Shown here one piece after another: positions 1 to 64,000 of a stretch of DNA of 64,000 bases; positions within the stretch are counted from its first letter, which is position 1; every line of letters begins with the position of its first letter. The translations under genes and the position numbers were made by a program. Source of the stretch: Kiritimatiellia bacterium (lineage in GTDB: Bacteria > Verrucomicrobiota > Kiritimatiellia > RFP12 > JBMNHG01); assembly GCA_050950285.1 (NCBI GenBank), contig JBMNHG010000008.1, positions 682,001-746,000 of the forward strand. The letters are read 5' to 3'. The notes beneath the pieces were generated by a model. It did not search any database, had not been told where the DNA came from, and was given only the letters and a program-made list of their open reading frames with translations.

Positions 1-2
1 CG

Positions 3-680
3 CTCCTGCTCTTCCGCGACGGCGGCAACATCGTGGTATGGCGGCAGGGACGGAAGGAGCGCACGATCGTCGATGCGGTGGCCGACCTTCGCAACACGCG
101 CTTCAACGACGTCTGCGTCGATCCCGAAGGACGAATCTTCTGCGGCACGATGGCCGACCTCCACCACTTCGGCCGGCTCTACCGCCTGGAGCTCGACGGC
201 ACCCTCACGCGGATCTTCGACGGCCTGGGCACGCCGAACGGCATGGGCTTCTCGCCCGACCTGAAGACGCTGTATTTCAACGACTCCTACGCCACCTTCC
301 GGACGACGTGGGCCTTCGACTACGACCGCTCCTGCGGCGAACTCTGCAACCGTCGCGCCCTGCGCGACGCGAAGCATGCCAACGACCCCGGAAACCCCGA
401 CGGCCTCGCCGTCGATTCCGAGGGCTTCGTCTGGACCGCCCGCTGGGACGGCAACTGCCTGCTCCGCCATTCGCCCGAAGACGGGGAGGTCGTCGAGAAC
501 ATCGCCTTCCCCGTACGCAAGGTCTCCTCGCTCTGCTTCGGCGGTCCCGACCTGGCCGACATCTACGCCACCACGGCAGGCGGCCACCTTCGTCCGACCG
601 ACGGCGTCGCCGCCGGATCCCTCTTCCGCATCCGGAACGCCCCCGCCCCGGGACTGCCGCGCTTCACCTCCGATTTCTAG
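3..680 (+). CDS. SMP-30/gluconolactonase/LRE family protein (5' end lies before the window)
   Basis: Motifs RFNDVCVDPEGR, PNGMGFSPD, PDGLAVDSEG..W, SLCFGG; frame is open back to the window start (LLLFRDGGNIVVW). Confidence 0.9.
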   Translation, partial: LLLFRDGGNIVVWRQGRKERTIVDAVADLRNTRFNDVCVDPEGRIFCGTMADLHHFGRLYRLELDGTLTRIFDGLGTPNGMGFSPDLKTLYFNDSYATFRTTWAFDYDRSCGELCNRRALRDAKHANDPGNPDGLAVDSEGFVWTARWDGNCLLRHSPEDGEVVENIAFPVRKVSSLCFGGPDLADIYATTAGGHLRPTDGVAAGSLFRIRNAPAPGLPRFTSDF

Positions 681-717
681 CCGGTTAGGTTCCGGCTTTT
701 CGGGATACCCTTGCGCG

Positions 718-760
718 AAAAAAAACGCCGTAACTCTTGCTATGTAAAGACTTACGGCGA
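718..760 (-). terminator. Intrinsic terminator of tRNA-His
   Basis: Stem CGCCGTAA(C)TCT...AGA(C)TTACGGCG followed on the minus strand by a T8 run, immediately 3' of the tRNA. Confidence 0.7.
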
Positions 761-768
761 TAAAAGGG

Positions 769-845
769 TGGGGCGAAAGACGGGACTTGAACCCGCGACG
801 ACCAGATCCACAATCTGGGGCTCTACCGACTGAGCTACTTTCGCC
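769..845 (-). tRNA. tRNA-His(GTG)
   Basis: Reverse complement GGCGAAAGTAGCTCAGTCGGTAGAGCCCCAGATTGTGGATCTGGTCGTCGCGGGTTCAAGTCCCGTCTTTCGCCCCA: cloverleaf, GTG anticodon, G-1:C73 pair, encoded CCA. Confidence 0.97.
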
Positions 846-930
846 ACGATGTAACGTTGCGCATAGAGAAATAGCAGAAGGCGGGCGAAGATGCAATCCC
901 ATTTTCCGGCGCGGGGGAAAAAACGACCCC

Positions 931-968
931 GCAGGCTCGATGCCCCTGTCGAGGAGCATCGAGCCTGC
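931..968 (-). terminator. Strong hairpin downstream of the 1012-6099 gene
   Basis: GCAGGCTCGATGC...GCATCGAGCCTGC, 13-bp perfect stem; T-run a few bases further on the minus strand. Confidence 0.55.
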
Positions 969-1011
969 CATGGGAGGAGCCGGGCGGGAGGCCCGCCGGC
1001 CGCGCGGCCGG

Positions 1012-4000
1012 CTATCGGATGAAGAGGATGGTGCCTTGCGGGCACTGGAACTCGTAGGCGCCGATGTCGTAGCGGCGCATCGAGGGGCGGCGCCTCCCGA
1101 GGATGTCGCGGAAGAGGCCCGCCTCCGCCACGGAGTTCGTGCCGGCATTGATGGCGGGCGAGAATTCCGCGAGGGAATAAGGGTTCGCCGTGTCGGCGGC
1201 ATTGAACATCGGATCGACGCTTGCGTCGCCCCAGAGGTTGCCGCCGAGGTCGTCGAGGAACGGACCGTCCCGGGTGTAGCGGGCGTCGTGCGGGATGTAG
1301 GCGTCGCCGGCGGTGTTGCCGTAGAAGAGGCAGCAGGCGAGGGAACCGCAGACGTCGGTGTTCGGGGGCGATTCGCCCACGCCGGCGTTGGCCTTGTAGA
1401 CGCCGTAGCCGGCGTTGTTCGCGACGATGGTGTTCACGAGGATGGGCTCGGTGTAGTCGCGGTCTTCGGCGCCGCCGTTGGCGTTGCAGAGGACGCCGTG
1501 GGCGCCGTTGTCCGCGACGGTGCAGTTGAAGAGGCGGCATTCGCCGGACTTGGAGCGTCCGTAGGTGACCCAGTTGTGGTCGAAGCTGAGGCCGGAGCCG
1601 GCGTTGTTCGCGATGACGCAGTTCCGGAACTCGATGTCCTCCTTCGATTCGTGGGGACTGCTGACGCCGTAGTGGTTGCCGGTGATCCGGCAGCTTTCGA
1701 TCACGTTGCCCTCGACTTCGCCGAAGAGTCCGACGCCGCCGGAATAGAGCTGGAGGTTGTTGGCGAAGACGAACGTGCCTCCGGTCAGCGTCAGGTTCTC
1801 GACGAGGTTCGAGCAGCCGCCCACGAAGAAGGCGAGCGGCGAGCCGTTGTTTGCGCCCGTGACGGTGGTGGGGTTCGCGGCGGGGTTGCACGCCCAGGTG
1901 GCGGGGTCGTATCCGCCCTGGAGGGTCATGCCGTGCTTGTCGAGGCCGATTTCGATGTTGTCGGCGTACGTGCCTCCGGCGATCTTCAGCACGCCGCCGG
2001 CGGCGGTCTGTCCGATGGCGTGGCGGAGGGTGGCGTATGGGGCGGCGGCCGAACCGTCGCCGGTGGCGTCGCTGCCGGTCGTGGCCACGAAGGTCTCGGT
2101 GCGCAGGGCGGGGGCGGGGTCGCCGGAGCTTTCCTTCACGCCGAGGGTCCAGGCATCGGACGGACGGACGGCGCCGAAGGCATCGGTCGTCAATCCAAAG
2201 TCGGCCGAAAGGTCGAGGCCCGCGCCGATGGCGGGAGAGCCCGTGCGAACGCCGTAGTCGAGCGCGTGGGGATCGGCGAAGAGCGGGTCGCGTCCGGTGA
2301 TGTTCCCGCCGAGATCTTCGAACTTCTGGCCGCTGTAGCTGTTGGCGTAGACGGGGCCGCGCGTGTTGCCGAAGAACAGGCTGTTCCCGACCCTGGGACG
2401 GGGATTGCGCGAGCCGCGCGCCAGGAGCCCGAAACCGCCGTTGCCGGCGACGATCGAGTTCTTCACGTTCGGCATGACATCGTACCAGTCGGTGTTGCCG
2501 TAGTTGCTGTAGCCGTCGCCCCCGTTGTCCGCGATGACGCAGTTGACGACATTGCCGACGCCGCCGAGAGCGGGATTGCTGTGCATCGCGCCGAAGTAGA
2601 ACCCGTGCGAACTGTTCTGCGCCACGACCGTGTTCACCATCGTGAAATGGATGGACAGGTGGTCGGCCGAGTAGATTCCGTAGTAGTTGCTCACGATCAT
2701 GCAGCTGTCGACGAGCAACCCGCTGCTGTTCGCGTTGAAGGCGATGCCTGCCGCATTGTAGGCGGTCGCGCCCTTGAGGGTGAGGTTGCGGAGGACGTTG
2801 TCGTTCGCATCCGTCGCGAGGGTGGCGGCGGAGGTCCCCTTGCCGTCGATGACCGTGAGGAGCGGATTGGCCGTGCGGGTCCAGCCGACGGGATCGTAGC
2901 CGCCGGCGACGGTTGTGCCGCAGCGTTCGGCGGGGAAGGAGATGCATTCCTCGTAGGTGCCGGCGGCGACGTGGATGGTGGAGGTGGCGGTCGTGAAGCT
3001 GAAGGCCTTCGCGATGGAGGCGTAGGGTTTCGCCTGCGACCCGTCGCCGGTGGCGTCGCTTCCGGTGGCAATGCTCACATAGGCGTCGTCGAGCAGCGTG
3101 ACGGAGGCGTCGCCCAGGCCGTCCGACTCGAAGCAGCCCATGTCCCAGTCGTCGCCCTGGGGGCGCGACAGGCCGTCGAGGTCGTCCGTCACGCCGTATT
3201 CGGCGGAGACATCGAGGCCGGCGGCGGCGGCGGGCGACGTTCCTTTCAGGTGGTAGTCGCCGTTCTCGGGATCGACGAACTCCGGGTCGCGCGCGAGTTT
3301 GTTCCCGCCGGTGCAGGTGAAACGGCCGGCGGCGTCGTACCAGTCGCCGGAGGAGTTGGCGTAGAAGAGCGAGTTCGTGACGAATCCGCCCTTGGGTCCG
3401 CCGGAGCGGCGGATGCCATACCCCTTGTTGCCGGCGACGATGCAGTTGATGACCTGGGGCGCCATGACGCCCCAGTCGTCGTTGCCGGAGGATTCGTAGC
3501 CGCTGGCGCCGTTGTCCGCGATGGTGCAATTCACCAGGGTGTTGTAGGTGATGTAGCCCTTGTTGGCCTCCTGGCGGAAGAAGTAGTAGATGCCTTGCCT
3601 GGCATTCTTCGCGATCAGGCAGTTCTTGTAGACTGCGGTTTGGGGCATGCGAACGCCGGAGTAGACGCCGTAGTAGTTGTTGGTGAAGATGCAGGATTCG
3701 AAGAAGGAGTACGGGGCGCTTCCGGTGAATTCGACGCCGGAGGAGGAGGTCGCGCCGGTGAAGGTCAGGCGGCTGAACGAATTCGAGCTCGCGCCGCCGG
3801 CGATCTGGACCACGGGCTTGTTCGCGGCGGCGGAGGTGAAGACCGTGGGATGCGTGGCGGGGGAGCGGGTCCAGGTGGCGGGGTCGTAGGCGCCTTCGAT
3901 GGAGAGTTCCGTCATGGAATTGCCCACGGCGAAGGATTCGGCGTAGTCGCCGCCGGCGATGCGGACGACGCCGCCGGGGGCGACGCGCGACAGGGCCTTC

Positions 4001-6099
4001 GCGACGGTTGCGAACGGGGCGGAGGCGGAGCCGTCGCCGGTGGAGTCGTCGCCGGATGGAGCGACGTGCACTGCGGCGAGGCGCGCGGGTTCGCCGCTGA
4101 CGGGGCATTCGTAGGCGCCGATGTCCCAGCCGTTGTCGGGGCGGGCCGTTCCGAGGATGTCGTCGGTCACGCCCGGAGTGGCGGCGGAGAGGTCCACGCC
4201 GGCCGCGGCGGCGCCGGATCCGGCGACGAGCGTGTAGTCGCGGTTTTCGGCGTCGGTGAAGAGCGGATCGACGCCGTTCTTGATGCCGCCGAGGTACTCG
4301 AACTTGCCTTGGCCGTAGTCGTAGATGTCGCCGGCGGTGTTGGCGTAGAAGAGGCAGTTCTGGATGGAGGCGCCGGAGCTCCCCCCGCGCTTCGTGATGC
4401 CGTATCCGCCGTGGAAGGCGAAGATGGTGTTCTTCGCCACGGGGGGGACGTCGGCCCAGTCCTGGTTGCCTCCGTGCCAGTAGCCCGAGCCGCCGTTGTC
4501 GGCGACGGTGCAGTTGAGGAAGGTGAAGGGGCCGGGGTTGGCGCTATGGGCCACCTGCGCGATGTGTTCGAAATGGACGGCATGGGAGGAGCTGCCGGCG
4601 ATGATGCAATTGCGGAGGGTCGCGCCGCCTTTCTGGTTCCACGCGCCGTAGACGCCGTGGTAGTTGCCGAGGAAGCGGCATCCGTCGCATTCGACGAGAT
4701 GGCCATGGACGGCGAAGCGGAGGCCGGCGGCGTAGCCGTCCGTGGCGTTGCGGAGGGTGAGCGAGACGAGGCGGCAGCCCGTGGCGTCGCAGGAAAGCGA
4801 GGCGACGGTCGCGCCCGCGCCGTCCAAGATGGTTTCGGTGGTCGCGGGGGAGTAGGTCCAGTCGGGCGATCCGACAACATACGCGCCCTTCACCGTGATG
4901 CCTCCCTTCCCGAAGAAGGAGAGGCGGTCGGCGGTGTAGGTCCCGCCCGCGACGCGGATTTCGCCGTTGGCCGCAGTGCGCGCGAGGGCGTAGGCGACCG
5001 TCGCGAAGGGGGCGGAAGCGGAGCCGTCGCCCGTGGCGTCGCTGCCCGTGGCGGCGTCGACGTACGCCAGGGGGAGTTCGGCCGGGGCGCCGGCGCCTGC
5101 GGTCTCGTAGGCGCCGATGTCCCAGCCCGCGACGCCGCGGGGGGCGCCGTCCAGGTCGGTCGTGAAGTATGCGGAGAGGTCTGCGCCGGCGGCGCCGGCG
5201 GCGGAATCCGCGAGGAGATGGTAGTCGCCCGCGGCGCGATCGGCGAAACGCGGCGCGCCGTAGCGGCATGCCGTCATCGCCGGGGAGACGAGGTGCGCGT
5301 TGATGGCGCCATCGCCGTTGGCGTCGAAGAGGCAGTTCTCGACGGTTGCGCCGGGGCGGCAGCCTTTTTTGTAGAAGCCCGCGCGCCGGTTGCCGGCGAA
5401 GAGGGTGTTCTGGATCACGCAGTGCGCGTCGTAGTGGTCGGGATTGCCGGTGTTGGACTGGATGCCGTTGGCTCCGTTGTCGGCGATGGTGCAGTTGCGC
5501 ACGACCAGCGTGCCGATGTCCAGGGTACCGACGTTGCTGTTGTTGTAGAGGATGCCGTCGTAGGCGTTCCGGGCGATCAGCGTGTTCTCGACGGTGATGT
5601 CCTGCGGATGGTAGTTCCCTGCGTTGTGGACCGCGCGCGAGCAGTTGGTGAGGATGCAGTCCGCAATGGTGGTCGTGGCGGCGGCGGCCTGGAGACGGAT
5701 GCCGTCGCACCATCCCCATTCGGGGTTCGACGAGGTGAGCGTGAGCCGGCGGAAGGTGGTGTCGGAGGCCCCTTGGACGAGGGTGGCGACGGTTCCTCCG
5801 TGGCGGAGAATCGTGGGCGAGGCGGATTGCGTCCACGTGTTCGTGTCGTAGCCTCCCACGAAGGTCAATCCCGCTTTGTCCACGGTGAACCCCGCGGCGT
5901 CGTAAAGGCCCGAGCCAATGAGGATGGTGTCGCCGTTCGACGCCGCGTTCACGGCGGCTGCGACGGTGGCGAGGGGGTCGGCCTGCGAGCCGGTCCCCGC
6001 GTTGTCTCCGGCTGGAGCGACATGCCATGTGGCGGCATGGACCGTAGCGACAAGCGCGGACACCGCGCCCAGCGTTGCGAACTTCAACCTGCTTCCCAT
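1012..6099 (-). CDS. Secreted 1695-aa protein with five tandem DUF1565-like/right-handed beta-helix/choice-of-anchor Q modules; C-terminal GTILFIR
   Basis: GGAGG RBS, signal peptide MGSRLKFATLGAVSALVATVHA; five YV..GxDxTGDGS..P.AT starts; NCTxADN ladders; DP.F.D....DY.L...S...G..D..G..R...DIGAYE ends. Confidence 0.88.
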   Translation of the reverse strand: MGSRLKFATLGAVSALVATVHAATWHVAPAGDNAGTGSQADPLATVAAAVNAASNGDTILIGSGLYDAAGFTVDKAGLTFVGGYDTNTWTQSASPTILRHGGTVATLVQGASDTTFRRLTLTSSNPEWGWCDGIRLQAAAATTTIADCILTNCSRAVHNAGNYHPQDITVENTLIARNAYDGILYNNSNVGTLDIGTLVVRNCTIADNGANGIQSNTGNPDHYDAHCVIQNTLFAGNRRAGFYKKGCRPGATVENCLFDANGDGAINAHLVSPAMTACRYGAPRFADRAAGDYHLLADSAAGAAGADLSAYFTTDLDGAPRGVAGWDIGAYETAGAGAPAELPLAYVDAATGSDATGDGSASAPFATVAYALARTAANGEIRVAGGTYTADRLSFFGKGGITVKGAYVVGSPDWTYSPATTETILDGAGATVASLSCDATGCRLVSLTLRNATDGYAAGLRFAVHGHLVECDGCRFLGNYHGVYGAWNQKGGATLRNCIIAGSSSHAVHFEHIAQVAHSANPGPFTFLNCTVADNGGSGYWHGGNQDWADVPPVAKNTIFAFHGGYGITKRGGSSGASIQNCLFYANTAGDIYDYGQGKFEYLGGIKNGVDPLFTDAENRDYTLVAGSGAAAAGVDLSAATPGVTDDILGTARPDNGWDIGAYECPVSGEPARLAAVHVAPSGDDSTGDGSASAPFATVAKALSRVAPGGVVRIAGGDYAESFAVGNSMTELSIEGAYDPATWTRSPATHPTVFTSAAANKPVVQIAGGASSNSFSRLTFTGATSSSGVEFTGSAPYSFFESCIFTNNYYGVYSGVRMPQTAVYKNCLIAKNARQGIYYFFRQEANKGYITYNTLVNCTIADNGASGYESSGNDDWGVMAPQVINCIVAGNKGYGIRRSGGPKGGFVTNSLFYANSSGDWYDAAGRFTCTGGNKLARDPEFVDPENGDYHLKGTSPAAAAGLDVSAEYGVTDDLDGLSRPQGDDWDMGCFESDGLGDASVTLLDDAYVSIATGSDATGDGSQAKPYASIAKAFSFTTATSTIHVAAGTYEECISFPAERCGTTVAGGYDPVGWTRTANPLLTVIDGKGTSAATLATDANDNVLRNLTLKGATAYNAAGIAFNANSSGLLVDSCMIVSNYYGIYSADHLSIHFTMVNTVVAQNSSHGFYFGAMHSNPALGGVGNVVNCVIADNGGDGYSNYGNTDWYDVMPNVKNSIVAGNGGFGLLARGSRNPRPRVGNSLFFGNTRGPVYANSYSGQKFEDLGGNITGRDPLFADPHALDYGVRTGSPAIGAGLDLSADFGLTTDAFGAVRPSDAWTLGVKESSGDPAPALRTETFVATTGSDATGDGSAAAPYATLRHAIGQTAAGGVLKIAGGTYADNIEIGLDKHGMTLQGGYDPATWACNPAANPTTVTGANNGSPLAFFVGGCSNLVENLTLTGGTFVFANNLQLYSGGVGLFGEVEGNVIESCRITGNHYGVSSPHESKEDIEFRNCVIANNAGSGLSFDHNWVTYGRSKSGECRLFNCTVADNGAHGVLCNANGGAEDRDYTEPILVNTIVANNAGYGVYKANAGVGESPPNTDVCGSLACCLFYGNTAGDAYIPHDARYTRDGPFLDDLGGNLWGDASVDPMFNAADTANPYSLAEFSPAINAGTNSVAEAGLFRDILGRRRPSMRRYDIGAYEFQCPQGTILFIR

Positions 6100-6182
6100 G
6101 ATGGAACCTCCTGTGAGTGGAAACCAGCGCCCGATTCGTCGGCGGGTGCGCATGATGGAATCCCACGATTCATGATACTGGG

Positions 6183-6212
6183 AGAGTACCCCCATATCTC
6201 TCGACATGTCAA
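6183..6212 (-). promoter_or_regulatory. sigma70-like promoter of the 1012-6099 gene
   Basis: TTGACA-18 nt-TACTCT on the minus strand. Confidence 0.5.
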
Positions 6213-6365
6213 CAGGAAATAGCAGGGGGCGACGCCTTTTGCCCGCGCCGCCTCCCGGACGCCGATGGACGGTGGACATGCGCGGGAAAACGGCGTGCCG
6301 CGAAAAAAGCGGCGCGCCGTTTTTTGGGGGGCTGGCCGGGGCGGCGCCGGCGTTCCGGGCGGGGC

Positions 6366-7595
6366 TTATCCGCGGGGGAGCCGGCCCGCCGCTTCGCCGC
6401 GCGCCCAGGCGTCGGCGGCGAAGATGGCGTCGAGGTCGGGCGCGGCGGAGCCGACGCGGGCGCAATCCATCACCTCGCCCACCAGCTTCCAGATGCCGGA
6501 GAACGGGATGGCGCCGGAGAGGAAAGCCTCCACGGCGACTTCGTTCGCGGCGTTCATCACGGTCGGGAGGAGTCCGCCCCCGGCAGCGGCGCGCCGCGCG
6601 AGCGGGAGGCAGGGGAAGCGGTTCTCGTCCGGCCCGGAGAAGTGCAGCGACGCCACCTGCGCGAGATCGAGCGAAGGCAGGCCGCAGGGGATGCGGCGGG
6701 GCCAGTTCAGGGCCGCGTTGATGGCGTAGCGCATGTCGGCCGGCGCCAGTTGCGCGAGCACGGACCCGTCGGCGTATTCCACGAGCGAATGGACGATGCT
6801 TTCCGGGTGGACCAGCACGTCGATGCGGTCGACGGGGATGTCGAAGAGCCAGCGGGCTTCGAGGAGTTCGAGGCCTTTGTTCATCATCGTGGCGGAGTCG
6901 ATGGTGACCTTCCGCCCCATGGACCAGCGCGGGTGGTCCAGGGCCTGGGCGGCGGTGACGCGGTCGAAATCGACCTCCGGGCGGGCGGCGAAGGGTCCGC
7001 CGGACGCGGTCACGATCAGGCGTTTCACATTGTCCTCGGCGCGGGGCGCGGCGGGATCGGTGCGCACGCACGCGGGAAGCGCGGGCCCGGCGCAGAGACA
7101 CTGGAAGATGGCGCTGTGCTCGCTGTCCACGGGCGTGATCCGCACGCCGGCGGCGGCGCGGGCGGCCATTACGGGGGCTCCGGCGGCCACGAGGGTCTCC
7201 TTGGTGGCCAGCGCGATGTCGCGCCCGGCGGCGATGGCCGCGAGGACGGGCTTGAGGCCGGCCATGCCCACCAGTGCGCAGAGCACGAGGGCGTCCCTTC
7301 CGACGTCGCCGCCCCCGGCCAGTTCATCGACGCCGCCGGGGCCCGACAGGACTTCGACGCCGTCGGGGGCCTCGCGGCGCGCCGCGGCGGCGGCGGCGGG
7401 ATCGGCCACCGCGATGCGCGGGACGCGGAACTGCCTCGCCTGCTCCAGCAGGCGCGCGACGCTGCGGTTCGCGGCGAGGCCCGCGATGGCGAAGCGGCCG
7501 GGCTCTGCGGCGGCCACGCGCAAGGCGTTTTCGCCGATGGAACCGGTGCTGCCCAGGATGACGAGGGGGCGGGGAGGCGTGTGGGGGGATGGCAT
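6366..7595 (-). CDS. dxr: 1-deoxy-D-xylulose 5-phosphate reductoisomerase
   Basis: ILGSTGSIG, ALATKETLV, PVDSEHSAIFQ, TASGGPF, HPRWSMGRKVTIDSATMMNKGLE; AAGGAG RBS. Confidence 0.97.
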   Translation of the reverse strand: MPSPHTPPRPLVILGSTGSIGENALRVAAAEPGRFAIAGLAANRSVARLLEQARQFRVPRIAVADPAAAAAARREAPDGVEVLSGPGGVDELAGGGDVGRDALVLCALVGMAGLKPVLAAIAAGRDIALATKETLVAAGAPVMAARAAAGVRITPVDSEHSAIFQCLCAGPALPACVRTDPAAPRAEDNVKRLIVTASGGPFAARPEVDFDRVTAAQALDHPRWSMGRKVTIDSATMMNKGLELLEARWLFDIPVDRIDVLVHPESIVHSLVEYADGSVLAQLAPADMRYAINAALNWPRRIPCGLPSLDLAQVASLHFSGPDENRFPCLPLARRAAAGGGLLPTVMNAANEVAVEAFLSGAIPFSGIWKLVGEVMDCARVGSAAPDLDAIFAADAWARGEAAGRLPRG

Positions 7596-7704
7596 GGGAC
7601 TCCTTGGGGAACGGTGCAACACAAGAAATAGCGGACCTCGATGGGGATCCTGCGAGAGCATTCTCCCATCGAGGCCGCCATTGCGCCTTCGGAAAGGCCC
7701 GGGC

Positions 7705-10700
7705 TTACCGCAGCAGGAAGAGGGTGCCCTGGAGGAAGATCTCGTAGGCGCCCATGTCCACGCGGTCGTCGACGATGCGCGGGTTGTGCCCGTTGAGGTC
7801 GGTCGCGGCGGCCATCCACGCGATGTTCGTCCCGGCGTTCACGCAGGGCGAGGAGCCCGTGATGCGGTAGTCGCCAGCCGAAGCATCGCGGAAGAGCGGG
7901 TCGGCGGAGAAGGAGGCCGCGTCGATCGCGAGGTTCGTGTCGGTTCCGGCCGGCCGGGCGACGAAGTTCCCGGAGGGGTTGCCGTAGGAGCAGGCCGACG
8001 CGACGCCGCAAGCGTAGTTCTCGTTTGCGGGGTCGCCGTCCACGAGGAGGCCATAGCCGCCGTTGAAGGCGGTGATGGTGTTGAGCACGGCGTTGCCCTT
8101 CTTGTGGCGGTTGTAGCCGAAGAGGATGCCGTCGCCGTTGCCCGCGACGGTGCAGCTCTCGAGGCGGATGTCGCCCGCGCCGCCCGCGCCGGCGCCTGCG
8201 GCGGCGTTCCCGGCCACGAGGCATTGGCGGAGCGTGGTTCCTTCGGCCAGCTCCTGGATCCACCCGTTCGCCGGCTGGTAGTTGGCGGAGGCGACGCCGT
8301 CCGCGCCGTTCCCGGTGATGCGGCAGCGGTCGAGGAAGACGCCGGGCGAGCCATCCACGGTGCATCCGGCGGCGATGTTGCCGACGAGGGATCCGTTCAC
8401 GAAGTCGATGCGGAAGGAGGTGGCGTCGGCGGCCACTCCATTCGTGCATCCGCTGGCGGAGCAGTTCGCGAAGCGCACGCCGGCGGAGCCTTCGATGGAG
8501 AAGCCGTCGCCGGCGCAGTCGGCGGCGGCGAGGCCTTCGATTTCCACCTCCGAGCAGTCGACGAGGCGGAGGCCGGTGCCGGAGGCGGCGGAAAGGACGG
8601 CGCCGGGGGCGGCGACGATCTTCACGGGGCGGGCCTCCGTGCCGACGGCGGAGAGGACCGCCGGATTGGTGTAGACGCCGGCGGCGACGCGGATGGTGTC
8701 GCCCGGGACCAGCGCCCTGGCGCAGGCGTTGGAGAGCGTCGCGAAGGCGCCGTCGGCCGTGTTGGCGAGGCCGTCGTTGGCGTCGTTGCCGTCGGGGCGC
8801 ACGTAGTACGTGGCGGAGGCGGGCCAGGCCAGGCCGGCGCCCTGGTACGAACCGAGGTTCGAGCCATCGGCGGCGGCGCCGATCACGGGCGAGCCGATGT
8901 ACACGGCGCCGTCGTCGCGGACGTCGATGGCGGCGAGAAGCGGGTCGGCTCCGTCGAGGACGTTGCTCTCATGGGCGGAGGCCGCCGCGTTCTGGCCGTT
9001 GTTGCAGTCGGTGATCGCGAAGTGGCCGTTGCCCCAGAAGTGCGAGGCGTAGGTGGGGACGTTGCCGTGGCTGCAGAAGACGCCGCCGAAGAAATTCGCG
9101 GCGAAGAGGCTGTTCGTGACCACCGGGCCCTGCGGCCAGAGGCCGTAGTCGCCGTATTGGTCCACATAGGGGCCGACGCCGAAGGAATCGTTCCGGGCGA
9201 AGGTGCAGTGGTCGATGAACCAGCCGGAGGTGTTCGTGTCGCTCATGCCGAGGGCGACGGCTCCGTTGCGCACGAAGGTGCAGTAGGCCGCGCGGAGGTT
9301 GGGGCAGGTGTTCTGCCCGTTGATGCCGGCGCGGACGCCGGCAAGGGCATTGCCGGCGAAAACGCACCGGAGGAGCGAGACGCCCACCGAGTTGCCCAGC
9401 GCGAGACCGTTGCCGGAGCAATCGCGGAAGGCGCTGTCCACGACCTTCGCGGCGTTGCAGCCGGAGAGCGAGAGGCCGTTGCCGGCCGCCGCTTCGACGA
9501 CGCAGTTCGTGAAGAGGAGGTTCGCGCCGTTGAGGGCGGCAATGCCGGGGCCTCCCAGGACGGTCGCGCCCTCGACGATGACCTGCGAGCAGTTCGTAAA
9601 CGAGAGGGCCGGCTCGTCGTTCGCCGAGGCGATGGTCGCGCCCGCTTCGAACAGGATGCGGATGGGCAGAACGCTCGTGCCCGGTGCATCCACAAGCGCC
9701 GCGGGGCCTTCGTAGTCGCCGGCGGTGACGTGGACGATGTCGCCCGCCGAAGAAACGGCGTCCAGGGCGCGCGCGACGGTGGCGAAGGCGCCGACCGAGG
9801 TGTTCTCGAGGCCGGTGTTCGAGTCGTCGCCGTCGGGGCGCACGAAGTATTCGCGGGCGTCGGAGACAATCTCCACGCCGGCGCCCTGGTAGCAGCCGAT
9901 GTTGCCGCCGTCCGAGGCCGCGCCCAGCACGGGCGAACCCGCGAAGACGGCGCCGTCCATGCGGCCGGCTGTCGGACAGAGCATCGGGTCGGTATAGAGG
10001 CAGTCGCCGAGGTCGCACACATCGGCAGACTCGAAGCCGTTGCCGCCGAAATCGCCCTGCGCGTTCGTCCAGAAGAGCGAGTTCGTGGCATAGAGGGTGC
10101 CCCACATCATCTGGAGGCCGCATCCGTCGTTGAACGCGAAGATGCAGTCGGCGAGCGGCGCGCATTCATGATAGATGCCGGTCGGGAAGGAACCGCCATT
10201 GGAACCATAGCCGGAACCCGTGTTCTCGACGAAGGTGCAGTGGTCGAACGACCAGGGCGAGGCATTCACGTTGAGGCCGACGCCGAGCATGCCGTTTCCG
10301 GCGAAGTAGCAGTAGCGGCCGTACGTGCCCACGCAGGGGTTCTTGCTGCCGTCCCAGCCGCCGTCGCCGCCGACGAGGCCGCACTGGCCGTTGTCGACGA
10401 AGGCGTCGTGCAGGAACGCCATGCCGGCGGAACGATCGAACCAGAGGCCCTGGGCGGCGTTGTTGGAGAAGACGCAGTCGACATACGTGCCGAAGTTCGC
10501 ATCGTGGTGCTCGACGCCCGACGACGCGCAGGAGGCAAAGACGCAGTTCGTCACGAAGGTGTTCGGGGAGTTGGCGACCAGCAGGCCGCCGCCGTTCGCC
10601 ACGGTGAGGCCGGAGACCCTGACATACGTCGAATCCTGGATCGCAAGGCCCACATTGACGCCGGGCACGGAGACGATTGCGCCCTCTTCGCCGATGATGC

Positions 10701-13383
10701 TGGCCGGTACCAGGCTGGACCCCTGGAGATTTTCAAAGGTCACGGCGCCGGTGTAGGTGCCGGCCGCGACGTGGACGGAGTCGCCGGCGCCGGTCATCGC
10801 CGAAGCCGCGCGGGCGAGGGTCGCGAAGGCGCCGTCGGAGGTGTTGGCGAGGCCGTCGTTGGCGTCGTTCCCGTCGGGGCGGACGTAGTAGAGGGTGCCG
10901 GCGGAGACCGGCACGCCGGGGCCCTGGTAGCATCCGAAGTTGGAGCCGTCGGCTGCTGCGCCGAGCGCGGGCGAGCCGACATAGACGGCGCCGTCGGCGC
11001 GATTCACGTACGAACAGAGACATGGATCCTGGTCGAAGAGGCATCCGCCGAGGTTGGCGTTGAGGACGTGGTTCGGATCGCTGCCGGCGATGGCGGCGAC
11101 TGCGTTGCCGTAGAAGATCGTGTCGGCCGTGTAGTGCTGGCTCGCGTGCATGTAGTAGCCGGCATTCCCGTTGGCGGCGACAATGCTGTTGGTGAGCATG
11201 TGGTTGTTGCAGTAGTGGCTGGCATCCTGGTTGCCGAAGCCGTAGCCGTTGTTGCCCACGATGGTGCAGTGGTCGACGACCCAGCCGCTGCAGCCGGACG
11301 CCGCCATGCCGATGCCATGGCCGCCGTTGCCGGCGATGAAGCAGTAGGACATGTGGATGTTGTTGTAGCCGCTTTCGAACCAGCCGCCGATACCGATGCT
11401 GATGCCGCTGCCCGTGTTGCCGGTCGCGACGCAGCGCGAGACGGCGACCTCCGCGCTCTTTGAAAGCGAGAGGCCGTGCGAGGCGTTGCCGGAGAAGACG
11501 CAGTCCACGAAGGCGGCGCGGGGGCTGTCCTCGACCGAGGCGCCGGCGGCCGCGCTCGACGTGAAGACGCAGTTCGAGACCAGGCTGTCGCCGCAAGCGG
11601 AGAAGTGCGCTCCGTTGCCGCCCCGGACCGTCAGGTTCGCCATCAGCAGGGCGTCGCTGGCGCCGGAGAAGGCCAGGACACTGGCTGAGGAACCGGTCCC
11701 GTCGATCACGGTTCCGGCTGCGGCGCCCGTGCCCCGGAGGACATTGCTGCCGGGCTGGATCGGGAAGGTTTCGCCGGCGGCCGCGTCGTAGGTGCCGGGG
11801 GCCAGGTGGAGCGTAAGGCCGTTGTCGCCGACCTCCGAAAGCGCGTGGGTGAGGGTGCGCCACGGCGCTTCGGGGAAGCCCGTGCCCGTGGCGTCGCTGC
11901 CTTCGGGCGAAACGTAGTAGTCGAGGACCAGGATGGAGACGTTGGTGGTCGCGGTGGCCACCACCCCGAGGTTGTTGGTGACGTAGAGCGTCACGGCCGT
12001 CGGCCCGTAGACCACGGACGGGCTCACGCCCATCCCGTAGAGGCCCACGAGGTCGTCATGGCTTCCGTTGTCGATGTTGGCGGCCGTGACGGGGGCCCCG
12101 TTCTCGGCGGCCGAGGCAGGAACCGAATAGCCCTTCGCAAGGGCGACGGGCGCGACCGTGGAGGGATCGACGTATTCGATCGTGGAGGAGGAGGACGAGA
12201 CCAGCCCGCCGGAGCGGACGTGGAGCCACACGGTCACGTCGCCGTAGGGCGTCCCCGAGGGGAAGGAGTACATCGGCATCGGGGCGGACGCGCTGTACGC
12301 GATCCAATCCCCTGCGGAGAGGTTCGCGGGGTCGCTTTCGAGGGAGAGCTGGTAGTCGTCGCCGGCGGACATCCCCGGCAGGTAGCCCGCCACGACGGTT
12401 CCGCACGCCGTATAGAGGGGGTTGCCCTGGAAGGAATCGCACACATAGAAGCTTGCGGGCCGGAAGCGCAGGACGACGACGCCGTCGCCGCCCTTGCCGC
12501 CGATGGTCGCGGGGTTGAATCCGCCGCCGCCGCCGCCGCCGCCGCGGCCGTCCACGCCGTCGTCGCCGGGCAGGTTGGCGTCCTTCGGGCCACCGGCTCC
12601 GGCGGAGGCGCCGCCGCCGGAAGCGTGGGTGATGGCGTTTCCGCCGCCGCCGCCGCCGCCGGCGCCATAGTCGAGGGACTGCCCGGTGATGTCGGACACC
12701 ACGCCGGGACCGCCCTGGCCGGCCTTGTTGTCGGCAGAACCGTTCGCGCCGTCGCCGCCGGCGCCGCCGCCGCCGCCGGGGGCGTTGTCGTTGCCGCCGT
12801 TGGCCCGTGCATTGCCGCCCTTGTAGACGATGCCGGTACCGCCGCTGGCATTGTTCCCGCCGGAACCGCCGCCGCCGTTCGCGATGGGCGCCTGGTCGGA
12901 GGTGCTGACGGCGACCCCTTCGTTCCAGCCGCCTCCCGCGCCGCCGCCGTAGGCCGTCACCGTCGAAAGGCCGGGGACCGACAGCGTGGAAGCGCCACCG
13001 CTGTTCCCCCTGCCCCAACTTCCCGCGTTGGCGCGGGCGCCGCCGGCGCCGACGGAAAGGGAGATGTTGCTGCTGACCAGGCTGTCGGGAGCCATGGAGA
13101 CGACACCGCCGCCGCCGCCCCCGCCGCCGATCGTGCAGCCGCCGGAACCGCCGCCGCCCACCACGAGCGCCTCCGCCAGGATCAGGGCGGTCTCCGGCGT
13201 GACCGTGATCGCGCCCGCCGCCGCATTGGTGAAGACGTATACGGACGTCCCGTCCGTTCGCGTAATCTTCGCGACGGACGAATCCGCGGTCGAGATCAGA
13301 TCGTCCTGGTAGGCCGATGCAATGCCAATGGACAGCGCGAGCGCCGCTCCCGCCGCCATGAAGGAGGAAACCATACCCTTCAT
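7705..13383 (-). CDS. Secreted 1892-aa protein: N-terminal glycine-rich domain, four beta-helix modules, choice-of-anchor Q; C-terminal GTLFLLR
   Basis: Signal peptide MKGMVSSFMAAGAALALSIGIASA; LVVGGGGSGG...GGKGGDGVVVLRF domain; four YYV.P.G.D starts; terminal DLNGHNPRIVDDRVDMGAYE. Confidence 0.88.
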   Translation of the reverse strand: MKGMVSSFMAAGAALALSIGIASAYQDDLISTADSSVAKITRTDGTSVYVFTNAAAGAITVTPETALILAEALVVGGGGSGGCTIGGGGGGGGVVSMAPDSLVSSNISLSVGAGGARANAGSWGRGNSGGASTLSVPGLSTVTAYGGGAGGGWNEGVAVSTSDQAPIANGGGGSGGNNASGGTGIVYKGGNARANGGNDNAPGGGGGAGGDGANGSADNKAGQGGPGVVSDITGQSLDYGAGGGGGGGNAITHASGGGASAGAGGPKDANLPGDDGVDGRGGGGGGGGFNPATIGGKGGDGVVVLRFRPASFYVCDSFQGNPLYTACGTVVAGYLPGMSAGDDYQLSLESDPANLSAGDWIAYSASAPMPMYSFPSGTPYGDVTVWLHVRSGGLVSSSSSTIEYVDPSTVAPVALAKGYSVPASAAENGAPVTAANIDNGSHDDLVGLYGMGVSPSVVYGPTAVTLYVTNNLGVVATATTNVSILVLDYYVSPEGSDATGTGFPEAPWRTLTHALSEVGDNGLTLHLAPGTYDAAAGETFPIQPGSNVLRGTGAAAGTVIDGTGSSASVLAFSGASDALLMANLTVRGGNGAHFSACGDSLVSNCVFTSSAAAGASVEDSPRAAFVDCVFSGNASHGLSLSKSAEVAVSRCVATGNTGSGISIGIGGWFESGYNNIHMSYCFIAGNGGHGIGMAASGCSGWVVDHCTIVGNNGYGFGNQDASHYCNNHMLTNSIVAANGNAGYYMHASQHYTADTIFYGNAVAAIAGSDPNHVLNANLGGCLFDQDPCLCSYVNRADGAVYVGSPALGAAADGSNFGCYQGPGVPVSAGTLYYVRPDGNDANDGLANTSDGAFATLARAASAMTGAGDSVHVAAGTYTGAVTFENLQGSSLVPASIIGEEGAIVSVPGVNVGLAIQDSTYVRVSGLTVANGGGLLVANSPNTFVTNCVFASCASSGVEHHDANFGTYVDCVFSNNAAQGLWFDRSAGMAFLHDAFVDNGQCGLVGGDGGWDGSKNPCVGTYGRYCYFAGNGMLGVGLNVNASPWSFDHCTFVENTGSGYGSNGGSFPTGIYHECAPLADCIFAFNDGCGLQMMWGTLYATNSLFWTNAQGDFGGNGFESADVCDLGDCLYTDPMLCPTAGRMDGAVFAGSPVLGAASDGGNIGCYQGAGVEIVSDAREYFVRPDGDDSNTGLENTSVGAFATVARALDAVSSAGDIVHVTAGDYEGPAALVDAPGTSVLPIRILFEAGATIASANDEPALSFTNCSQVIVEGATVLGGPGIAALNGANLLFTNCVVEAAAGNGLSLSGCNAAKVVDSAFRDCSGNGLALGNSVGVSLLRCVFAGNALAGVRAGINGQNTCPNLRAAYCTFVRNGAVALGMSDTNTSGWFIDHCTFARNDSFGVGPYVDQYGDYGLWPQGPVVTNSLFAANFFGGVFCSHGNVPTYASHFWGNGHFAITDCNNGQNAAASAHESNVLDGADPLLAAIDVRDDGAVYIGSPVIGAAADGSNLGSYQGAGLAWPASATYYVRPDGNDANDGLANTADGAFATLSNACARALVPGDTIRVAAGVYTNPAVLSAVGTEARPVKIVAAPGAVLSAASGTGLRLVDCSEVEIEGLAAADCAGDGFSIEGSAGVRFANCSASGCTNGVAADATSFRIDFVNGSLVGNIAAGCTVDGSPGVFLDRCRITGNGADGVASANYQPANGWIQELAEGTTLRQCLVAGNAAAGAGAGGAGDIRLESCTVAGNGDGILFGYNRHKKGNAVLNTITAFNGGYGLLVDGDPANENYACGVASACSYGNPSGNFVARPAGTDTNLAIDAASFSADPLFRDASAGDYRITGSSPCVNAGTNIAWMAAATDLNGHNPRIVDDRVDMGAYEIFLQGTLFLLR

Positions 13384-13458
13384 AACTTCCCTGGCCAAAC
13401 ACATTGTGCGACAACGGAGCATACCCTTCTCCGGCTAGCGCCGTGTTTAGCTTTTGAG

Positions 13459-13488
13459 ACGATAGCACAAAGAAGTGCGAACTTGCAA
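13459..13488 (-). promoter_or_regulatory. sigma70-like promoter of the 7705-13383 gene
   Basis: TTGCAA-18 nt-TATCGT with TGn extension on the minus strand. Confidence 0.5.
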
Positions 13489-13587
13489 GATATGATTTCG
13501 AGTTTTGCGGCGTGCCGCGAAGGAGCGGGAGGGCCAACGGATCGTTTTGCGGCGCGCCGCGAATGTGTGGTTGGTGCGGCGTACGGG

Positions 13588-14998
<1,411 letters not shown>

Positions 14999-15012
14999 CT
15001 ACGGCGCCGGGG

Positions 15013-16203
15013 TCAGGCCTTGACGGCGGCGAGGAAGCCGACGGGCGGGAGCGCGCCCACGAGCGGGCGGGCGTAGTCGAGGAAGGCCTGCGTCACGTCG
15101 TTCCCGGAGCGGGAGATGAACTCGCGCGGCATCGGGCGGGTGAACTTCGCGACCTCTTCGAGGGGCTGGATGACGAACATGGGCTCGTAGCGCTTGCCGG
15201 GCTTGCGCTGGATGGTCACCGAGCCCCTGGAAATGCCGTTGAAGGCTGCGGCCACGGCCACCTGCCCGACGCGTCGCGCCTCCTCGGCGTCGGTCTCGGA
15301 GACCACGCCGACGAAGGAGCGCTGGAGGTAGCCGAAGGTGTCGGCGCGAACGCGCCGGATGTCGGTGGCCTTCTTCAGGTGATTGGCCAGCAGGTCGCCG
15401 AGGGCGCCGGTGCCGCTGAGCTGGAGGTTCCCGTGCGAGTCCGTTTCCTTCGAGAAGGCGGCGGCGACGGGGACGCCGTCCTTGTCCGCGATGCCTTCGG
15501 AAACGGCCACCACGCAGCGCCCGAGGCGCTTCATCACGCGTTGGACGTCCTTCACGAACTTCTCCATCGAGAAGGGGCGTTCGGGGAGGTAGATCAAATG
15601 GGGGCCGGAATCCGGCGCCACGCGGGCAAGGGCGGAGGCGGCGGCGAGGAATCCGGCGTGGCGGCCCATGATGACGTCGATCTTCACGCCGCCCATGGCG
15701 CGGTTGTCGAGGTCGTCGCCCAGCACCGCGCAGGCCACGAACTTCGCGGCCGAGCCGTATCCGGGCGTGTGGTCGTTCGCGCGGAGGTCGTTGTCGATCG
15801 TCTTCGGGATGTGGATGCAGGAGAGGGAGTCGCCTGCGGCTTCGGCGGCCCGGGCGACGAGGTGGGCGGTTTCGGCGGAGTCGTTTCCGCCGATGTAGAA
15901 GAAGTGGGAGATGTCCCGAGCGCGCAGCGCCTCGAGGATCTTCGCGCAGTCGGCCTCGTCGGGCTTGCGGCGCACGGAGCCGAGGGCGGAGGAGGGCGTC
16001 GCCGCCACACGTTCGAGGTTTTTGCGCGACTCTTTCCGGAAGTCGATGAGACGGTCGTCGAGGATGCCCTGGATGCCATGCAGCGCGCCGTAGATCTTGC
16101 CGGCGCAACGGATGCCCAGGCAGGCGGTGACCGCGCCGACCAGGCTCTGGTTGATGACCATCGAAGGACCGCCGCTCTGGGCGATGAGGACGTTTTCTTT
16201 CAT
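15013..16203 (-). CDS. pfp: Pyrophosphate-dependent 6-phosphofructokinase
   Basis: AQSGGPS, GGNDS (Asp) and PKTIDND (Lys) at the PPi-specificity positions, MGRHAG. Confidence 0.85.
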   Translation of the reverse strand: MKENVLIAQSGGPSMVINQSLVGAVTACLGIRCAGKIYGALHGIQGILDDRLIDFRKESRKNLERVAATPSSALGSVRRKPDEADCAKILEALRARDISHFFYIGGNDSAETAHLVARAAEAAGDSLSCIHIPKTIDNDLRANDHTPGYGSAAKFVACAVLGDDLDNRAMGGVKIDVIMGRHAGFLAAASALARVAPDSGPHLIYLPERPFSMEKFVKDVQRVMKRLGRCVVAVSEGIADKDGVPVAAAFSKETDSHGNLQLSGTGALGDLLANHLKKATDIRRVRADTFGYLQRSFVGVVSETDAEEARRVGQVAVAAAFNGISRGSVTIQRKPGKRYEPMFVIQPLEEVAKFTRPMPREFISRSGNDVTQAFLDYARPLVGALPPVGFLAAVKA

Positions 16204-16463
16204 GAGGCACCTTGCATTGGGGAAGGATCAAGACACGGCACGCTCCGGGCGTTCCGCCGGGATGACAAAAGACAGCGTAGCGGGGGACGGCACGGAAATC
16301 AAGCGCGCCCGTGCATTCGACCGGTGGCAAGGGAGGGTGCGTCAGGGGGGCGGGAGGGACAACCGCCGCTCGTCCACGGGCAAGCGTCCGCTTGTCCGCC
16401 CCTGTCGCGAGCCGGGTCCCGCGCGCGAGCGGAGCGTGCGGGACCCGGTGCCGGGAGGGGGGA

Positions 16464-17180
16464 TTAGCGCCAGAAGGATTCCTCGTAGCGCACCAGGCGG
16501 TATTCGGCCTCTGCCGACTGGAAGATGAAGTAGGCGATGAAGACGAGGATCCAGTGGCCCCTGAAGATCCCGTGGATGCCCATGATCACGGCGGCGGCAA
16601 GGCCGATGCGCGAGGCGATCCACGTGGCGTAGAGGCGTCCGAAGCGCCGGGCGAGCAGGGCGCGGAGGATGCGGCCGCCGTCCATCGGGAAGGCGGGGAT
16701 GAGGTTGAAGAAGAGGAGGCTTTTGTTGATGAGGGAAAAATACCCGAGGATGCCCGCCAGGATGGTGCCGGAGAGCGTGGGGGTGCCGGTGATGCGGCCC
16801 GGGAGGAGAACCAGGTTGGCCAGCGGGATCGAGAGGAGCCAGAGGGCGGCGCTCACGCCGGGACCCGCAATGGCCAGCCAGAATTCACGGGAGGGCTTCC
16901 GGGGCATGTCGAGCAGCGTGGCCCGCCCGCCGATCAGCATGAGGGTGACGTCGCGCACGCGGCACCCGTAATGGAGGGCGACGGCGACGTGTCCGAGCTC
17001 GTGGAGGGCCACGCTGGCCACGAGGAGCAGCGCGGCAACGATTCCGATGACGATTCCCGCCAGCAGGTTCCGGGTCGCGTGAATCGCTTCGATGGCGAGC
17101 AGCGCGGCGAGAACCAGGAGGGAGAGGTCGACCTGGATGGGGACGCCCTTGAAGCGGGCGACGGTGAAGGAGGTCTTCAT
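16464..17180 (-). CDS. Site-2 protease family (M50) intramembrane metalloprotease
   Basis: HELGH within a hydrophobic segment, IAGP, NLIPAFPMDGGRI. Confidence 0.93.
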   Translation of the reverse strand: MKTSFTVARFKGVPIQVDLSLLVLAALLAIEAIHATRNLLAGIVIGIVAALLLVASVALHELGHVAVALHYGCRVRDVTLMLIGGRATLLDMPRKPSREFWLAIAGPGVSAALWLLSIPLANLVLLPGRITGTPTLSGTILAGILGYFSLINKSLLFFNLIPAFPMDGGRILRALLARRFGRLYATWIASRIGLAAAVIMGIHGIFRGHWILVFIAYFIFQSAEAEYRLVRYEESFWR

Positions 17181-17186
17181 CCGGGG

Positions 17187-19658
17187 TTATCGAAGCAGGA
17201 TAAGCGTGCCGCCGCCGAAGTTCCAGGAGACGACGAGGTCGTCGATGGCCATCGCGTGGTCGGATCCGGTGTCGTCCACATCCATCCAGCGCAGGAGGAG
17301 GATTTCGCCGGCGGGGAGGGAGATGTCGAGGGTCTGGGAGAGGGGGGCCTCTACGCCTTCGACCGCGCCGACGCCGTGGGAGTCCGCAGTGGCGGAGGTG
17401 TTGTAGGCGAGGGCGGGAACGTCGTTCCATGTGCCGGCGGAAAGGGAGAGGTCCGAAGCGTCTCCGGTGGTGCGCCAGGCGAAAGCAAGGGTGTTGGTGC
17501 TGTTGTTCTGGCTGCCCACGCGATACTGGGCGCCCGTGAAGGACACGGAGAGCCTGCAAACGCGGAAGGAGGTGTCGTTGGTGAAGGCGACGCCGAAGCG
17601 GAGGGTTTTGCCGTTGCCGGCGAGGGTGCCGAGGGCGCGGTCGGCACTGTCGTCGGCGCCGAAGGAGTAGAAGCCGGAGGAGGTGCTGTTGCCGCGGCTG
17701 GGGGTGTAGGAGGAGATGGCGCTTCCACCGATGGCGGCCTGCCACGCAGGGAGGGGCGAGGCCTGGTTGTCCCACTCGCCGTTCGCGCCGGCGAGCGCGT
17801 CGAAGTCCTGTTCGTAGCGGTGCATCGCGCAGGCGGAGAGGGGGATCGCGGGGACGACCGGGCGCTTCACGGCGATCGTGAGCACGGCGGCGTCGGAGGT
17901 TCCGCCTTCGGAGACGGCGGTGAAGGAGAAGGTTTGCGCGCCGAGATCGGCTTCGGCGGGGGTGAAGGTGAAGACGCCGTCGGCCAGCGCCCAGCGGTCG
18001 GCGGAGACGGTGGTGGCGACGTTCGTTCCGGTGATGGGGTCGCCATCCTCCTGGAAGAGGACGACGGGCACGTCGATGGAGCCGCCCAGGCGCACGCTGA
18101 GACCATCGGCGAAGGGAAGAATCACGGGGGGCGCGTGCGGCGGGGTGCCGACGACGACCGCGATGGCGTTGGAGACCTCGGAGGTGGCGACGTTCGAGGT
18201 GGCGCGTACCGTGTATTCGTAGCTGCCTTCGGCGAGGCCCGTCACGACGGCGTTGGTCGCGGTGTTCCCGGAGGTGGGGAGGGGCGCGCCGATACTCTCG
18301 CAGTAGGTGCCGCCATATGCGGCGGAGACGTCGTCGATGGCCACGGCGCCTTTTTCACGCTGGAAGGTGAGGCGCAGCCGGCGGATGTCCTGGGCGCGGG
18401 CGACGTCGGCGTCCGCCGTCTTGCCGGATCCGGTGACGGGCTCCGTGTGCAGCAGGATCCAGTCGGTGTCGACTGCGGCGTCACCGCCCAGGGGAAGCCC
18501 TTCGAGGGTCACGGTGGAGTTGCTGCCCGCGCTGTTGCCCCTCATCCAGAAGGTCACGTTGGTGATGGATCCCGCATAGTCGCAGGAGGTCATGGATTGC
18601 CCGCCGGTGGCGAGTTTCACCGAATTGGGGGATGCGCCGGAATTGAGGTCCGAGGTATAGCAGGCGGGCGTGCCGCTGATCGACCATCCTTCGGGGAGGG
18701 TCTCGGCGCTTCCGGTGAAGGTGTCGAAGCCTTCGGTCAGGCGGACGACGGGCGATTGGAACATCCGGGACACGTCGAGCAGATAGCCCGTGGCCCCTCC
18801 CGCGGCGCTCCAGTTCGCGGTGAAGCCGGAGGCGGAGACGTCCGTGGCCTCGAAGGCGACCGGGGCGTCGGGCGCCGGGGCCTGGCCGGTGACGACGGCG
18901 TAGACCGGGTTGGAATCGGAGGAGGTGTCCGTGCCGTCCGTGGCGCGCACCACGTAGCGGTAGGTCGCCGGGGCGAGCGCGGTGACCTCGTAGGCGGTGG
19001 CGGCGCCGGCGTCGGCGTCGGCGAGGACGGGGGAGTAGCTCTCCACGTCGTAGGCGACGGCGAGGTCGTCGATGTTGATGGCGCCGCCGCCGCGGTGGAA
19101 GGTGAGGCGGATGCGGCGGATGCCCTGGCCGGCGTCGATGTCGAACGAGGGGGTGTAGTTGCCGGTTCCCCCGGTGGCGTAGTGGTCGACGAGGGTGGTC
19201 CAGGTTCCGCCCGCATCCTGGCCTTCGATGGAGAAGGTGGACTTGGTGGAGGTGACCCGGACGTAGAAGGAGAGGTTGGTGATGGAGGCGGGATAGGCGC
19301 AGGTGGTCGCCGCCATTCCATCGGCGCTGAACTTCAGGGAGGGGGCGGCACCGCCGTAGTAGCCCGAGGTCGAGTTGGCCTCGAAGCCGGCGCTGGCGCT
19401 CCAGCCGTCGGGAAGGGTGGTGGCGTCGCCGGACACCAGGCCATCGAAGGCTTCGACCGTGCGCGTGGGGGTCGTGCCGGTGACGGCCATCACGTCCAGC
19501 CGATAGCCGGTTGCGCCGGTAACGGGCTGCCAGTTCGCGGTGAAGCCGGTGGTGGTCACGTCCGTTGCCGCAACGGCCAGCGGGGCGTCGATCGCGAAGG
19601 CGGGGAAGGCGAGAATGAAAGACACGAACAAGGCGGCGGCGCGAGCGACGGAATGCAT
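17187..19658 (-). CDS. Secreted 823-aa protein with two fibronectin-III-like repeats enclosing beta-sandwich inserts; C-terminal GTLILLR
   Basis: Signal peptide MHSVARAAALFVSFILAFPAFA; two ATDV...GFTANW...GATGY.LDV repeats closed by Y.Y.VRAT. Confidence 0.8.
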   Translation of the reverse strand: MHSVARAAALFVSFILAFPAFAIDAPLAVAATDVTTTGFTANWQPVTGATGYRLDVMAVTGTTPTRTVEAFDGLVSGDATTLPDGWSASAGFEANSTSGYYGGAAPSLKFSADGMAATTCAYPASITNLSFYVRVTSTKSTFSIEGQDAGGTWTTLVDHYATGGTGNYTPSFDIDAGQGIRRIRLTFHRGGGAINIDDLAVAYDVESYSPVLADADAGAATAYEVTALAPATYRYVVRATDGTDTSSDSNPVYAVVTGQAPAPDAPVAFEATDVSASGFTANWSAAGGATGYLLDVSRMFQSPVVRLTEGFDTFTGSAETLPEGWSISGTPACYTSDLNSGASPNSVKLATGGQSMTSCDYAGSITNVTFWMRGNSAGSNSTVTLEGLPLGGDAAVDTDWILLHTEPVTGSGKTADADVARAQDIRRLRLTFQREKGAVAIDDVSAAYGGTYCESIGAPLPTSGNTATNAVVTGLAEGSYEYTVRATSNVATSEVSNAIAVVVGTPPHAPPVILPFADGLSVRLGGSIDVPVVLFQEDGDPITGTNVATTVSADRWALADGVFTFTPAEADLGAQTFSFTAVSEGGTSDAAVLTIAVKRPVVPAIPLSACAMHRYEQDFDALAGANGEWDNQASPLPAWQAAIGGSAISSYTPSRGNSTSSGFYSFGADDSADRALGTLAGNGKTLRFGVAFTNDTSFRVCRLSVSFTGAQYRVGSQNNSTNTLAFAWRTTGDASDLSLSAGTWNDVPALAYNTSATADSHGVGAVEGVEAPLSQTLDISLPAGEILLLRWMDVDDTGSDHAMAIDDLVVSWNFGGGTLILLR

Positions 19659-19748
19659 GGGGATCCTCGGGGTTTGGGGTGGTGGATCGCACACAACGAA
19701 GGCACGATGCAAGAAAGGAACATCCCAAGTATAACCGTTTCCGGATCG

Positions 19749-19791
19749 GAATGCATGAGAATTGCATACGAATTGCATGCGAATTTCATGC
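19749..19791. repeat. Four tandem 10-11 bp direct repeats, consensus GAATTGCATGC
   Basis: GAATGCATGA / GAATTGCATAC / GAATTGCATGC / GAATTTCATGC in a divergent intergenic region. Confidence 0.8.
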
Positions 19792-19885
19792 GGATGAATT
19801 GGCAAAGCGACGGCGCCCCCGGCTGGCGACGGGGGGCAGGGCGCCATCGTCGCGCCTCCCTTCCGCGGGCCGATTGCCGATCGTC

Positions 19886-19914
19886 TTGCGGCCATGGGGG
19901 CTGGGCGTTATACT
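19886..19914 (+). promoter_or_regulatory. sigma70-like promoter of the pRiA4b ORF-3-like gene
   Basis: TTGCGG-17 nt-TATACT. Confidence 0.5.
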
Positions 19915-19998
19915 GTCGCCGGTTTGGCTCGCCCGGTGCGGCGTCGCGGGTGCGGCGTCGCGGCGGCGGGCCGCTTGCATCAGGAGAGGAAGACGGTC

Positions 19999-20670
19999 AT
20001 GGAAGCAGAAGCGAAGGCAACGAAACCAACGGAAGCCATGGTGGAAACCATGGTTCTGAAACTGGCTTTGCGGAACACGGGAAGCGTGCGCATGATGGTG
20101 GTGCCGCAATCCCTCACCGTAAGCGACCTCCATGACATCGCCCTGAAAGCCTTCGGTTTCGATGGCAGCCACCTTAGCGTCGTGAACCGCCAGGACGACT
20201 GGATGTCCACCACCTGTTCGATGTGGGATCCTTGTGACGACGACGATGACGACGATGACGATGATGACGATGACGATGGAGACGATGGTGTCTGGACGAT
20301 CTCGCTTGGCGACTTCTTTCCGGCGCGTGGCGTCAAGGCCATGATCGAATACGATTTTGGCGATGGCTGGGAAATCGTCGTGACTCGGATGGCAGACAAG
20401 CCGAAGGCCGAGCCCTTCACCTGCATCCAGTCCAAGGGGTGCAATGCGATCGAGGATTGCGGAGGGGCTTGGAGTTTGGGGTGCCTGTGCGACGGATTGA
20501 GGAAATGGCTTGAACTGTCGGAGCAGGAGCGCAAGGATTTCAAAAACGAATCCATGGATTGGGCGTTTGCCATGTCGGGGATGACCGAAGAGAAGGCGCA
20601 TGCGTTTTTGGACGGCCCCTCGCCGGAGAAGATTACGGCGATGCTCCAGAGATACAGGAAGTCCGGCTAA
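19999..20670 (+). CDS. Plasmid pRiA4b ORF-3 family protein with poly-Asp insert
   Basis: LHDIALKAFGFDGSHL, YDFGDGW, EDCGG motifs; GGAGAGG upstream. Confidence 0.8.
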   Translation: MEAEAKATKPTEAMVETMVLKLALRNTGSVRMMVVPQSLTVSDLHDIALKAFGFDGSHLSVVNRQDDWMSTTCSMWDPCDDDDDDDDDDDDDDGDDGVWTISLGDFFPARGVKAMIEYDFGDGWEIVVTRMADKPKAEPFTCIQSKGCNAIEDCGGAWSLGCLCDGLRKWLELSEQERKDFKNESMDWAFAMSGMTEEKAHAFLDGPSPEKITAMLQRYRKSG

Positions 20671-20808
20671 CCCGGCCGCGATGCAGGCTGCACGAGCGGC
20701 ACGAAACGAACGCAACCGATTTTTGAAGCGACCTTTCAGGCCACCCTGCCTTACGCTCCCAGCCCCGAGGGCTGCGCCATGCTTTCCGGGGCGTGGCGGA
20801 CGGAGGGG

Positions 20809-23226
20809 TTAGGACGCGCGGACTTCGACCTGGAGTTTTTCGGCGAGGAAGGCGGTGAGCTTGGCCATGGCGGCGTTCACCTCGTCGTCGGTGAGGGTGC
20901 GGTCGGGGGCGCGGAACTCGAGGGTGTAGCCGAGGCTGCGTTTCCCTTCGGGGATCCCCTTTCCGCTGAAGACGTCGAAGAGGCGCAGGCCCGCGAGCGT
21001 CGCGGGGGCCGCCTTGCGGATGGCGGCGGCGAGGTCGCCCTGCGGGAGGTCGGCCGGGGCGATGCAGGCGAGGTCGCGCGAGACGGACGGGAAGCCGGGC
21101 ACGGGCTTCACGGACTTGATCCGGCGGAGGTTCGCCCAAAGCGGCTCGACGCGCATCTCGGCCACGGCGATGGGGGCGGTGACGCGCCAGGCGTGGCGGA
21201 GGGTGGCGGAGACGAGGCCGATGGCGCCGATTTCGCGGTTGTTGAGCTTCACCGCGGCGCTCCAGCCGGGCTGGCAGCCGGGGTGGGGGGCGGGGGTGAA
21301 CTCCACGCGTCCGGCGCGGAGGTTCGCCACGAGGCGTTCGATGGCGCCTTTGAGCCACATGGCGGCCTCTTCGTTCGAGACGGCGCGCTTGCGGTCGAGG
21401 GCGGCGCGGCCGACGGGCCCGCAGAGTCCCATCGAGAGGCGCGTCTCCTCGCGGGGGGTGCCGTCGTTGCCGGGCAGGAAGACGCGCCCGAGTTCGAAGA
21501 GGGCCACGGATTCCATCTGGCGGGCCATGTTGCGGCCGATGGACTGCACGAGTTGCGGCAGGAGGGAGTCGCGCATCACGGCGTAGTCCTGGCTCACGGG
21601 GTTGGGCAGCACCACGCGGGCTTCGGGGGTGCGGGAGTCCCAGGCGTCGAGTTCGGCGGCGGAGAGGTAGCTGTAGTGCATGACCTCGCTGAAGCCCATG
21701 CCGGCGAGCAGTTCGCCGGTGCGGACGAGGTCGCGGAAGGGGGCGTCGTCCACGCCGGGGACGGCCAGCGCGAAGGGCGCGGTGTCCGGGATGGCGTCGA
21801 GGCCGTGGATGCGGGCGACTTCCTCGACGAGGTCGGCGTCGCACTCGATGTCGCGGCGCCAGGAGGGCACGCGGAAGGTGGCGCCTTCCGGGTCGCGGGC
21901 GACGGGCTCGAGGCCGAGGGAGGAGAGGATGGCGACGATCCCGTCGTCTGGAATGTCCACGCCGATCATCTCGCGGACGCGCCGGAAGCGGAGGTCCACG
22001 GGCGGCCGGGCGGGGGCGCGGTGGTCCACGTCGAGGGCGCCGGGGGCGACGGTGCCGCCGCCGAGGGAGGTCATCAGGTGGGCGGCGCGGCGGGAGGCCC
22101 AGTCCGCGAGGTCGACGTCCACGCCGCGCTCGAAGCGGCGGGAGCTTTCGGTGTGGAGGTTGAGGCGGACGGCGGTGCGCCTGATGTCCGGCGGTGCGAA
22201 GAGGGCGCTTTCGAGGAGCACGTCTCCCGTGGAGGCGGTTTCGGCGGCGATTTCGCTTTCCGCGCCGCCCATCACGCCGGCCACGGCGACGCCGGCGCGG
22301 GCGTCGGCGATGAGCAGGGTGCGCTCGTCGAGGACGCGGTCGACTTCATCGAGGGTGCGGAGTTTTTCGCCGGGGGCGGCGCGCCGCACGATGATGGCCT
22401 GGCCGGCCAGGCGGGAGCGGTCGAAGGCGTGGAGGGGCTGCCCGCATTCGAGCATCACGTAGTTCGTGACGTCCACGAGGAGGCTGATGGCGCGCACGCC
22501 GCAGAGTTCGAGGCGCCGCCGCATCCAGTCGGGCGAGGGGCCGTCCTGCACGCCCCGGATCACGCGGGCCACGTAACGGGGGCAGGCGTCGGGGGCCTCG
22601 ACCGTCACGCTGGCCAGGTCGCCCGCGGGCGCGCCGCCTTCGGGGAAGCCGGTGGCGGGCATCCGGAGCGGGCGCCCGAGCAGGGCGGAGAATTCGCGCG
22701 CGATGCCGATGATCGAGAGGCAGTCCGGGCGGTTCCAGGTGATTTCAAGTTCCAGGACGGTCTCGGGCTTCGGGAGAAGTTGGGCGAGGGGCGTGCCGGG
22801 AATCGTTTCGGGCGGGAGCACGAGGATGCCGCTGTGGTCGGAACCAAGGCCCAGTTCGTCGGCCGCGCAAAGCATGCCGGTGGAGACCACGCCGCGGATC
22901 TTGGCGGGCTTGAGCACCGTGCCGTCCGGCATCCTTGCGCCGGCTTGGGCGAGGCAGACCTTCTGGCCTGCGGCCACGTTGGGGGCTCCGCAGACGACCG
23001 GGAACTCCTTCCCGCCGTCGAAGACGGTGCAGACGCGGAGGTGGTCCGCGTTCGGATGGGCGTCGCAACGTCGCACCTCGGCGGCGACGAACCCTTCGTA
23101 CGCGCAGCCGTGGGTCTCGACGCCCTCGACCTCCACGCCGGAGGCGGTCAGCTTGTCGCACAGGTCTTTCGTGGACAGGCCGGAGAGGTCCACGTACTCG
23201 TTCAGCCAGCTCAGGGGGACTTTCAT
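20809..23226 (-). CDS. pheT: Phenylalanine--tRNA ligase beta subunit
   Basis: MKVPLSWL, HPNADHL, VCGAPNV, NRPDCLS, RFERGVD, C-terminal RTLTDDEVN anticodon-binding domain. Confidence 0.98.
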   Translation of the reverse strand: MKVPLSWLNEYVDLSGLSTKDLCDKLTASGVEVEGVETHGCAYEGFVAAEVRRCDAHPNADHLRVCTVFDGGKEFPVVCGAPNVAAGQKVCLAQAGARMPDGTVLKPAKIRGVVSTGMLCAADELGLGSDHSGILVLPPETIPGTPLAQLLPKPETVLELEITWNRPDCLSIIGIAREFSALLGRPLRMPATGFPEGGAPAGDLASVTVEAPDACPRYVARVIRGVQDGPSPDWMRRRLELCGVRAISLLVDVTNYVMLECGQPLHAFDRSRLAGQAIIVRRAAPGEKLRTLDEVDRVLDERTLLIADARAGVAVAGVMGGAESEIAAETASTGDVLLESALFAPPDIRRTAVRLNLHTESSRRFERGVDVDLADWASRRAAHLMTSLGGGTVAPGALDVDHRAPARPPVDLRFRRVREMIGVDIPDDGIVAILSSLGLEPVARDPEGATFRVPSWRRDIECDADLVEEVARIHGLDAIPDTAPFALAVPGVDDAPFRDLVRTGELLAGMGFSEVMHYSYLSAAELDAWDSRTPEARVVLPNPVSQDYAVMRDSLLPQLVQSIGRNMARQMESVALFELGRVFLPGNDGTPREETRLSMGLCGPVGRAALDRKRAVSNEEAAMWLKGAIERLVANLRAGRVEFTPAPHPGCQPGWSAAVKLNNREIGAIGLVSATLRHAWRVTAPIAVAEMRVEPLWANLRRIKSVKPVPGFPSVSRDLACIAPADLPQGDLAAAIRKAAPATLAGLRLFDVFSGKGIPEGKRSLGYTLEFRAPDRTLTDDEVNAAMAKLTAFLAEKLQVEVRAS

Positions 23227-23266
23227 GGGGGGATTCTTCTTTGCGTGTTTCGGGGGACGGGCGGGA

Positions 23267-24286
23267 TCAGGCGAACTGGCCGAGGAAGCGGACGTCGTTC
23301 TCGTAGAACATCCGGATGTCGGTCACGCCGTAGCGGATCATGGCGATGCGCTCGATGCCCATGCCGAAGGCGTAGCCGTGGACCTTGGCCGGGTCGTAGT
23401 CCACGTACCGGAAGACACGTGGGTCGACGAGCCCCGCGCCCATGATTTCAATCCATCCGCTCTGCTTGCAGACGGGGCATCCCCTGCCGCCGCAGACATG
23501 GCAGGAGAAGTCCACCTCCACGCTGGGCTCGGTGAAGGGGAAGAAGTGCGGGCGGAAGCGCACGGCCACGTCCGGGCCCATCATCTCGCGGGCGAAGTAG
23601 CGCAGGGTGGCCTTGAGGTCCGAAAGCGACACGGGCCGGGTGTCCACGTACAGGCCTTCGCACTGGTGGAAGTTCGCGCTGTGCGTGGCGTCGGTGGTGT
23701 CGCGCCGATAGGTGCGGCCGGGGGTGATGATGCGGATGGGCGGCGGTTTGGCCAGCATGGCGCGAATCTGCACGGGGGAGGTCTGCGTGCGGAGCAGCAG
23801 GTTGTCGTCAAACCAGAAGGTGTCCGACTCGTCCATCGAGGGATGGTGGTCCGGCGTGTTGAGGGCGGTGAAGTTGTTGAAGCGCGTCTCGATGTCCGGG
23901 CCGTCGGCCACGGTGAAGCCGAGGCGGCAGAAGATGCGGGCGATTTCCGCCGAAACGAGCGACAGCGGGTGGATCGTGCCGCGGTTGGGCCAGGAGCCGG
24001 GGAGCGACCAGTCGAAGCCCTTGCCCGCGGCGGCCGGTGCGGAGGCGAGTTCGAGCTTGCGCGCCTCAAGGCGTCCGGCGAAGGCCGTGCGCCATCCGTT
24101 GACGCGCTTGCCGAACTCGGGGCGGTCGGCGGGGGCGACCTCCTTCAGCTGCTTCATGGCGGCGGGGATGGCCCCGTTGCGCCCCAGGTACTTGATGCGC
24201 GCCTGCTCCAGCGCGTCGGCATGGGTTGCGGCGTCAATCTCCGCCAGCGAGGCGGCCTGCATGGCGGAAAGTCGTTCGAGATCCAT
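23267..24286 (-). CDS. pheS: Phenylalanine--tRNA ligase alpha subunit
   Basis: LLRTQTSPVQIR, DATHSANFHQ, FPFTEPS, GWIEIMGAG, AFGMGIERIAM. Confidence 0.98.
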   Translation of the reverse strand: MDLERLSAMQAASLAEIDAATHADALEQARIKYLGRNGAIPAAMKQLKEVAPADRPEFGKRVNGWRTAFAGRLEARKLELASAPAAAGKGFDWSLPGSWPNRGTIHPLSLVSAEIARIFCRLGFTVADGPDIETRFNNFTALNTPDHHPSMDESDTFWFDDNLLLRTQTSPVQIRAMLAKPPPIRIITPGRTYRRDTTDATHSANFHQCEGLYVDTRPVSLSDLKATLRYFAREMMGPDVAVRFRPHFFPFTEPSVEVDFSCHVCGGRGCPVCKQSGWIEIMGAGLVDPRVFRYVDYDPAKVHGYAFGMGIERIAMIRYGVTDIRMFYENDVRFLGQFA

Positions 24287-24310
24287 AGGTATTCTCCTGC
24301 GTAGCGCGAC

Positions 24311-24339
24311 ATCATACCCGCACCCCCGTCCTCCCGCAA
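24311..24339 (-). promoter_or_regulatory. pheS promoter
   Basis: TTGCGG-17 nt-TATGAT on the minus strand, followed by AGGAG RBS. Confidence 0.65.
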
Positions 24340-24391
24340 TTCAAAAGGGCGGCGCCTCCTGCGTCGGGGCGCATCTCCGTTTTGCTACCGG

Positions 24392-25648
24392 CTACGCTGG
24401 GACTGCTGCCTGGGCGCAGCAGTGGTGGAGCTCCCCGTTGACGTACCATATGTACGCCTTCAGGAATGACTCGAGCCCGACTGCGGACCAGAACTGGCCG
24501 CACCGCTTGAAGCGGTTCTGCAACTGCGAACAAAGCGATTCGACCGCGCCGCTTCCGATGGGGCGCCCCAGCCTGCGCTGCCTGAGGTAGTCCATGTGGT
24601 CCTTGTGCTTCATGAAATATTCCGTCTCGCGTTGCACGGGCTTCGCGTCCCAGCATCCGTCGCCTTCGTGCGCCTTGAGGATGTCGAGCAGCGTCTTCCC
24701 CCCGTACCGCTTGAGTTTCCTGCAACGCTCCGAGAGCCACGCCTTTCGCGCGGGCTCGTCGTCCGGGAAGAGCGCCGCGGCGAGCGCGCCGAGATGCTCG
24801 GTGGCGTGGTAGTAGTCCAGCGTCCCTTCGGCGATGGTGGCGAACCTGTCCTCGAAGATGTTCCAGAGGTAAGTGCCGCCGTCCATGACGATGTAGACGA
24901 ACTTCGCCTGCATCATCCCCATCCGCCGCGCCTCGAATTCGACCTTCCGGCCGAAGTCGACCGGATCCGTGCCGGCCGGCATGCAGACTGCGTGCTTGGT
25001 GACAAGCACGCGCCTTCCCCCGCTTGTCTCCGCGGCGTGGGCGAGCTTGAAGATTGTCGCCGACTTCATCTCGCGCCATTCCACGCGCTCGGCGGCTCTT
25101 GGGTTGCGCTTCCCCCATCCCGCCCCGCGGTGCCGGGCGAACCAGCCGTCCATCATGATCACCAGCGTGTCCTCGCTCCCCGCCGCCTCCTCGCAGAGCC
25201 GGGGAAGCTTCCCTTCCTCGCAGCGCCCGGCGATGTCCCTGACGACGTCCATGACCTTGTCGTCGCTGACGGGGCACCCCCATTCCCTGCAGAGCTTCGA
25301 GGCTTTCTCGAACGATCCCGTCTCCATGGCCGTCGCCGCGATCCTCATCTCGAACGCGGGGGAGACGCAGCCGCGCCTGCCGCCGAAAAAGCGCAGGCGC
25401 ATCGGCGTCTCGTACCGACCGGACGACCGGCAGAGCCCGTTCTTCACTTTCAGTTCAACCGGCCCGAACCCGGTCGCGACCCTCATGCCGATCGTCCTGG
25501 TCTTGACGAGCGGCTTCCCGTCGCTTCCCTCGGAGGGGGTGCTCTCCGCGAGCCTCTGCAGGTAGTCTTCGTACTCCCTGCGGGCCAGTTCCATGTGTTT
25601 GCGCTGGATTGCCTTTTCGGCTTCGATCAGGTTTTTGCAGGTTTCCAT
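24392..25648 (-). CDS. ISKra4/UPF0236-type DDE transposase
   Basis: IMMDG, VMDGGTYLWN, LDYYHATEHL, PIGSGAVES motifs; lies inside the terminal IRs. Confidence 0.9.
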   Translation of the reverse strand: METCKNLIEAEKAIQRKHMELARREYEDYLQRLAESTPSEGSDGKPLVKTRTIGMRVATGFGPVELKVKNGLCRSSGRYETPMRLRFFGGRRGCVSPAFEMRIAATAMETGSFEKASKLCREWGCPVSDDKVMDVVRDIAGRCEEGKLPRLCEEAAGSEDTLVIMMDGWFARHRGAGWGKRNPRAAERVEWREMKSATIFKLAHAAETSGGRRVLVTKHAVCMPAGTDPVDFGRKVEFEARRMGMMQAKFVYIVMDGGTYLWNIFEDRFATIAEGTLDYYHATEHLGALAAALFPDDEPARKAWLSERCRKLKRYGGKTLLDILKAHEGDGCWDAKPVQRETEYFMKHKDHMDYLRQRRLGRPIGSGAVESLCSQLQNRFKRCGQFWSAVGLESFLKAYIWYVNGELHHCCAQAAVPA

Positions 25649-25658
25649 TGTCTTTCCT

Positions 25659-25714
25659 TCCTTTCGCGCTTGATACTATAGCATTCGAATGCTATAGTAT
25701 CAAGCGCGAAAGGA
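25659..25714. promoter_or_regulatory. Perfect 56-bp palindrome forming a symmetric bidirectional sigma70 promoter and RBS
   Basis: TCCTTTCGCGCTTGATACTATAGCATTC|GAATGCTATAGTATCAAGCGCGAAAGGA; each strand reads TTGATA-17 nt-(TGc)TATAGT...AAAGGA. Confidence 0.85.
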
Positions 25715-25722
25715 GAAACCAG

Positions 25723-26019
25723 ATGGAAAAAGACACCTCAGGCGATGAAGAGAAGATTCGTGCCATCAAAGAGCAGATCGTGGCTCTCGGGCCCATGCGC
25801 CCCGGACGGCTCAGCGTGCAATACCAAAAGCCCAAGGAGAAGGCCGGGCCGTTCTACCAGATCAGCTACACGATCCAGAAGCGAAGCCGCTCGGACTATG
25901 TACGCGAAGCCGATCTGGAACGTGTGAAGGCAGAACTCGAAAACTACCAGACGTTCAAGCGCCTTTGCGAAGAACTGGTTCTGGCCTCGCTGGCACTGGC
26001 AAAGTCGCGACAACGCTAG
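25723..26019 (+). CDS. 98-aa IS accessory protein, DUF6788-like
   Basis: LGPMRPGRLS..Y....GPFYQISYT...S.YV....RVKAELENYQTFKRLCEE resembles small ORFs accompanying ISKra4 transposases; AAGGAG RBS. Confidence 0.75.
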   Translation: MEKDTSGDEEKIRAIKEQIVALGPMRPGRLSVQYQKPKEKAGPFYQISYTIQKRSRSDYVREADLERVKAELENYQTFKRLCEELVLASLALAKSRQR

Positions 26020-26107
26020 CCCCTCAAAACCTGCCCCAGTCTTCCCGATGGACGAGGTGGGGAGCAAAACGGAGATGCGCCCCCTGCGTCGGCGCCTGTC
26101 TTCGCGA

Positions 26108-26135
26108 TTGCGAAAACGCGGGGGACGTGTATACT
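26108..26135 (+). promoter_or_regulatory. nudC promoter (probably leaderless transcript)
   Basis: TTGCGA-16 nt-TATACT, 7 nt before ATG 26143, no SD sequence. Confidence 0.55.
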
Positions 26136-26142
26136 TTCCGGC

Positions 26143-26901
26143 ATGGGGAACGTGCTGTTCCATGACGGGAAAGTCTGGGCGTCGCCATCGGCGGATGGCG
26201 GCGCGCGCATCGTGTTTGAAGGCGGGAGGGCGGTGGAGGAGGTCGAGCCCGGCCTCGGCGTGGGCGAATGCGCCGACGCGCCGGCGCCGGGAGCGCGGCA
26301 GGTGGATCTCCGGTCGTTGTTCGACCAGGTGCCGGAAAAGGACTTCCTTCTTGCGAGCCGCGGGTCGCAGCTCCTTCATTGGCGCCGGACGAACCGCTTC
26401 TGCGCGGTTTGCGGCGCGCCGCTGGCGCGTCATCCAAACGAACACGCCATGTACTGCGCCCGGTGCGGCGCGCTGGTCTATCCGCGCGTCAACCCGGTGG
26501 TCATCGTGCTGGTGCATGACGGTCCCCGGCTGCTGCTCGCGCGCAAGGCCGGCGGCGTGCTGCCGTTCTGGAGCCTTCTCGCGGGATTCGTCGAGGCGGG
26601 GGAGGATCTGGAGTCGGCGGTCGCCCGCGAAATCCGCGAGGAGGTCGACATCGCCGTCCGCGACATCCGCTACGTCCGGAGCCAGCCTTGGTCGTTCCCC
26701 AACAATCTCATGATCGCGTTCACCGCGGCCTACGCGGGCGGCGTCGTGCGCCCCGACGGCGTGGAGATCGCGGAGGCGGGCTGGTTTTCGCGCGAGGCCC
26801 CCCTCCCGCCGATCCCGGGCCCCGTGAGCATCGCGCGGCGTCTCATCGACGGCTTTTTCCACGCATCCGGCCCCCCTCCACACCCACCCATTTTGCCATG
26901 A
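26143..26901 (+). CDS. nudC: NAD(+)/NADH diphosphatase
   Basis: Zn ribbon RFCAVCG...CARCG..YPR, Nudix box AGFVEAGEDLESAVAREIREE, SQPWSFP. Confidence 0.93.
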   Translation: MGNVLFHDGKVWASPSADGGARIVFEGGRAVEEVEPGLGVGECADAPAPGARQVDLRSLFDQVPEKDFLLASRGSQLLHWRRTNRFCAVCGAPLARHPNEHAMYCARCGALVYPRVNPVVIVLVHDGPRLLLARKAGGVLPFWSLLAGFVEAGEDLESAVAREIREEVDIAVRDIRYVRSQPWSFPNNLMIAFTAAYAGGVVRPDGVEIAEAGWFSREAPLPPIPGPVSIARRLIDGFFHASGPPPHPPILP

Positions 26902-27554
26902 GCGTCATCATCATCGGAGCGAGCGGATTCGGCCGCGAGGCGGCCTGGACGGCGCGCCGCGCCGGACTGGAACTCGCCGGCTTCTGCGACGATTCGCCGG
27001 AGAACGGCGCGGAAGCCGCCCGGAAATGCGGCGTGCCGTTTTTGGGCGCGATCGCCGCCGCGGCGGCGGCGCATCCGTCTGCGGAGTTCTTCGTGGCCAT
27101 CGGCGCCAACCGCGTGCGCCAGGTGGTCACGGCGCAGGCGATCGCGGCGGGCTGGACGCCCCGCACGGTCGCCGATCCCACGGCCGTCGTCGCGCCGGAC
27201 GCCGTTGTCGGCCCCGGATGCTTCCTCGGCGCCTACGCCGTGGTCTCCTGCGGCTCGCGCCTCGGCGCGGGCGTGCTCGTGAACCACCAGGCGACGGTCG
27301 GCCACGACGCGCAGGCCGCCGATTTCTGCCAGCTCTGCCCCGGCGCGCGCCTGTCCGGCGGCTGTGTGCTGGAGGAGGGCGCGCTGCTCGGCTCGAACGC
27401 CGCTGTCACGCCCCTGCGGCGTGTCGGCGCGTGGGCCGTGGTTGCCGCCGGCGCCGCCGCCTTCGCCGATGTGCCCGCCGGGCAGACCCTCGTCCGCCTC
27501 TCCCACCGCGAGCGGCCCGCCGCGCCGGGAACGGGCCGGGAGGCCTCCCCATGA
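26898..27554 (+). CDS. PglD/NeuD-family sugar acetyltransferase (hexapeptide repeats)
   Basis: IIIGASGFGRE, FVAIGANRVR, TVGHDA; ATGA overlap with nudC. Confidence 0.88.
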   Translation: MSVIIIGASGFGREAAWTARRAGLELAGFCDDSPENGAEAARKCGVPFLGAIAAAAAAHPSAEFFVAIGANRVRQVVTAQAIAAGWTPRTVADPTAVVAPDAVVGPGCFLGAYAVVSCGSRLGAGVLVNHQATVGHDAQAADFCQLCPGARLSGGCVLEEGALLGSNAAVTPLRRVGAWAVVAAGAAAFADVPAGQTLVRLSHRERPAAPGTGREASP

Positions 27555-28690
27555 ACGGCCGGATCTTCCTCTCCCCGCCCCACATGGGCGGCGAGGAGCA
27601 GGCCTTCCTCGCCGAAGCCTTCGCCAGCAACTACGTCGCGCCGTGCGGACCCATGGTGGACGCCTTCGAGCGCGAGTTCGCGGAACGCGTCGGCGCCGGG
27701 GCCGCGGTGGCGCTTGCCAGCGGGACCGCGGCCCTCCATCTCGCGATGATCCACCTCGGCGTGGGCCCGGGCGACCGCGTGTACTGCCCCACGCTCACCT
27801 TCATCGCCAGCATCGCGCCCGCAATCCATCTCGGCGCCACGCCGGTGTTCCTCGATGTCGATCCCGCCACGTGGACGCTGGACCCCGGCCTGCTGGAGCA
27901 AACGCTCGCCGCGGACGCCCGCGCCGGACGCCTCCCCAGGCTGGTCGTCTCCGTGGATCTCTACGGCCAGTGCTGCGACATGGACCGCCTGGCCGCGATT
28001 TGCGCCCGGCACGGCGTGCCGCTCCTCTCCGATTCCGCCGAGGCCCTGGGCGCGACCTGGCGCGGACGCCCCGCAGGAAAGGGCGCCGCCGCCGCCGTCT
28101 TTTCCTTCAACGGGAACAAGATTCTGACCACCAGCGGCGGCGGGATGCTCGTCTCCGACGATCCCGCCACCGTCGCCCGCGCCCGCCACCTCGCCACCCA
28201 GGCCCGCCTCCCCGCCGCCCACTACGAACACGCCGAAGCCGGCTACAACTATCGCATGAGCAACCTCCTCGCGGCGGTCGGGCGCGGACAGCTCCGGGTG
28301 CTCGACGGCCGCGTGGCCGCGAAACGCCGCATCTTCGACGGCTACGTGCGCCGGCTCTCCGGCCTCCCCGGCCTCTCGTTCATGCCCGAGGCGCCGGGCG
28401 GCCGCGCGAGTCGCTGGCTCACCGTGATCCAGCTCGATCCGCAGGCCGCGCACGGCGTCGTGCCGGAGGATCTGCGCCTCGCGCTGGAGGCGGAGGACAT
28501 CGAGTCCCGCCCCGTCTGGAAGCCCATGCACCTGCAACCGGTCTTCGCGGATGCGGAGGTCCACGGCGGCGGCGCCGCCGAACGCCTCTTCCGGAACGGT
28601 CTCTGCCTGCCCTCCGGCACCGCGCTTTCCGAGGGCGACCTCGACCGGATCGCCGGCATCCTCCGTGCGACCCTTTCGTCCACCCCTTGA
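27551..28690 (+). CDS. DegT/DnrJ/EryC1/StrS aminotransferase (PglE/EpsN-like)
   Basis: IFLSPPHM, SGTAALHLA, DSAEALG, FSFNGNKILTTSGGG, GYNYRMSN, RPVWKPMHLQP; ATGA overlap. Confidence 0.93.
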   Translation: MNGRIFLSPPHMGGEEQAFLAEAFASNYVAPCGPMVDAFEREFAERVGAGAAVALASGTAALHLAMIHLGVGPGDRVYCPTLTFIASIAPAIHLGATPVFLDVDPATWTLDPGLLEQTLAADARAGRLPRLVVSVDLYGQCCDMDRLAAICARHGVPLLSDSAEALGATWRGRPAGKGAAAAVFSFNGNKILTTSGGGMLVSDDPATVARARHLATQARLPAAHYEHAEAGYNYRMSNLLAAVGRGQLRVLDGRVAAKRRIFDGYVRRLSGLPGLSFMPEAPGGRASRWLTVIQLDPQAAHGVVPEDLRLALEAEDIESRPVWKPMHLQPVFADAEVHGGGAAERLFRNGLCLPSGTALSEGDLDRIAGILRATLSSTP

Positions 28691-28749
28691 TGTCCCGAAC
28701 GAAAAACGGCGCGCCGCGATGTTCGCGGCGCCCTCCGAAGGAGCCCGCC

Positions 28750-31700
28750 ATGAAGAAGCTTCTGCCTGTCTGTTTCGCCGCCCTGGCCGCTTTCGCCGCC
28801 TCCGCCGCCGAAATCGGCTTCGAAGAGGAATTCGCCTTGTCCGCCGATCGCGCCGCCACGCTCTCGAAGCTGGTGCCGGGTTCGGACGAGCACTACTTCT
28901 ACTCCTGCCTCGTCCTCCAGCAGCAAGGCAGGCTCGATGAAGCCCGCGACCTCCTCGCCCCTTGGCAGAAGGCCCACAAGGAGACCCCGCGTTTCCGCGA
29001 AATGCGCCTCCGCCAGGCGTTGCTCGACTACGACGGCGATCCGGAGGGCACCCGGGACTTCCTCGTGCGCGAGCAGGGGCTCTCCTTCCACCACGCCCGC
29101 CGGCAGGCCGCCCCGCGCAACGCCCATCCCGCGCGCCTCGACCCCGCCCTCGTCGCCGGCGACGCCTGGGCGCGCGATCTCGCCGGGCGCGACGAAGTCC
29201 ACGGCTACGCCGATTCCGCCCTGGAAACCCTGCTCGCCGGCGAACTCTCCGACGCCAAACGGCGCAACGTCCTCTCCCGCCTCGCGCGCCGCCCCGATGT
29301 CCCGGACTTCGCCCAAATCGTCCTCGCGGACCTCCAGGCCCCCCACAGCGGGGGCTTCGGGTCGCTGGGCGTCCATTCGCTTCTCTTCCTCGACGATCTC
29401 CGGTTCCTCGCCGGGCAGTCTCCCGCGCTCCTCGCCAACGACGCCTTCGTCGGCGCCATGGCCGCCCGCCTCTCCCCCGCCGCGGATTCCGAAGGCGGAT
29501 GGGATCCCGGGATCCGCCGCGCGGAACTGGCGCCCCTGCTCGAGTTCGCGCTTTCCCTGCCGCCCGCCCAGAATCCCTTCAAGGCGAAGGTGCTCTTCCA
29601 CGCGCTGGAGTGCGACCTGGCCCTCGACGTCCACGACCCCGCCCTCTTCGACGCCTACCTCCGCCTGCCCCGCGACGTCCCGTATGTGCGCCCCCAGTGG
29701 CGCGACGCCCTCGCCGCCGCCGGCGCCTGGAACCCCGTGCGGCCCGACGCCGACGACACCCCCCTCGTCCGCGCCTACCTCTCCCACTTCCTCGCCGACG
29801 CGCCCGACGCCTCCGCCTTCGCCGAGACCCTCGAGGAAGGCTTCCTGAACCGCGTCCTGGCCGAGACGAAGCTCCTCCAGGGCGATCCGGACGCCGACCG
29901 CTGGTACGCCCTCCTCCCCGCCGGCTCCCATGCCGCCCTGCGCGACCGCGTCGACATCGAATTCCTCCCCACCTGCCCCGAGGTCTTCGGCGTGGACGAT
30001 CCGGTCGCCTTCGACGTGGCCGTCAAGAACGTCGCGCGCCTCACCGTGCAGGTCTTCGAACTGAACCCCTTCCAACTCTATCGGGAGAACGAAGACCTCA
30101 CCACCGCCATCGACCTCGACGGCCTCTCGCCCACCTTCGAACGCACCATCCACTACGACGTCCCGCCGCTGCGCCGCCACGTCGAGCGGATCGACGTCCC
30201 CGAAATCCGCGGCCGCGGCGCCTACGTCGTGGAGCTGATCGGCGACACCGGCGTGAGCTCCCGCGCGCTCGTGCGCAAAGGACGGCTCTACGCCGAAACG
30301 CGCAATGGCTCCGCCGGCACGGTCTTCACGGTCTCCGACGAAACCGGCGCCGCCGTGCCCGACGCCCGCGTCTGGTTCGCCGGGCACGAGTACGCGGCGG
30401 ACGAGGACGGCTCCGTCACCGTCCCCTACCGCGCGCCGTCCGACCGTCCCGTCTCCGTCGACCCCTTCGCCGGCCGCGCCATCCTCCGCCACGGCGACTT
30501 CTCCGAGCCCGTCCCCTTCTTCTCGCCCGAAGAACGCTACGACCTCGACGCGACCTTCACCTTCGACCGCGAATCCTTCGTGGCGGGCTCGCAGGCCCTC
30601 GTCCTGTTCCACCCGCGCCTGGCCTGCGCCGGCGAACGCGCCGACATCGCGCTCCTCCGCCAGCCCGTGCTGGAAATCACCGCCACCGACGCGGAGGGCG
30701 TCGCCACCCAAAGCCGCTTGACGGACCTGGCCCTCTCGAACACCGACGCCACCGAAATCGAGTTCTCCGTTCCGGAAGGCACCCGCTCGATCGGTTTCCG
30801 CTTCACGGCCAAAGTCCGCAACCTTTCCCTCGGCAAGGACGAGGACCTCGAGGTCGTGGACGGCGTCGCCCTGAACGGCCAGGACGCCACGCCGCAGGCC
30901 GCCGCCGCCTACCTGCGCCGCACCGACTCCGGCTACCGCATCGAGGCGCGCGGCAAAAACGGCGAGCCGCTGGCCGGCGTCATCGTCCGGCTGGAGTTCT
31001 ACCACCGCGACTACACGCAGCCGCGCCATGCGCTGTTGCAGACCGGCGACGACGGCGCCCTCGACCTCGGCGCCCTCCCCGGCATCGCCTCCGTGGCCGT
31101 GGTGCAGCCCGCCGAATGGCACCGCTCCTGGGCGCTCGCCGACGGCGCCGTCCGTCTGCCCGGAAGCCTGGTCGTCCGGGAGGGCGAGACCCTCGAGATC
31201 CCGCTCGCGGCCCTTCCCGCCGCCGACGTCCCCCTCTCCGCCGTGGCGGGCCTGCACCGCCTGGCGGGCGGAATGCGCTTCGCCGGCCCTTCCGCCTCCG
31301 TCGTCCCGCTCTCCGATGCCTCCGCCTCCCTGCGCCTCGCGGATGGCGCCCTCGAAATCGCGGGGCTCGAACCCGGCGACTACCGGCTCGACCTCAAGCC
31401 TCCCTACGGCCACGGCGCGTTCCCCATCCGCGTGGTGGGCGGCGCGGGGCCCTCCCTCCTCTCCGATCCCGCGCCTCCGCGCATCGCCTCGCTGGAATGC
31501 GCCGATGGCCACGTGCGCGTGCGCGTCGCGAACGCCAACGCCGACACCCGCGTGCAGCTCCTCGCGCGCTGGTCGTGTTCCGACGGCCTCCCCGCCGCCT
31601 GGGGCGAGCCCGATTCCCCCGCCCTCCCGGGCGCGCGCCTCCCCCCGCGCACCCTCACCGTCTCCGGCCGCCGCCTGGGCGACGAGGTCCGCTACGTCCT

Positions 31701-34700
31701 CGAACGCCGCTTCGCTGGATCGCGCATCGGCAACCTGCTCGCACGTCCCAGCCTCCTGCTCGCGCCGTGGGACGTCCGCACCACCCGCTCTTCCCGGCAG
31801 ACCGCACGGGAAGGCGAAGACTACCACGCCGTCCTTGCCGACGAGCAGATGGTCTTCGGCGCGCCGCGGAGGGAATCCGCGATGCATGCGGGCGGCATGG
31901 CCCTCGACGCGCCCGCCGACGGCGGGGCACAGTCCACCTTCGACTTCCTTCCCGGCCCCGCCCTCATTGCGCCGAACCTCGTGCCGGATGCGGACGGGAA
32001 TGTCGCCGTGGCCTTGGCCGATCTCGGCTTCCGCGGGCAGATTGTCGCCATCCTCTCCGATGGCTCCGCGTGGAGCGCCCGCGAAATCGGCCTGCCGGAG
32101 ACCTCCCTCGAACCGCGCGACCGCGCCCTGCGCAATCCGCTGCCCGACAAGCCCGTCGTGGCCGAACACAAGCGCGTCTCGCCCGTCGCCCCCGGCGCCC
32201 GGCTCGTGATCGACGACATCCGCTCGACGCGCCTCGCCACGGTGGAGACGGTGGGCGAAGCCCTGCGCCTCTTCCGCGCCCTCGCGCCGGACGAGGCGCT
32301 GGACGACTTCGCCTTCCTCGCCGACTGGCCCTCGCTCGCGCCCGAACGCCAGGAGGAACTCTATTCCCGCTTCGCCTGCCACGAGCTGAACCTCTTCCTC
32401 CATGCGAAGGATCGTGCCTTCTTCGACCGCGTGGTGCGTCCCTTCCTCGAGAACAAGCGCGACAAGCAGTTCCTCGACGAATACCTGCTCGGCCGCGACC
32501 TCTCCCCTTGGCTGGAGACCGGCCGGTACGACACCTTGAACGCCCTCGAACGCGCCCTGATCGCCCGGCGGCTCCCCGGCTCGCGCGAAGGCGTCGTGCG
32601 CCAGCTCGCCGACGCCGCGGAACTGGCGCGCCTGGAGGACGAGGTCTTCGACCGTCGCTTCCGGACGGCCCTGCAAGGCGGCGCCCTCGACGGCGAGGCC
32701 CCGCCCGCACCCGGTTTCGCCGGCGCGGCGAAGGAAGAGGCGGAGGACCGCTCCGCAGAGCGGGCCCTCGCCCGCGGCGGCGTCGAGAAAGGCGCCGCCA
32801 GGGCCCGCCTTGCCGCGCCGCAGGCCGCGGCCCCGGCCGCCGTCGACGCTCTCGCCCGACGCAAGGACGGCGCCAATGCCTTCCGGCTCGAAAGCGACAA
32901 GGCGAAGCGCGAGGCCGCCGTCTTCCGCTACCACGCGCCCGCGCTCACGAAGGAATGGGCCGAAAGCCACTACTACCGCGTGCCGCTCGCGGACGCTTCG
33001 CCGTCGCTGGTCCCGTGCAACGGCTTCTGGCGCGACTTCGCCGCCGCGGACGAAGGCGTCCCCTTCCTCTCGTCCGCCCTCCTCGAAGCCTGCTCTTCGC
33101 GGAGCGAAATCCTCTGCGCCCTCGCCGTGCTCGGCCTCCCCTTCGACGCGGACGGGGCGAAACGCGAGCTCGACGGCACGCGGCTCGTCCTCGCCGCCAC
33201 CGCCCCGCTGCTCGCCTTCCACCAGCAGATGGAGCCGATCGACGCCGGAGCCGCGGCGGGCGGCCTCCTCGCGGGCGAGGACTTCTTCGACGTGGCCGAC
33301 CGCTACGTCTACGCGGAGGACGCCGGCGGAACGCGCCGCCGCGAGAAGTTCGTGACGGGCGAGTTCGTGGTCGGCCGCCCCTACGGCGCCCGCGTTTCCG
33401 TGGCGAACCTCTCCTCCGAACAGCGCGCCTGCAAGGTTCTCGTGCAGATCCCCGAAGGCGCCGTGCCGCTCTCGGACGGCTTCTACGCGAAGAGCCTGCC
33501 GCTCCCGCTCGACCCCTACGCCGTGCGGACCTTCGAATACTTCTTCTACTTCCCCGCGCCGGGCGACTTCCGCCACGCCGCGATGCGCGCCGTCGCCGAC
33601 GACGCCGTCGCCGTCGCCGCCGCGTCCGGCCCCCTCCACGTGGTCGCCGAGGCCACGGAGGTCGACCGTACCGCCTGGGCCTACGTCTCGCAGGAAGGCT
33701 CCGACGACGAGGTCCTCGCCTACCTTTCCACCCACAACCTCGCCCGCGTCCCCCTCGCGCCCATCGCCTTCCGCATGGCGGACAAGGCGATGTTCCTCCG
33801 CACGCTCGGGCTGTTGCGCTCCCGGCACGTCTACGACCCCGTCCTCTGGAGTTACGGCTTCCACCACGGCGATGCGGCCGCCATGGGCGAGGCCCTCCGC
33901 ATGTCGCCGCTGTCCGGCGCCTGCGGCCTGTGGCTCGACAGCCCGCTGCTCTCCGTGGACGCCAACGCCGACCGCCGGTACGAACACAAGGAATACTGGC
34001 CGCTCGTCAACGCCCGCGCCCATGCGCTCGGCGACCGCCGCCAGATTCTGGACGACGCCTTTGCCGGGCAGTATGCCGCCTATCTGCGCTACCTCGGCTA
34101 CAAGCCCCGGCTCGACGCGAAGGACCGCCTCGCCCTTGCGGTGTATCTGCTGTTTCAGGACCGCGACGCCGAGGCGGCGGCGATGCTCGAAGGCGTCGCG
34201 CCGCAGGATGTCGAAGAACGGATGCAGCTCGACTACCTGCGCGTGTACCTCGCCTTCGACGCGGGCGACGCCAAGACCGCGCGCGCGCTCGCCGGACCCT
34301 GGCGCGACACGCCCGTCGGACGCTGGCGCACCCTCTTCCGCGACGCCCTCGCGCAGGCCGACGAAGCCGAAGGGCGCGCCCCCGCGAAGGACGACGGCCG
34401 CGCCGGCGATCCGGCGGCGGCCGCACCGTCCCTCGAACTCGCCGAGACCGACCGCGGCCTCGAACTGCGCTACCGCAACCTGGCCGATGTCGCGATCAAC
34501 CTCTATCCCATGGATCTCGAACTGCTCTTCTCCCGCAGCCCCTTCTCGAGCGACGTCGGGAAGCGCTTCGCCCTCGTGCGCCCCGCGCAGCGCGAAACCC
34601 TCCGCCTCGATGCCGACAGGGACCGCCGCGTTGTCCGGATTCCCGACGCCTTCCGCGGACGCAACCTGCTCGTCGAGGCCGAGGGCGGCGGCGTCTCCGC

Positions 34701-34995
34701 CACGGCGGTGCACACGCCCAACGAGCTCGACGTGCGAATCGTGTCCTCCTACGGCCAGGCCACCGTGCTCGATGCGAAAGGCAAGCCGATGCCGGGCGTC
34801 TACGTGAAGGTCTACGCGCGCCGGCACGACGGCGGCGTGGAGTTCTACAAGGACGGCTACACCGACCTGCGCGGCCGCTTCGACTACGCCTCTCTCAGCA
34901 CCGACGACCTCGTGGACGTCAGCCGTTTCGCGCTCCTCTTCGCGAGCGAGTCCTCCGGGGCCCTCATCCGCGAAACCCCGCCCCCGGCGCGATAG
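28750..34995 (+). CDS. Secreted 2081-aa protein of unknown function
   Basis: AAGGAG RBS, signal peptide MKKLLPVCFAALAAFAASA, strong GC3 codon bias, C-terminal YVKVYAR...FYKDGYTDLRGRFDYAS. Confidence 0.85.
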   Translation: MKKLLPVCFAALAAFAASAAEIGFEEEFALSADRAATLSKLVPGSDEHYFYSCLVLQQQGRLDEARDLLAPWQKAHKETPRFREMRLRQALLDYDGDPEGTRDFLVREQGLSFHHARRQAAPRNAHPARLDPALVAGDAWARDLAGRDEVHGYADSALETLLAGELSDAKRRNVLSRLARRPDVPDFAQIVLADLQAPHSGGFGSLGVHSLLFLDDLRFLAGQSPALLANDAFVGAMAARLSPAADSEGGWDPGIRRAELAPLLEFALSLPPAQNPFKAKVLFHALECDLALDVHDPALFDAYLRLPRDVPYVRPQWRDALAAAGAWNPVRPDADDTPLVRAYLSHFLADAPDASAFAETLEEGFLNRVLAETKLLQGDPDADRWYALLPAGSHAALRDRVDIEFLPTCPEVFGVDDPVAFDVAVKNVARLTVQVFELNPFQLYRENEDLTTAIDLDGLSPTFERTIHYDVPPLRRHVERIDVPEIRGRGAYVVELIGDTGVSSRALVRKGRLYAETRNGSAGTVFTVSDETGAAVPDARVWFAGHEYAADEDGSVTVPYRAPSDRPVSVDPFAGRAILRHGDFSEPVPFFSPEERYDLDATFTFDRESFVAGSQALVLFHPRLACAGERADIALLRQPVLEITATDAEGVATQSRLTDLALSNTDATEIEFSVPEGTRSIGFRFTAKVRNLSLGKDEDLEVVDGVALNGQDATPQAAAAYLRRTDSGYRIEARGKNGEPLAGVIVRLEFYHRDYTQPRHALLQTGDDGALDLGALPGIASVAVVQPAEWHRSWALADGAVRLPGSLVVREGETLEIPLAALPAADVPLSAVAGLHRLAGGMRFAGPSASVVPLSDASASLRLADGALEIAGLEPGDYRLDLKPPYGHGAFPIRVVGGAGPSLLSDPAPPRIASLECADGHVRVRVANANADTRVQLLARWSCSDGLPAAWGEPDSPALPGARLPPRTLTVSGRRLGDEVRYVLERRFAGSRIGNLLARPSLLLAPWDVRTTRSSRQTAREGEDYHAVLADEQMVFGAPRRESAMHAGGMALDAPADGGAQSTFDFLPGPALIAPNLVPDADGNVAVALADLGFRGQIVAILSDGSAWSAREIGLPETSLEPRDRALRNPLPDKPVVAEHKRVSPVAPGARLVIDDIRSTRLATVETVGEALRLFRALAPDEALDDFAFLADWPSLAPERQEELYSRFACHELNLFLHAKDRAFFDRVVRPFLENKRDKQFLDEYLLGRDLSPWLETGRYDTLNALERALIARRLPGSREGVVRQLADAAELARLEDEVFDRRFRTALQGGALDGEAPPAPGFAGAAKEEAEDRSAERALARGGVEKGAARARLAAPQAAAPAAVDALARRKDGANAFRLESDKAKREAAVFRYHAPALTKEWAESHYYRVPLADASPSLVPCNGFWRDFAAADEGVPFLSSALLEACSSRSEILCALAVLGLPFDADGAKRELDGTRLVLAATAPLLAFHQQMEPIDAGAAAGGLLAGEDFFDVADRYVYAEDAGGTRRREKFVTGEFVVGRPYGARVSVANLSSEQRACKVLVQIPEGAVPLSDGFYAKSLPLPLDPYAVRTFEYFFYFPAPGDFRHAAMRAVADDAVAVAAASGPLHVVAEATEVDRTAWAYVSQEGSDDEVLAYLSTHNLARVPLAPIAFRMADKAMFLRTLGLLRSRHVYDPVLWSYGFHHGDAAAMGEALRMSPLSGACGLWLDSPLLSVDANADRRYEHKEYWPLVNARAHALGDRRQILDDAFAGQYAAYLRYLGYKPRLDAKDRLALAVYLLFQDRDAEAAAMLEGVAPQDVEERMQLDYLRVYLAFDAGDAKTARALAGPWRDTPVGRWRTLFRDALAQADEAEGRAPAKDDGRAGDPAAAAPSLELAETDRGLELRYRNLADVAINLYPMDLELLFSRSPFSSDVGKRFALVRPAQRETLRLDADRDRRVVRIPDAFRGRNLLVEAEGGGVSATAVHTPNELDVRIVSSYGQATVLDAKGKPMPGVYVKVYARRHDGGVEFYKDGYTDLRGRFDYASLSTDDLVDVSRFALLFASESSGALIRETPPPAR

Positions 34996-35060
34996 GCGCG
35001 ACAGGGAGGGAAGACGGAAGAGGGGGCCGCCCCTCTCTCCGCCGGACGCGCGGCGGCGAT

Positions 35061-36470
35061 TCAGCCGTCGCCCGGCGGTGCGTCCGCCACGTGTTCCCGG
35101 AAATAGGCGATGGCGCCGGGCAGGTCGCCGAAGGCGCCGTCGAGCTGGGCCTCGAAGCAGGCGCGGAGCCAGGCGCCGAACTGCGGGGAGGGCGTGTGGC
35201 CCAGGGCGATGAGGTCGCGTCCCTGCAGGATGGGCTTCGGGGCCTCCGCCGCCACGCGGAGGCGTTCGGCGGCTTCGGCCAGCCAGACGAGGTCCTGCCC
35301 GCCGGAACTTCCGCCCGCGACTTCGGGAGGGCGGCCCTCGTCGTCGGCCTGCGCGACGCGCAGGAGGCGGTCCACGCGCCCGACCTTGAGCGCCAGGCGG
35401 CGGATGGCGGCGTCGCCTGCTCCGGCGCGCCACAATGCGAAGGGCTGCATGTGGAGGGCCACGAGAGGGGGGACTTCCCGCAGGATCCGCTCTTCGTTGG
35501 TGAGGCGGCGCAGGAAGGAGAGGGTGGGCGCCACGCCGGCGGCGTCGTGCCCCGGCGAGCGGATGCGGCCGCGGTCGATGCGGGTGGTCGCCGGTTTTCC
35601 GAAGTCGTGGCAGAGCACGGCGAGCCCCACCACGAGATCCTCGTGGCGGTCGCCCGTGCGGCGGCGGGCGAAGGCATCGAGGCAAAGCCCGGTGTGGGTC
35701 CAGGCATCCCCCTCCGGGTGCCACGCGGGATCCTGCGCGCAGCCAATCAGCGCGGCGAGCTCGGGATAATGGCGCACCCAGCCCGTTGCGCGGAGGAAGT
35801 CGAGCCCCTTCGAGATACGCACGCCCTTCACGAGCAGCTTCGCCCATTCTTCGAAGAGGCGTTCGGGCGGAAGGCCCTCGGGCGAAATCGTGCGGCAGAG
35901 GGCGATGGTTTCGGGGGCCGGATCGAGATCGAAGCGCGCCACGAACTGCATCCCGCGGAGGACGCGCAACGGGTCCTCGCGGAATTTCCCCGAAACGTGG
36001 CGGAGGCGCTTTGCGCCGAGATCGGCGCGCCCGCCGAAGGGATCGATCCACTCCCCGGTCAGCGGGTCGAGGTACAGGGCGTTTATCGTGAAATCGCGCC
36101 GGCTCGCGGCCTCTTGGATCGACAGCGACGGGTCCGAATCGATTTCGAAGCCTTTGTGGCCCAGCCCGCGCTTCGACTCGCGCCGCGGGAGCGAGAGGTC
36201 GAGGTCGATGCCCTGGAGTTTCAGCACGCCGAAGGACAGCCCTACGAGGTTGAGCGCGTAGCGCCCGGAGAGCAGCGCCTGGAGGGTGTCGGGGGGGATG
36301 CCGAAGACTTCGAGGTCGATGTCCTTCGCGGGCTGGTGCAGCAGCAGGTCGCGCACCGCGCCGCCCACCATCAGCGCACGTCCGCCGGCGTCGCGGACCC
36401 GGCGCGCGACGTCGAGGACGACTTCGCGCAGGTCGGGGGCGAGCGTGTGGAGGGAGGATTCGGCGGACAT
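35061..36470 (-). CDS. cca: CCA-adding tRNA nucleotidyltransferase with HD domain
   Basis: VGGAVRD, DIDLEV, RRDFTINA, EDPLRVLR, WHPEGD, CHDFGKP. Confidence 0.88.
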   Translation of the reverse strand: MSAESSLHTLAPDLREVVLDVARRVRDAGGRALMVGGAVRDLLLHQPAKDIDLEVFGIPPDTLQALLSGRYALNLVGLSFGVLKLQGIDLDLSLPRRESKRGLGHKGFEIDSDPSLSIQEAASRRDFTINALYLDPLTGEWIDPFGGRADLGAKRLRHVSGKFREDPLRVLRGMQFVARFDLDPAPETIALCRTISPEGLPPERLFEEWAKLLVKGVRISKGLDFLRATGWVRHYPELAALIGCAQDPAWHPEGDAWTHTGLCLDAFARRRTGDRHEDLVVGLAVLCHDFGKPATTRIDRGRIRSPGHDAAGVAPTLSFLRRLTNEERILREVPPLVALHMQPFALWRAGAGDAAIRRLALKVGRVDRLLRVAQADDEGRPPEVAGGSSGGQDLVWLAEAAERLRVAAEAPKPILQGRDLIALGHTPSPQFGAWLRACFEAQLDGAFGDLPGAIAYFREHVADAPPGDG

Positions 36471-36507
36471 GGCGTGGGGGAGGGCGGGGTGGCGCGCGGC
36501 GCGCCGC

Positions 36508-38016
36508 CTACCACGTGAAGCGGGCGAAGGCGGGGGAGGCGTCGGCCGGGGCGTCGCTGAAGAGGGCGAGATACACGCCGGTGAATCCGCCGGAGACCTC
36601 CGTGGCGAGGTAGCGCGAGGGGGCTTGGGCCAGCGGGCGCGGGGGGCTTCCGGCGGCGCCGGCGAGCAGCCGGTAGTCGTCGCGCGTGCACTCGATGGCG
36701 AGGTCGACGGGACCGGCAGGGAGCGGGAGCGTCCCGCCGGGCATGGAGAGCCCGCCCAGATGGAGCGTCGCGAGGACGTCGACGCGATTCCCGTGGCGCG
36801 TGGCGGCGAGAACGTAGTGGTCGTTCTCGTTCATGTAGGCGGTGACGCCCGCACGCTGGCCTTCCGCGAGGGTGGAGGCGTCGAGGGTCGCGCGCATCGA
36901 GGTGTCCCACTCGTACTGCCGCATCCCGATCCAGCTCACGGTCCCCTTCGAGCCGAGGCGGTCGGAGGAGCCTCGGATCCCGCAGCAGGAGGCTGGACCG
37001 AAGCGGTAGGCGGAGGCGTCCGGCACGCGCAGGTAGCTGGCGCGTGCGGGGTCGAGCGCCCAGACGGCGCGGCGGCGCGCCGCGGCGGGAAGGACCGAGA
37101 AGACGCCGTCCCGGAGTTCCCAGCGCTCCCGCGCGACGCCTTCGTCGCCCACGCGGAACCAGCCGTCGTCGGTCCAGAAGACGGGCATCAGGCAGGTCTC
37201 GCGGCCGAGGGTGTGGTACGAGCGGGCGGAACGGGGAATCTGGCGGATGGCGAGGTGGACGAGGAACCACTGGCCTCCGGGGCCTTCGACGAGGTCGGCG
37301 TGGCCGGTGGCCTGGAGGAGGTTGCCCGGATCGTCGCGCGAGGTGAGGATGGGATTCCACGGACAGCCCTCGTAGGGGCCCCAGACGTCGCGCGAGCGGA
37401 AGAGGCACTCCATGTGCCCGTATTCGGTGCCGCCCTCGGCGGTGAGAAGGTAGTACCAGCCGTCGATCTTGTAGAGGTGCGGGGCTTCGACATTCCGGCC
37501 GCCGGAGCCCGGGGAGATGCGGCGCGCGGGGGAGAGGAGTCCGCCGGAGGCGATGTCGATTTCGCAGAGGGAGATGCCGTGGGAACCGTCGTCCGCGCGG
37601 CCGTTGGAGGCGAAGTACACGCGGCCGTCGTCGTCGAAGAGAAGCGAAGGATCGATGCCGCCGCGCTTCACGCGGATGGGTTCGGACCAGGCGCCCGAAT
37701 GGATGTCGTCGGTCCAGACATAGAAGTTCCCGTCGGGGCTGGAGACGTTGGTGGTCGCCATGTAGAAGCGGCCGTCGTGGAAGCGGAGGGTCGGCGCGTA
37801 GATGCCGCCGGAGGCGCCGATGCCGGCGATGTCGAGCTGCGACGGGCGGGTGAGCGCGTGGCCGATGGGCGTCCAGTGCAGGAGGTCGTCGCTCTCGAAC
37901 AACGGGACGCCGGGGAAGTATTCGAACGAGGAGGTCGCCAGATAGTACTTGCCCTGCGCGAAGCAGACGCTGGGGTCGGGATAGAAGCCGCGGATGACGG
38001 GGTTTTCGCAAATCAT
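36508..38016 (-). CDS. GH43 beta-xylosidase/arabinofuranosidase
   Basis: NPVIRGFYPDPS, SSFEYFPG, GIDPS, EAPHLYK, AEGGT, TGHADLV, LGRET; no signal peptide. Confidence 0.93.
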   Translation of the reverse strand: MICENPVIRGFYPDPSVCFAQGKYYLATSSFEYFPGVPLFESDDLLHWTPIGHALTRPSQLDIAGIGASGGIYAPTLRFHDGRFYMATTNVSSPDGNFYVWTDDIHSGAWSEPIRVKRGGIDPSLLFDDDGRVYFASNGRADDGSHGISLCEIDIASGGLLSPARRISPGSGGRNVEAPHLYKIDGWYYLLTAEGGTEYGHMECLFRSRDVWGPYEGCPWNPILTSRDDPGNLLQATGHADLVEGPGGQWFLVHLAIRQIPRSARSYHTLGRETCLMPVFWTDDGWFRVGDEGVARERWELRDGVFSVLPAAARRRAVWALDPARASYLRVPDASAYRFGPASCCGIRGSSDRLGSKGTVSWIGMRQYEWDTSMRATLDASTLAEGQRAGVTAYMNENDHYVLAATRHGNRVDVLATLHLGGLSMPGGTLPLPAGPVDLAIECTRDDYRLLAGAAGSPPRPLAQAPSRYLATEVSGGFTGVYLALFSDAPADASPAFARFTW

Positions 38017-38055
38017 GGGGAGCCTGCGTGTCGGGGGGTTCGGAGGAAACGAGTA

Positions 38056-39129
38056 CTAGCCGCGCCACTCGCGGGCGGTTTCGTACAGGGCGAGGACGTT
38101 TTCGGTGGGGGAGTTGTCCTGGAGCATGTGGGCCGGGGAGAACAGGTAGCCGCCGGTGGGGGCGAGGATGCCGAGAGTGCGCCGGCAGTCGGCGATGGTT
38201 TCGGCGACGGTGCCGGTGGCGACGGGACCGGCGGTGGAGATCGCGCCGTGGAAGGCGAGGCGCCCGCCGAAGTGGTCCCGGAGGTACTCGGGGGACATGT
38301 GGACGGCTTCGGGCTGGAGGGTGTCCACGGCGTCGACGCCCATCTCGATGAAGTCTTCGTAGACCCAGCTGCTGGAGCCGCAGGTGTGGACCATCACGGG
38401 GAGGCCGTGGCTCTTCGCGCAGTCGATGAAGGGCTGGTGGAGCGGGCGGATGCGCTCGCGGTAGAGGTCGAGCGAAATCATCGGCCCGATCTGCGTGCCG
38501 AGGTCTTCGCCCATCCAGACGAAATCGACGCCGCCTTTCGCGGCTTCGAGGGTGCGGGAGAGGATTTCGAGGAGGATGCCGCAACGGCGTTTCGCGAGGA
38601 GCAGCCCGGCGGGGTCTCTCGTGACGAGGTCCACGAGGAACTGCTCCATGCCGCGGAGCATCGAGGTGCCGTTGATGACGTCGCCCAGGCCCGCGTTGCC
38701 GGCGCCGACGCCGTAGGGGGCGTACTCGCGGCAGGCGTCGGCGACATGCGAGTAGTCGAAATCGTCGGGGGAGGGCATCGGCCAGGCGGCGACCTCCTCC
38801 TCGGTGGCGTCCATGAGCGGGAAGTCGCAGTAGTCCCAGTATCCGCCGGAAGGGTGCTCGACCCAGCGGCGGCGGATGCCCCAGTCGTCCACGAGAATGC
38901 CGCGCTCCGGGATGTCCGCATGGAGTTTCGAACCGGTGTATCCGGCGCCGACGCCGCGGAAATCCACGCCGAGCGCCTTCCGGAGACCTTCGTCGTCCCC
39001 GGCCTCCAACCCGAAATGCGCCTTCAACCGGGCGTCGATGCCGGCGTTGGCCATGTAGTTGACGGGCACCCTCTCGCCAAGGGGGAGGGCGCAGTGAAGG
39101 GCGGAGACGACACGTTCTTTCGAGGTCAT
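38056..39129 (-). CDS. Uroporphyrinogen decarboxylase/MtaA-like family protein
   Basis: MTSKERV start, LRGMEQFLVD, GEDLGTQ, HTCG, TLQPEA, YLFSPAH. Confidence 0.85.
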   Translation of the reverse strand: MTSKERVVSALHCALPLGERVPVNYMANAGIDARLKAHFGLEAGDDEGLRKALGVDFRGVGAGYTGSKLHADIPERGILVDDWGIRRRWVEHPSGGYWDYCDFPLMDATEEEVAAWPMPSPDDFDYSHVADACREYAPYGVGAGNAGLGDVINGTSMLRGMEQFLVDLVTRDPAGLLLAKRRCGILLEILSRTLEAAKGGVDFVWMGEDLGTQIGPMISLDLYRERIRPLHQPFIDCAKSHGLPVMVHTCGSSSWVYEDFIEMGVDAVDTLQPEAVHMSPEYLRDHFGGRLAFHGAISTAGPVATGTVAETIADCRRTLGILAPTGGYLFSPAHMLQDNSPTENVLALYETAREWRG

Positions 39130-39299
39130 GGCGGCGGCGTGGCAACATGGATCGCGGCGGGGAATCCGGCCCGAACCGCAGGAAAGATAGCATGGAACGC
39201 GGGGGGCGGACACCAGAAACGGCGCGTTGTCGGGGACAGACGATCGAAGAAAGGCGAAGGGCGAAGGACGTCGCGTTCTTCGCCCTTGCGTCCTGAGCC

Positions 39300-39323
39300 G
39301 GAAAAACGGCGCGCCGTTTTTCC
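39300..39323. repeat. REP-like palindrome GGAAAAACGGCGCGCCGTTTTTCC
   Basis: Perfect 24-bp palindrome; related copies at about 6302-6325 and 28701-28717. Confidence 0.65.
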
Positions 39324-39340
39324 GGCGCACAGTCCCCGGA

Positions 39341-42300
39341 TTATTTCAGGAGGAAGAGGGTGCCGACAAGGGGGGCTTCGTAGCAGCCCATGTCGACGCG
39401 GGCGCCGAGCTTGCGCGGATTGCCGGCGAGATCGGTCGCGCCAAGCATCCAATCCGCATTCAAGCCGGCGCCGACGCCGGCGGACGGGCCGGCGAGACGC
39501 CAGTCGCGATTGGCGGCGTCCTTGAAGGTGACGTGCGTCGCGATGTTGCCCTCGCCGTAGCCGATGCCTTCGACGGCCGAATAGGCGATGCGCTGGTTGG
39601 CGTCGGTGAGGTCGCGGATCTCCGACTTGCCTTCGTCGTAGTTGTCGGCGACCACGCAGTTCACCGCCCTTCCGCCATTGAGGTAGAGGCCGACCGCGGT
39701 GGTCAGGCGATCGCGCAACGTGCGGTTGGCGGCGATCGTGCAGTTCTCGATGACCGAACTGCCATCGGCCATGACGGCTGGACCCGTGGCTCCGCTGGCC
39801 GAATCGACCTGGATCGTATAGTTGTCCGCGATGAGGCAGTTGCGCACGATCGCCGAGCCGGCCATCCGGACGCCCGAAATGCAATGGCCCAACCAGCCGG
39901 CGTCGCCGGAGCAGTTGTTCGTGACGATGCAACGGTCCATGAGGACGTCGGCGCCACAGAGATACACCGTGGAGCGCCACTGCGGGTTGCTGCTGATGGA
40001 GTTGCGGAAGATGCAATCCACCACGTCCACGTCGGACGCGGAGTTGACGTTCACATACAGTGCGGCGGCTTCCGGATTGCCAGCGTTGAGGCATGCGTCG
40101 AAAACGCAGTTCGTGATCAGGACGGTCGTCTTGTGCGACGATGTCACGCACAGCCCGCCGCCAGGCTGGGCGGAGGTCGGCGCGAAACCGCGAAGCGTCA
40201 CGCCCTGCAGCAGGAAGTTCTTGGAGGCGGCCATGGCGCGCGAGCCAAACCCCGGCGCGCGGGCGACATCCGTGCGCTCCGGGCCCTCGCCGATGACCTT
40301 GGCGTCGAATGAGGCGTTGAGCGTTCTGCCAAGCGGGAAGGTCCCCGCGCCGACAAGATGGAAGACGGCATTCGTGAGGCCGGCGGCGAGTTGCGCTTCT
40401 TCGGCGGCCGCGATGGCGTCGTCAAAGCGCGCGGCGGCGGTGTCGATCGTCGCGTACGGGAAGGCAGGCGCCGGCGAGCCGCCGTCGCAAGCCACGAACA
40501 TCTCTTCGGCAAAGACCTTCACCGCGCCGGGCAGCCCGTACCCGACTTCGGTGTGGTTCGGCAACGTCACTTCGAGGGCGGCATCGTGGCAGCCATGGCC
40601 GAAGGCGCGTTCAATCTGCGCGTAGTCGTTGCCGGAGCCGCCGACGGTGTTTGTCGTGTCGCCGCACGAGAAGGTCCAGGTGAATGCGACGCCCGTATAG
40701 TCGGAAAGCGTCACGCCATCGGCGACGACGGTCGCGGTGAATGTCGCGGTTGCGCTGTCGATCGCAAAGCCATTGGCAACGGTGAAGGTGACGCTGTTGT
40801 CCGGCCTCTTGAATTCGTAGCATCCCATGTCGGTCGCGGGAGTGCCGTCGGCATCGCCGTCGAGCGGACGCGCCACGCCGTCCAGGTCGTTCGTGATGGT
40901 GGCGTAGTCGTTGCCCTGGTCGATGCCGGCGGAGCCGAGCGCGAGGTGGAAGTCGTTGTTGTCGAAGTCCACGAACGAGGGCGTCGCGACGATGTTGCCC
41001 GTGCCCGAAACCGTCGTGTCGCTCATCGAATAGGCGATGGATCCGCCATTCTTCCTCACGTTCGCGAGAGAGATGCCCGCATAGTTGTGCGCGAAGATGC
41101 AGTTGCGGACCTGTCCGTTTCCGATCGTGAGGCCGACGCCGTCCGTGCTGTTCAACTTGGTGCTGATGTTCGAGACGACCGTGCAGTTGTACGCCTTCGC
41201 GGCGCTGCTCGAAAGGGTGAGGCCGGCAACGCCGTAAAGGCCCTTGTTCCCGGTAACCAGGCAGTTGCGGATTTCGGCTCCGCCCGCGACCGTCACGCCG
41301 GGCGTGTAGATGCCGTCCTGGGGGGAATATCCCCAAGTGCTCGCGTTGTTCGTGACGAAGCACGATTCCATGAGGGAGGTGCCCTCGAGATAGACCATGC
41401 CGATGGGGTCGCCGGTATTGCCGCTGATGTCGCAATCGGCCACGCGCCCCGCGGAGGCGTAGATCGCGCCACCGGTCATGCGGGATTGCGCACCGCTGTT
41501 GTTCCCGCGGAAAAGGCAGTTCGACACGACGGAATCGCCTTCAAGGCAGATCCCATTGCCGCGGAGGCCGTAATTGTTGTTGATCGCCGGAATGGTAAGG
41601 TCATTGCCATTCGAGGTGACATTTTGCTTGCCCCTGAGACGGAGGCCGGAAACGGAGGCGCCATTCGCGGTCACCCTCAACGCGCGGCTGATGTTCGACT
41701 CGGAGAGGAAATGCGTCACGTCGCGCCCCGCGCCCACGACGTCGATGGGGTCGGTCACGTTGGGGCACGCGTGGATGGCGTAGATTCCAGCGGCGACATC
41801 GACACGGACCTTCGTCCCGGAAGCGCGTGCGAACGCGCATGCCGCCTCGATGGCCTCGGTCGCGTTCGTGGCGGCCGTTTCAGGCGAGTCGAACGGGAAC
41901 TCGTGCGCGCCGTCCGGGGCGCAATAGACCCGGGTGGGGATGGTGGCGGGCAGTTCCCGCGTCCAGACGTTGTCCGCGCCCGGCGGAAGGAGCGAGGTGG
42001 ACGTCGTGTTTGTCACCGTGCCGTTGAGCCAGTCATAGTCGGAGCGGAGCCCCGTCGCGATCATGGTGTTGCCGGAGATCGTGCAGCCGATGACCTTGCC
42101 CATCAGGTTGAAGACGCCCGCACCGCTTGTGTTGCGCGTGCGATTTCCAGTAACCGTGCAGTCGACGAGCTTCGCGCCGTTGTGGGCCAGGAAGACGCCC
42201 GCGCCGATGTAGTATCCCGACGTGTTGCGCGTGACGACGCAGTTGGTCGCCATGCAGCTGCCATGCAGCATCACGCCCGAACCCAGCGCGCCAAAGTTCC

Positions 42301-42901
42301 ATGCGCCGCTATCGTTCCAACCGACGCGGCAGTCGCTGATGGTCGAATCGGCGAGCGTGCCTTTCGTCATGTAGACGCCGCACCCATACGCGCCATGGAT
42401 GTAGTAGTTCGAGACAACGCAATCGACGATGGTCGCGACCTTGTCCATCAGGATGCCGCCGCCCTTCACGCGCTGGCCGCCAAGCCACGCGCCTGTGCTC
42501 CGGACGATGCAGTTGGTGAGAACCGCGTTGTCCGCGTTCATGTAGACCGTGAGACCGCTACGGGTCGCATTGATCGACGTGGCGCCCTGTTCGAGCGTAA
42601 AGCCGGAGATCGTCGCCGCGCCCGTCACGAGGAGCACGCGCTTCGTATCGTCGGAAGCGGTGGCGCTCGTCGCGCGGAGGATGGTGCTTTCGGGACCCTC
42701 GGCAGAGACAAGCGTGATCGCCTTGTCCACGACGAACTGCGATGTGCACTCGTACGTGCCCGGCCCAACCTCGATCGTATCGCCGGCGCTTGCTCCCGCG
42801 ATGGCCGCGGCAAGATCGTCGCCTTGAAACACTGGAATCGTCGCGCCCAAAGCCGCGCCCGCCATCAGTCCACACGCAATCGCCGAATACAACGCCTTCA
42901 T
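39341..42901 (-). CDS. Secreted 1186-aa protein with three beta-helix modules and choice-of-anchor Q; C-terminal GTLFLLK
   Basis: GGAGG RBS, signal peptide MKALYSAIACGLMAGAALG; NC.I..N ladders; DLDGVAR...DMGCYE and DLAGNPR...VDMGCYE. Confidence 0.87.
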   Translation of the reverse strand: MKALYSAIACGLMAGAALGATIPVFQGDDLAAAIAGASAGDTIEVGPGTYECTSQFVVDKAITLVSAEGPESTILRATSATASDDTKRVLLVTGAATISGFTLEQGATSINATRSGLTVYMNADNAVLTNCIVRSTGAWLGGQRVKGGGILMDKVATIVDCVVSNYYIHGAYGCGVYMTKGTLADSTISDCRVGWNDSGAWNFGALGSGVMLHGSCMATNCVVTRNTSGYYIGAGVFLAHNGAKLVDCTVTGNRTRNTSGAGVFNLMGKVIGCTISGNTMIATGLRSDYDWLNGTVTNTTSTSLLPPGADNVWTRELPATIPTRVYCAPDGAHEFPFDSPETAATNATEAIEAACAFARASGTKVRVDVAAGIYAIHACPNVTDPIDVVGAGRDVTHFLSESNISRALRVTANGASVSGLRLRGKQNVTSNGNDLTIPAINNNYGLRGNGICLEGDSVVSNCLFRGNNSGAQSRMTGGAIYASAGRVADCDISGNTGDPIGMVYLEGTSLMESCFVTNNASTWGYSPQDGIYTPGVTVAGGAEIRNCLVTGNKGLYGVAGLTLSSSAAKAYNCTVVSNISTKLNSTDGVGLTIGNGQVRNCIFAHNYAGISLANVRKNGGSIAYSMSDTTVSGTGNIVATPSFVDFDNNDFHLALGSAGIDQGNDYATITNDLDGVARPLDGDADGTPATDMGCYEFKRPDNSVTFTVANGFAIDSATATFTATVVADGVTLSDYTGVAFTWTFSCGDTTNTVGGSGNDYAQIERAFGHGCHDAALEVTLPNHTEVGYGLPGAVKVFAEEMFVACDGGSPAPAFPYATIDTAAARFDDAIAAAEEAQLAAGLTNAVFHLVGAGTFPLGRTLNASFDAKVIGEGPERTDVARAPGFGSRAMAASKNFLLQGVTLRGFAPTSAQPGGGLCVTSSHKTTVLITNCVFDACLNAGNPEAAALYVNVNSASDVDVVDCIFRNSISSNPQWRSTVYLCGADVLMDRCIVTNNCSGDAGWLGHCISGVRMAGSAIVRNCLIADNYTIQVDSASGATGPAVMADGSSVIENCTIAANRTLRDRLTTAVGLYLNGGRAVNCVVADNYDEGKSEIRDLTDANQRIAYSAVEGIGYGEGNIATHVTFKDAANRDWRLAGPSAGVGAGLNADWMLGATDLAGNPRKLGARVDMGCYEAPLVGTLFLLK

Positions 42902-43287
42902 GACAATCCTCCAAAGACCAACGCAATGAGTTTCCAGCAATGATGGTCCATTGTATTCTTTTGCATGCTCGCTGGCAACAAGTTAAAACAGGGGACCGGT
43001 GCGTCGCCCCGCCCATGCCGTGTCGATGGGACCCGACACAATGACAGCCTTCCGATACGGCCTGTACGATGCAAATTTTTTTTTTGGATTGACTTTTCCA
43101 CCCCTCCGCATAACGTGTACCACCATGAAGCCGGTGGGTTGCCGGTCTACCCTGATGGGATGGCGAAGAATGAAAAAGATGGTTGCCCTGTTGTTGGCGA
43201 TGGCCGTGTCCGAGGCGGTCGCCGTTTCCCCGGCTGAAATCAGCGTCGAAGGCCGCGGGCTCATCCTCGTCAAGGGGGTTCTGCGCT

Positions 43288-45098
43288 CCCTAAACTGCGG
43301 GAGATTTGGCGCGAGGGCGTTTCGAAGGGCCGGGAGCACGGTTTGACGGCTGTCGGGAGGGGGATCGAAGGGTGCCGGCTCTCCGTCGACGCCCTGCTTG
43401 TTCCTTTTCCAGGCGTTTCCAGCCTTGGGGAGGGCGTCGGGCGCCCTTCCAGGCGAAATCCAGGCAGGCTCCGCCGCGGCCGGGCTGTCGCCCGTCCGTC
43501 CGGAGCCGTCCGGTTCCGGCTTTTGCCTCGCGCTACGTCGATTCGGTGGGCTGCACCCGGCAGGGGAACGCCTCGAGCAGCTCCAGGACGCGCTTCACCC
43601 ACTCCTTCGGGGCGGCGAAGCGCAGGACGATCTTGCGGCTGAGCCGCGAAAGGCGCGCGCCGGCCGTCAGCACGTGGAAGCGCACGCCGCGCACGCGCCG
43701 CACGCGGTTCTCCGGCTCCGGGTCGGCCGCCCGGAGCGCGGCGGCCATGTTGTAGGCCACCGCGTTGAGCGCGAACCAGGCCGCGTTGGCCCCGAACTTC
43801 TGGCTCGGCGGGCGGGCCGCCGCCAGGTCGTTCTTCATTTCGTCGTGGACGTGCTCGACCGTGCCCGCCTTCCCGCGGTGCCATTCGACGACCTTTTCGC
43901 CCGACTCCGCCCGGTTGGTCGCCACGGCGAAGTGCTTGCGGTCGTTCCCGTCGTCGAAGAGCTCGCCCTGGGGCTTGAGGAAGCGGAGCCCGATGCAGCG
44001 CCGGGGGCGCGCATGCTTGTTCTCGGAGCGCAGGCCGGGGACGTAGTCGAGCTCGGCCCACTGCTTGAGCGTGCCGTCCGGTTCGCGGTCGAACGTCTTC
44101 CACGCATCTTCGGGGACGCGGCGCGCGGCGGCCGCCACTTCCGGGACCATCCGGACGCTGATCGCGTAGTCGATCCTGCCCCGCGGGCCGCCCTCGCGCT
44201 CCGGATCCTCGAGCCAGCCGTACAGGTCGTTGTTGTCGCAGGCGCTGTCGCCGCGAAAGCCGAACACGCGCACGCTCGGGGGGAGTTCGGCGAACGCCAG
44301 GCGCGCGCAGCGGAGGGGGTCCTTGGAGGCGGGCACGTTGCCGTCGCGGAACTCGGTGGCCAGCACCACGCCCGCCTCGGCCCAGACCGCGACCACCGGC
44401 TGGTAGCCCCGCTCCCCCGTGTAGGCGACCGTCGCCGAGCGCTTGTTGCTCTCCACGATCGTCGCGTCCAGGTCGACCGTCGCCACCGCGGGGCTCCCCC
44501 CGGGCTGGCGCGCCGCCGCGGCGCGCGCCGAAACCCCCACGACCGCCTGCAGGCCGCGAAGCCCCTCCGTGGGCTCGGGCACGCTCGACTTCAAGTCCAG
44601 CTCGAGCGCCCGCTCCCGCGCCCGCGCCACCGCCTCCGCGTCGTGGAAGCGCTCGAGCCAGTCGCGAAGGGCGCGGGAGCCCGGCGCCTGGAAGCCCAGC
44701 ATCTTCGACACCGCCGGATCCCCGCGCAGCCGGTCCACGTCCTCCACGCATCCCGCGCCGAGCATCAGCGCGCACGCCGCCGACTCGACGAACTCGCCCG
44801 CCGTGAAGCCGAGCCTGATGCGGCGCAGGGCGCCGAGGTTCGCGTCGCACGCCCCGGGAAGCCCCATGCCGCGGAAGACGCGGGAGGCCACCGCCATGCC
44901 GCCAAGGCCGGTCACGGTGCCGGGAACGGGGTCCGGGGAGATTTCGTAGGGGATTTTCCATTGGGTAGGGGTTTTCGGTCTCATGGGCGCATATTCTATC
45001 AAGACAGCCTTGATGAAACAAGCGGGAAATTATCGCCGTTTTCCCGCTCCATTCCAGCACTTCGGAGACCCTCGCAAAAAATCTCCCGCAAAACAGGG
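43288..45098 (-). mobile_element. IS1380-family insertion sequence, 1811 bp
   Basis: Imperfect 30-bp IRs CCCTnnnnTGCGGGAGATTTnnnGCGAGGG; 5-bp direct repeat GCGCT (43283-43287, 45099-45103). Confidence 0.9.
43533..44984 (-). CDS. IS1380-family DDE transposase
   Basis: VDLDAT, GYQPV, FRDGNVPA, FRGDSA, EHVHDEMK, KFGANAAWF. Confidence 0.92.
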   Translation of the reverse strand: MRPKTPTQWKIPYEISPDPVPGTVTGLGGMAVASRVFRGMGLPGACDANLGALRRIRLGFTAGEFVESAACALMLGAGCVEDVDRLRGDPAVSKMLGFQAPGSRALRDWLERFHDAEAVARARERALELDLKSSVPEPTEGLRGLQAVVGVSARAAAARQPGGSPAVATVDLDATIVESNKRSATVAYTGERGYQPVVAVWAEAGVVLATEFRDGNVPASKDPLRCARLAFAELPPSVRVFGFRGDSACDNNDLYGWLEDPEREGGPRGRIDYAISVRMVPEVAAAARRVPEDAWKTFDREPDGTLKQWAELDYVPGLRSENKHARPRRCIGLRFLKPQGELFDDGNDRKHFAVATNRAESGEKVVEWHRGKAGTVEHVHDEMKNDLAAARPPSQKFGANAAWFALNAVAYNMAAALRAADPEPENRVRRVRGVRFHVLTAGARLSRLSRKIVLRFAAPKEWVKRVLELLEAFPCRVQPTEST

Positions 45099-47066
45099 GC
45101 GCTGCGACACGGGAGCCGACTGGGGCTGCTGCAATCTGGTGGTGTTCGGTCCGGATTGGGCCTACGGGCAGCAGGACTACATGATCCACGACGTCAAGCG
45201 GACGGGGCGGAAGCTGAACGCCGCGGGCGATGCGTACGCGAGCGGCGAGCACTGCGGCAGGCTCGAGTGCAACGGCGCCAACATTTTCGTGCGCGAGACG
45301 GTCGAGGCGGTGGCGGACGACGGGGCGCCGGCGATGAAGGTGCGCTACCAGCTCGAATCGCAGGACGGGGGGCCGATGAAGCTCGAGCGCGCCGTCCTGC
45401 AGATGGCGGTCGGCGCAGGGGAGTTCGCGGACGGCGTTGCCGTCGTCGACGGGAAGGAGGTGGCGCTCGGATCGGCCTATTCGGGCGCGGACGCGCTGGT
45501 TCCGGAGACGGAGGCGCGGAGCGCGCGGCTCGTCGCCAAGGACGGCACGACGCTCAAGGTCAAGGCCCCCGACGGCGCCAGGCTGCGGTGCTCGGTCGTC
45601 GACGGGCGGAAGGCGAACGAGCGCATCGTCCTGGAGCTTCCTTTCGCGGACGTGCGCGAGGGGACGTCCGCTGCCGTCGATTTCATCGTCTCCGGCATGG
45701 TCGCCGAGTCCGGGAAGGCGGGCGGCGTGGACCTCGGCCTGCCGCTGCCGCCCGGGGTCGGCCCGCAGGTGATCAAGCCGAAGGCGGGCGTGATCGTGCC
45801 GCGCACGGCCGCCACGGATACGTCGGTCGACTGCTTCGAAGGGGCGACGGCGGCGTTCACGGACCAGGGGACGATCGAGGTCGCGCTCCCGAGGGCGCAG
45901 GTCTCGGCGATCCGCGTGAAGCCCAACGGCTGGTACAACCTCAATCTGTACATGCGCCTCGAGGCGACGGTGCGCAACACGGGCGCGGCGCCGTTCCGTC
46001 CCTATCTCCGCCTGGAGAGCGGCCACGACACCGACGCCGTGACGCGCGAGGAACCCGTGGCGGCCGGCCAGACGGGCACGGTGGCGCTCGATTTCTTCAA
46101 GGACGGCCTCCAGTGGCAGGCGTCCGGCGACACGGACGTCCAGTACACGCCCGGTCTCGGCCAGCCGCTCAACACGCATCGGACGACGGGCATCGTGCTC
46201 TGCTCCGCCGACGACGGCGCGGAGTTCGAGCTCGTCTCGCTCGTGGCGAAGAAGGTGACGCAGACGCCGCCCGAGTGGAGCGGGAAGCGCCCGCCCGTGC
46301 CCGGCGAGTGGAAGATGACGCTCGACGAGAATTTCAACGGCGAGGAACTCGACCGCAACGTCTGGGACTATGGCGAGCAGGAGCAGTTCTGGGGGCCGCT
46401 CGCGCACTTCCACGACGACCAGCTGCAGGTTCGGGACGGCAAGCTCCACATCGTCTTCGAAAAGCGCCGCGGGCACGAGAACGGCAAGCCGGACGGAAAG
46501 GTCACCGACTACGCGACCGGCTTTTGCCAGACGTACGGCAAGTTCACGCAGGCGTACGGCTACTTCGAGGCCCGCATGAAGCTGCCGTCCGCGCCCGGCA
46601 TCTGGCCCGCCTTCTGGATGATGCCCGACCGCGGCCCGTCGAAGGACGAGCACGGCAACGACACGCCCTGGTGGGCGCGCATCGACACCAAGTTCGGCGG
46701 CATGGAATTCGACGTCGTCGAGCAGCTTTCGACATGGGGGCCGTACCGCTACAACATCGCCTTCCACTGGGACGGCTACGGCGAGGAGCACAGGACCATC
46801 GGCACGAGCAACATCTACATCCTGCCCGACGAGGAGGGCTTCTTCACGGCGGGCCTTCTCTGGGAGCCCGGCAGGGCCGTCTACTACGCGAACGGCAAAC
46901 CCGTCGCCGAATGGACCAGCGAACGCATCTCCAGCGTCCCGGCGCACATGATCTTCTACATGGTGGACGGCGGCTGGGCGAACGAACCCATCGACGACGC
47001 GCAGCTGCCCGACGAGTTCGTCGTGGACTGGGTGCGCGTGTGGCAGCTCGAGGAAAGGTTGGCAAA

Positions 47067-50000
47067 ATGAAACGATTCGCATTGGCATGGTCGGCCGCGG
47101 CGACGCTCGCGTCGCTCGCGAACGCCTGGACGATCCATCCGGGGCTCCTGCAGGCCAAGACCGGCGCCTGGAACACCTGGGAGCAGACGGCCGCGGGGGC
47201 CGAAAATTTCGCCGCGTCGGCGATCCCGCTTGAATGCGCGCCGGGACCCGTGATGTGCGACACGCGGCAGAGCCTTGTGAATCCCTGGACGGGCACGACC
47301 ATCGCCTGGTTCAACGGCAGCCCCACCATGTGGAGCTACAAGGGGCAGATTTACCTCACGGCCGGCACGACCTACGCCTTCGGCAAATACCTTGCCGATG
47401 GCGCGCGCGTGCAGATCGACGGGACCAACGTCATTGAAAACGGCACGGCCTCCGACTTCGCGACGGGCGTCTTTGTGCCCGCGGAGACCGGCTGGCATTC
47501 CTTCGACGTGCGCGCGTACTCGGTCGGCGGTTCGAAAGGCCCCGTTGGCGGCGACTGGGGCGAGGCGATGGGCCTCGCCTGGAATACGAACGGCATCACG
47601 GGCGACGGCAATCCGGCCACCGCAGGCTGGACGACGATCCGCGACTCGGGCGATGCGTCGGTGCTGCGCCATGTGGACGAGTCCGCGTCCCCCGCGCACA
47701 TCGTGAAGGCGAAGCCGACGGCGTCCGGCTACGACATCCGGCTTTCGCTTGCCGGAAGGGCCACCGGCACCGCGACCGTCGGCCTTCGCGCCGCGGGCGG
47801 CGACATCGCCGTCGGCGGCACCCTGGGGACGGACTGGACCACGGCGTCCGTGCAGTTCGACGAGTTCTACGAGGAGAAGACCGTGAGCGTGCCGTGGACG
47901 GCCGGGACGGAACCCCATGTCGCCGTGTACGTCGACGGGCAGGATGCGATCGGCGGGACGGCGGGCTTCACGGGCTGCACGCCGGTCCGGCCCGTGGGCG
48001 ACTATGTCGCCGAGCGGACGATTTCGGTGACGCCGCTTGAGGGCGCGGGCGGAATCACGAACTTCAACGTGGTGGTCGACGGCGGAAGAGCCGGGCACAG
48101 CAATTCCCTCTTCATGGCCTACGGCGCCATGCCGGGCGGGGAAACGCCCTCGAGCTGGGCGGACTACACGAATGTCGCGACGCTCGGGGCCGGACGCCAG
48201 GAGGTCGACGTGCCCGTGCCGGAAGGGTGGGGCGAGACGGCCTTCAACGTCCGTTTCTTCGTCGCCGACGGCATCGTGCTGCCGTACCGCATGGAAGTCG
48301 AATACCTGCATTCGAACGGCAACTCGACGTTCGCCGACATCGGCTACACCATGACGCCGACCTCGAAGGTCGTGCTCCGCTTCCGCTATGCCCAGCAGAG
48401 CGGCGGCCTCTTCTTCGGCAACGGCGCCGGCACGGATACGCGCGGCTACTACTTCCGGTTCTTTGCGATCCCCTCCAACGTGATCCTCGACATCAACAAC
48501 GAGGGCGAAGGCCGCCTCTGGTGCGGCCCGGTCGATCCCGCCACGGCGTATCTCTTCGAAATCGGCAACGCCTATGTCTACAATGCGAACGTCAACATGT
48601 ACTGGGGGCAGGAAGGCAAGATGCCGTTCGAGACGCTGCAGAAGCCGGCGACTCTGATGACCACCTACGACTACGGCTCGATCTACTTCATCAACATCCG
48701 CCACAACGATGTGGACGGCGACGTCTACCAGGCGATTCCCGTCGTGGGGTGGAACGGGCAGACCGCGCTCTACGACAAGATTTCCGGCACGATCCATCAT
48801 TCGTTCCTGGAAGACGGCTTCGAGGACTTCGTGCCGGGGCCCGTGGTCGCGAGGGGCTGCCATCCCGACGCCGTCAACGTCGCGTCCGCCCTCGTGCATC
48901 TGGAGTCGGTCTGGATCGAGGAGAAGCCGGTCGTGTCCAAGAACGCGCAGGGCGCGTTCGAGGTCCATGCGAGGCTGGAAACGGGCGTTGGTTCGGTGAA
49001 GGCGGTTTACAACGGAACCGCGGAGCAGGAGCTGTCGGCGTCGGCGTCGGGGCCCGAGGAGTTCACGGAGCCGGTGCGGCCGCTCCCGACGAACACCACC
49101 TACTCCTGCACGGTCGTCGCGACGGACGCCTCGGGCAGGCAGGCCTCCCGGACGGCGGAGGACTGTTTCTACATGGGCGGGCTGACGGTGGCGAAAACGG
49201 CGGACGCTTCGGAGACCTACCTTTCCGTGCCCGGGACCTTTGTCGTCTCCCGTGCCGATACGAACGGCAATCTGGCGGTGAACTACACGCTGTCCGGCAC
49301 GGCCGCGGCGGGGACGAACTACCTCGCCTTGTCCGGCTCGGCGGTCATCCCCCGCGGCGCGACCTCGGTCGCGATCGACGTCATGCCGCTGATGGATGCC
49401 GGAACGGAGGAAGACACGACCCTGGTGCTGACCCTGGCCGAAGGCCTGTACTTCGGCGTCGGCGCGTCGGCGGCGATGACCATCGCCAACCTGGCGCCGG
49501 AGGAAGGCTACAAGACCTGGATCGCCGAAGCGGATGCGAGCGGCAATGCCGACATGGCCGCCCCCGCGAACTGGTCCGGCGGCACCCTGCCGGGCGAGGA
49601 CGACATCGTCCTGCTCGACCCCCGCTTCTCCTCCGCCAGCTTCACCTGGGACACGGCCGTCGTACCGTCCGTGAAGGGCTGGGAGCAGCGCGAGGGCTTC
49701 ACCGGACGCGTCGAGTTCGTGACGACCTATCTCGAAGCCGTCCCCGCCGGCCGCCACGAATTCGTCATCGACGGCGACGTCTTGCTCGAATCGGGCACGT
49801 GGACGCATCGGGCCAATCCCGGCGCGGGCGGCGTCGACACGTACCGTCTCGCGGTCCGGATCAACGGCGACCTCGCGGTGGGCGAAAACGCGGCGATCGC
49901 CGCCGACGGGCTCGGCCCCGTCACGCGGGAAGGGCGCGCGGCGTGCGCCCATGGCGGCGATGCGCAGAGCGACGGCGCGGCCTATGGCGATCCGAAGAAC

Positions 50001-51846
50001 CCCTACTGGAACGGCATCGGAAGCGTCGATCCCTTCGGCTACAGTCCGTCGCATGGCGGCGGCGCCATCGCGCTCGCCGTCACGGGCGCCGTCGAGGTCG
50101 CGGGACGCATCTCGGCCGATGGCGTTCCCGGCGAGCACATCGGCGCGAGCGGCGGTTCGATCGCGATCGCCGCGAAGTCGCTCGATCTCGCGGAAACGGG
50201 CGCGATTTCCGCAAACGGCGTCGTCGGCGACCACAACAGCGGATCGGGCGGACGCATTGCGCTCGCGCTCGCGGAGACGGCGTTCGACGCGCGCGGACAT
50301 CTCTCCCGCATCACCGCGTACGGCGGGGCCGGTTCGGCGTTTACGGGCGCCGCAGGAACGATCGCCGTGCGCAATCCCGGCGAGGCGAACGGCACGCTCT
50401 TCGTCCGCAACGATCCGAACCGTCCGTTCAACCGCTGGGCCTATGCGTACCATGCAAGCATCCGGGAGCTGACGACGCTGCCGACGAACGCGACCTGGAC
50501 CTTCGACGCCGTCGCGATCGGCGACTTCGCGACCCTGCGCGTCGGCCCGGGCTCCACGCTCGTGCTGCCGAACGGCTTCGCTTCCGTTTCAGGACTGGGC
50601 GGCCGCTACGCGACCTATGGCCTGATGCTGGACGGCGGCGCGATCGCGGCCGCGAAGACGGACGGAGTCCACGCGTTCGGCGAGGGCGCCTTCTTCTTCC
50701 CGCGCTCGGACTTCGCCTTCGATGGCGACGTGACCGTCGCGGACGGCGGAACGATCGGCGCGCTGGCGATTCGCCACACCTGGACGAAGGACGAGGAAGA
50801 CGAGGACGTGCCGGACGAGTCCTTTGCCTGCCGCTTCACCGTGAACGGGAACCTCACGGTGGCGGGAGGCGGACGCATCGACGTCTCCCTCGGCGGCGTC
50901 GGCGGCGAGGCCTACAATGTCGGCTACTTCGCCGACCGCGCCCGGCGGGCATGGCGGACAGAACGCCGCGTATGGCGGCAACAGGACGCACGACAGCGTG
51001 TTCCATCCGTGCCTCGGCTCCGGCAACAGCGGCGGCAACCAGGATTTGCCGCAGATCGGCGCGGGCGCCGCCGCGTGTTCTCCGTTTCGGGGCTGCTCAC
51101 GGTCGACGGCGCCGTCTCCGCCGATGGCGTGGGCTCGCCGTATTTCGGCGCTTCGTGCGGACAGGGCGGCGGATCGCTGGACATCACCGCCGGCTCCCTG
51201 GCCGGCACGGGGACGATCTCCGCGAACGGCGGCGAAGGATTCCCCGCGGACGACAACCTGCGATGGAATCTCTGGAAGGGGTATGCCCGCGGCGGTGGAG
51301 GCCGCGTCGCGGTGCGGCTGACGGGAACGGGCGCGACCTTTGCGGGTTTCGGCGCGGAGCGCATAACGGCGACGGGGCGCTATTCGAATCATCATGCGGC
51401 CGGCGAATATGACCGCACGCCCCTGGCGTCTTCGGCGGGCACGGTCTATCTCCAGGCCGCCGGGGTCCCGGAGGGCAGGGGCCTTGTCGTCGTCCGCAAC
51501 ACGGGCGCGGCCGAAGAAGAGGATTGGGCGCACTCCGTCACCTGCCTGCCGTCCGGTACGCGCGGGGACGCGGCGGAGGACTTCCGCCTGTCGTCGCTCG
51601 AGATCGCGGCTGCGGCGCGTGTCAAGCTCTACGCCGATCTCAGAATGAAGCAGCTCGTCCTGGACACCGCGTCGTCGCTGGACCTCAACGGCCGGCGGCT
51701 CAAGGTCGAGGGCGCCCGGATCGACGGCATCCGCCTGTCGCCGGGGGACCTATACGGCCGCCGATCTGGACTGTCTCGCGGATTCGGGGGATGGCGCCAC
51801 GGGTTCGCTCGTCGTCGCCTGCGGCGTTGTCTTCATCATCAGGTAA
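47067..51846 (+). CDS. Secreted protein of about 1590 aa (PA14-like and Calx-beta-like segments, two Gly-rich repeats) with three apparent frameshifts; corrected C-terminus GVVFIIR
   Basis: ATGA overlap with the GH16 stop; signal peptide MKRFALAWSAAATLASLANA; coding frame shifts at about 50940, returns at about 51072 and shifts again at the G5 run 51743-51747, ending TYTAADLDCLADSGDGATGSLVVACGVVFIIR*. Confidence 0.8.
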
Positions 51847-52109
51847 AGCGGCATACGATGCTCCCTGCGCTCCTCTTCCCGGCGGCTCCGTCCATCCTGC
51901 TCCCGCCGCGGGACATCTCGAAGATGCTGGAGCGGGATCCGCAGGCGGGACGCAGGAATACCATGCGGCGGGATGGGAGATCCCCCGGATGATCGTCTAC
52001 ACGAATACGCGTTCGGGCGAGACGTCGCCCGCGCCTCGCATGCTTCCGGCAGATCACGCCCCCAGACACAGTGATGTGCGATCGTTGATTTTGGATTGTC
52101 TCGGCGACG

Positions 52110-52257
52110 AGTTCGTCGGGTGGCACTGCGGGAAGGCGGGCACGGTCGAGCACGTCCATGACGAAATGAAGAACGATCTGGCGGCGGCGCGCTGGCCCAG
52201 CCGGAAGTTCGGGGCCAACGCGGCCTGGTCCGCGCTCCGGGTGGCCGATCCGGAGCG
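52110..52257 (+). pseudogene. Degenerate fragment of the same IS1380 transposase
   Basis: WHCGKAGTVEHVHDEMKNDLAAARWPSRKFGANAAWSALRVADPE matches the C-terminal part of the 43533-44984 transposase with an internal deletion. Confidence 0.88.
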
Positions 52258-52619
52258 AGGGCGACCTGCCTGGGGACCGCCGCCCCCGGCGGGCTGGATG
52301 GAGAACCGCCTTCTCATCTTACCTTTTCTCCTTCGCTTTTTCCCGTCCCGCTCCGTGCGGACGGGGACGTGCGCCAACTGTACATGTTCTCAAAGTAAAT
52401 GCGACCTTCCCCCGGGGGGAAGGGAAGGCGCCCCGCCCGTCCCTCCCCGCCCCCCCTGGAGCAACTAAATGCCACCGATCGCATCGACCCCGTTCGGACG
52501 TGATGAATGCGACCTCCCCAGTCGCATTCACCTTGACAAGCGAGGCGAGGCTTTTTTTTTACGACTTTCTGCTGTATGCCAAAAATAAAACACGCTACAA
52601 TGCATAGCATTGTTTTAAA

Positions 52620-54637
52620 CCGAAGTTCCAGCGATTCCCAACAGCCTGCTAATTCGCAAACCCTTGCAGGCAAGCATTCTACGCGCTTTCTGGTGCCATT
52701 TTCCCGTTCCGCTTACATGGAAACGCCCTTGTTGTTCCGCCAGCAGGCGTGGTCAGCCTCGAGCAGTTGGAAGGCTTTGGCCTGGAAGGCGTTCGGCATC
52801 GTGTCACGGGTAAAACGCACGGCAGTCCTGCCCTCTCCGAAACAGCATGTGTTGCGCACCTGTGTCGATAGCGCGCCAAGCAGCCCGTCCCAGCGCCGGA
52901 GCCGCAGTCCGTCCTGCGTGCGTTTCCGGGCGCGCTTGCGCTTGAGGTTTTCCGAGGGCTGCGCCTTGGCGACGGGATCGCGGCTGGCGCGGGCGGCTTC
53001 CAGTTCCTCGTCGGCGTAGAGCAGCGGGGCCAGGGCCTGGCGCATGTGCCATTCCACGTAATAGGCAAGCATGCACAGCAGCACGTGTGCGCGCACACGG
53101 TCCTCCAGGCGGTGGTAGATCGGGCGGATGAGCAGGTCGACACCCTTGAATGTCCTGAAGGCCTGCTCGACGTCGCCCAGGCTCTTGTAGGCGCGCACCG
53201 CGTCCTCTGCGGAAAGCGACTCGGGCGTCTCGCTGGTGCGCACGACGTAGATGCCGTCCAGGGCGGCCTCGCGGGCGATGGATTCCGTGTCGCGCTCCCA
53301 GCCGAAGTGGTTGTCGGCGATGTCCAGCCTGAAGTGCTTGGCGACCTTGTAGCGGTTGATCACGCGTCCCGCCCTGACGCCGATCTCGGCTGCCGTCAGG
53401 GGTTTCCTCCTCCGGCGCCCCACATGGTCGCGCAGCTTGACGAGATCCTTCTCGGTGGACTCCAGCAGCTCGCCGCGCATGCGGGCGCGGTCCATCGCCA
53501 GCAGCGGGTTGTAGCAGGCCACCAGCCGTTCGCCGGGGAAGTCGGGATGGATGATCTCGGCCAGGTTGCCCTGCGTGAACAGCGGCGCACCGGAGGGATC
53601 GCGTGTCTCCAGCAGCCTGCGGATGTCCGAGCTTCGCAGGCAGGATATCCAGCCGCAGCCCTCCTGCTTCCGCAGGCGGTCGATCTGCGTGTTCGTCAGC
53701 ATGCCGCGGTCACCCACGAAGACGAACCGCGCTATGCCGAAGCCCCCGCGCAGCCGGTCGATCTGGTCCGGCACCGTCACCGGGTCGGCGGTGTCGCCGG
53801 GATACACCCGCACCGCGACCGGCCTGCCGTCGGTATCGGTCATAAGCCCGTAGACGATGCCGGGCAGCTTGAGGCCGTCGCGGTTGTATCCGCGCTTTGC
53901 CAGGGGGCATTGCTTGCCGTAGTAGGAGCTGCTCGATACGTCGTACAGGACTGTCGCCCCCTCGGCAAGGTGCCGCCCGGCCAGCTTGCGCTCGATGAAG
54001 GGCTGGCGGGCCGCGAGCCAGTCCATCGCCGCATAAAGGTCGTTCTCGTCCACGTCCTGCACGCCGAACTCCTGCGCGAGCGTGGAGTCCCCGAACAGGG
54101 AGACCGTCTCCAGCTTCGAGCCCGGCTCTATTATGCGCTGGGCTATCATCGCCAGCACGATGTCGCGCTCCGGGCAGGGCTTGGACGACACCAGATCCCG
54201 CATGCCGAGCCGGCTCATTGCCGTGCGGACGGCCCTGACGTGGCCGCATGGCAGGGATCGCTCGATCTCGAAAAGGCTGTCGGCCTCCACAAGATGTTCG
54301 CCCTTGAGCGCGGCGCGCAGCGCCGCCACCGCCTCGGGCGGCAGCATCGACAGGTTGGCAAGCGTGCGCTTGACGGTGCGCCCGCCCTCGCGGCAGCTCT
54401 CGCGCAGCAGGATTGCGGGCGGGGATTTGCGGTTCGGCACGATGTCAATGTACATGGGCTCAATTTAGCAGACCTTTCAGTCTCATGCAAGCGTAAAAAT
54501 GGTATTTCGTCAAAAAAAGTTATTAACAATTACATGGGCGCAAATGGAACGGATTTTGCTACCTTAGGGGTGCCGGAATGCCGCTAAATCAAGGAAATAT
54601 GGCCGTTTCGGGCATGAAAGAGCCGCTGGAACTTCGG
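52620..54637 (-). mobile_element. IS1634-family insertion sequence, 2018 bp
   Basis: Perfect 14-bp IRs CCGAAGTTCCAGCG; 6-bp direct repeat TTTAAA (52614-52619, 54638-54643). Confidence 0.9.
52713..54455 (-). CDS. IS1634-family transposase
   Basis: LLRES.REGG..KRTLANLS, LYDVSSSY, GYNRDG, VGDRGM, YKSL..VEQAFR, RPIYHR...RVRAHV..CMLAY. Confidence 0.93.
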   Translation of the reverse strand: MYIDIVPNRKSPPAILLRESCREGGRTVKRTLANLSMLPPEAVAALRAALKGEHLVEADSLFEIERSLPCGHVRAVRTAMSRLGMRDLVSSKPCPERDIVLAMIAQRIIEPGSKLETVSLFGDSTLAQEFGVQDVDENDLYAAMDWLAARQPFIERKLAGRHLAEGATVLYDVSSSSYYGKQCPLAKRGYNRDGLKLPGIVYGLMTDTDGRPVAVRVYPGDTADPVTVPDQIDRLRGGFGIARFVFVGDRGMLTNTQIDRLRKQEGCGWISCLRSSDIRRLLETRDPSGAPLFTQGNLAEIIHPDFPGERLVACYNPLLAMDRARMRGELLESTEKDLVKLRDHVGRRRRKPLTAAEIGVRAGRVINRYKVAKHFRLDIADNHFGWERDTESIAREAALDGIYVVRTSETPESLSAEDAVRAYKSLGDVEQAFRTFKGVDLLIRPIYHRLEDRVRAHVLLCMLAYYVEWHMRQALAPLLYADEELEAARASRDPVAKAQPSENLKRKRARKRTQDGLRLRRWDGLLGALSTQVRNTCCFGEGRTAVRFTRDTMPNAFQAKAFQLLEADHACWRNNKGVSM

Positions 54638-54681
54638 TTTAAAAGACCTTTCTGGTTCGCGTGGCCAAAGGAGATGGTTCT

Positions 54682-55524
54682 ATGAGTATTGAAAACGTCT
54701 GCTGCCCCAAATGTAATAAAGAGTTCAGAATCAAATTTGTACTTGTTCCAAAAACAATCTTATGTCCGGCTTGCAAGGCGAGATTTGCGACACCTGAAGC
54801 GATTCGGAATCGGGATCAGAATCAGAAAGTACGTGACAAAAAGCATCCGCAACTTACCCTGGCGCTTGAAGAGACAGACAATCGATTCAATAGAAGAATA
54901 ACAGTAAGGGCGACCGTCCCAATGAGTGCGAGGTGCAGAACTTGTGGCACGGACTACCAATATACGGTGACCCGAGAAGCGACGTCGGGGTCTAGGGATC
55001 TTGCCGTTAAAAAACTACAAAAACTGATTTCCGAGTCTGTGGCTGCGCCTTGTCCCAAATGTGATCCTCAAGGTGCGGCTCGTGCATTGTTTTCAGAAAG
55101 CTTCAAAAACACGGATCGAATCTCCATGGTGGCGAGTATCATTGCCGTTGGCGTTCTGTTGCTGTCTAATCCGCTTATGTTCGACTGGATTGATCCGTTA
55201 TTACGAATTTTATTATCGACTTTTGGGGGGGTGTTGGCATTTTGCCTATATTATCGTGACAGACGGTTCTGGTATATGGGCATATTGCCGGGTATTTTTG
55301 CGGGCCCAACGTTATTATATGCCTCCTTGGCCTATATTTCGCACGCTTGTAGTTACAGGGATATTTACAATATAGAAATTATTCTTGTTTTTGGTTTCGT
55401 CGGCCTGCTGTTCTGGTGTTTATGGTACTACCCACTGCGTTTTGTAGCGACTTGGAAAATTCGCAATGAGTTCATTCGAAGGTACGCGATTTGGGATCCT
55501 ACACGCCCCCCGCCGTGTTTATAG
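54682..55524 (+). CDS. Hypothetical membrane protein with four CxxC motifs
   Basis: AAGGAG RBS; CPKC, CPAC, CRTC, CPKC, then about four hydrophobic helices; AT-rich. Confidence 0.7.
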   Translation: MSIENVCCPKCNKEFRIKFVLVPKTILCPACKARFATPEAIRNRDQNQKVRDKKHPQLTLALEETDNRFNRRITVRATVPMSARCRTCGTDYQYTVTREATSGSRDLAVKKLQKLISESVAAPCPKCDPQGAARALFSESFKNTDRISMVASIIAVGVLLLSNPLMFDWIDPLLRILLSTFGGVLAFCLYYRDRRFWYMGILPGIFAGPTLLYASLAYISHACSYRDIYNIEIILVFGFVGLLFWCLWYYPLRFVATWKIRNEFIRRYAIWDPTRPPPCL

Positions 55525-55538
55525 AAGACAAATCACCA

Positions 55539-56745
55539 GTGCCCTGTCCCGAAAATAGGCTTGCAAAAGTCTGGCCGGCATGCTATGATGTGCGGCATGA
55601 AAAAGAACCGGAAACCGGGGCGCCCCATATCGCTCCTTTCGCTGTCCGACGAGGATCGTGCCGAGCTGGAACGGCGGATCAAGGCGCCGACGGCGAGCAA
55701 GCGGGACAGCCTCCGCGCCTCCATCGTCCTGAAGCGGGCGGCGATGGGCCAGGCCGAGGCGGCGGAATCGCTGGGCTGCAGCGAGGCGTGCGTCTCCCGC
55801 TGGACGGCGCGGTTCCGCAGGGAGGGACTTGCCGGCCTGAAGGATGCGCCGGGTCGCGGGCGGAAGCCGTACCTCGATCCGTCGCGCGTCGAGACCGTGA
55901 TCACCCGCGTGAACCGGCCGCCGAAGGGCCATGCCCGCTGGTCGGTACGCACGATGGCGCGGGAATCCGGCGTGTCGCGCAGCAGCGTGAGCCGCATCTG
56001 GCGCGCGAACGACCTCAAGCCGCACCTGAAGAAGGGGTTCAAGCTGTCCGACGACCCGGATTTCGAGCGGAAGTTCTGGGACGTGGTCGGGCTGTATCTG
56101 GATCCGCCGGAGCGCGCTCTCGTCCTGTGCTGCGACGAGAAGAGCCAGTGCCAGGCGCTGGAACGCACGCAGCGGGCGCTTCCGCTGGTGTCCGGCCATG
56201 CGAAGACCTTCACGCACGACTACATCCGGCACGGCACGCTCACGCTTTTCGCCGCCCTGAACTATCTGGACGGCAAGGTGGTCGGGCGTCTCGGGGAGAA
56301 CCACACCCACAAGGAGTGGCTGCTCTTCCTGAAGCAGATCGACCGCGAGTGCCCCGCGGGCGTGACGCTGCACCTGATCCTCGACAACTACGCCACGCAC
56401 AAGAAGGAGGAAGTCACATCCTGGATGGAGAGGCGGAACGCCGCGTACGAGAAGCGGCACGGCGTGAAACGCTTCGTCACGCACTTCACGCCGACGTCAA
56501 GCAGCTGGCTCAACCTGGTCGAGCGCTTCTTCGGCGACATCACGCAGCAGGCGCTGCTCAACGACAGCTTCGGCAGCGTCAGGGAGCTCGCGCAACGCAT
56601 ACTGGATTACATCGCCGCGCACAATCTGGAGCCGAAACGGTATGTCTGGAGGGCGGATGGCAGGGCGATCCTGGAAAAGATACGGCGCGCCAGACAGAAA
56701 CTCGCGGAGACGCAATTAGACAACCCCATTTGCGGGACAGGGCAC
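55539..56745 (+). mobile_element. IS630-family element 1
   Basis: IRs GTGCCCTGTCCCG(A/C)AAAT(A/G)GG; flanked by CA on the left and TA on the right. Confidence 0.88.
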
Positions 56746-56748
56746 TAG
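55597..56748 (+). CDS. IS630-family transposase
   Basis: HTH region, CCDEKSQCQAL, HDYIRHGT, ILDNYATHK, HFTPTSSSWLNLVERFF. Confidence 0.95.
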   Translation: MKKNRKPGRPISLLSLSDEDRAELERRIKAPTASKRDSLRASIVLKRAAMGQAEAAESLGCSEACVSRWTARFRREGLAGLKDAPGRGRKPYLDPSRVETVITRVNRPPKGHARWSVRTMARESGVSRSSVSRIWRANDLKPHLKKGFKLSDDPDFERKFWDVVGLYLDPPERALVLCCDEKSQCQALERTQRALPLVSGHAKTFTHDYIRHGTLTLFAALNYLDGKVVGRLGENHTHKEWLLFLKQIDRECPAGVTLHLILDNYATHKKEEVTSWMERRNAAYEKRHGVKRFVTHFTPTSSSWLNLVERFFGDITQQALLNDSFGSVRELAQRILDYIAAHNLEPKRYVWRADGRAILEKIRRARQKLAETQLDNPICGTGH

Positions 56749-56851
56749 CATGTGCCCAGTTTCATGCACTATTGGAATCTGTAGGTCGATTGCTCCTTTA
56801 TCCTGTGGGTCTACATCCGCTTTGTCAAAATATCCCGTCTTAGTACTTCTA

Positions 56852-58101
56852 GTGCATTGTTGCGCTTGTAAACCGACAAAATAAATGGCATGCTATTCTC
56901 CGGGCGCGTGCCCTGTCCTTAAACACCGAACGCAACTGGAGACGCCATGCCGAAGATCAGGTACCGTGTTGTATTGAGCGAAGATGAACGTGCCGGGCTC
57001 AGCCACCTGGCCTCGACAACGAAAGGGGCGCCGCAGAAGATCAAGAACGCCCTGATTCTGCTGGCGGTTGACCAGAGCGAGTTCAACCCCGAGCGCAAGA
57101 CGGACGAATGCATCGCCCAAGTCCTTGATATCGACCGGTCGCGCATATACAGGGTCAAGCGGGACTGCGTGGAGCATTCGATAGAGGAGGCGTTGACGGG
57201 GCGCATTGAGGAGCGCGGGCACCGCCCCTGCGCCTTGGACGGCGCGCAGGAGGCGCAGCTTATGGCCATGGCCTGCGGCGAGCCGCCCGAGGGCAGGGTC
57301 AGATGGACTGTCCGTCTTCTGGCGGAACGCATGGTGGAGCTGGGGATTGTCGATGGGATATCGTACTCCACTGTTTCACGCGTGTTAAAAAAAAAGAGAT
57401 TAAGCCTTGGCTGAAGAAGGAATGGGTCATCCCGCCGGGGCAAAGCGGGGCTTTCGTCGCCGCGATGGAGAATGTCATTGATGTCTACACGCGTCCGGCA
57501 GACCCCGCGCATCCGGTGGTCTGCATGGACGAGATGCCCAAGCAGTTGATCGGCGAATGCCGCGAGGCATACACGGATGGGCACGGGGTCAGGCATTTTG
57601 ACACGGAATACGTCCGGAACGGCACCACGAACATATTCATGGCGGTGGATCCGCTGGCCGGGAGGTGCATGGCCAAGGTGTCCGGGCGCAAGACGATGCA
57701 GGACTTCGCGTACTTTGTCGAGGACATTGCCGGCATGTATCCGGATGCGGAGCGCATCACGCTTGTCTGCGACAATCTCAGCACCCATGACTTCGGCTCC
57801 CTGTATGAGACTTTTGCCCCCGACAAGGCTCATGCGTTGATGCAGCGCTTCGAATTGGTGCATACGCCGAAACACGGATCATGGCTGAACATTGCGGAAA
57901 TCGAACTCAGCGTCCTGGGCACAGAAGGATAGCCACAGAGGAGGAAATGAAGAGGCATGTACTCGCGTGGGAAACGGATAGAAATGAGAGGCGCGAAAAG
58001 GTTGTCTGGCGGTTTCAAACGGCGGACGCGAGGATAAAGCTCAAGCACCTGTACCCGGAGTTTGCATAGCTGTTGGTTGGTTTTTAATCGCAACAATGCA
58101 C
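56852..58101 (+). mobile_element. IS630-family element 2
   Basis: IRs GTGCATTGTTGCG, CTAG context with duplicated TA at both ends. Confidence 0.9.
56947..58069 (+). pseudogene. IS630 transposase: orfA/orfB joined by a -1 slippery site, plus a second, probably inactivating, frameshift
   Basis: A9G at 57387-57396 links orfA (to 57414) with orfB (CMDE, VCDNLSTH, TPKHGSWLNIAEIE); frame breaks again near 57922 and the tail RRI...ARIKLKHLYP is in a third frame. Confidence 0.85.
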
Positions 58102-58151
58102 TAGTGAAAACAAAACAAGGGACAGCCCCAAAAATAATTCCCTGTCTCTTG

Positions 58152-58808
58152 TTACGGGGTGTTTGATTTCCGGTCTGCTTCATGTTCTTCATGCGTCCAA
58201 GTTGCACGTTGCAGCATCCCAGTAGGCGACCAGTCCGGGGGGCGGTGCACACCACTAATTGGAAGGCGGTAGTATGCAACACTTGCCTGTGCCTTGTAGA
58301 CTGGACCATTATGGTTATAACGCTGTTCCGAATGTGTAATCTCGATTTTATTGTTGTCGATCTGACCCCATACCCGTTGATATATATCGGGGAAATATAG
58401 TTCCATAGAAAACTCGTTTCCGTCAATTGTATAAAACCCAAGGTAAGCTTGTTTAAAAGATTCCACGTCGTCGATGGTTGGAGCCTTTCCCTTTACATTA
58501 CGCCCATAACAATGCCCGGAACTCCAAAGCCTAATGAAATCATAATTGACATGTATGTCGCCAGTCTGATTGGTGGAAACATATTGCCTCGCGTAAACGG
58601 CAGGAATAACTACAAGTGGGTTGATCATAGTTTTTGCGGTTATTTGAAACCTAGGTTTCTTTGGAAAAACTCGATCCTCAGAAACCTTCTCATAATAGGA
58701 AGACCATTCCCAATATGCCCTGAATACGGCACATCCCGCCGTGAGCGACAACGTCAAGGCCATAATAAGACATACATGTAGTGGCCTTTTATTGAAAAGA
58801 CTCTTCAT
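58152..58808 (-). CDS. Putative lipoprotein, candidate immunity protein for Rhs cassette 1
   Basis: ATGA overlap with the toxin stop; hydrophobic N-terminus with lipobox-like LTAG-C; AT-rich. Confidence 0.65.
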   Translation of the reverse strand: MKSLFNKRPLHVCLIMALTLSLTAGCAVFRAYWEWSSYYEKVSEDRVFPKKPRFQITAKTMINPLVVIPAVYARQYVSTNQTGDIHVNYDFIRLWSSGHCYGRNVKGKAPTIDDVESFKQAYLGFYTIDGNEFSMELYFPDIYQRVWGQIDNNKIEITHSEQRYNHNGPVYKAQASVAYYRLPISGVHRPPDWSPTGMLQRATWTHEEHEADRKSNTP

Positions 58809-60870
58809 CGCCGTTTTCCCCCAAAGCTTCCCTGCATCTTGATTCTCAAGTCGAACGACTGCGGATATGAGAAATATCCCGCTTCCTTGCTGATCGTCGA
58901 ATGTATCCAGTGCTGTGCGTTCAGCATGTCCGGGCTGTCAAAAGAAAATCCTAAGCTCATGCCGTCCAGCCCAGTTGCAAGTATAGTCCATTGCGCCTGA
59001 TTGAGAGCCCGGGATGAATCCGTCTGTTCATTGGGATTTTGCGGCTCGAAACTTTTGAGATTAGTAGCTTTTCCTGTGAAGTCATCAAATGCGAGCGACA
59101 ATGTCTGACCACCACCCAATGCGAAACCGAGCATGGCACCGCCAGTCCACCCACGATCTCCTCCGTCTCCGAACCCGAGACGCGAGGGATTCCAAATATC
59201 GTTGTTGTAATTTAGAAACACGGCACCGCCACCTTGTAATCGCAAGTTTGCCATGCGCACACTCTCACCTAGCGCTTCGTTGTAGTACCAAGTCTGACCA
59301 AACGAAGCCGAACTGCTGTACGTGTCATCCAATGCCGACACCCACTGCGAACCGTTGAATGCGAACGGAAGCCCCTCGCTGTCACCATATCCAACCGTGC
59401 CAGACACGTTGGCGAATATGTTGTAGGACTTCCCGTTTGCGCCTCGCGGGGCGCCAATCATCCCGCCCCTTAGAACGCTTACTCCGATGTCCGCACTGAA
59501 TGTCGCCCAGTCGCATGCATCCCATCTGGCCGAACCTATCAGATTGAAAGACATCTCAACCCCTCCCCGTGTGGACGGAGCCAAAATGAGTCCTGCCATT
59601 ATACCGAATTCTGGTTCCATCCCCAGTAAATCCACACCATTCACCCCATCGTTCCCACAGAACGCGTATAAATTCACACCGCCTTCTTCCCCAATGGGGT
59701 CTTGGTTCAGCCACCTCATCAACTCTGGCGCGCAGAAGCGGTAGCCGTAGTAGTAGAGGCCGATCTCGGCATCGTAATACTTCGTGCTGAATCTGTGGCG
59801 GAAGGCATCGGCTAGAGATCCGGTTGCCGCGATGGTGCGGCCGAAGGCGTCGTAGGTGTACTCGGCGACAATGGTGCCGGTCTCGTCGGCGTAGGCTATG
59901 ATGTTCCCATTATTATCGTAGAACGGGAAATACCATGCGCCGTTTAGCGAGACGGCCAGCAAACCGCCTACACCACCCGCGCCCTGGAGCGTGCCGGAGA
60001 GATCCTTGCCCCAGACGTAGTGGTTGGTTGTCGTGCCGGATGCGGTTGAAATCGTCTCTTGCACCAAATTCCAGCCGTCGTAGATGCAAGTGTACGTGGC
60101 GTTTGGCGTGACTTTCAACACGCGGCGGCTAAGATGATCGTAGGCGTTGGAGACGACGCACAGGCCGTTGGAATAGGCGGCGACGAGGCGGTTCTCGGCA
60201 TCATACGTGTAGCTGAAACGCCCGTCCCACGTCATATTGCCGTCTAAATCGTATACGGGAGAAATTTGGACAGGATTGACATGATTGACATGATTGGAAA
60301 TCAGGAAATACTGGTTCAGTTCGTTGGCGGTGTAGATGTTCGTGACGGCGTTAAGCGAGGTCCACAGCGCGTTGCCTATGTTGTCGAAGGCGTAGCGGTT
60401 GGTGTGGGCGGGCTGGATGATGGCCGCCGTGACTTCGCTTCTGGCGTTGTAATCAAAGGTGTCGGCGTTTCGTGACGTGACGCGGTTAAGCAGGTCGTAG
60501 GTGTAGGCCAGCGGATTGTACGGCACGCCGCTGGCGCTGTTGGTGATGGCTTTTACCAGACTGCGGCGGTAGGGATCGCGGATGACGGTACGGGAGAGAA
60601 CTATCCCGTTGGTCTGCGTGATGGTGTATCCGGCGTCCCAGGCGTCATCAGTATATGCGTAGCTTGCCGAAAAGGCATCATTCGAGACGGTGGAAAGACG
60701 GCTTTCGGAGTCATAGCCGTAATGGACGGGAGCGGCATTGCCGCTGCGCAGTTCCGCCAGGCGGTGGCGGTGGTCCATGTCACAGAGCATTGTCATGGGG
60801 CAGAGTAACGATGTTGCCGCCAACCGTCACCGTTTCGTTGGTAACCGTGCAGAACGTATTGGTGGCATAG
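58805..60870 (-). CDS. Orphan Rhs cassette 1: partial core plus C-terminal toxin (Ntox23-like)
   Basis: YD repeats, FSTKYYD...YYYGYRF..P...RWL..DPI.E.GG.NLY.F..N......DLLG; tip with YNND...GDGGDRGWTG and QHWIH; no credible start or RBS. Confidence 0.85.
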
Positions 60871-61115
60871 GTTGGTGCTTGGCTGTTTGTGAATGTGCTC
60901 ATAGCATCATGCAAGTAATTCGACTCGATTACGGCAATTGCTTTGGTGACTCGTTCAAGTTCACGTTGTACTTGTTGCTTTGCGATTTGACGAGCACGGG
61001 CGGTAGCAGTTCGATCATAGTAGATTTGATAAATTACAGTGGCAATCTGAGTAGCTAGCACATAGAAAACAAGAATGAAGAAAACCCAGAATACTATTCT
61101 TTTAATGATTGCCAT
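60780..61115 (-). CDS. Small membrane protein, candidate immunity for Rhs cassette 2 (3' end runs into Rhs-like DNA)
   Basis: Start overlaps the cassette 2 stop; one N-terminal hydrophobic helix. Confidence 0.6.
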   Translation of the reverse strand: MAIIKRIVFWVFFILVFYVLATQIATVIYQIYYDRTATARARQIAKQQVQRELERVTKAIAVIESNYLHDAMSTFTNSQAPTYATNTFCTVTNETVTVGGNIVTLPHDNAL

Positions 61116-62400
61116 CGTTGCCCTCGCTTTTTATGGGAGCGCTCCACCACCAAGCCAAGCCATGATAACCCAAATACTCGGCACCAGCTTCTATCGCAAC
61201 ATGATCTTTCCAGGATCCCAATGTGTCGAATTCGCCCGTACCTTCATTATCTGAGTAGCAGGCATAGAATAGGCCGATAGCTAGCTTATAAGGTGGAGAC
61301 ACTTCACACGGGAAGACGGCTCCATCAGCACTGCCGTTAATTCTCAACCCTAACGGGTATGCTCCATGACCCGCATAAACAAACCCGTATATATCCGGCG
61401 ATTTCCAAAGCGCCTTGAATACCGAAACATTGTCATTGTGTTTTCTGAAGACAACTTTATAGCCATTCGCCTCGTAGTGTTCAGATAGTTTCTCTGCTTT
61501 ACTACGAAAGTTTGCAACTACCGACAATGGGCTATCATACCATGATGGTTTTGACGTAAACACAACAATCTCGTTTGGCACGGAAACCTCACAGGGAATT
61601 TTACCGTTAGGGCTACTACTGTCGTTATGAATCTTTGCCCATTTATGAATCTCATTTATGTCTAGCTTCAAAAGTTCGGCCAACTTTTCAAATGTATCCG
61701 CGTTTTCTCGAATGTAAACTCTGCGCTTGCCGCCGTCAACCGTTTCGCCTTTTTTCCAAAGGCCCAAAACATCGTTGTCGCTAACAAGATTGTTTCGAAC
61801 AACCTCATATAAATTCCATCCATCACCTTCCTCAATCGGATCCCTGTTCAGCCAGCGCATCAGTTCCGGCACGTAGAAGCGGTAGCCGTAGTAGTAGAGC
61901 CTTGTCTCGGCATCGTAGTACTTCGTGCTGAAGCGGTGGCGGAAGGCGTCGGCCATGGAGCCGGTGGCGGCGATAGTACGCCCGAAGGCGTCGTAGGTGT
62001 ACTCGGCGACGATGGCACCCTGTTCGTCGGCGTAGGCGAGCACATTTCCATTGTTGTCGTAGAACGGGAAGTACCATGCGCCGTTGAGCGAGACGGCCAG
62101 CAAACCGCCTACACCACCCGCGCCCTGGAGCGTGCCGGAGAGATCCTTGCCCCAGACGTAGTGGTTGGTTGTCGTGTCGGATGCGGTTGAAATTGTTTCC
62201 TGCACCAGATTCCAATCGTCATAGAGGTAGGTGTGCGTCGCGGTTGGGGTGACTTTCAACACGCGTCTGCTCATGTGGTCGTAGGCGTTGGAAATAACGC
62301 CGCCGAAGCCGTCGTAGGCGTGAAGTGTGCCGGGCCGACCGGTGCGGGTCGCGCACAGGAATCGGGAGGAGGAACCGTCGTGGAAGTTGGAGATTATGCC
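61102..62400 (-). CDS. Orphan Rhs cassette 2: core end plus C-terminal LysM-like and caspase/gingipain-like domains
   Basis: SNAYDHMSRRVLK...GGVGGLLAV...RWLNRDPIEE...DVLG core; tip has DTFEKLAELL...I.KW, YAGHG and FYACYS. Confidence 0.82.
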   Translation of the reverse strand, partial: GIISNFHDGSSSRFLCATRTGRPGTLHAYDGFGGVISNAYDHMSRRVLKVTPTATHTYLYDDWNLVQETISTASDTTTNHYVWGKDLSGTLQGAGGVGGLLAVSLNGAWYFPFYDNNGNVLAYADEQGAIVAEYTYDAFGRTIAATGSMADAFRHRFSTKYYDAETRLYYYGYRFYVPELMRWLNRDPIEEGDGWNLYEVVRNNLVSDNDVLGLWKKGETVDGGKRRVYIRENADTFEKLAELLKLDINEIHKWAKIHNDSSSPNGKIPCEVSVPNEIVVFTSKPSWYDSPLSVVANFRSKAEKLSEHYEANGYKVVFRKHNDNVSVFKALWKSPDIYGFVYAGHGAYPLGLRINGSADGAVFPCEVSPPYKLAIGLFYACYSDNEGTGEFDTLGSWKDHVAIEAGAEYLGYHGLAWWWSAPIKSEGNDGNH

Positions 62401-62470
62401 AAGTGGCACAATGACGGACACGGCACGTCTACGAAAGTCACGAAGCGCCTTTGATAACACGATAGTTTCC

Positions 62471-62785
62471 CTAAACAAAAAGGAATTCGGCAAGTAAGAA
62501 AGCAAAAAGGAGGACAAATAAAACCGCATGGCAACTTTGCTCTCGTCGGACAACAGACGTGACCCAGAAAAAAACACCCAGAATAGCAAAACAATAGGAT
62601 TGCTTCTCAAACATTTGTCCTTCGTTAAGAGCTCGTTTAAGCATGGCCGAAAGTATTCGGTTTCTTTCACTTGCAGTTGCGACACCTATAGACACATTGG
62701 AAAACCTTGTTTTAGAAACAAGATTTGTAATCAAAGCAAAAACAAAGAAAGACATGGACAACAAATAAAAAGTTTTTTTTCGCAT
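62471..62785 (-). CDS. 104-aa membrane protein, candidate immunity for Rhs cassette 3
   Basis: Starts 4 nt after the toxin stop; three hydrophobic segments; very AT-rich. Confidence 0.62.
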   Translation of the reverse strand: MRKKTFYLLSMSFFVFALITNLVSKTRFSNVSIGVATASERNRILSAMLKRALNEGQMFEKQSYCFAILGVFFWVTSVVRREQSCHAVLFVLLFAFLLAEFLFV

Positions 62786-62789
62786 GGTT

Positions 62790-64000
62790 TTAATCCATTA
62801 AGGCCTCTGAACAAGCCTGTTGCGCAGAAATCGCACAGTTCTCACGCCCTAGCCCATAAGTGCAGTAATGGTGCGCAAGTTCATGCACTAAGAGGGAAGC
62901 CAGGGTAACACTGTCCAATTCTTTGCACTTGCTGTCACACACACCGATACCCATCCCTGGCATTGTCCATGCGGCGAAACCCAACATACAAGGGATCTTC
63001 CAGTTTCCATGACACGCCACTGACCTGCTTGGGGTCCCTAGAGAATAATTATGGCCATGTTCTTTAAACCATTCCTTACATGTGCCTTCTCTAATCGCAC
63101 GATTTGCGCGGCGGACAGCATCGTCGATTTCTGGACAACATTTACAGCCGCTATATGTCAAATCTAAGCCGAGATAATCGGAAAACAGCAGTGGGTTGTT
63201 TTGAACAAACAGGTAAGTTGGACGCAAGGAGCGTTCTCGCCAATGTTTGCTTTCGGAACGATTCATGTCACTCGTGTACTGTTGCAAGAAGGCTTCGTCA
63301 CCCAATGGGTCTCTGGATAGCCACCTCCCCAATAGAGGGCAGTAGTTACGGAGTTGGTACATGACCAGTCCGGTCTCGGAATCGTGGTACTTGGTCGAGA
63401 AACGGAAGGCGAAGGTGTCGGCCATGGAGCTGGTAGCCTCAATGGTGCAACCGAAGGCGTCGTAGGCGTACTCGGCGACGATTGTTCCGTTCTCGTCAAC
63501 ATAGGCCGTGATATTGCCGTTATTATCGTAGAACGGGAAGTACCATGCGCCGTTGAGCGAGACGGCCAACAGTCCGCCGACGCCGCCGGCACCCTGCATA
63601 CTTCCAGACAAATCGCGTCCCCAAACGTAATGGTTGGTTGTCGTGCCGGATGCGGTTGAAATTGTTTCCTGCACCAGATTCCAATCGTCATAGAGGTAGG
63701 TGTGCGTCGCGGTTGGGGTGACTTTCAACACGCGTCTGCTCATGTGGTCGTAGGCGTTGGACACCACGCACAGGCCGTTGGAATAGGCTGCGACGAGGCG
63801 GTTCTCCGCATCATACGTGTAGTTGAAACGCCCGTCCCACGTCATATTGCCGTCGAGATCGTATGCGGGAGAAATTTGGACAGGATTGACATGATTGACA
63901 TGATTGGAAATCAGGAAATACTGGTTCAGTTCGTTGGCGGTATAGATGTTCGTGACGGCGTTAAGCGAGGTCCACAGCGCGTTGCCTATGTTGTCGAAGG
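62790..64000 (-). CDS. Rhs protein/cassette 3 (5' part beyond the window) with C-terminal HExxH metallopeptidase-like toxin
   Basis: Core motifs as in cassettes 1 and 2, DYLG boundary, Cys-rich tip with LLVHELAHHYC. Confidence 0.87.
   Translation of the reverse strand, partial: FDNIGNALWTSLNAVTNIYTANELNQYFLISNHVNHVNPVQISPAYDLDGNMTWDGRFNYTYDAENRLVAAYSNGLCVVSNAYDHMSRRVLKVTPTATHTYLYDDWNLVQETISTASGTTTNHYVWGRDLSGSMQGAGGVGGLLAVSLNGAWYFPFYDNNGNITAYVDENGTIVAEYAYDAFGCTIEATSSMADTFAFRFSTKYHDSETGLVMYQLRNYCPLLGRWLSRDPLGDEAFLQQYTSDMNRSESKHWRERSLRPTYLFVQNNPLLFSDYLGLDLTYSGCKCCPEIDDAVRRANRAIREGTCKEWFKEHGHNYSLGTPSRSVACHGNWKIPCMLGFAAWTMPGMGIGVCDSKCKELDSVTLASLLVHELAHHYCTYGLGRENCAISAQQACSEALMD

Follow-up and report, generated by a model that had tools for sequence, protein, structure and literature searches.

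C-terminal sorting signals of three kinds, LPXTG, PEP-CTERM and the T9SS domains, have each led to a dedicated envelope machine. The tail described here was noticed in a 64,000-nt stretch of DNA (the whole stretch that was analysed, hereafter the window) from a Kiritimatiellia bacterium whose genome, G000, is 99.35% complete. It begins with a short linker that is rich in Pro/Gly and varies in length, followed by a near-invariant Gly-Thr, four aliphatic or aromatic residues and a last Arg, rarely Lys. In a logo of 60 tails, Gly is found in 48 and Thr in 57, followed by four hydrophobic residues and a terminal residue that is Arg in 57 and Lys in three.

PEP-CTERM signals (PF07589, TIGR02595) resemble the tail in several respects: they form the very end of Sec-exported proteins of the surface type, right behind choice-of-anchor domains, they occupy the same slot in homologues, and their hydrophobic stretch leads into a basic end. 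However, the PEP-CTERM motif is not present in the tail: Pro occurs in 10, 15 and 18 of the 60 tails at positions -11, -10 and -9, respectively, and Glu is not enriched. The classical PEP-CTERM signals of G000 contain about 18 hydrophobic and several basic residues, whereas the tail has four and one Arg or Lys, in agreement with the first-pass annotation, which had judged it too short for a PEP-CTERM-type anchor. PF07589 was found at eight places in G000 (five over the cut-off), in other small proteins and in no tail carrier, and classical PEP-CTERM proteins coexist with tail carriers in this genome. That the tail is a truncated exosortase signal (Pro-x-Gly-Thr, hydrophobic stretch, basic end), either still handled or persisting as an inert remnant, is unlikely. 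Its layout is indeed that of a miniature three-part signal, the classical ones of G000 reading VPEP-[GSA]-[TA]-hydrophobic..RRR, and exosortase (PF09721), present in 40 of 40 genomes, would be compatible with a universal reader; but, besides the missing motif and the silence of PF07589 on the carriers, so short a hydrophobic stretch gives no membrane helix, exosortase is equally present in tail-rich and tail-less genomes and so does not track the tail, and the tail keeps its exact length and position from family to family, as an inert remnant would hardly do.

In the T9SS, large adhesins and C25 peptidases are exported and anchored by means of their C-terminal domains (type A, TIGR04183; type B, TIGR04131 or CHU_C), and the last strand of the type B domains may resemble G-x-h-x-h-h-R. 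Nevertheless, these are folded domains of 70–100 aa, while the tail comprises 7–9 residues. TIGR04183, TIGR04131, CHU_C and Por_Secre_tail gave no match in 13 C-terminal 100-mers of carriers at E values up to 10; neither PorP_SprF nor SprA_N was found in G000, the SprA_N control being likewise silent in every genome. Indeed, with E values up to 10 allowed, none of the sorting-signal models matched any of these 13 sequences (0/13), and no model in Pfam or NCBIfam covers the tail, which bears out the earlier impression that it belongs to no named family. A literature search at record level found no account of the tail.

The beta-signal of outer-membrane proteins, recognized by BamA/BamD, is likewise a short, strand-type C-terminal signal of Sec-exported proteins that is read at the free C-terminus; its polar and hydrophobic residues alternate, its last residue is aromatic and it closes a barrel, none of which applies to the tail. 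BAM is the machine known to read C-terminal strands, and BamA is present in 40 of 40 genomes, which would fit the lack of a lineage-specific reader. It is nonetheless scarcely likely that the tail docks on BamA in the manner of a barrel's last strand: the barrel-type proteins of G000 alternate and end in Phe (GFRF, LQLQF, AFEF), whereas the tail runs through four hydrophobic residues in a row to a final Arg or Lys, with no barrel ahead of it, so that the absence of a terminal aromatic, remarked on in the first reading, holds. The autotransporter barrel (PF03797) was not found in G000 either, and the carriers end in the tail.

With LPXTG the tail shares a small Thr-containing motif, a hydrophobic stretch and a basic end, but the motif is another one, the tail is without the membrane helix of LPXTG signals and its host is a diderm; sortase (PF04203) was not found in G000. 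Proteins with a type I secretion signal have no N-terminal signal peptide, whereas tail carriers have one (5/5 in the window; 55/62 by a heuristic). As a working analogy only, PTS1 (Ser-Lys-Leu-COOH, bound by a TPR receptor) is also very short, strictly terminal and borne by unrelated cargo, although it belongs to a different compartment and different organisms and has no homology with the tail; a TPR receptor for the tail would be speculation.

Results

Translation of the window yielded all five C-terminal tails reported by the first-pass annotation. The features are as follows.

Gene 1: 1012..6099, minus strand; 1695-aa exported beta-helix protein with Beta_helix, DUF1565 and choice_anch_Q; C-terminus QGTILFIR (tail codons 1015-1035, stop 1012-1014)
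Gene 2: 7705..13383, minus strand; 1892-aa exported protein with Gly_rich_2, Beta_helix, NosD and choice_anch_Q; C-terminus QGTLFLLR (tail codons 7708-7728)
Gene 3: 17187..19658, minus strand; 823-aa exported protein with fn3, Big_9 and an unnamed jelly-roll as last domain; C-terminus GGTLILLR (tail codons 17190-17210)
Gene 4: 39341..42901, minus strand; 1186-aa exported beta-helix protein with two choice_anch_Q domains; C-terminus VGTLFLLK (tail codons 39344-39364)
Gene 5: 47067..51846, plus strand; exported protein of ~1590 aa in two frames in the window; start MKRFALAW..; C-terminus CGVVFIIR (tail GVVFIIR, codons 51823-51843, stop 51844-51846)
Five-G run breaking gene 5: 51742..51746, plus strand; the frame switches here, and public contigs have four G

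All five carriers have a signal peptide, which in the products of genes 1–4 is a clear N-terminal signal of the Sec type. The cytoplasmic enzymes, the GH16 protein and the 2081-aa secreted protein of the window do not have the tail, as had been observed. The tail of gene 5 differs in having Val at the position where 57 of 60 tails in the genome have Thr, and its reading frame is shifted by one from that of the long ORF beginning at 47067. In 4/4 public runs, from four studies, the contigs are one base shorter at 51743. Since these contigs have one G fewer, gene 5 is intact and the window contains a homopolymer error; the slip suspected in the first reading is an assembly error.

Genome-wide, GT[LIVFM]4[RK] stands at the C-terminus of 45 out of 17,371 six-frame ORFs, against 0.017 expected from the five internal occurrences of the pattern in 5.2 million positions. 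In a control at the DNA level, again genome-wide, the pattern was followed by a stop codon 47 times, by GCN once and by GAR never. A chance origin of the tail is excluded. With variants included, 62 of 2,444 called proteins end in the tail, the median length of these carriers being 1,052 aa, and among proteins of at least 1000 aa the proportion is 34/195. A crude home-made heuristic with a background rate of 41% scored a signal-peptide-like start in 55 of the 62 carriers, compared with 330 of the 812 long proteins lacking the tail (Fisher p 4e-14). The enrichment test that the first-pass annotation had proposed was thus strongly positive, and its reading was supported in part: the tail is a lineage-restricted addition found right at the end of signal-peptide proteins that differ in domain content. 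The export or surface-attachment role suggested there is putative. Among relatives, several Kiritimatiellia families have the tail in abundance, while others show it at no more than background level; f1, f6, f8, f9, f12 and f31 are tail-rich, and f11, f14, f15, f19 and f23 are tail-less. The tail is conserved between families within the order and also occurs in a second order.

The choice_anch_Q model (NCBIfam, NF041518) ends 10–12 residues short of the C-terminus in proteins 1, 2 and 4, the three in which a choice-of-anchor Q domain had been placed just before the tail. Over the last 100 aa, where the match stops at residue 89-90, these proteins scored 40.1, 31.2 and 22.0 bits, respectively, against a cut-off of 25, which protein 4 does not reach; whole-protein scores were 88.3 bits for protein 1 and 42 bits for protein 4. 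A choice-of-anchor-Q motif, 3–8 linker residues and then the tail were found in 23 of the 62 carriers, and the other 39 have different ends. The tail is attached to many unrelated domain architectures, and both the last domain and the linker length vary. Among 31 loci sharing the VDMGCYEA motif, the tail or a tail-like variant forms the C-terminus in three, and a PEP-CTERM-like signal does so in another three. C25 peptidases bear the tail at their end in G000, G025 and G001, whereas those of the tail-less family f19 stop directly after the domain. In G047 and G103, which are tail-less, the choice-of-anchor-Q end matches internal stretches of proteins, with other C-terminal domains following.

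The last 260 aa of protein 3 were modelled with AlphaFold at a mean pLDDT of 79.7; in this model the jelly-roll runs to residue 251, and the final nine residues form a coil whose pLDDT falls below 50 at 254-257. In 8/13 homologues the jelly-roll domain of protein 3 is N-terminal and without the tail strand. The tail is accordingly modelled as a free, flexible extension beyond the last folded domain, outside the fold. It could instead be a structural element that caps the C-terminal domain or supplies its last beta-strand, with no address function. Many carriers have a strand-like h-x-h-x-h segment and a Pro-x-Gly turn ahead of the tail, and a model of the choice-of-anchor-Q end, uninformative at a mean pLDDT of 44.5, pairs the DMGCYE strand and the tail as a hairpin. 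This explanation is very unlikely given that the tail follows unrelated domains at a distance of 3–8 linker residues, is coil of low pLDDT in the confident model of protein 3 and is missing from some homologous domains.

We searched for a reader of the tail by profiles that set tail-rich against tail-less genomes. The first-pass annotation had supposed a dedicated transporter or processing enzyme, but none of the nine candidate families or proteins profiled across 40–53 genomes tracks the distribution of the tail. An extra Omp85 was rejected, Omp85 being single copy in most tail-rich genomes, as were the M50 peptidase adjoining gene 3 (present in 39/40 genomes) and a CBM9-like family of 1300 aa (restricted to G000, G001, G008, G027 and G291). 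The C25 peptidase, found in 26/53 genomes, is absent in tail-rich G021, G230 and G015 and present in tail-less f19 and f21, and the FadL/PorV-like protein (PF03349) is absent in tail-rich G291 and G021 and present in tail-less f14 and f23. Strong matches to a giant TPR/YfiO-like protein came from seven of the 15 tail-rich genomes and from none of the 25 tail-less ones; the protein is absent from tail-rich f6, f12 and f10 and was likewise rejected. Clustering of the 290 genes lying no more than three genes from a tail gene revealed no recurrent envelope or peptidase family.

The S41 peptidase bears on the idea that the tail is a periplasmic quality-control or turnover tag, a hydrophobic C-terminus for a tail-specific or HtrA-type protease. 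Tsp/Prc and PDZ proteases recognize non-polar C-termini, and an S41 peptidase is present in 40/40 genomes; its copy number, however, is one in tail-rich f1 and f6 and two to three in tail-less families, which disqualifies it as the reader. To our knowledge, a charged terminal Arg is unlike the known Tsp signals, and marking about 2% of the proteome, and its largest proteins, for degradation would be costly. We regard such a role as highly improbable.

The secretins relate to another alternative, that the tail is a linear tag for a component of a type II secretion system (T2SS) whose secretin lets folded beta-helix proteins pass. Pectate lyases with a beta-helix fold are among the classical cargoes of such systems; six secretins are encoded in G000, two of them of the GspD type, together with GspE, GspF and pseudopilins; and a GspD gene lies immediately upstream of the tail gene at C3:420357-423455. 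On the other hand, only one of the six secretins adjoins a tail gene, and no PDZ-type GspC was seen in the cluster. Secretin copy number was of no use as a marker, being 4–8 throughout the class, tail-less families included, and 2–4 in the tail-less genus g11. In a five-genome comparison, no secretin orthogroup fitted the distribution of the tail, that is, none was present in G000, G021 and G291 yet absent from G186, G191 and G089. Type II secretion is thus a rather unlikely explanation.

Discussion

In this study, a tail of seven to nine residues was found at the C-terminus of large exported proteins in a Kiritimatiellia genome. On balance, we favour the view that it is a putative C-terminal tag of minimal size that would serve sorting or anchoring and has no transmembrane segment. 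The carriers are exported by Sec; once the signal peptide is cleaved, a periplasmic or outer-membrane receptor might bind the tail as an added beta-strand, reading the terminal Arg and the free carboxylate, and route the cargo across or onto the outer membrane. A cut after the invariant Thr would be a speculative further step. Four hydrophobic residues are unable to span a membrane, and anchoring would consequently need a partner. As the profiles brought out no reader specific to the lineage, the receptor could be a machine common to all Kiritimatiellia, with the tag as an invention on the cargo side; the reader may be a housekeeping machine or a family beyond the nine profiled.

A bolder version of this sorting-tag view is possible, but we hold it only tentatively. 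The tail would then define a hitherto undescribed route of Sec-dependent surface sorting, shared by Kiritimatiellia and some Lentisphaerota-labelled relatives, and would be the shortest known bacterial C-terminal sorting signal, with no membrane segment. It would be read by a periplasmic or outer-membrane receptor or by a transpeptidase, possibly with a cut after the Thr and the joining of the cargo to an envelope component.

The tail marks about 2% of the proteome and a sixth of the proteins over 1000 aa, and it fits none of LPXTG, PEP-CTERM and T9SS. For annotation, it flags its carriers as envelope proteins and can reveal assembly frameshifts, as in gene 5. Its hosts are a poorly known group of polysaccharide degraders from digesters and guts. 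If the tail is an address label, seven residues without a membrane anchor would suffice for sorting in these bacteria, and the tail would provide a simple rule for predicting their surface proteome and point to a new sorting machine.

Tail-bearing genes of the window

The first-pass annotation had described five large signal-peptide proteins with a short hydrophobic tail directly at the stop codon, and translation bore this out, for the fifth after correction of the frame. The tail is a heptad of Gly-Thr, four hydrophobic residues (h) and a final Arg or Lys. The genome under study (G000, a Kiritimatiellia bacterium) comprises 4.05 Mb at 66% GC in 12 contigs (C numbers) and is 99.35% complete, the window being C8:682001-746000; its contig C9 (5,854 bases) has 34% GC and is possibly a contaminant or mobile element. 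The five genes are as follows, with lengths counted from the likeliest start.

1012..6099, minus strand: gene 1, 1695 residues, Sec-type signal peptide, end QGTILFIR
7705..13383, minus strand: gene 2, 1892 residues, Sec-type signal peptide, end QGTLFLLR
17187..19658, minus strand: gene 3, 823 residues, Sec-type signal peptide, end GGTLILLR
39341..42901, minus strand: gene 4, 1186 residues, Sec-type signal peptide, end VGTLFLLK
47067..51846, plus strand: gene 5, start at 47067, signal peptide at the ORF start, tail GVVFIIR one frame off the long ORF

In genes 1 to 4 the stop codon follows the tail immediately. The frame change in gene 5 falls in a run of five G (51742-51746), and the homopolymer slip proposed earlier is confirmed: one base at 51743 is missing from the public contigs in 4/4 runs from four studies, so the natural gene 5 is intact and the break is a homopolymer error of the window. 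After 52045 the public contigs have one C that the window lacks (2/2 covering runs). Together, the surplus G and the missing C suggest homopolymer errors elsewhere in G000, and other 'frameshifted' genes may be intact.

Domain content varies among the carriers (Beta_helix, DUF1565 and NosD; Gly_rich_2; fn3 and Big_9). A choice-of-anchor Q domain had been placed just before the tail in three of them; in proteins 1, 2 and 4 the NCBIfam model choice_anch_Q indeed stops 10-12 residues short of the C-terminus. On the last 100 aa it scores 40.1 bits for protein 1, 31.2 for protein 2 and, below the cut-off of 25, 22.0 for protein 4. The other window content comprises the housekeeping genes Dxr, PFK, PheS and PheT, further GH43, GH16, transposases, RHS proteins and a secreted protein of 2081 aa. 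The tail is absent from all these remaining genes, as had been stated for the cytoplasmic enzymes, the GH16 and the 2081-aa protein. The transposase genes lie at 43533-44984, 52713-54455 and 55585-56748, with others in G000 at C2:625693, C11:335516 and C8:297601; the N-terminus of the 580-aa DDE transposase (52713-54455) recurs at other loci. The RHS-repeat protein genes (58805-64000) extend beyond the right window edge.

Genome-wide enrichment and composition

The six frames of G000 contain 17,371 stop-to-stop ORFs of 100 aa or more. G-x-[LIVFM]4-[RK] terminates 60 of them and GT-[LIVFM]4-[RK] terminates 45, against 0.017 expected from the internal frequency of the GT heptad (5 in 5.2 million positions). 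The back-translated DNA pattern occurs 47 times followed by a stop codon, once followed by GCN and never by GAR. Five identical ORFs ending DGAVILLR were excluded from the family as repeat-element frames mimicking the tail by chance; they lie on C10, C2, C4 and C8, together with variants. In 60 tails, position -7 is Gly in 48, -6 is Thr in 57 and Ser in 3, -5 to -2 are LIVFM (with 4 Ala at -5), and -1 is Arg in 57 and Lys in 3; Pro is overrepresented at -9 to -11.

A home-made, crude gene caller gave 2,444 genes. The ending x-[TS]-h4-[RK] is found on 62, which include at least one chance match, a 273-aa membrane protein. The carriers have a median length of 1,052 aa versus 358 aa for all proteins, and 34 of them are among the 195 proteins with 1000 aa or more. 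The predicted enrichment on secreted proteins holds in G000: 55/62 carriers were signal-peptide-positive versus 330/812 among the remaining proteins of 450 aa or more (Fisher p 4e-14), by a home-made heuristic that tried alternative starts and is loose, given its background rate. The seven misses include some fragments and one protein with an obvious signal peptide. A role of the tail as a turnover tag appears very improbable.

The tail as an addition after the last domain

The tail is an add-on, independent of fold. A choice-of-anchor-Q ending, D-x-G-x-Y-E, precedes 23/62 tails with a linker of 3-8 residues, and unrelated sequences precede the other 39. The 260 C-terminal residues of protein 3 were modelled with AlphaFold on a 13-sequence alignment (mean pLDDT 79.7); in this model the jelly-roll finishes at residue 251 and GGGTLILLR is coil, with pLDDT below 50 at 254-257. 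The 13 homologues of this domain include two with canonical tails, two with variant tails and one with another end; in the remaining eight the domain is N-terminal, precedes a nuclease domain and has no tail-like strand behind it. It is thus very unlikely that the tail is a structural strand of the preceding fold. The model of the choice-of-anchor-Q type (mean pLDDT 44.5) was too low for use.

With the 400 C-terminal residues of protein 4 as query, species-representative genomes gave 31 loci at which the sequence after VDMGCYEA could be read. A tail or tail-like variant follows at 3/31 (one in a Kiritimatiellia MAG with 61% identity, one in a gut Kiritimatiellaeota MAG and one in a record that bears the label Lentisphaerae), PEP-CTERM-like signals follow at another 3/31, and 25/31 go on into further domains or leave the locus. 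The C25 (gingipain/PorU-family) peptidases repeat this picture as a second family with the tail in the anchor slot: those of G000 and of the compared genomes G025 and G001 carry it at the C-terminus, relatives in the tail-less family f19 stop a few residues past the domain's GDPA motif, and those of families f21 and f15 have a different end domain finishing F/Y-x-R-h-x-h. G000 has two C25 proteins (C8:383152-385809 and C8:755155-758766; loci L111 and L110), one with the tail; across the class the distribution of C25 is patchy.

Many exported proteins of tail-less lineages (proteins P0004-P0011; loci L113, L114, L118, L130, L138 and L140) and a 4049-aa G000 protein (C2:613342-625491) share a C-terminal domain of a different kind, which finishes F/Y-F/Y-R-h-x-h-(x)-P. 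It may be another unnamed end domain alternating with the tail.

Comparison with known sorting systems

No Pfam or NCBIfam sorting-signal model covers the tail, in searches with whole proteins and with 13 C-terminal 100-mers at E up to 10, in line with the first-pass annotation, which had recognised no named family for it; nor did the result listings of full-text literature searches contain an account of it. G000 has two exosortases, and PF07589 matches at 8 places, 5 above cut-off, all in small proteins. These PEP-CTERM proteins differ from the tail in having VPEP, about 18 hydrophobic residues and then several basic residues. Since the matches are confined to small VPEP proteins, PEP-CTERM and the tail coexist in G000 as distinct signals, and we consider it improbable that the tail, although found in the same slot, is a shortened PEP-CTERM.

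Searches of G000 gave no PorP/SprF, autotransporter barrel or sortase; SprA_N had no match either, but its control was silent in every genome. The barrel-type outer-membrane proteins of G000 end in Phe, unlike the tail, which agrees with the earlier remark that it lacks the terminal aromatic residue of a BAM beta-signal; mimicry of that signal is most improbable.

Distribution across genomes

The strict DNA pattern matched at least once in 82 of 301 genomes sampled across the phylum, with a backward-read control reaching 0-2 per genome. Only the window's order (47 in G000, up to 31 in family f6, 4-9 in f10) and one genome of another order (G291, 29) gave high counts. A relaxed pattern, Thr-h4-Arg-stop, was counted with controls in 53 genomes.

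Relaxed-pattern counts (genome, matches/control)
G000 58/9; G001 27/3; G021 44/3; G218 40/3; G230 28/2; G233 24/4; G015 18/2
G022 65/4; G016 33/9; G034 28/4; G008 39/3; G025 38/9; G291 33/6

All ten genomes of genus g11 of the window's order (1.7-2.5 Mb) were at control level with this pattern, as were families f14, f19, f23, f15, f16, f18 and f21 of the class. Homologues of protein 4 in other families end in GTVLFLR, ETILILR and ATFLLMR; this drift within the pattern indicates selection on the pattern and not on one sequence.

Search for a reader

A dedicated transporter or processing enzyme had been proposed to read the tail. Nine candidates were tested by phylogenetic profile, and none qualifies. 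The 290 genes lying at most three genes away from a tail gene contain no recurring envelope or peptidase family; the sole large recurrent family consists of 23 CBM9-like exported proteins of about 1300 aa (C8:560365-564270, C2:635267-639190 and 21 more; L039, L040), 11 of them near tail genes. These give weak CBM9, FlgD_ig and propeller matches and end W-G-x-h-x-F(E), and were rejected as reader, being present in only 5/40 genomes (G000, G001, G008, G027 and G291). Also rejected were exosortase (40/40 genomes), the M50 peptidase adjoining gene 3 (39/40), Omp85 (single copy in most tail-rich genomes), the S41 peptidase (copy number lower in tail-rich f1 and f6), the C25 peptidase (26/53 genomes; missing from tail-rich G021, G230 and G015, present in tail-less f19 and f21) and a FadL-like protein, which tail-rich G291 and G021 lack and tail-less f14 and f23 have.

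Secretins number 4-8 per genome throughout the class, and no secretin orthogroup fits (G186, G191, G021, G291 and G089 compared with G000). That the tail is a signal for type II secretion (T2SS), a secretin-dependent route, is accordingly unlikely. The six G000 secretin genes are at C6:58795, C3:423637, C8:287891, C8:673146, C2:827926 and C2:27645, several with PilM/PilN-like genes and without pilins nearby.

One candidate alone, a 2,727-aa TPR/YfiO-like protein, was not seen in any tail-less genome: it has strong matches in 7/15 tail-rich and 0/25 tail-less genomes. It is missing from tail-rich f6, f12 and f10 and does not qualify as a dedicated reader. Two G000 copies of about 2,700 aa, with a YfiO/BamD-like segment, lie at C8:660087-668270 (L036:87-8267) and C6:~388-396 kb, one directly upstream of a PilM-PilN-like-secretin cluster. 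G000 further has, at C11:336706-342684, a two-partner secretion pair (an Omp85-type transporter and a protein whose N-terminus is haemagglutinin-like) and, at C2:629368-634215, a second Omp85 adjoining a YadA-like 911-aa protein. Most relatives lack both loci and have a single Omp85.

Discussion

Our analysis establishes the position and composition of the tail, its independence of fold, its class of cargo, the slot that it has in common with PEP-CTERM and its lineage pattern. The free carboxy-terminus of the final Arg might be recognised by strand addition, perhaps in the periplasm or at the outer membrane, and the tail may be processed. These data fit the reading that Sec-exported proteins of surface type bear a putative tag at the C-terminus for sorting or anchoring, which would work with no membrane segment.

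Follow-up and report, generated by a model that had tools for sequence, protein, structure and literature searches.

What role could a perfect 56-bp palindrome play between the two genes of an insertion sequence (IS), and how did it come to be there? In the window, as we call the whole stretch of 64,000 nucleotides analysed here, such a palindrome sits between a transposase ORF on the minus strand and a small ORF of 98 amino acids on the plus strand. The initial annotation saw in it a mirror-image promoter, with a Shine-Dalgarno (SD) core at each end, acting as a symmetric switch. The IS spans positions 24367-26082 (1716 bp), is ISKra4-like and has four genomic copies; loose ends of public contigs terminate at 24366/24367, matching its left edge. 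Its parts are as follows:

24358..24366, no strand: left 9-bp target-site duplication (each of the four copies has its own perfect 9-bp duplication)
24367..24389, plus strand: terminal inverted repeat at the transposase 3' end, 23 bp (repeat search)
24392..25648, minus strand: Mutator-like (ISKra4-like) DDE transposase, 418 aa (NF033572, PF06782)
25659..25714, no strand: perfect 28+28 bp palindrome (inverted-repeat search)
25723..26019, plus strand: DUF6788 protein, 98 aa, proposed dimeric autorepressor (PF20586, 47.8 bits, cut-off 27.2)
26060..26082, minus strand: terminal inverted repeat at the DUF6788 3' end (repeat search)
26083..26091, no strand: right 9-bp target-site duplication (copy comparison)

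The palindrome is exactly as first described, with two arms of 28 nt (25659-25686 and 25687-25714) that are 100% complementary and a loop of 0 nt. It is the longest perfect inverted repeat of the 4.05-Mb genome when loops of 0-10 nt are considered; its 28-nt arms recur in the C11 copy, the next longest repeat has 22-nt arms, and by simple arithmetic perfect arms of 28 nt have a chance of about 4^-28 per position. The palindrome is a real feature. A fold-back artefact of the assembly, against which a check with reads had been proposed, is unlikely because the flanks are two different intact genes, because all four copies share the same layout, each with its own target duplication, and because short-read contigs from three DNA runs traverse the centre. 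Perfect-allele contigs span it in runs X3 and X13, and two contigs of X13 share a 30-nt overlap across it. In favour of an artefact, the palindrome interrupts De Bruijn contigs, none of which has the 31 letters on either side of the centre that served as the bar for bridging; but the four copies have distinct flanks, two of them are imperfect, and the palindrome centre is also the centre of the family operator in 54 aligned loci, and we regard a fold-back as barely credible. The proposal to look for the palindrome in other copies gave a divided answer: the layout is the same in 4/4 copies, but only C8 and C11 carry the perfect palindrome, C6 and C2 having a C at the position of 25698.

The best family for the transposase is the ISKra4 HMM NF033572 (154.8 bits, E 3.6e-45, below the cut-off of 205), and it also has a PF06782 match. 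Among 40 homologues, D256, D278, H281 and E370 are invariant and D167 nearly so, and conservation assigns the roles of the DDE triad to D167, D256 and E370. According to the text of PMC3942029, Mutator-like (p-MULT) IS have an insert of 99-138 aa between D2 and E, terminal repeats of 18-39 bp with a terminal C and target duplications of 8-9 bp; here 114 residues separate D256 from E370, and the four copies combine 23-bp repeats with 9-bp duplications. The same source places the signature C/D(2)H 11-19 aa after D2, whereas the invariant D278-x-x-H281 stands 22 aa after D256. The element is a Mutator-like IS near ISKra4 and, by the HMM, should not be filed as ISKra4. It resembles the p-MULT 4 group (ISKra4, ISAzba1, and ISMich2; Guerillot 2014, PMC3942029) in its Mutator-like DDE transposase, 23-bp ends, and 9-bp duplications, and also in that some members of that group have extra ORFs of unknown function. 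It differs in its score under the ISKra4 cut-off, and the passages of PMC3942029 on the group mention no divergent small regulator or operator. The window transposase is a single frame with no split. Twelve relatives (L046-L050, L055, L057, L059, L063, L064, L067, and L074) have it in two frames (-1), split at an A-run near the N-terminus, at about codon 50, and a split at an A-run in some relatives recalls ISMich2 (PMC3942029); in L052 and L105 the transposase is split in the other frame.

All 59 of 59 members of our alignment of the small protein match PF20586, a family with 2107 representatives at 50% clustering. The AlphaFold2 model (pLDDT 92.8) has a helix (residues 6-21), three strands (29-60), and a second helix (62-97), and the predicted pI is 9.4, with a family median of 10.3. 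Structure searches returned nothing significant, either with the whole model (best Z 7.9, to helical hairpins) or with the central domain, for which AP2 6sy0 (Z 4.1, rmsd 3.8, 48 aligned) and the integrase arm-binding 3jtz (Z 3.8, rmsd 3.8, 50 aligned) scored below a PH domain (Z 5.0). Foldseek returned no match at E<=0.001, the best hit of a PDB sequence search had E 0.42, PHROGs gave nothing useful and the ESM Atlas only DUF6788 or unnamed clusters. We infer from the genomic pattern, the charge and the modelled topology that DUF6788 would bind DNA. In two proteins (P0171 and P0199) DUF6788 is fused to a pRiA4 ORF3-like domain (PF07929), which is known as an accessory ORF of the ISAzba1 group (PMC3942029); the window also encodes, at 19894-20670 (plus strand), a pRiA4 ORF3-like protein that stands alone and contains a long acidic stretch.

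Which parts of the palindrome do relatives keep? The divergent layout had been taken as unusual for ISKra4-type elements. Among 112 loci with a relative of the transposase, a sample biased to close relatives whose divergent set includes two copies of the window element, the small gene is divergent in 67, co-directional in only 10 and absent from 35, and divergence is, on these sequences, a trait of the clade. The long palindrome is absent from all 60 other spacers inspected, and in nearly all of them a short repeat takes its place, corresponding in the window to

25675..25698, no strand: putative operator-like core (TAGCA-N6-TGCTA), with half-sites 25675-25683 and 25690-25698 and a 6-bp spacer

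In the 54 loci compared, symmetry is restricted to this 9+9 bp core with its unpaired 6-bp spacer. Counted by offset from the centre, pairing reaches 85-98% at offsets 4-9 and 65-81% at offsets 10-12, and is near expectation at the central three pairs (33-57%) and at offsets 13-21 (13-41%), as also over offsets 13-30; the count includes two mis-centred loci (L008 and L010) that the arm-origin (51 loci) and promoter (52 loci) counts below leave out. Both-side changes occur at offset 6 (0.96 versus 0.69 expected) and offset 10 (0.72 versus 0.37 expected). Judged from this alignment, the symmetry of the relatives is shaped like a protein-binding site with two half-sites, not like a hairpin. The core is found nowhere in the genome outside the four IS copies. 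Inspection of the relatives showed no covariation between it and their terminal repeats. A -35 on the DUF6788 side is present in 39/54 loci and its mirror in only 2/54, one of them the window element; the -10 core occurs on the DUF6788 side in 39/54 and on the transposase side in 30/54. Full mirror symmetry as a conserved design thus finds no support in the relatives. No complete element above ~50% transposase identity was found in 401+401 genomes (overlapping samples) or in a metagenome scan. Transposase proteins with 84% (P0002) and 79% (P0003) identity exist; the closest relatives with a complete spacer have transposases only ~50% identical, so that the steps of the arm copying proposed below are not directly visible. 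With this query, no relatives were found in viral contigs, and one plasmid record has a relative, at 36% identity.

The palindrome follows DUF6788, neither the transposase nor the orientation of the genes. A repeat score of at least 8/9 was obtained for 46/59 divergent loci (12/15 below 60% identity), 4/9 co-directional loci and 10/24 further DUF6788 loci, versus 11/150 host genes and 2/13 transposase relatives without DUF6788 (the 13 of 19 listed loci with a usable start; both positives lie inside an upstream gene). The co-directional ISKra4-like elements thus lend modest support to an operator. In a wider set of DUF6788 loci outside the clade, the repeat beats shuffles (p<=0.05) in 43/72, versus 5/70 host genes, these controls being more GC-rich than the DUF6788 loci (45% versus 36%); below 50% identity 30/51 do so, and 29/72 overall have no significant repeat. 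This set leaves out three duplicates, two truncated starts, nine members of the divergent clade, four uncertain starts and loci with less than 65 nt upstream. The transposases beside DUF6788 include IS66, IS4-like, IS701-like, IS1380-like, IS1634, and Tn5-like ones, and many neighbours have no family match. The type of half-site tracks the DUF6788 tree and residue 29 (T/S, H, L, or R), but kin are not independent and kinship alone could explain this agreement.

A promoter scan of the window element found a sigma70-type promoter, TTGATA-17-TATAGT with a TG, on both strands (plus strand, 25670-25698; minus strand, 25703-25675), with 10/12 matches each and 3 sites per 1.9 kb versus 0.3 in shuffles. 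As sequence, the mirror promoter with both SD cores is therefore present as the initial annotation had it:

25670..25698, plus strand: predicted DUF6788 promoter (-35 25670-25675, TG 25690-25691, -10 25693-25698, start ~25705)
25675..25703, minus strand: predicted mirror transposase promoter (-35 25703-25698, -10 25680-25675, start ~25668)
25698, plus strand: polymorphic base (T in C8 and C11, C in C6 and C2)

The two predicted -10s are separate and 12 bp apart, the predicted starts are ~37 bp apart, and each -35 abuts the opposite -10. By comparison with the relatives, the DUF6788 promoter is the ancestral and conserved one and the mirror -35 is lineage-specific. In the 52-locus comparison, for which we used promoter weights of our own, the best DUF6788-side -10 lies at the window's offset in 38/52 loci, and the best transposase-side -10 lies at the mirror offset in 9, overlaps the DUF6788 -10 in 20 and stands 2 bp further out in 8. 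A transposase -35 with at least 5/6 matches falls within codons 1-3 of DUF6788 in 37/52 loci; in 22 of these a -10 core stands at a distance of 16-18 bp. Ser2 is encoded by TCA in 22/22 loci, versus 28/320 of the other Ser codons. Relatives of the L004 type have start codons of the small gene that encode the -35 of the opposite-strand transposase promoter. In the relatives the transposase promoter thus appears to lie mostly elsewhere than at the mirror position. The left half-site remains symmetric (at least 5/6) in 20/22 loci lacking a -10 core there, so promoter symmetry alone is insufficient to account for the repeat. With the same weights, the window element has the highest transposase-side promoter score of the 52 loci.

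How, then, did the long arms arise? Two segments of the palindrome betray opposite origins:

25699..25703, plus strand: segment probably copied from the left arm, the reverse complement of part of the -35 (46/51 loci fit the left arm better)
25659..25669, plus strand: segment probably copied from the right arm, the mirror of the DUF6788 leader and SD at 25704-25714 (37/51 loci)

The latter segment has at least 9/11 matches in 17 right arms versus 0 left arms of relatives. This comparison shows the window palindrome as a two-way mosaic of left- and right-derived segments, and the short operator with the DUF6788 promoter as the ancestral state. The arms would have copied each other in both directions, probably by template switching during replication, a process that perfects imperfect repeats in Escherichia coli (PMC7202029) and expands promoter repeats in yeast (PMC13100816), in both cases as those texts report it. 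Through such copying the symmetry would have grown to 28 bp and the ancestral transposase promoter would have disappeared, its place taken by a mirror of the DUF6788 promoter; in the promoter comparison, the ancestral transposase -10 is lost from the window element through arm expansion. A loop-less palindrome of 24+24 bp also occurs in an unrelated IS4-like element whose DUF6788 gene is divergent (L112 and L142-L147; G370). It is identical in 6/6 copies, and its central -10 serves both directions, each strand having its own -35. Arms of 13-16 bp are present upstream of several other DUF6788 genes, some of them co-directional. Since the IS4-like palindrome is independent and such arms occur elsewhere, expansion around the operator is recurrent, and these sequences show a bacterial promoter apparently rebuilt by arm copying twice independently, in the window and in the IS4-like element. 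The mirror promoter of the window element is probably real, but a derived state of a repressor-operator module and no separate kind of switch.

The module that we favour, and consider probable, is a two-gene IS with a brake: a dimer of DUF6788, which we propose to be a small basic DNA-binding protein, would sit on the core and repress both genes, the long arms having arisen by arm copying. The dimer would occupy the two half-sites, 6 bp apart, over its own -10 and over the transposase -10 or start, closing a negative-feedback loop in which DUF6788 represses both genes and counts copies in trans. The comparative pattern suggests that the small gene is a self-limiting brake on transposition. Binding of the palindrome by a dimer of the small protein, one of the options first put forward, is the one favoured by the comparative data, through the symmetry over 54 loci and its co-occurrence with DUF6788, while cruciform gating is not needed, given that relatives lack the long palindrome.

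Could the symmetry of the promoters suffice, with no protein bound? Back-to-back extended -10s would then compete for the polymerase, and DUF6788 would be an accessory transposition factor. The half-site does double as an extended -10, reading TG-n-TAnnnT in many loci, with the frequencies of the -10 core on the two sides given above, so that part of the signal can be put down to promoter symmetry; none of the structural matches establishes that DUF6788 binds DNA, and bidirectional promoters arising from -10 symmetry are common (bioRxiv 10.1101/2020.01.31.928960). We nevertheless consider this unlikely as the whole explanation, as the symmetry is kept in the loci whose left half cannot be a -10 (20/22), positions outside the sigma70 consensus are conserved on both arms, and repeats also stand upstream of DUF6788 genes without a divergent partner. 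Moreover, at the five bidirectional promoters tested in PMC12825309, basal activity was too low for polymerase competition, a result that also weakens the proposed mutually exclusive expression, unless the window promoters are strong.

A rather improbable alternative is that the full 56-bp structure was selected, as a cruciform gate or as an RNA hairpin hiding the SD in host read-through transcripts. Protection of the transposase from outside transcription is known from IS10 and IS50. In its favour, each arm runs as far as an SD core, the RNA hairpins have predicted energies of -45.9 kcal/mol (plus strand) and -47.3 kcal/mol (minus strand), the C allele leaves the transposase-strand hairpin unaltered through a G-U pair, and a second long palindrome arose independently in the IS4-like element. 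However, relatives function without long arms, with offsets 13-30 pairing at about expectation, the IS4-like palindrome ends short of both SDs, any transition yields a G-U pair on one strand, and the transposase has another SD-like AGGA that the arms cover only in part. Finally, the palindrome might duplicate the end-binding site of the transposase inside the element and be bound by this enzyme, not by DUF6788, in line with a half-site-like TGCTAC in the inner part of the left terminal repeat of the window element; we hold this to be very improbable, because by inspection the terminal repeats of relatives neither carry nor co-vary with the half-site, transposase relatives without DUF6788 mostly lack the repeat (2/13), and similar cores stand beside unrelated transposases.

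The polymorphic base bears on how the DUF6788 brake may vary among copies. With a C at 25698, the DUF6788 -10 loses its final T and the palindrome is no longer perfect. The key bases of a sigma70 -10 are positions 1, 2, and 6; T25698C loses one of them for the small gene and in the mirror -35 alters the final base only. Copies with the C would make less repressor while keeping the transposase -10. That two of four copies damage only the -10 of the small gene speaks against balanced expression as the function of the palindrome. The transposase comes in two haplotypes that differ by seven linked changes within 100 bp (window 24640-24740), with one amino-acid change, a pattern that suggests recombination with a diverged copy, and the allele at 25698 is independent of them, all four combinations being present among the four copies. 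Nearby, the A at 24872 is absent from all four runs examined and may be an assembly error. At least half of the element's words occur in 19 public DNA runs; among the three examined, the C allele is present in X1, which may be the source sample, and in X13, where the insertion site is different, and absent from X3. An RNA run (X20) yielded two pieces of the 3' half of the transposase only, at a depth of about 4 and with starts and strands not resolvable.

A bolder and, in our judgement, improbable reading is that T25698C and arm copying form a reversible flip of each copy between braked and unbraked transposition, a phase variation built on a portable DUF6788 cassette. T25698C would perfect a nested 12-bp palindrome and silence the repressor promoter, and copying from the long arm would restore the T. 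Both alleles occur on both transposase haplotypes, and X3 has the C6 insertion site and both haplotypes with no C seen, at low depth; none of the four copies or the three DNA runs shows the corresponding mirror change on the transposase side. The same allele pattern would also result from gene conversion between copies or from mis-phased assembly. If true, DUF6788 with its operator would be a portable repressor cassette common to many unrelated IS families, and in divergent elements the operator would seed long perfect palindromes acting as mutational switches.

Small dimeric regulators on a palindrome over overlapping divergent promoters are familiar from TetR/tetA and MerR/merT, and small IS proteins that repress the transposase from IS1 InsA and IS3 OrfA. 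DUF6788 differs from all of these in having no HTH family match and a predicted fold with a three-stranded sheet between two helices, and from InsA and OrfA also in that its divergent orientation precludes a frameshift fusion with the transposase. In Tn3, the tnpA and tnpR genes are divergent with their promoters between them, at res, where the product of the second gene binds and represses both (PMC7157771). The likeness lies in the divergent transposase and second gene and in the regulation from the intergenic region that we propose for DUF6788; the differences are that DUF6788 has 98 aa and no recombinase match, that its single 24-bp site contrasts with the multi-site res, and that no resolution function is evident in the window element. 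The bidirectional promoters described by Warman et al. (bioRxiv 10.1101/2020.01.31.928960; PMC12825309) have a shared -10 and divergent starts 7-25 bp apart. As with these, the symmetric DNA of the window should admit one polymerase at a time, and the relatives, with starts ~15 bp apart, and the IS4-like element, with its shared central -10, both fall within the 7-25 bp class; the window element, with its separate -10s and more distant predicted starts, falls outside it.

The Tn3-like regulatory logic is thus already known, and the function is proposed for an uncharacterised family. In the non-subscription literature searched, neither the name DUF6788 nor any account of an IS having a divergent small ORF, a palindrome and autoregulation was found; such elements may nonetheless be described in ISfinder, in subscription papers or in the PMC3942029 supplements. 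Novel in this work are the derived origin of the mirror promoter, the concealment of the ancestral promoter within start codons, the convergent rise of a second palindrome, and the allele at 25698. A large uncharacterised family would gain a precise and cheaply testable function, that of a repressor with a predictable operator beside several unrelated transposase families; arm copying, twice independently, would have let the transposase inherit a copy of its repressor's promoter; and the natural one-base allele offers a ready-made test of whether copy-to-copy variation tunes transposition.

Several further observations concern the surroundings and kin of this element. In the window it sits between the divergent pheS and a NudC-like gene (24286-26143), ~25 bp upstream of the predicted -35 of the latter, and in the C2 copy a -35-like hexamer stands 17 bp from the IS end, reminiscent of the promoter targeting of ISKra4. 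One relative (L001:2242-3200) is decayed by two internal deletions, one of which took the whole spacer and both gene starts; we considered a swapping of IS ends in L001 and rejected it, the similarity being only a chance one between near-identical ends and L001 an internally deleted derivative without the spacer. Two close transposase relatives (L006:2691-3539 and L092:1054-1956) have a co-directional upstream DruA-like ORF (PF14236), not DUF6788. The genome also carries a second Mutator-like IS family in five identical copies (in the C1:42763 region of G000 and at four sites on C2, C3, and C4), whose co-directional DUF6788-like ORF ends at an A9 run, possibly giving a frameshift fusion, and whose promoter has its own, different 8+8 bp repeat. 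REP-like hairpins with arms of 19-22 bp occur at no fewer than six sites of the same genome (G000, e.g. C10:10933-10979 and C8:341698-341748).
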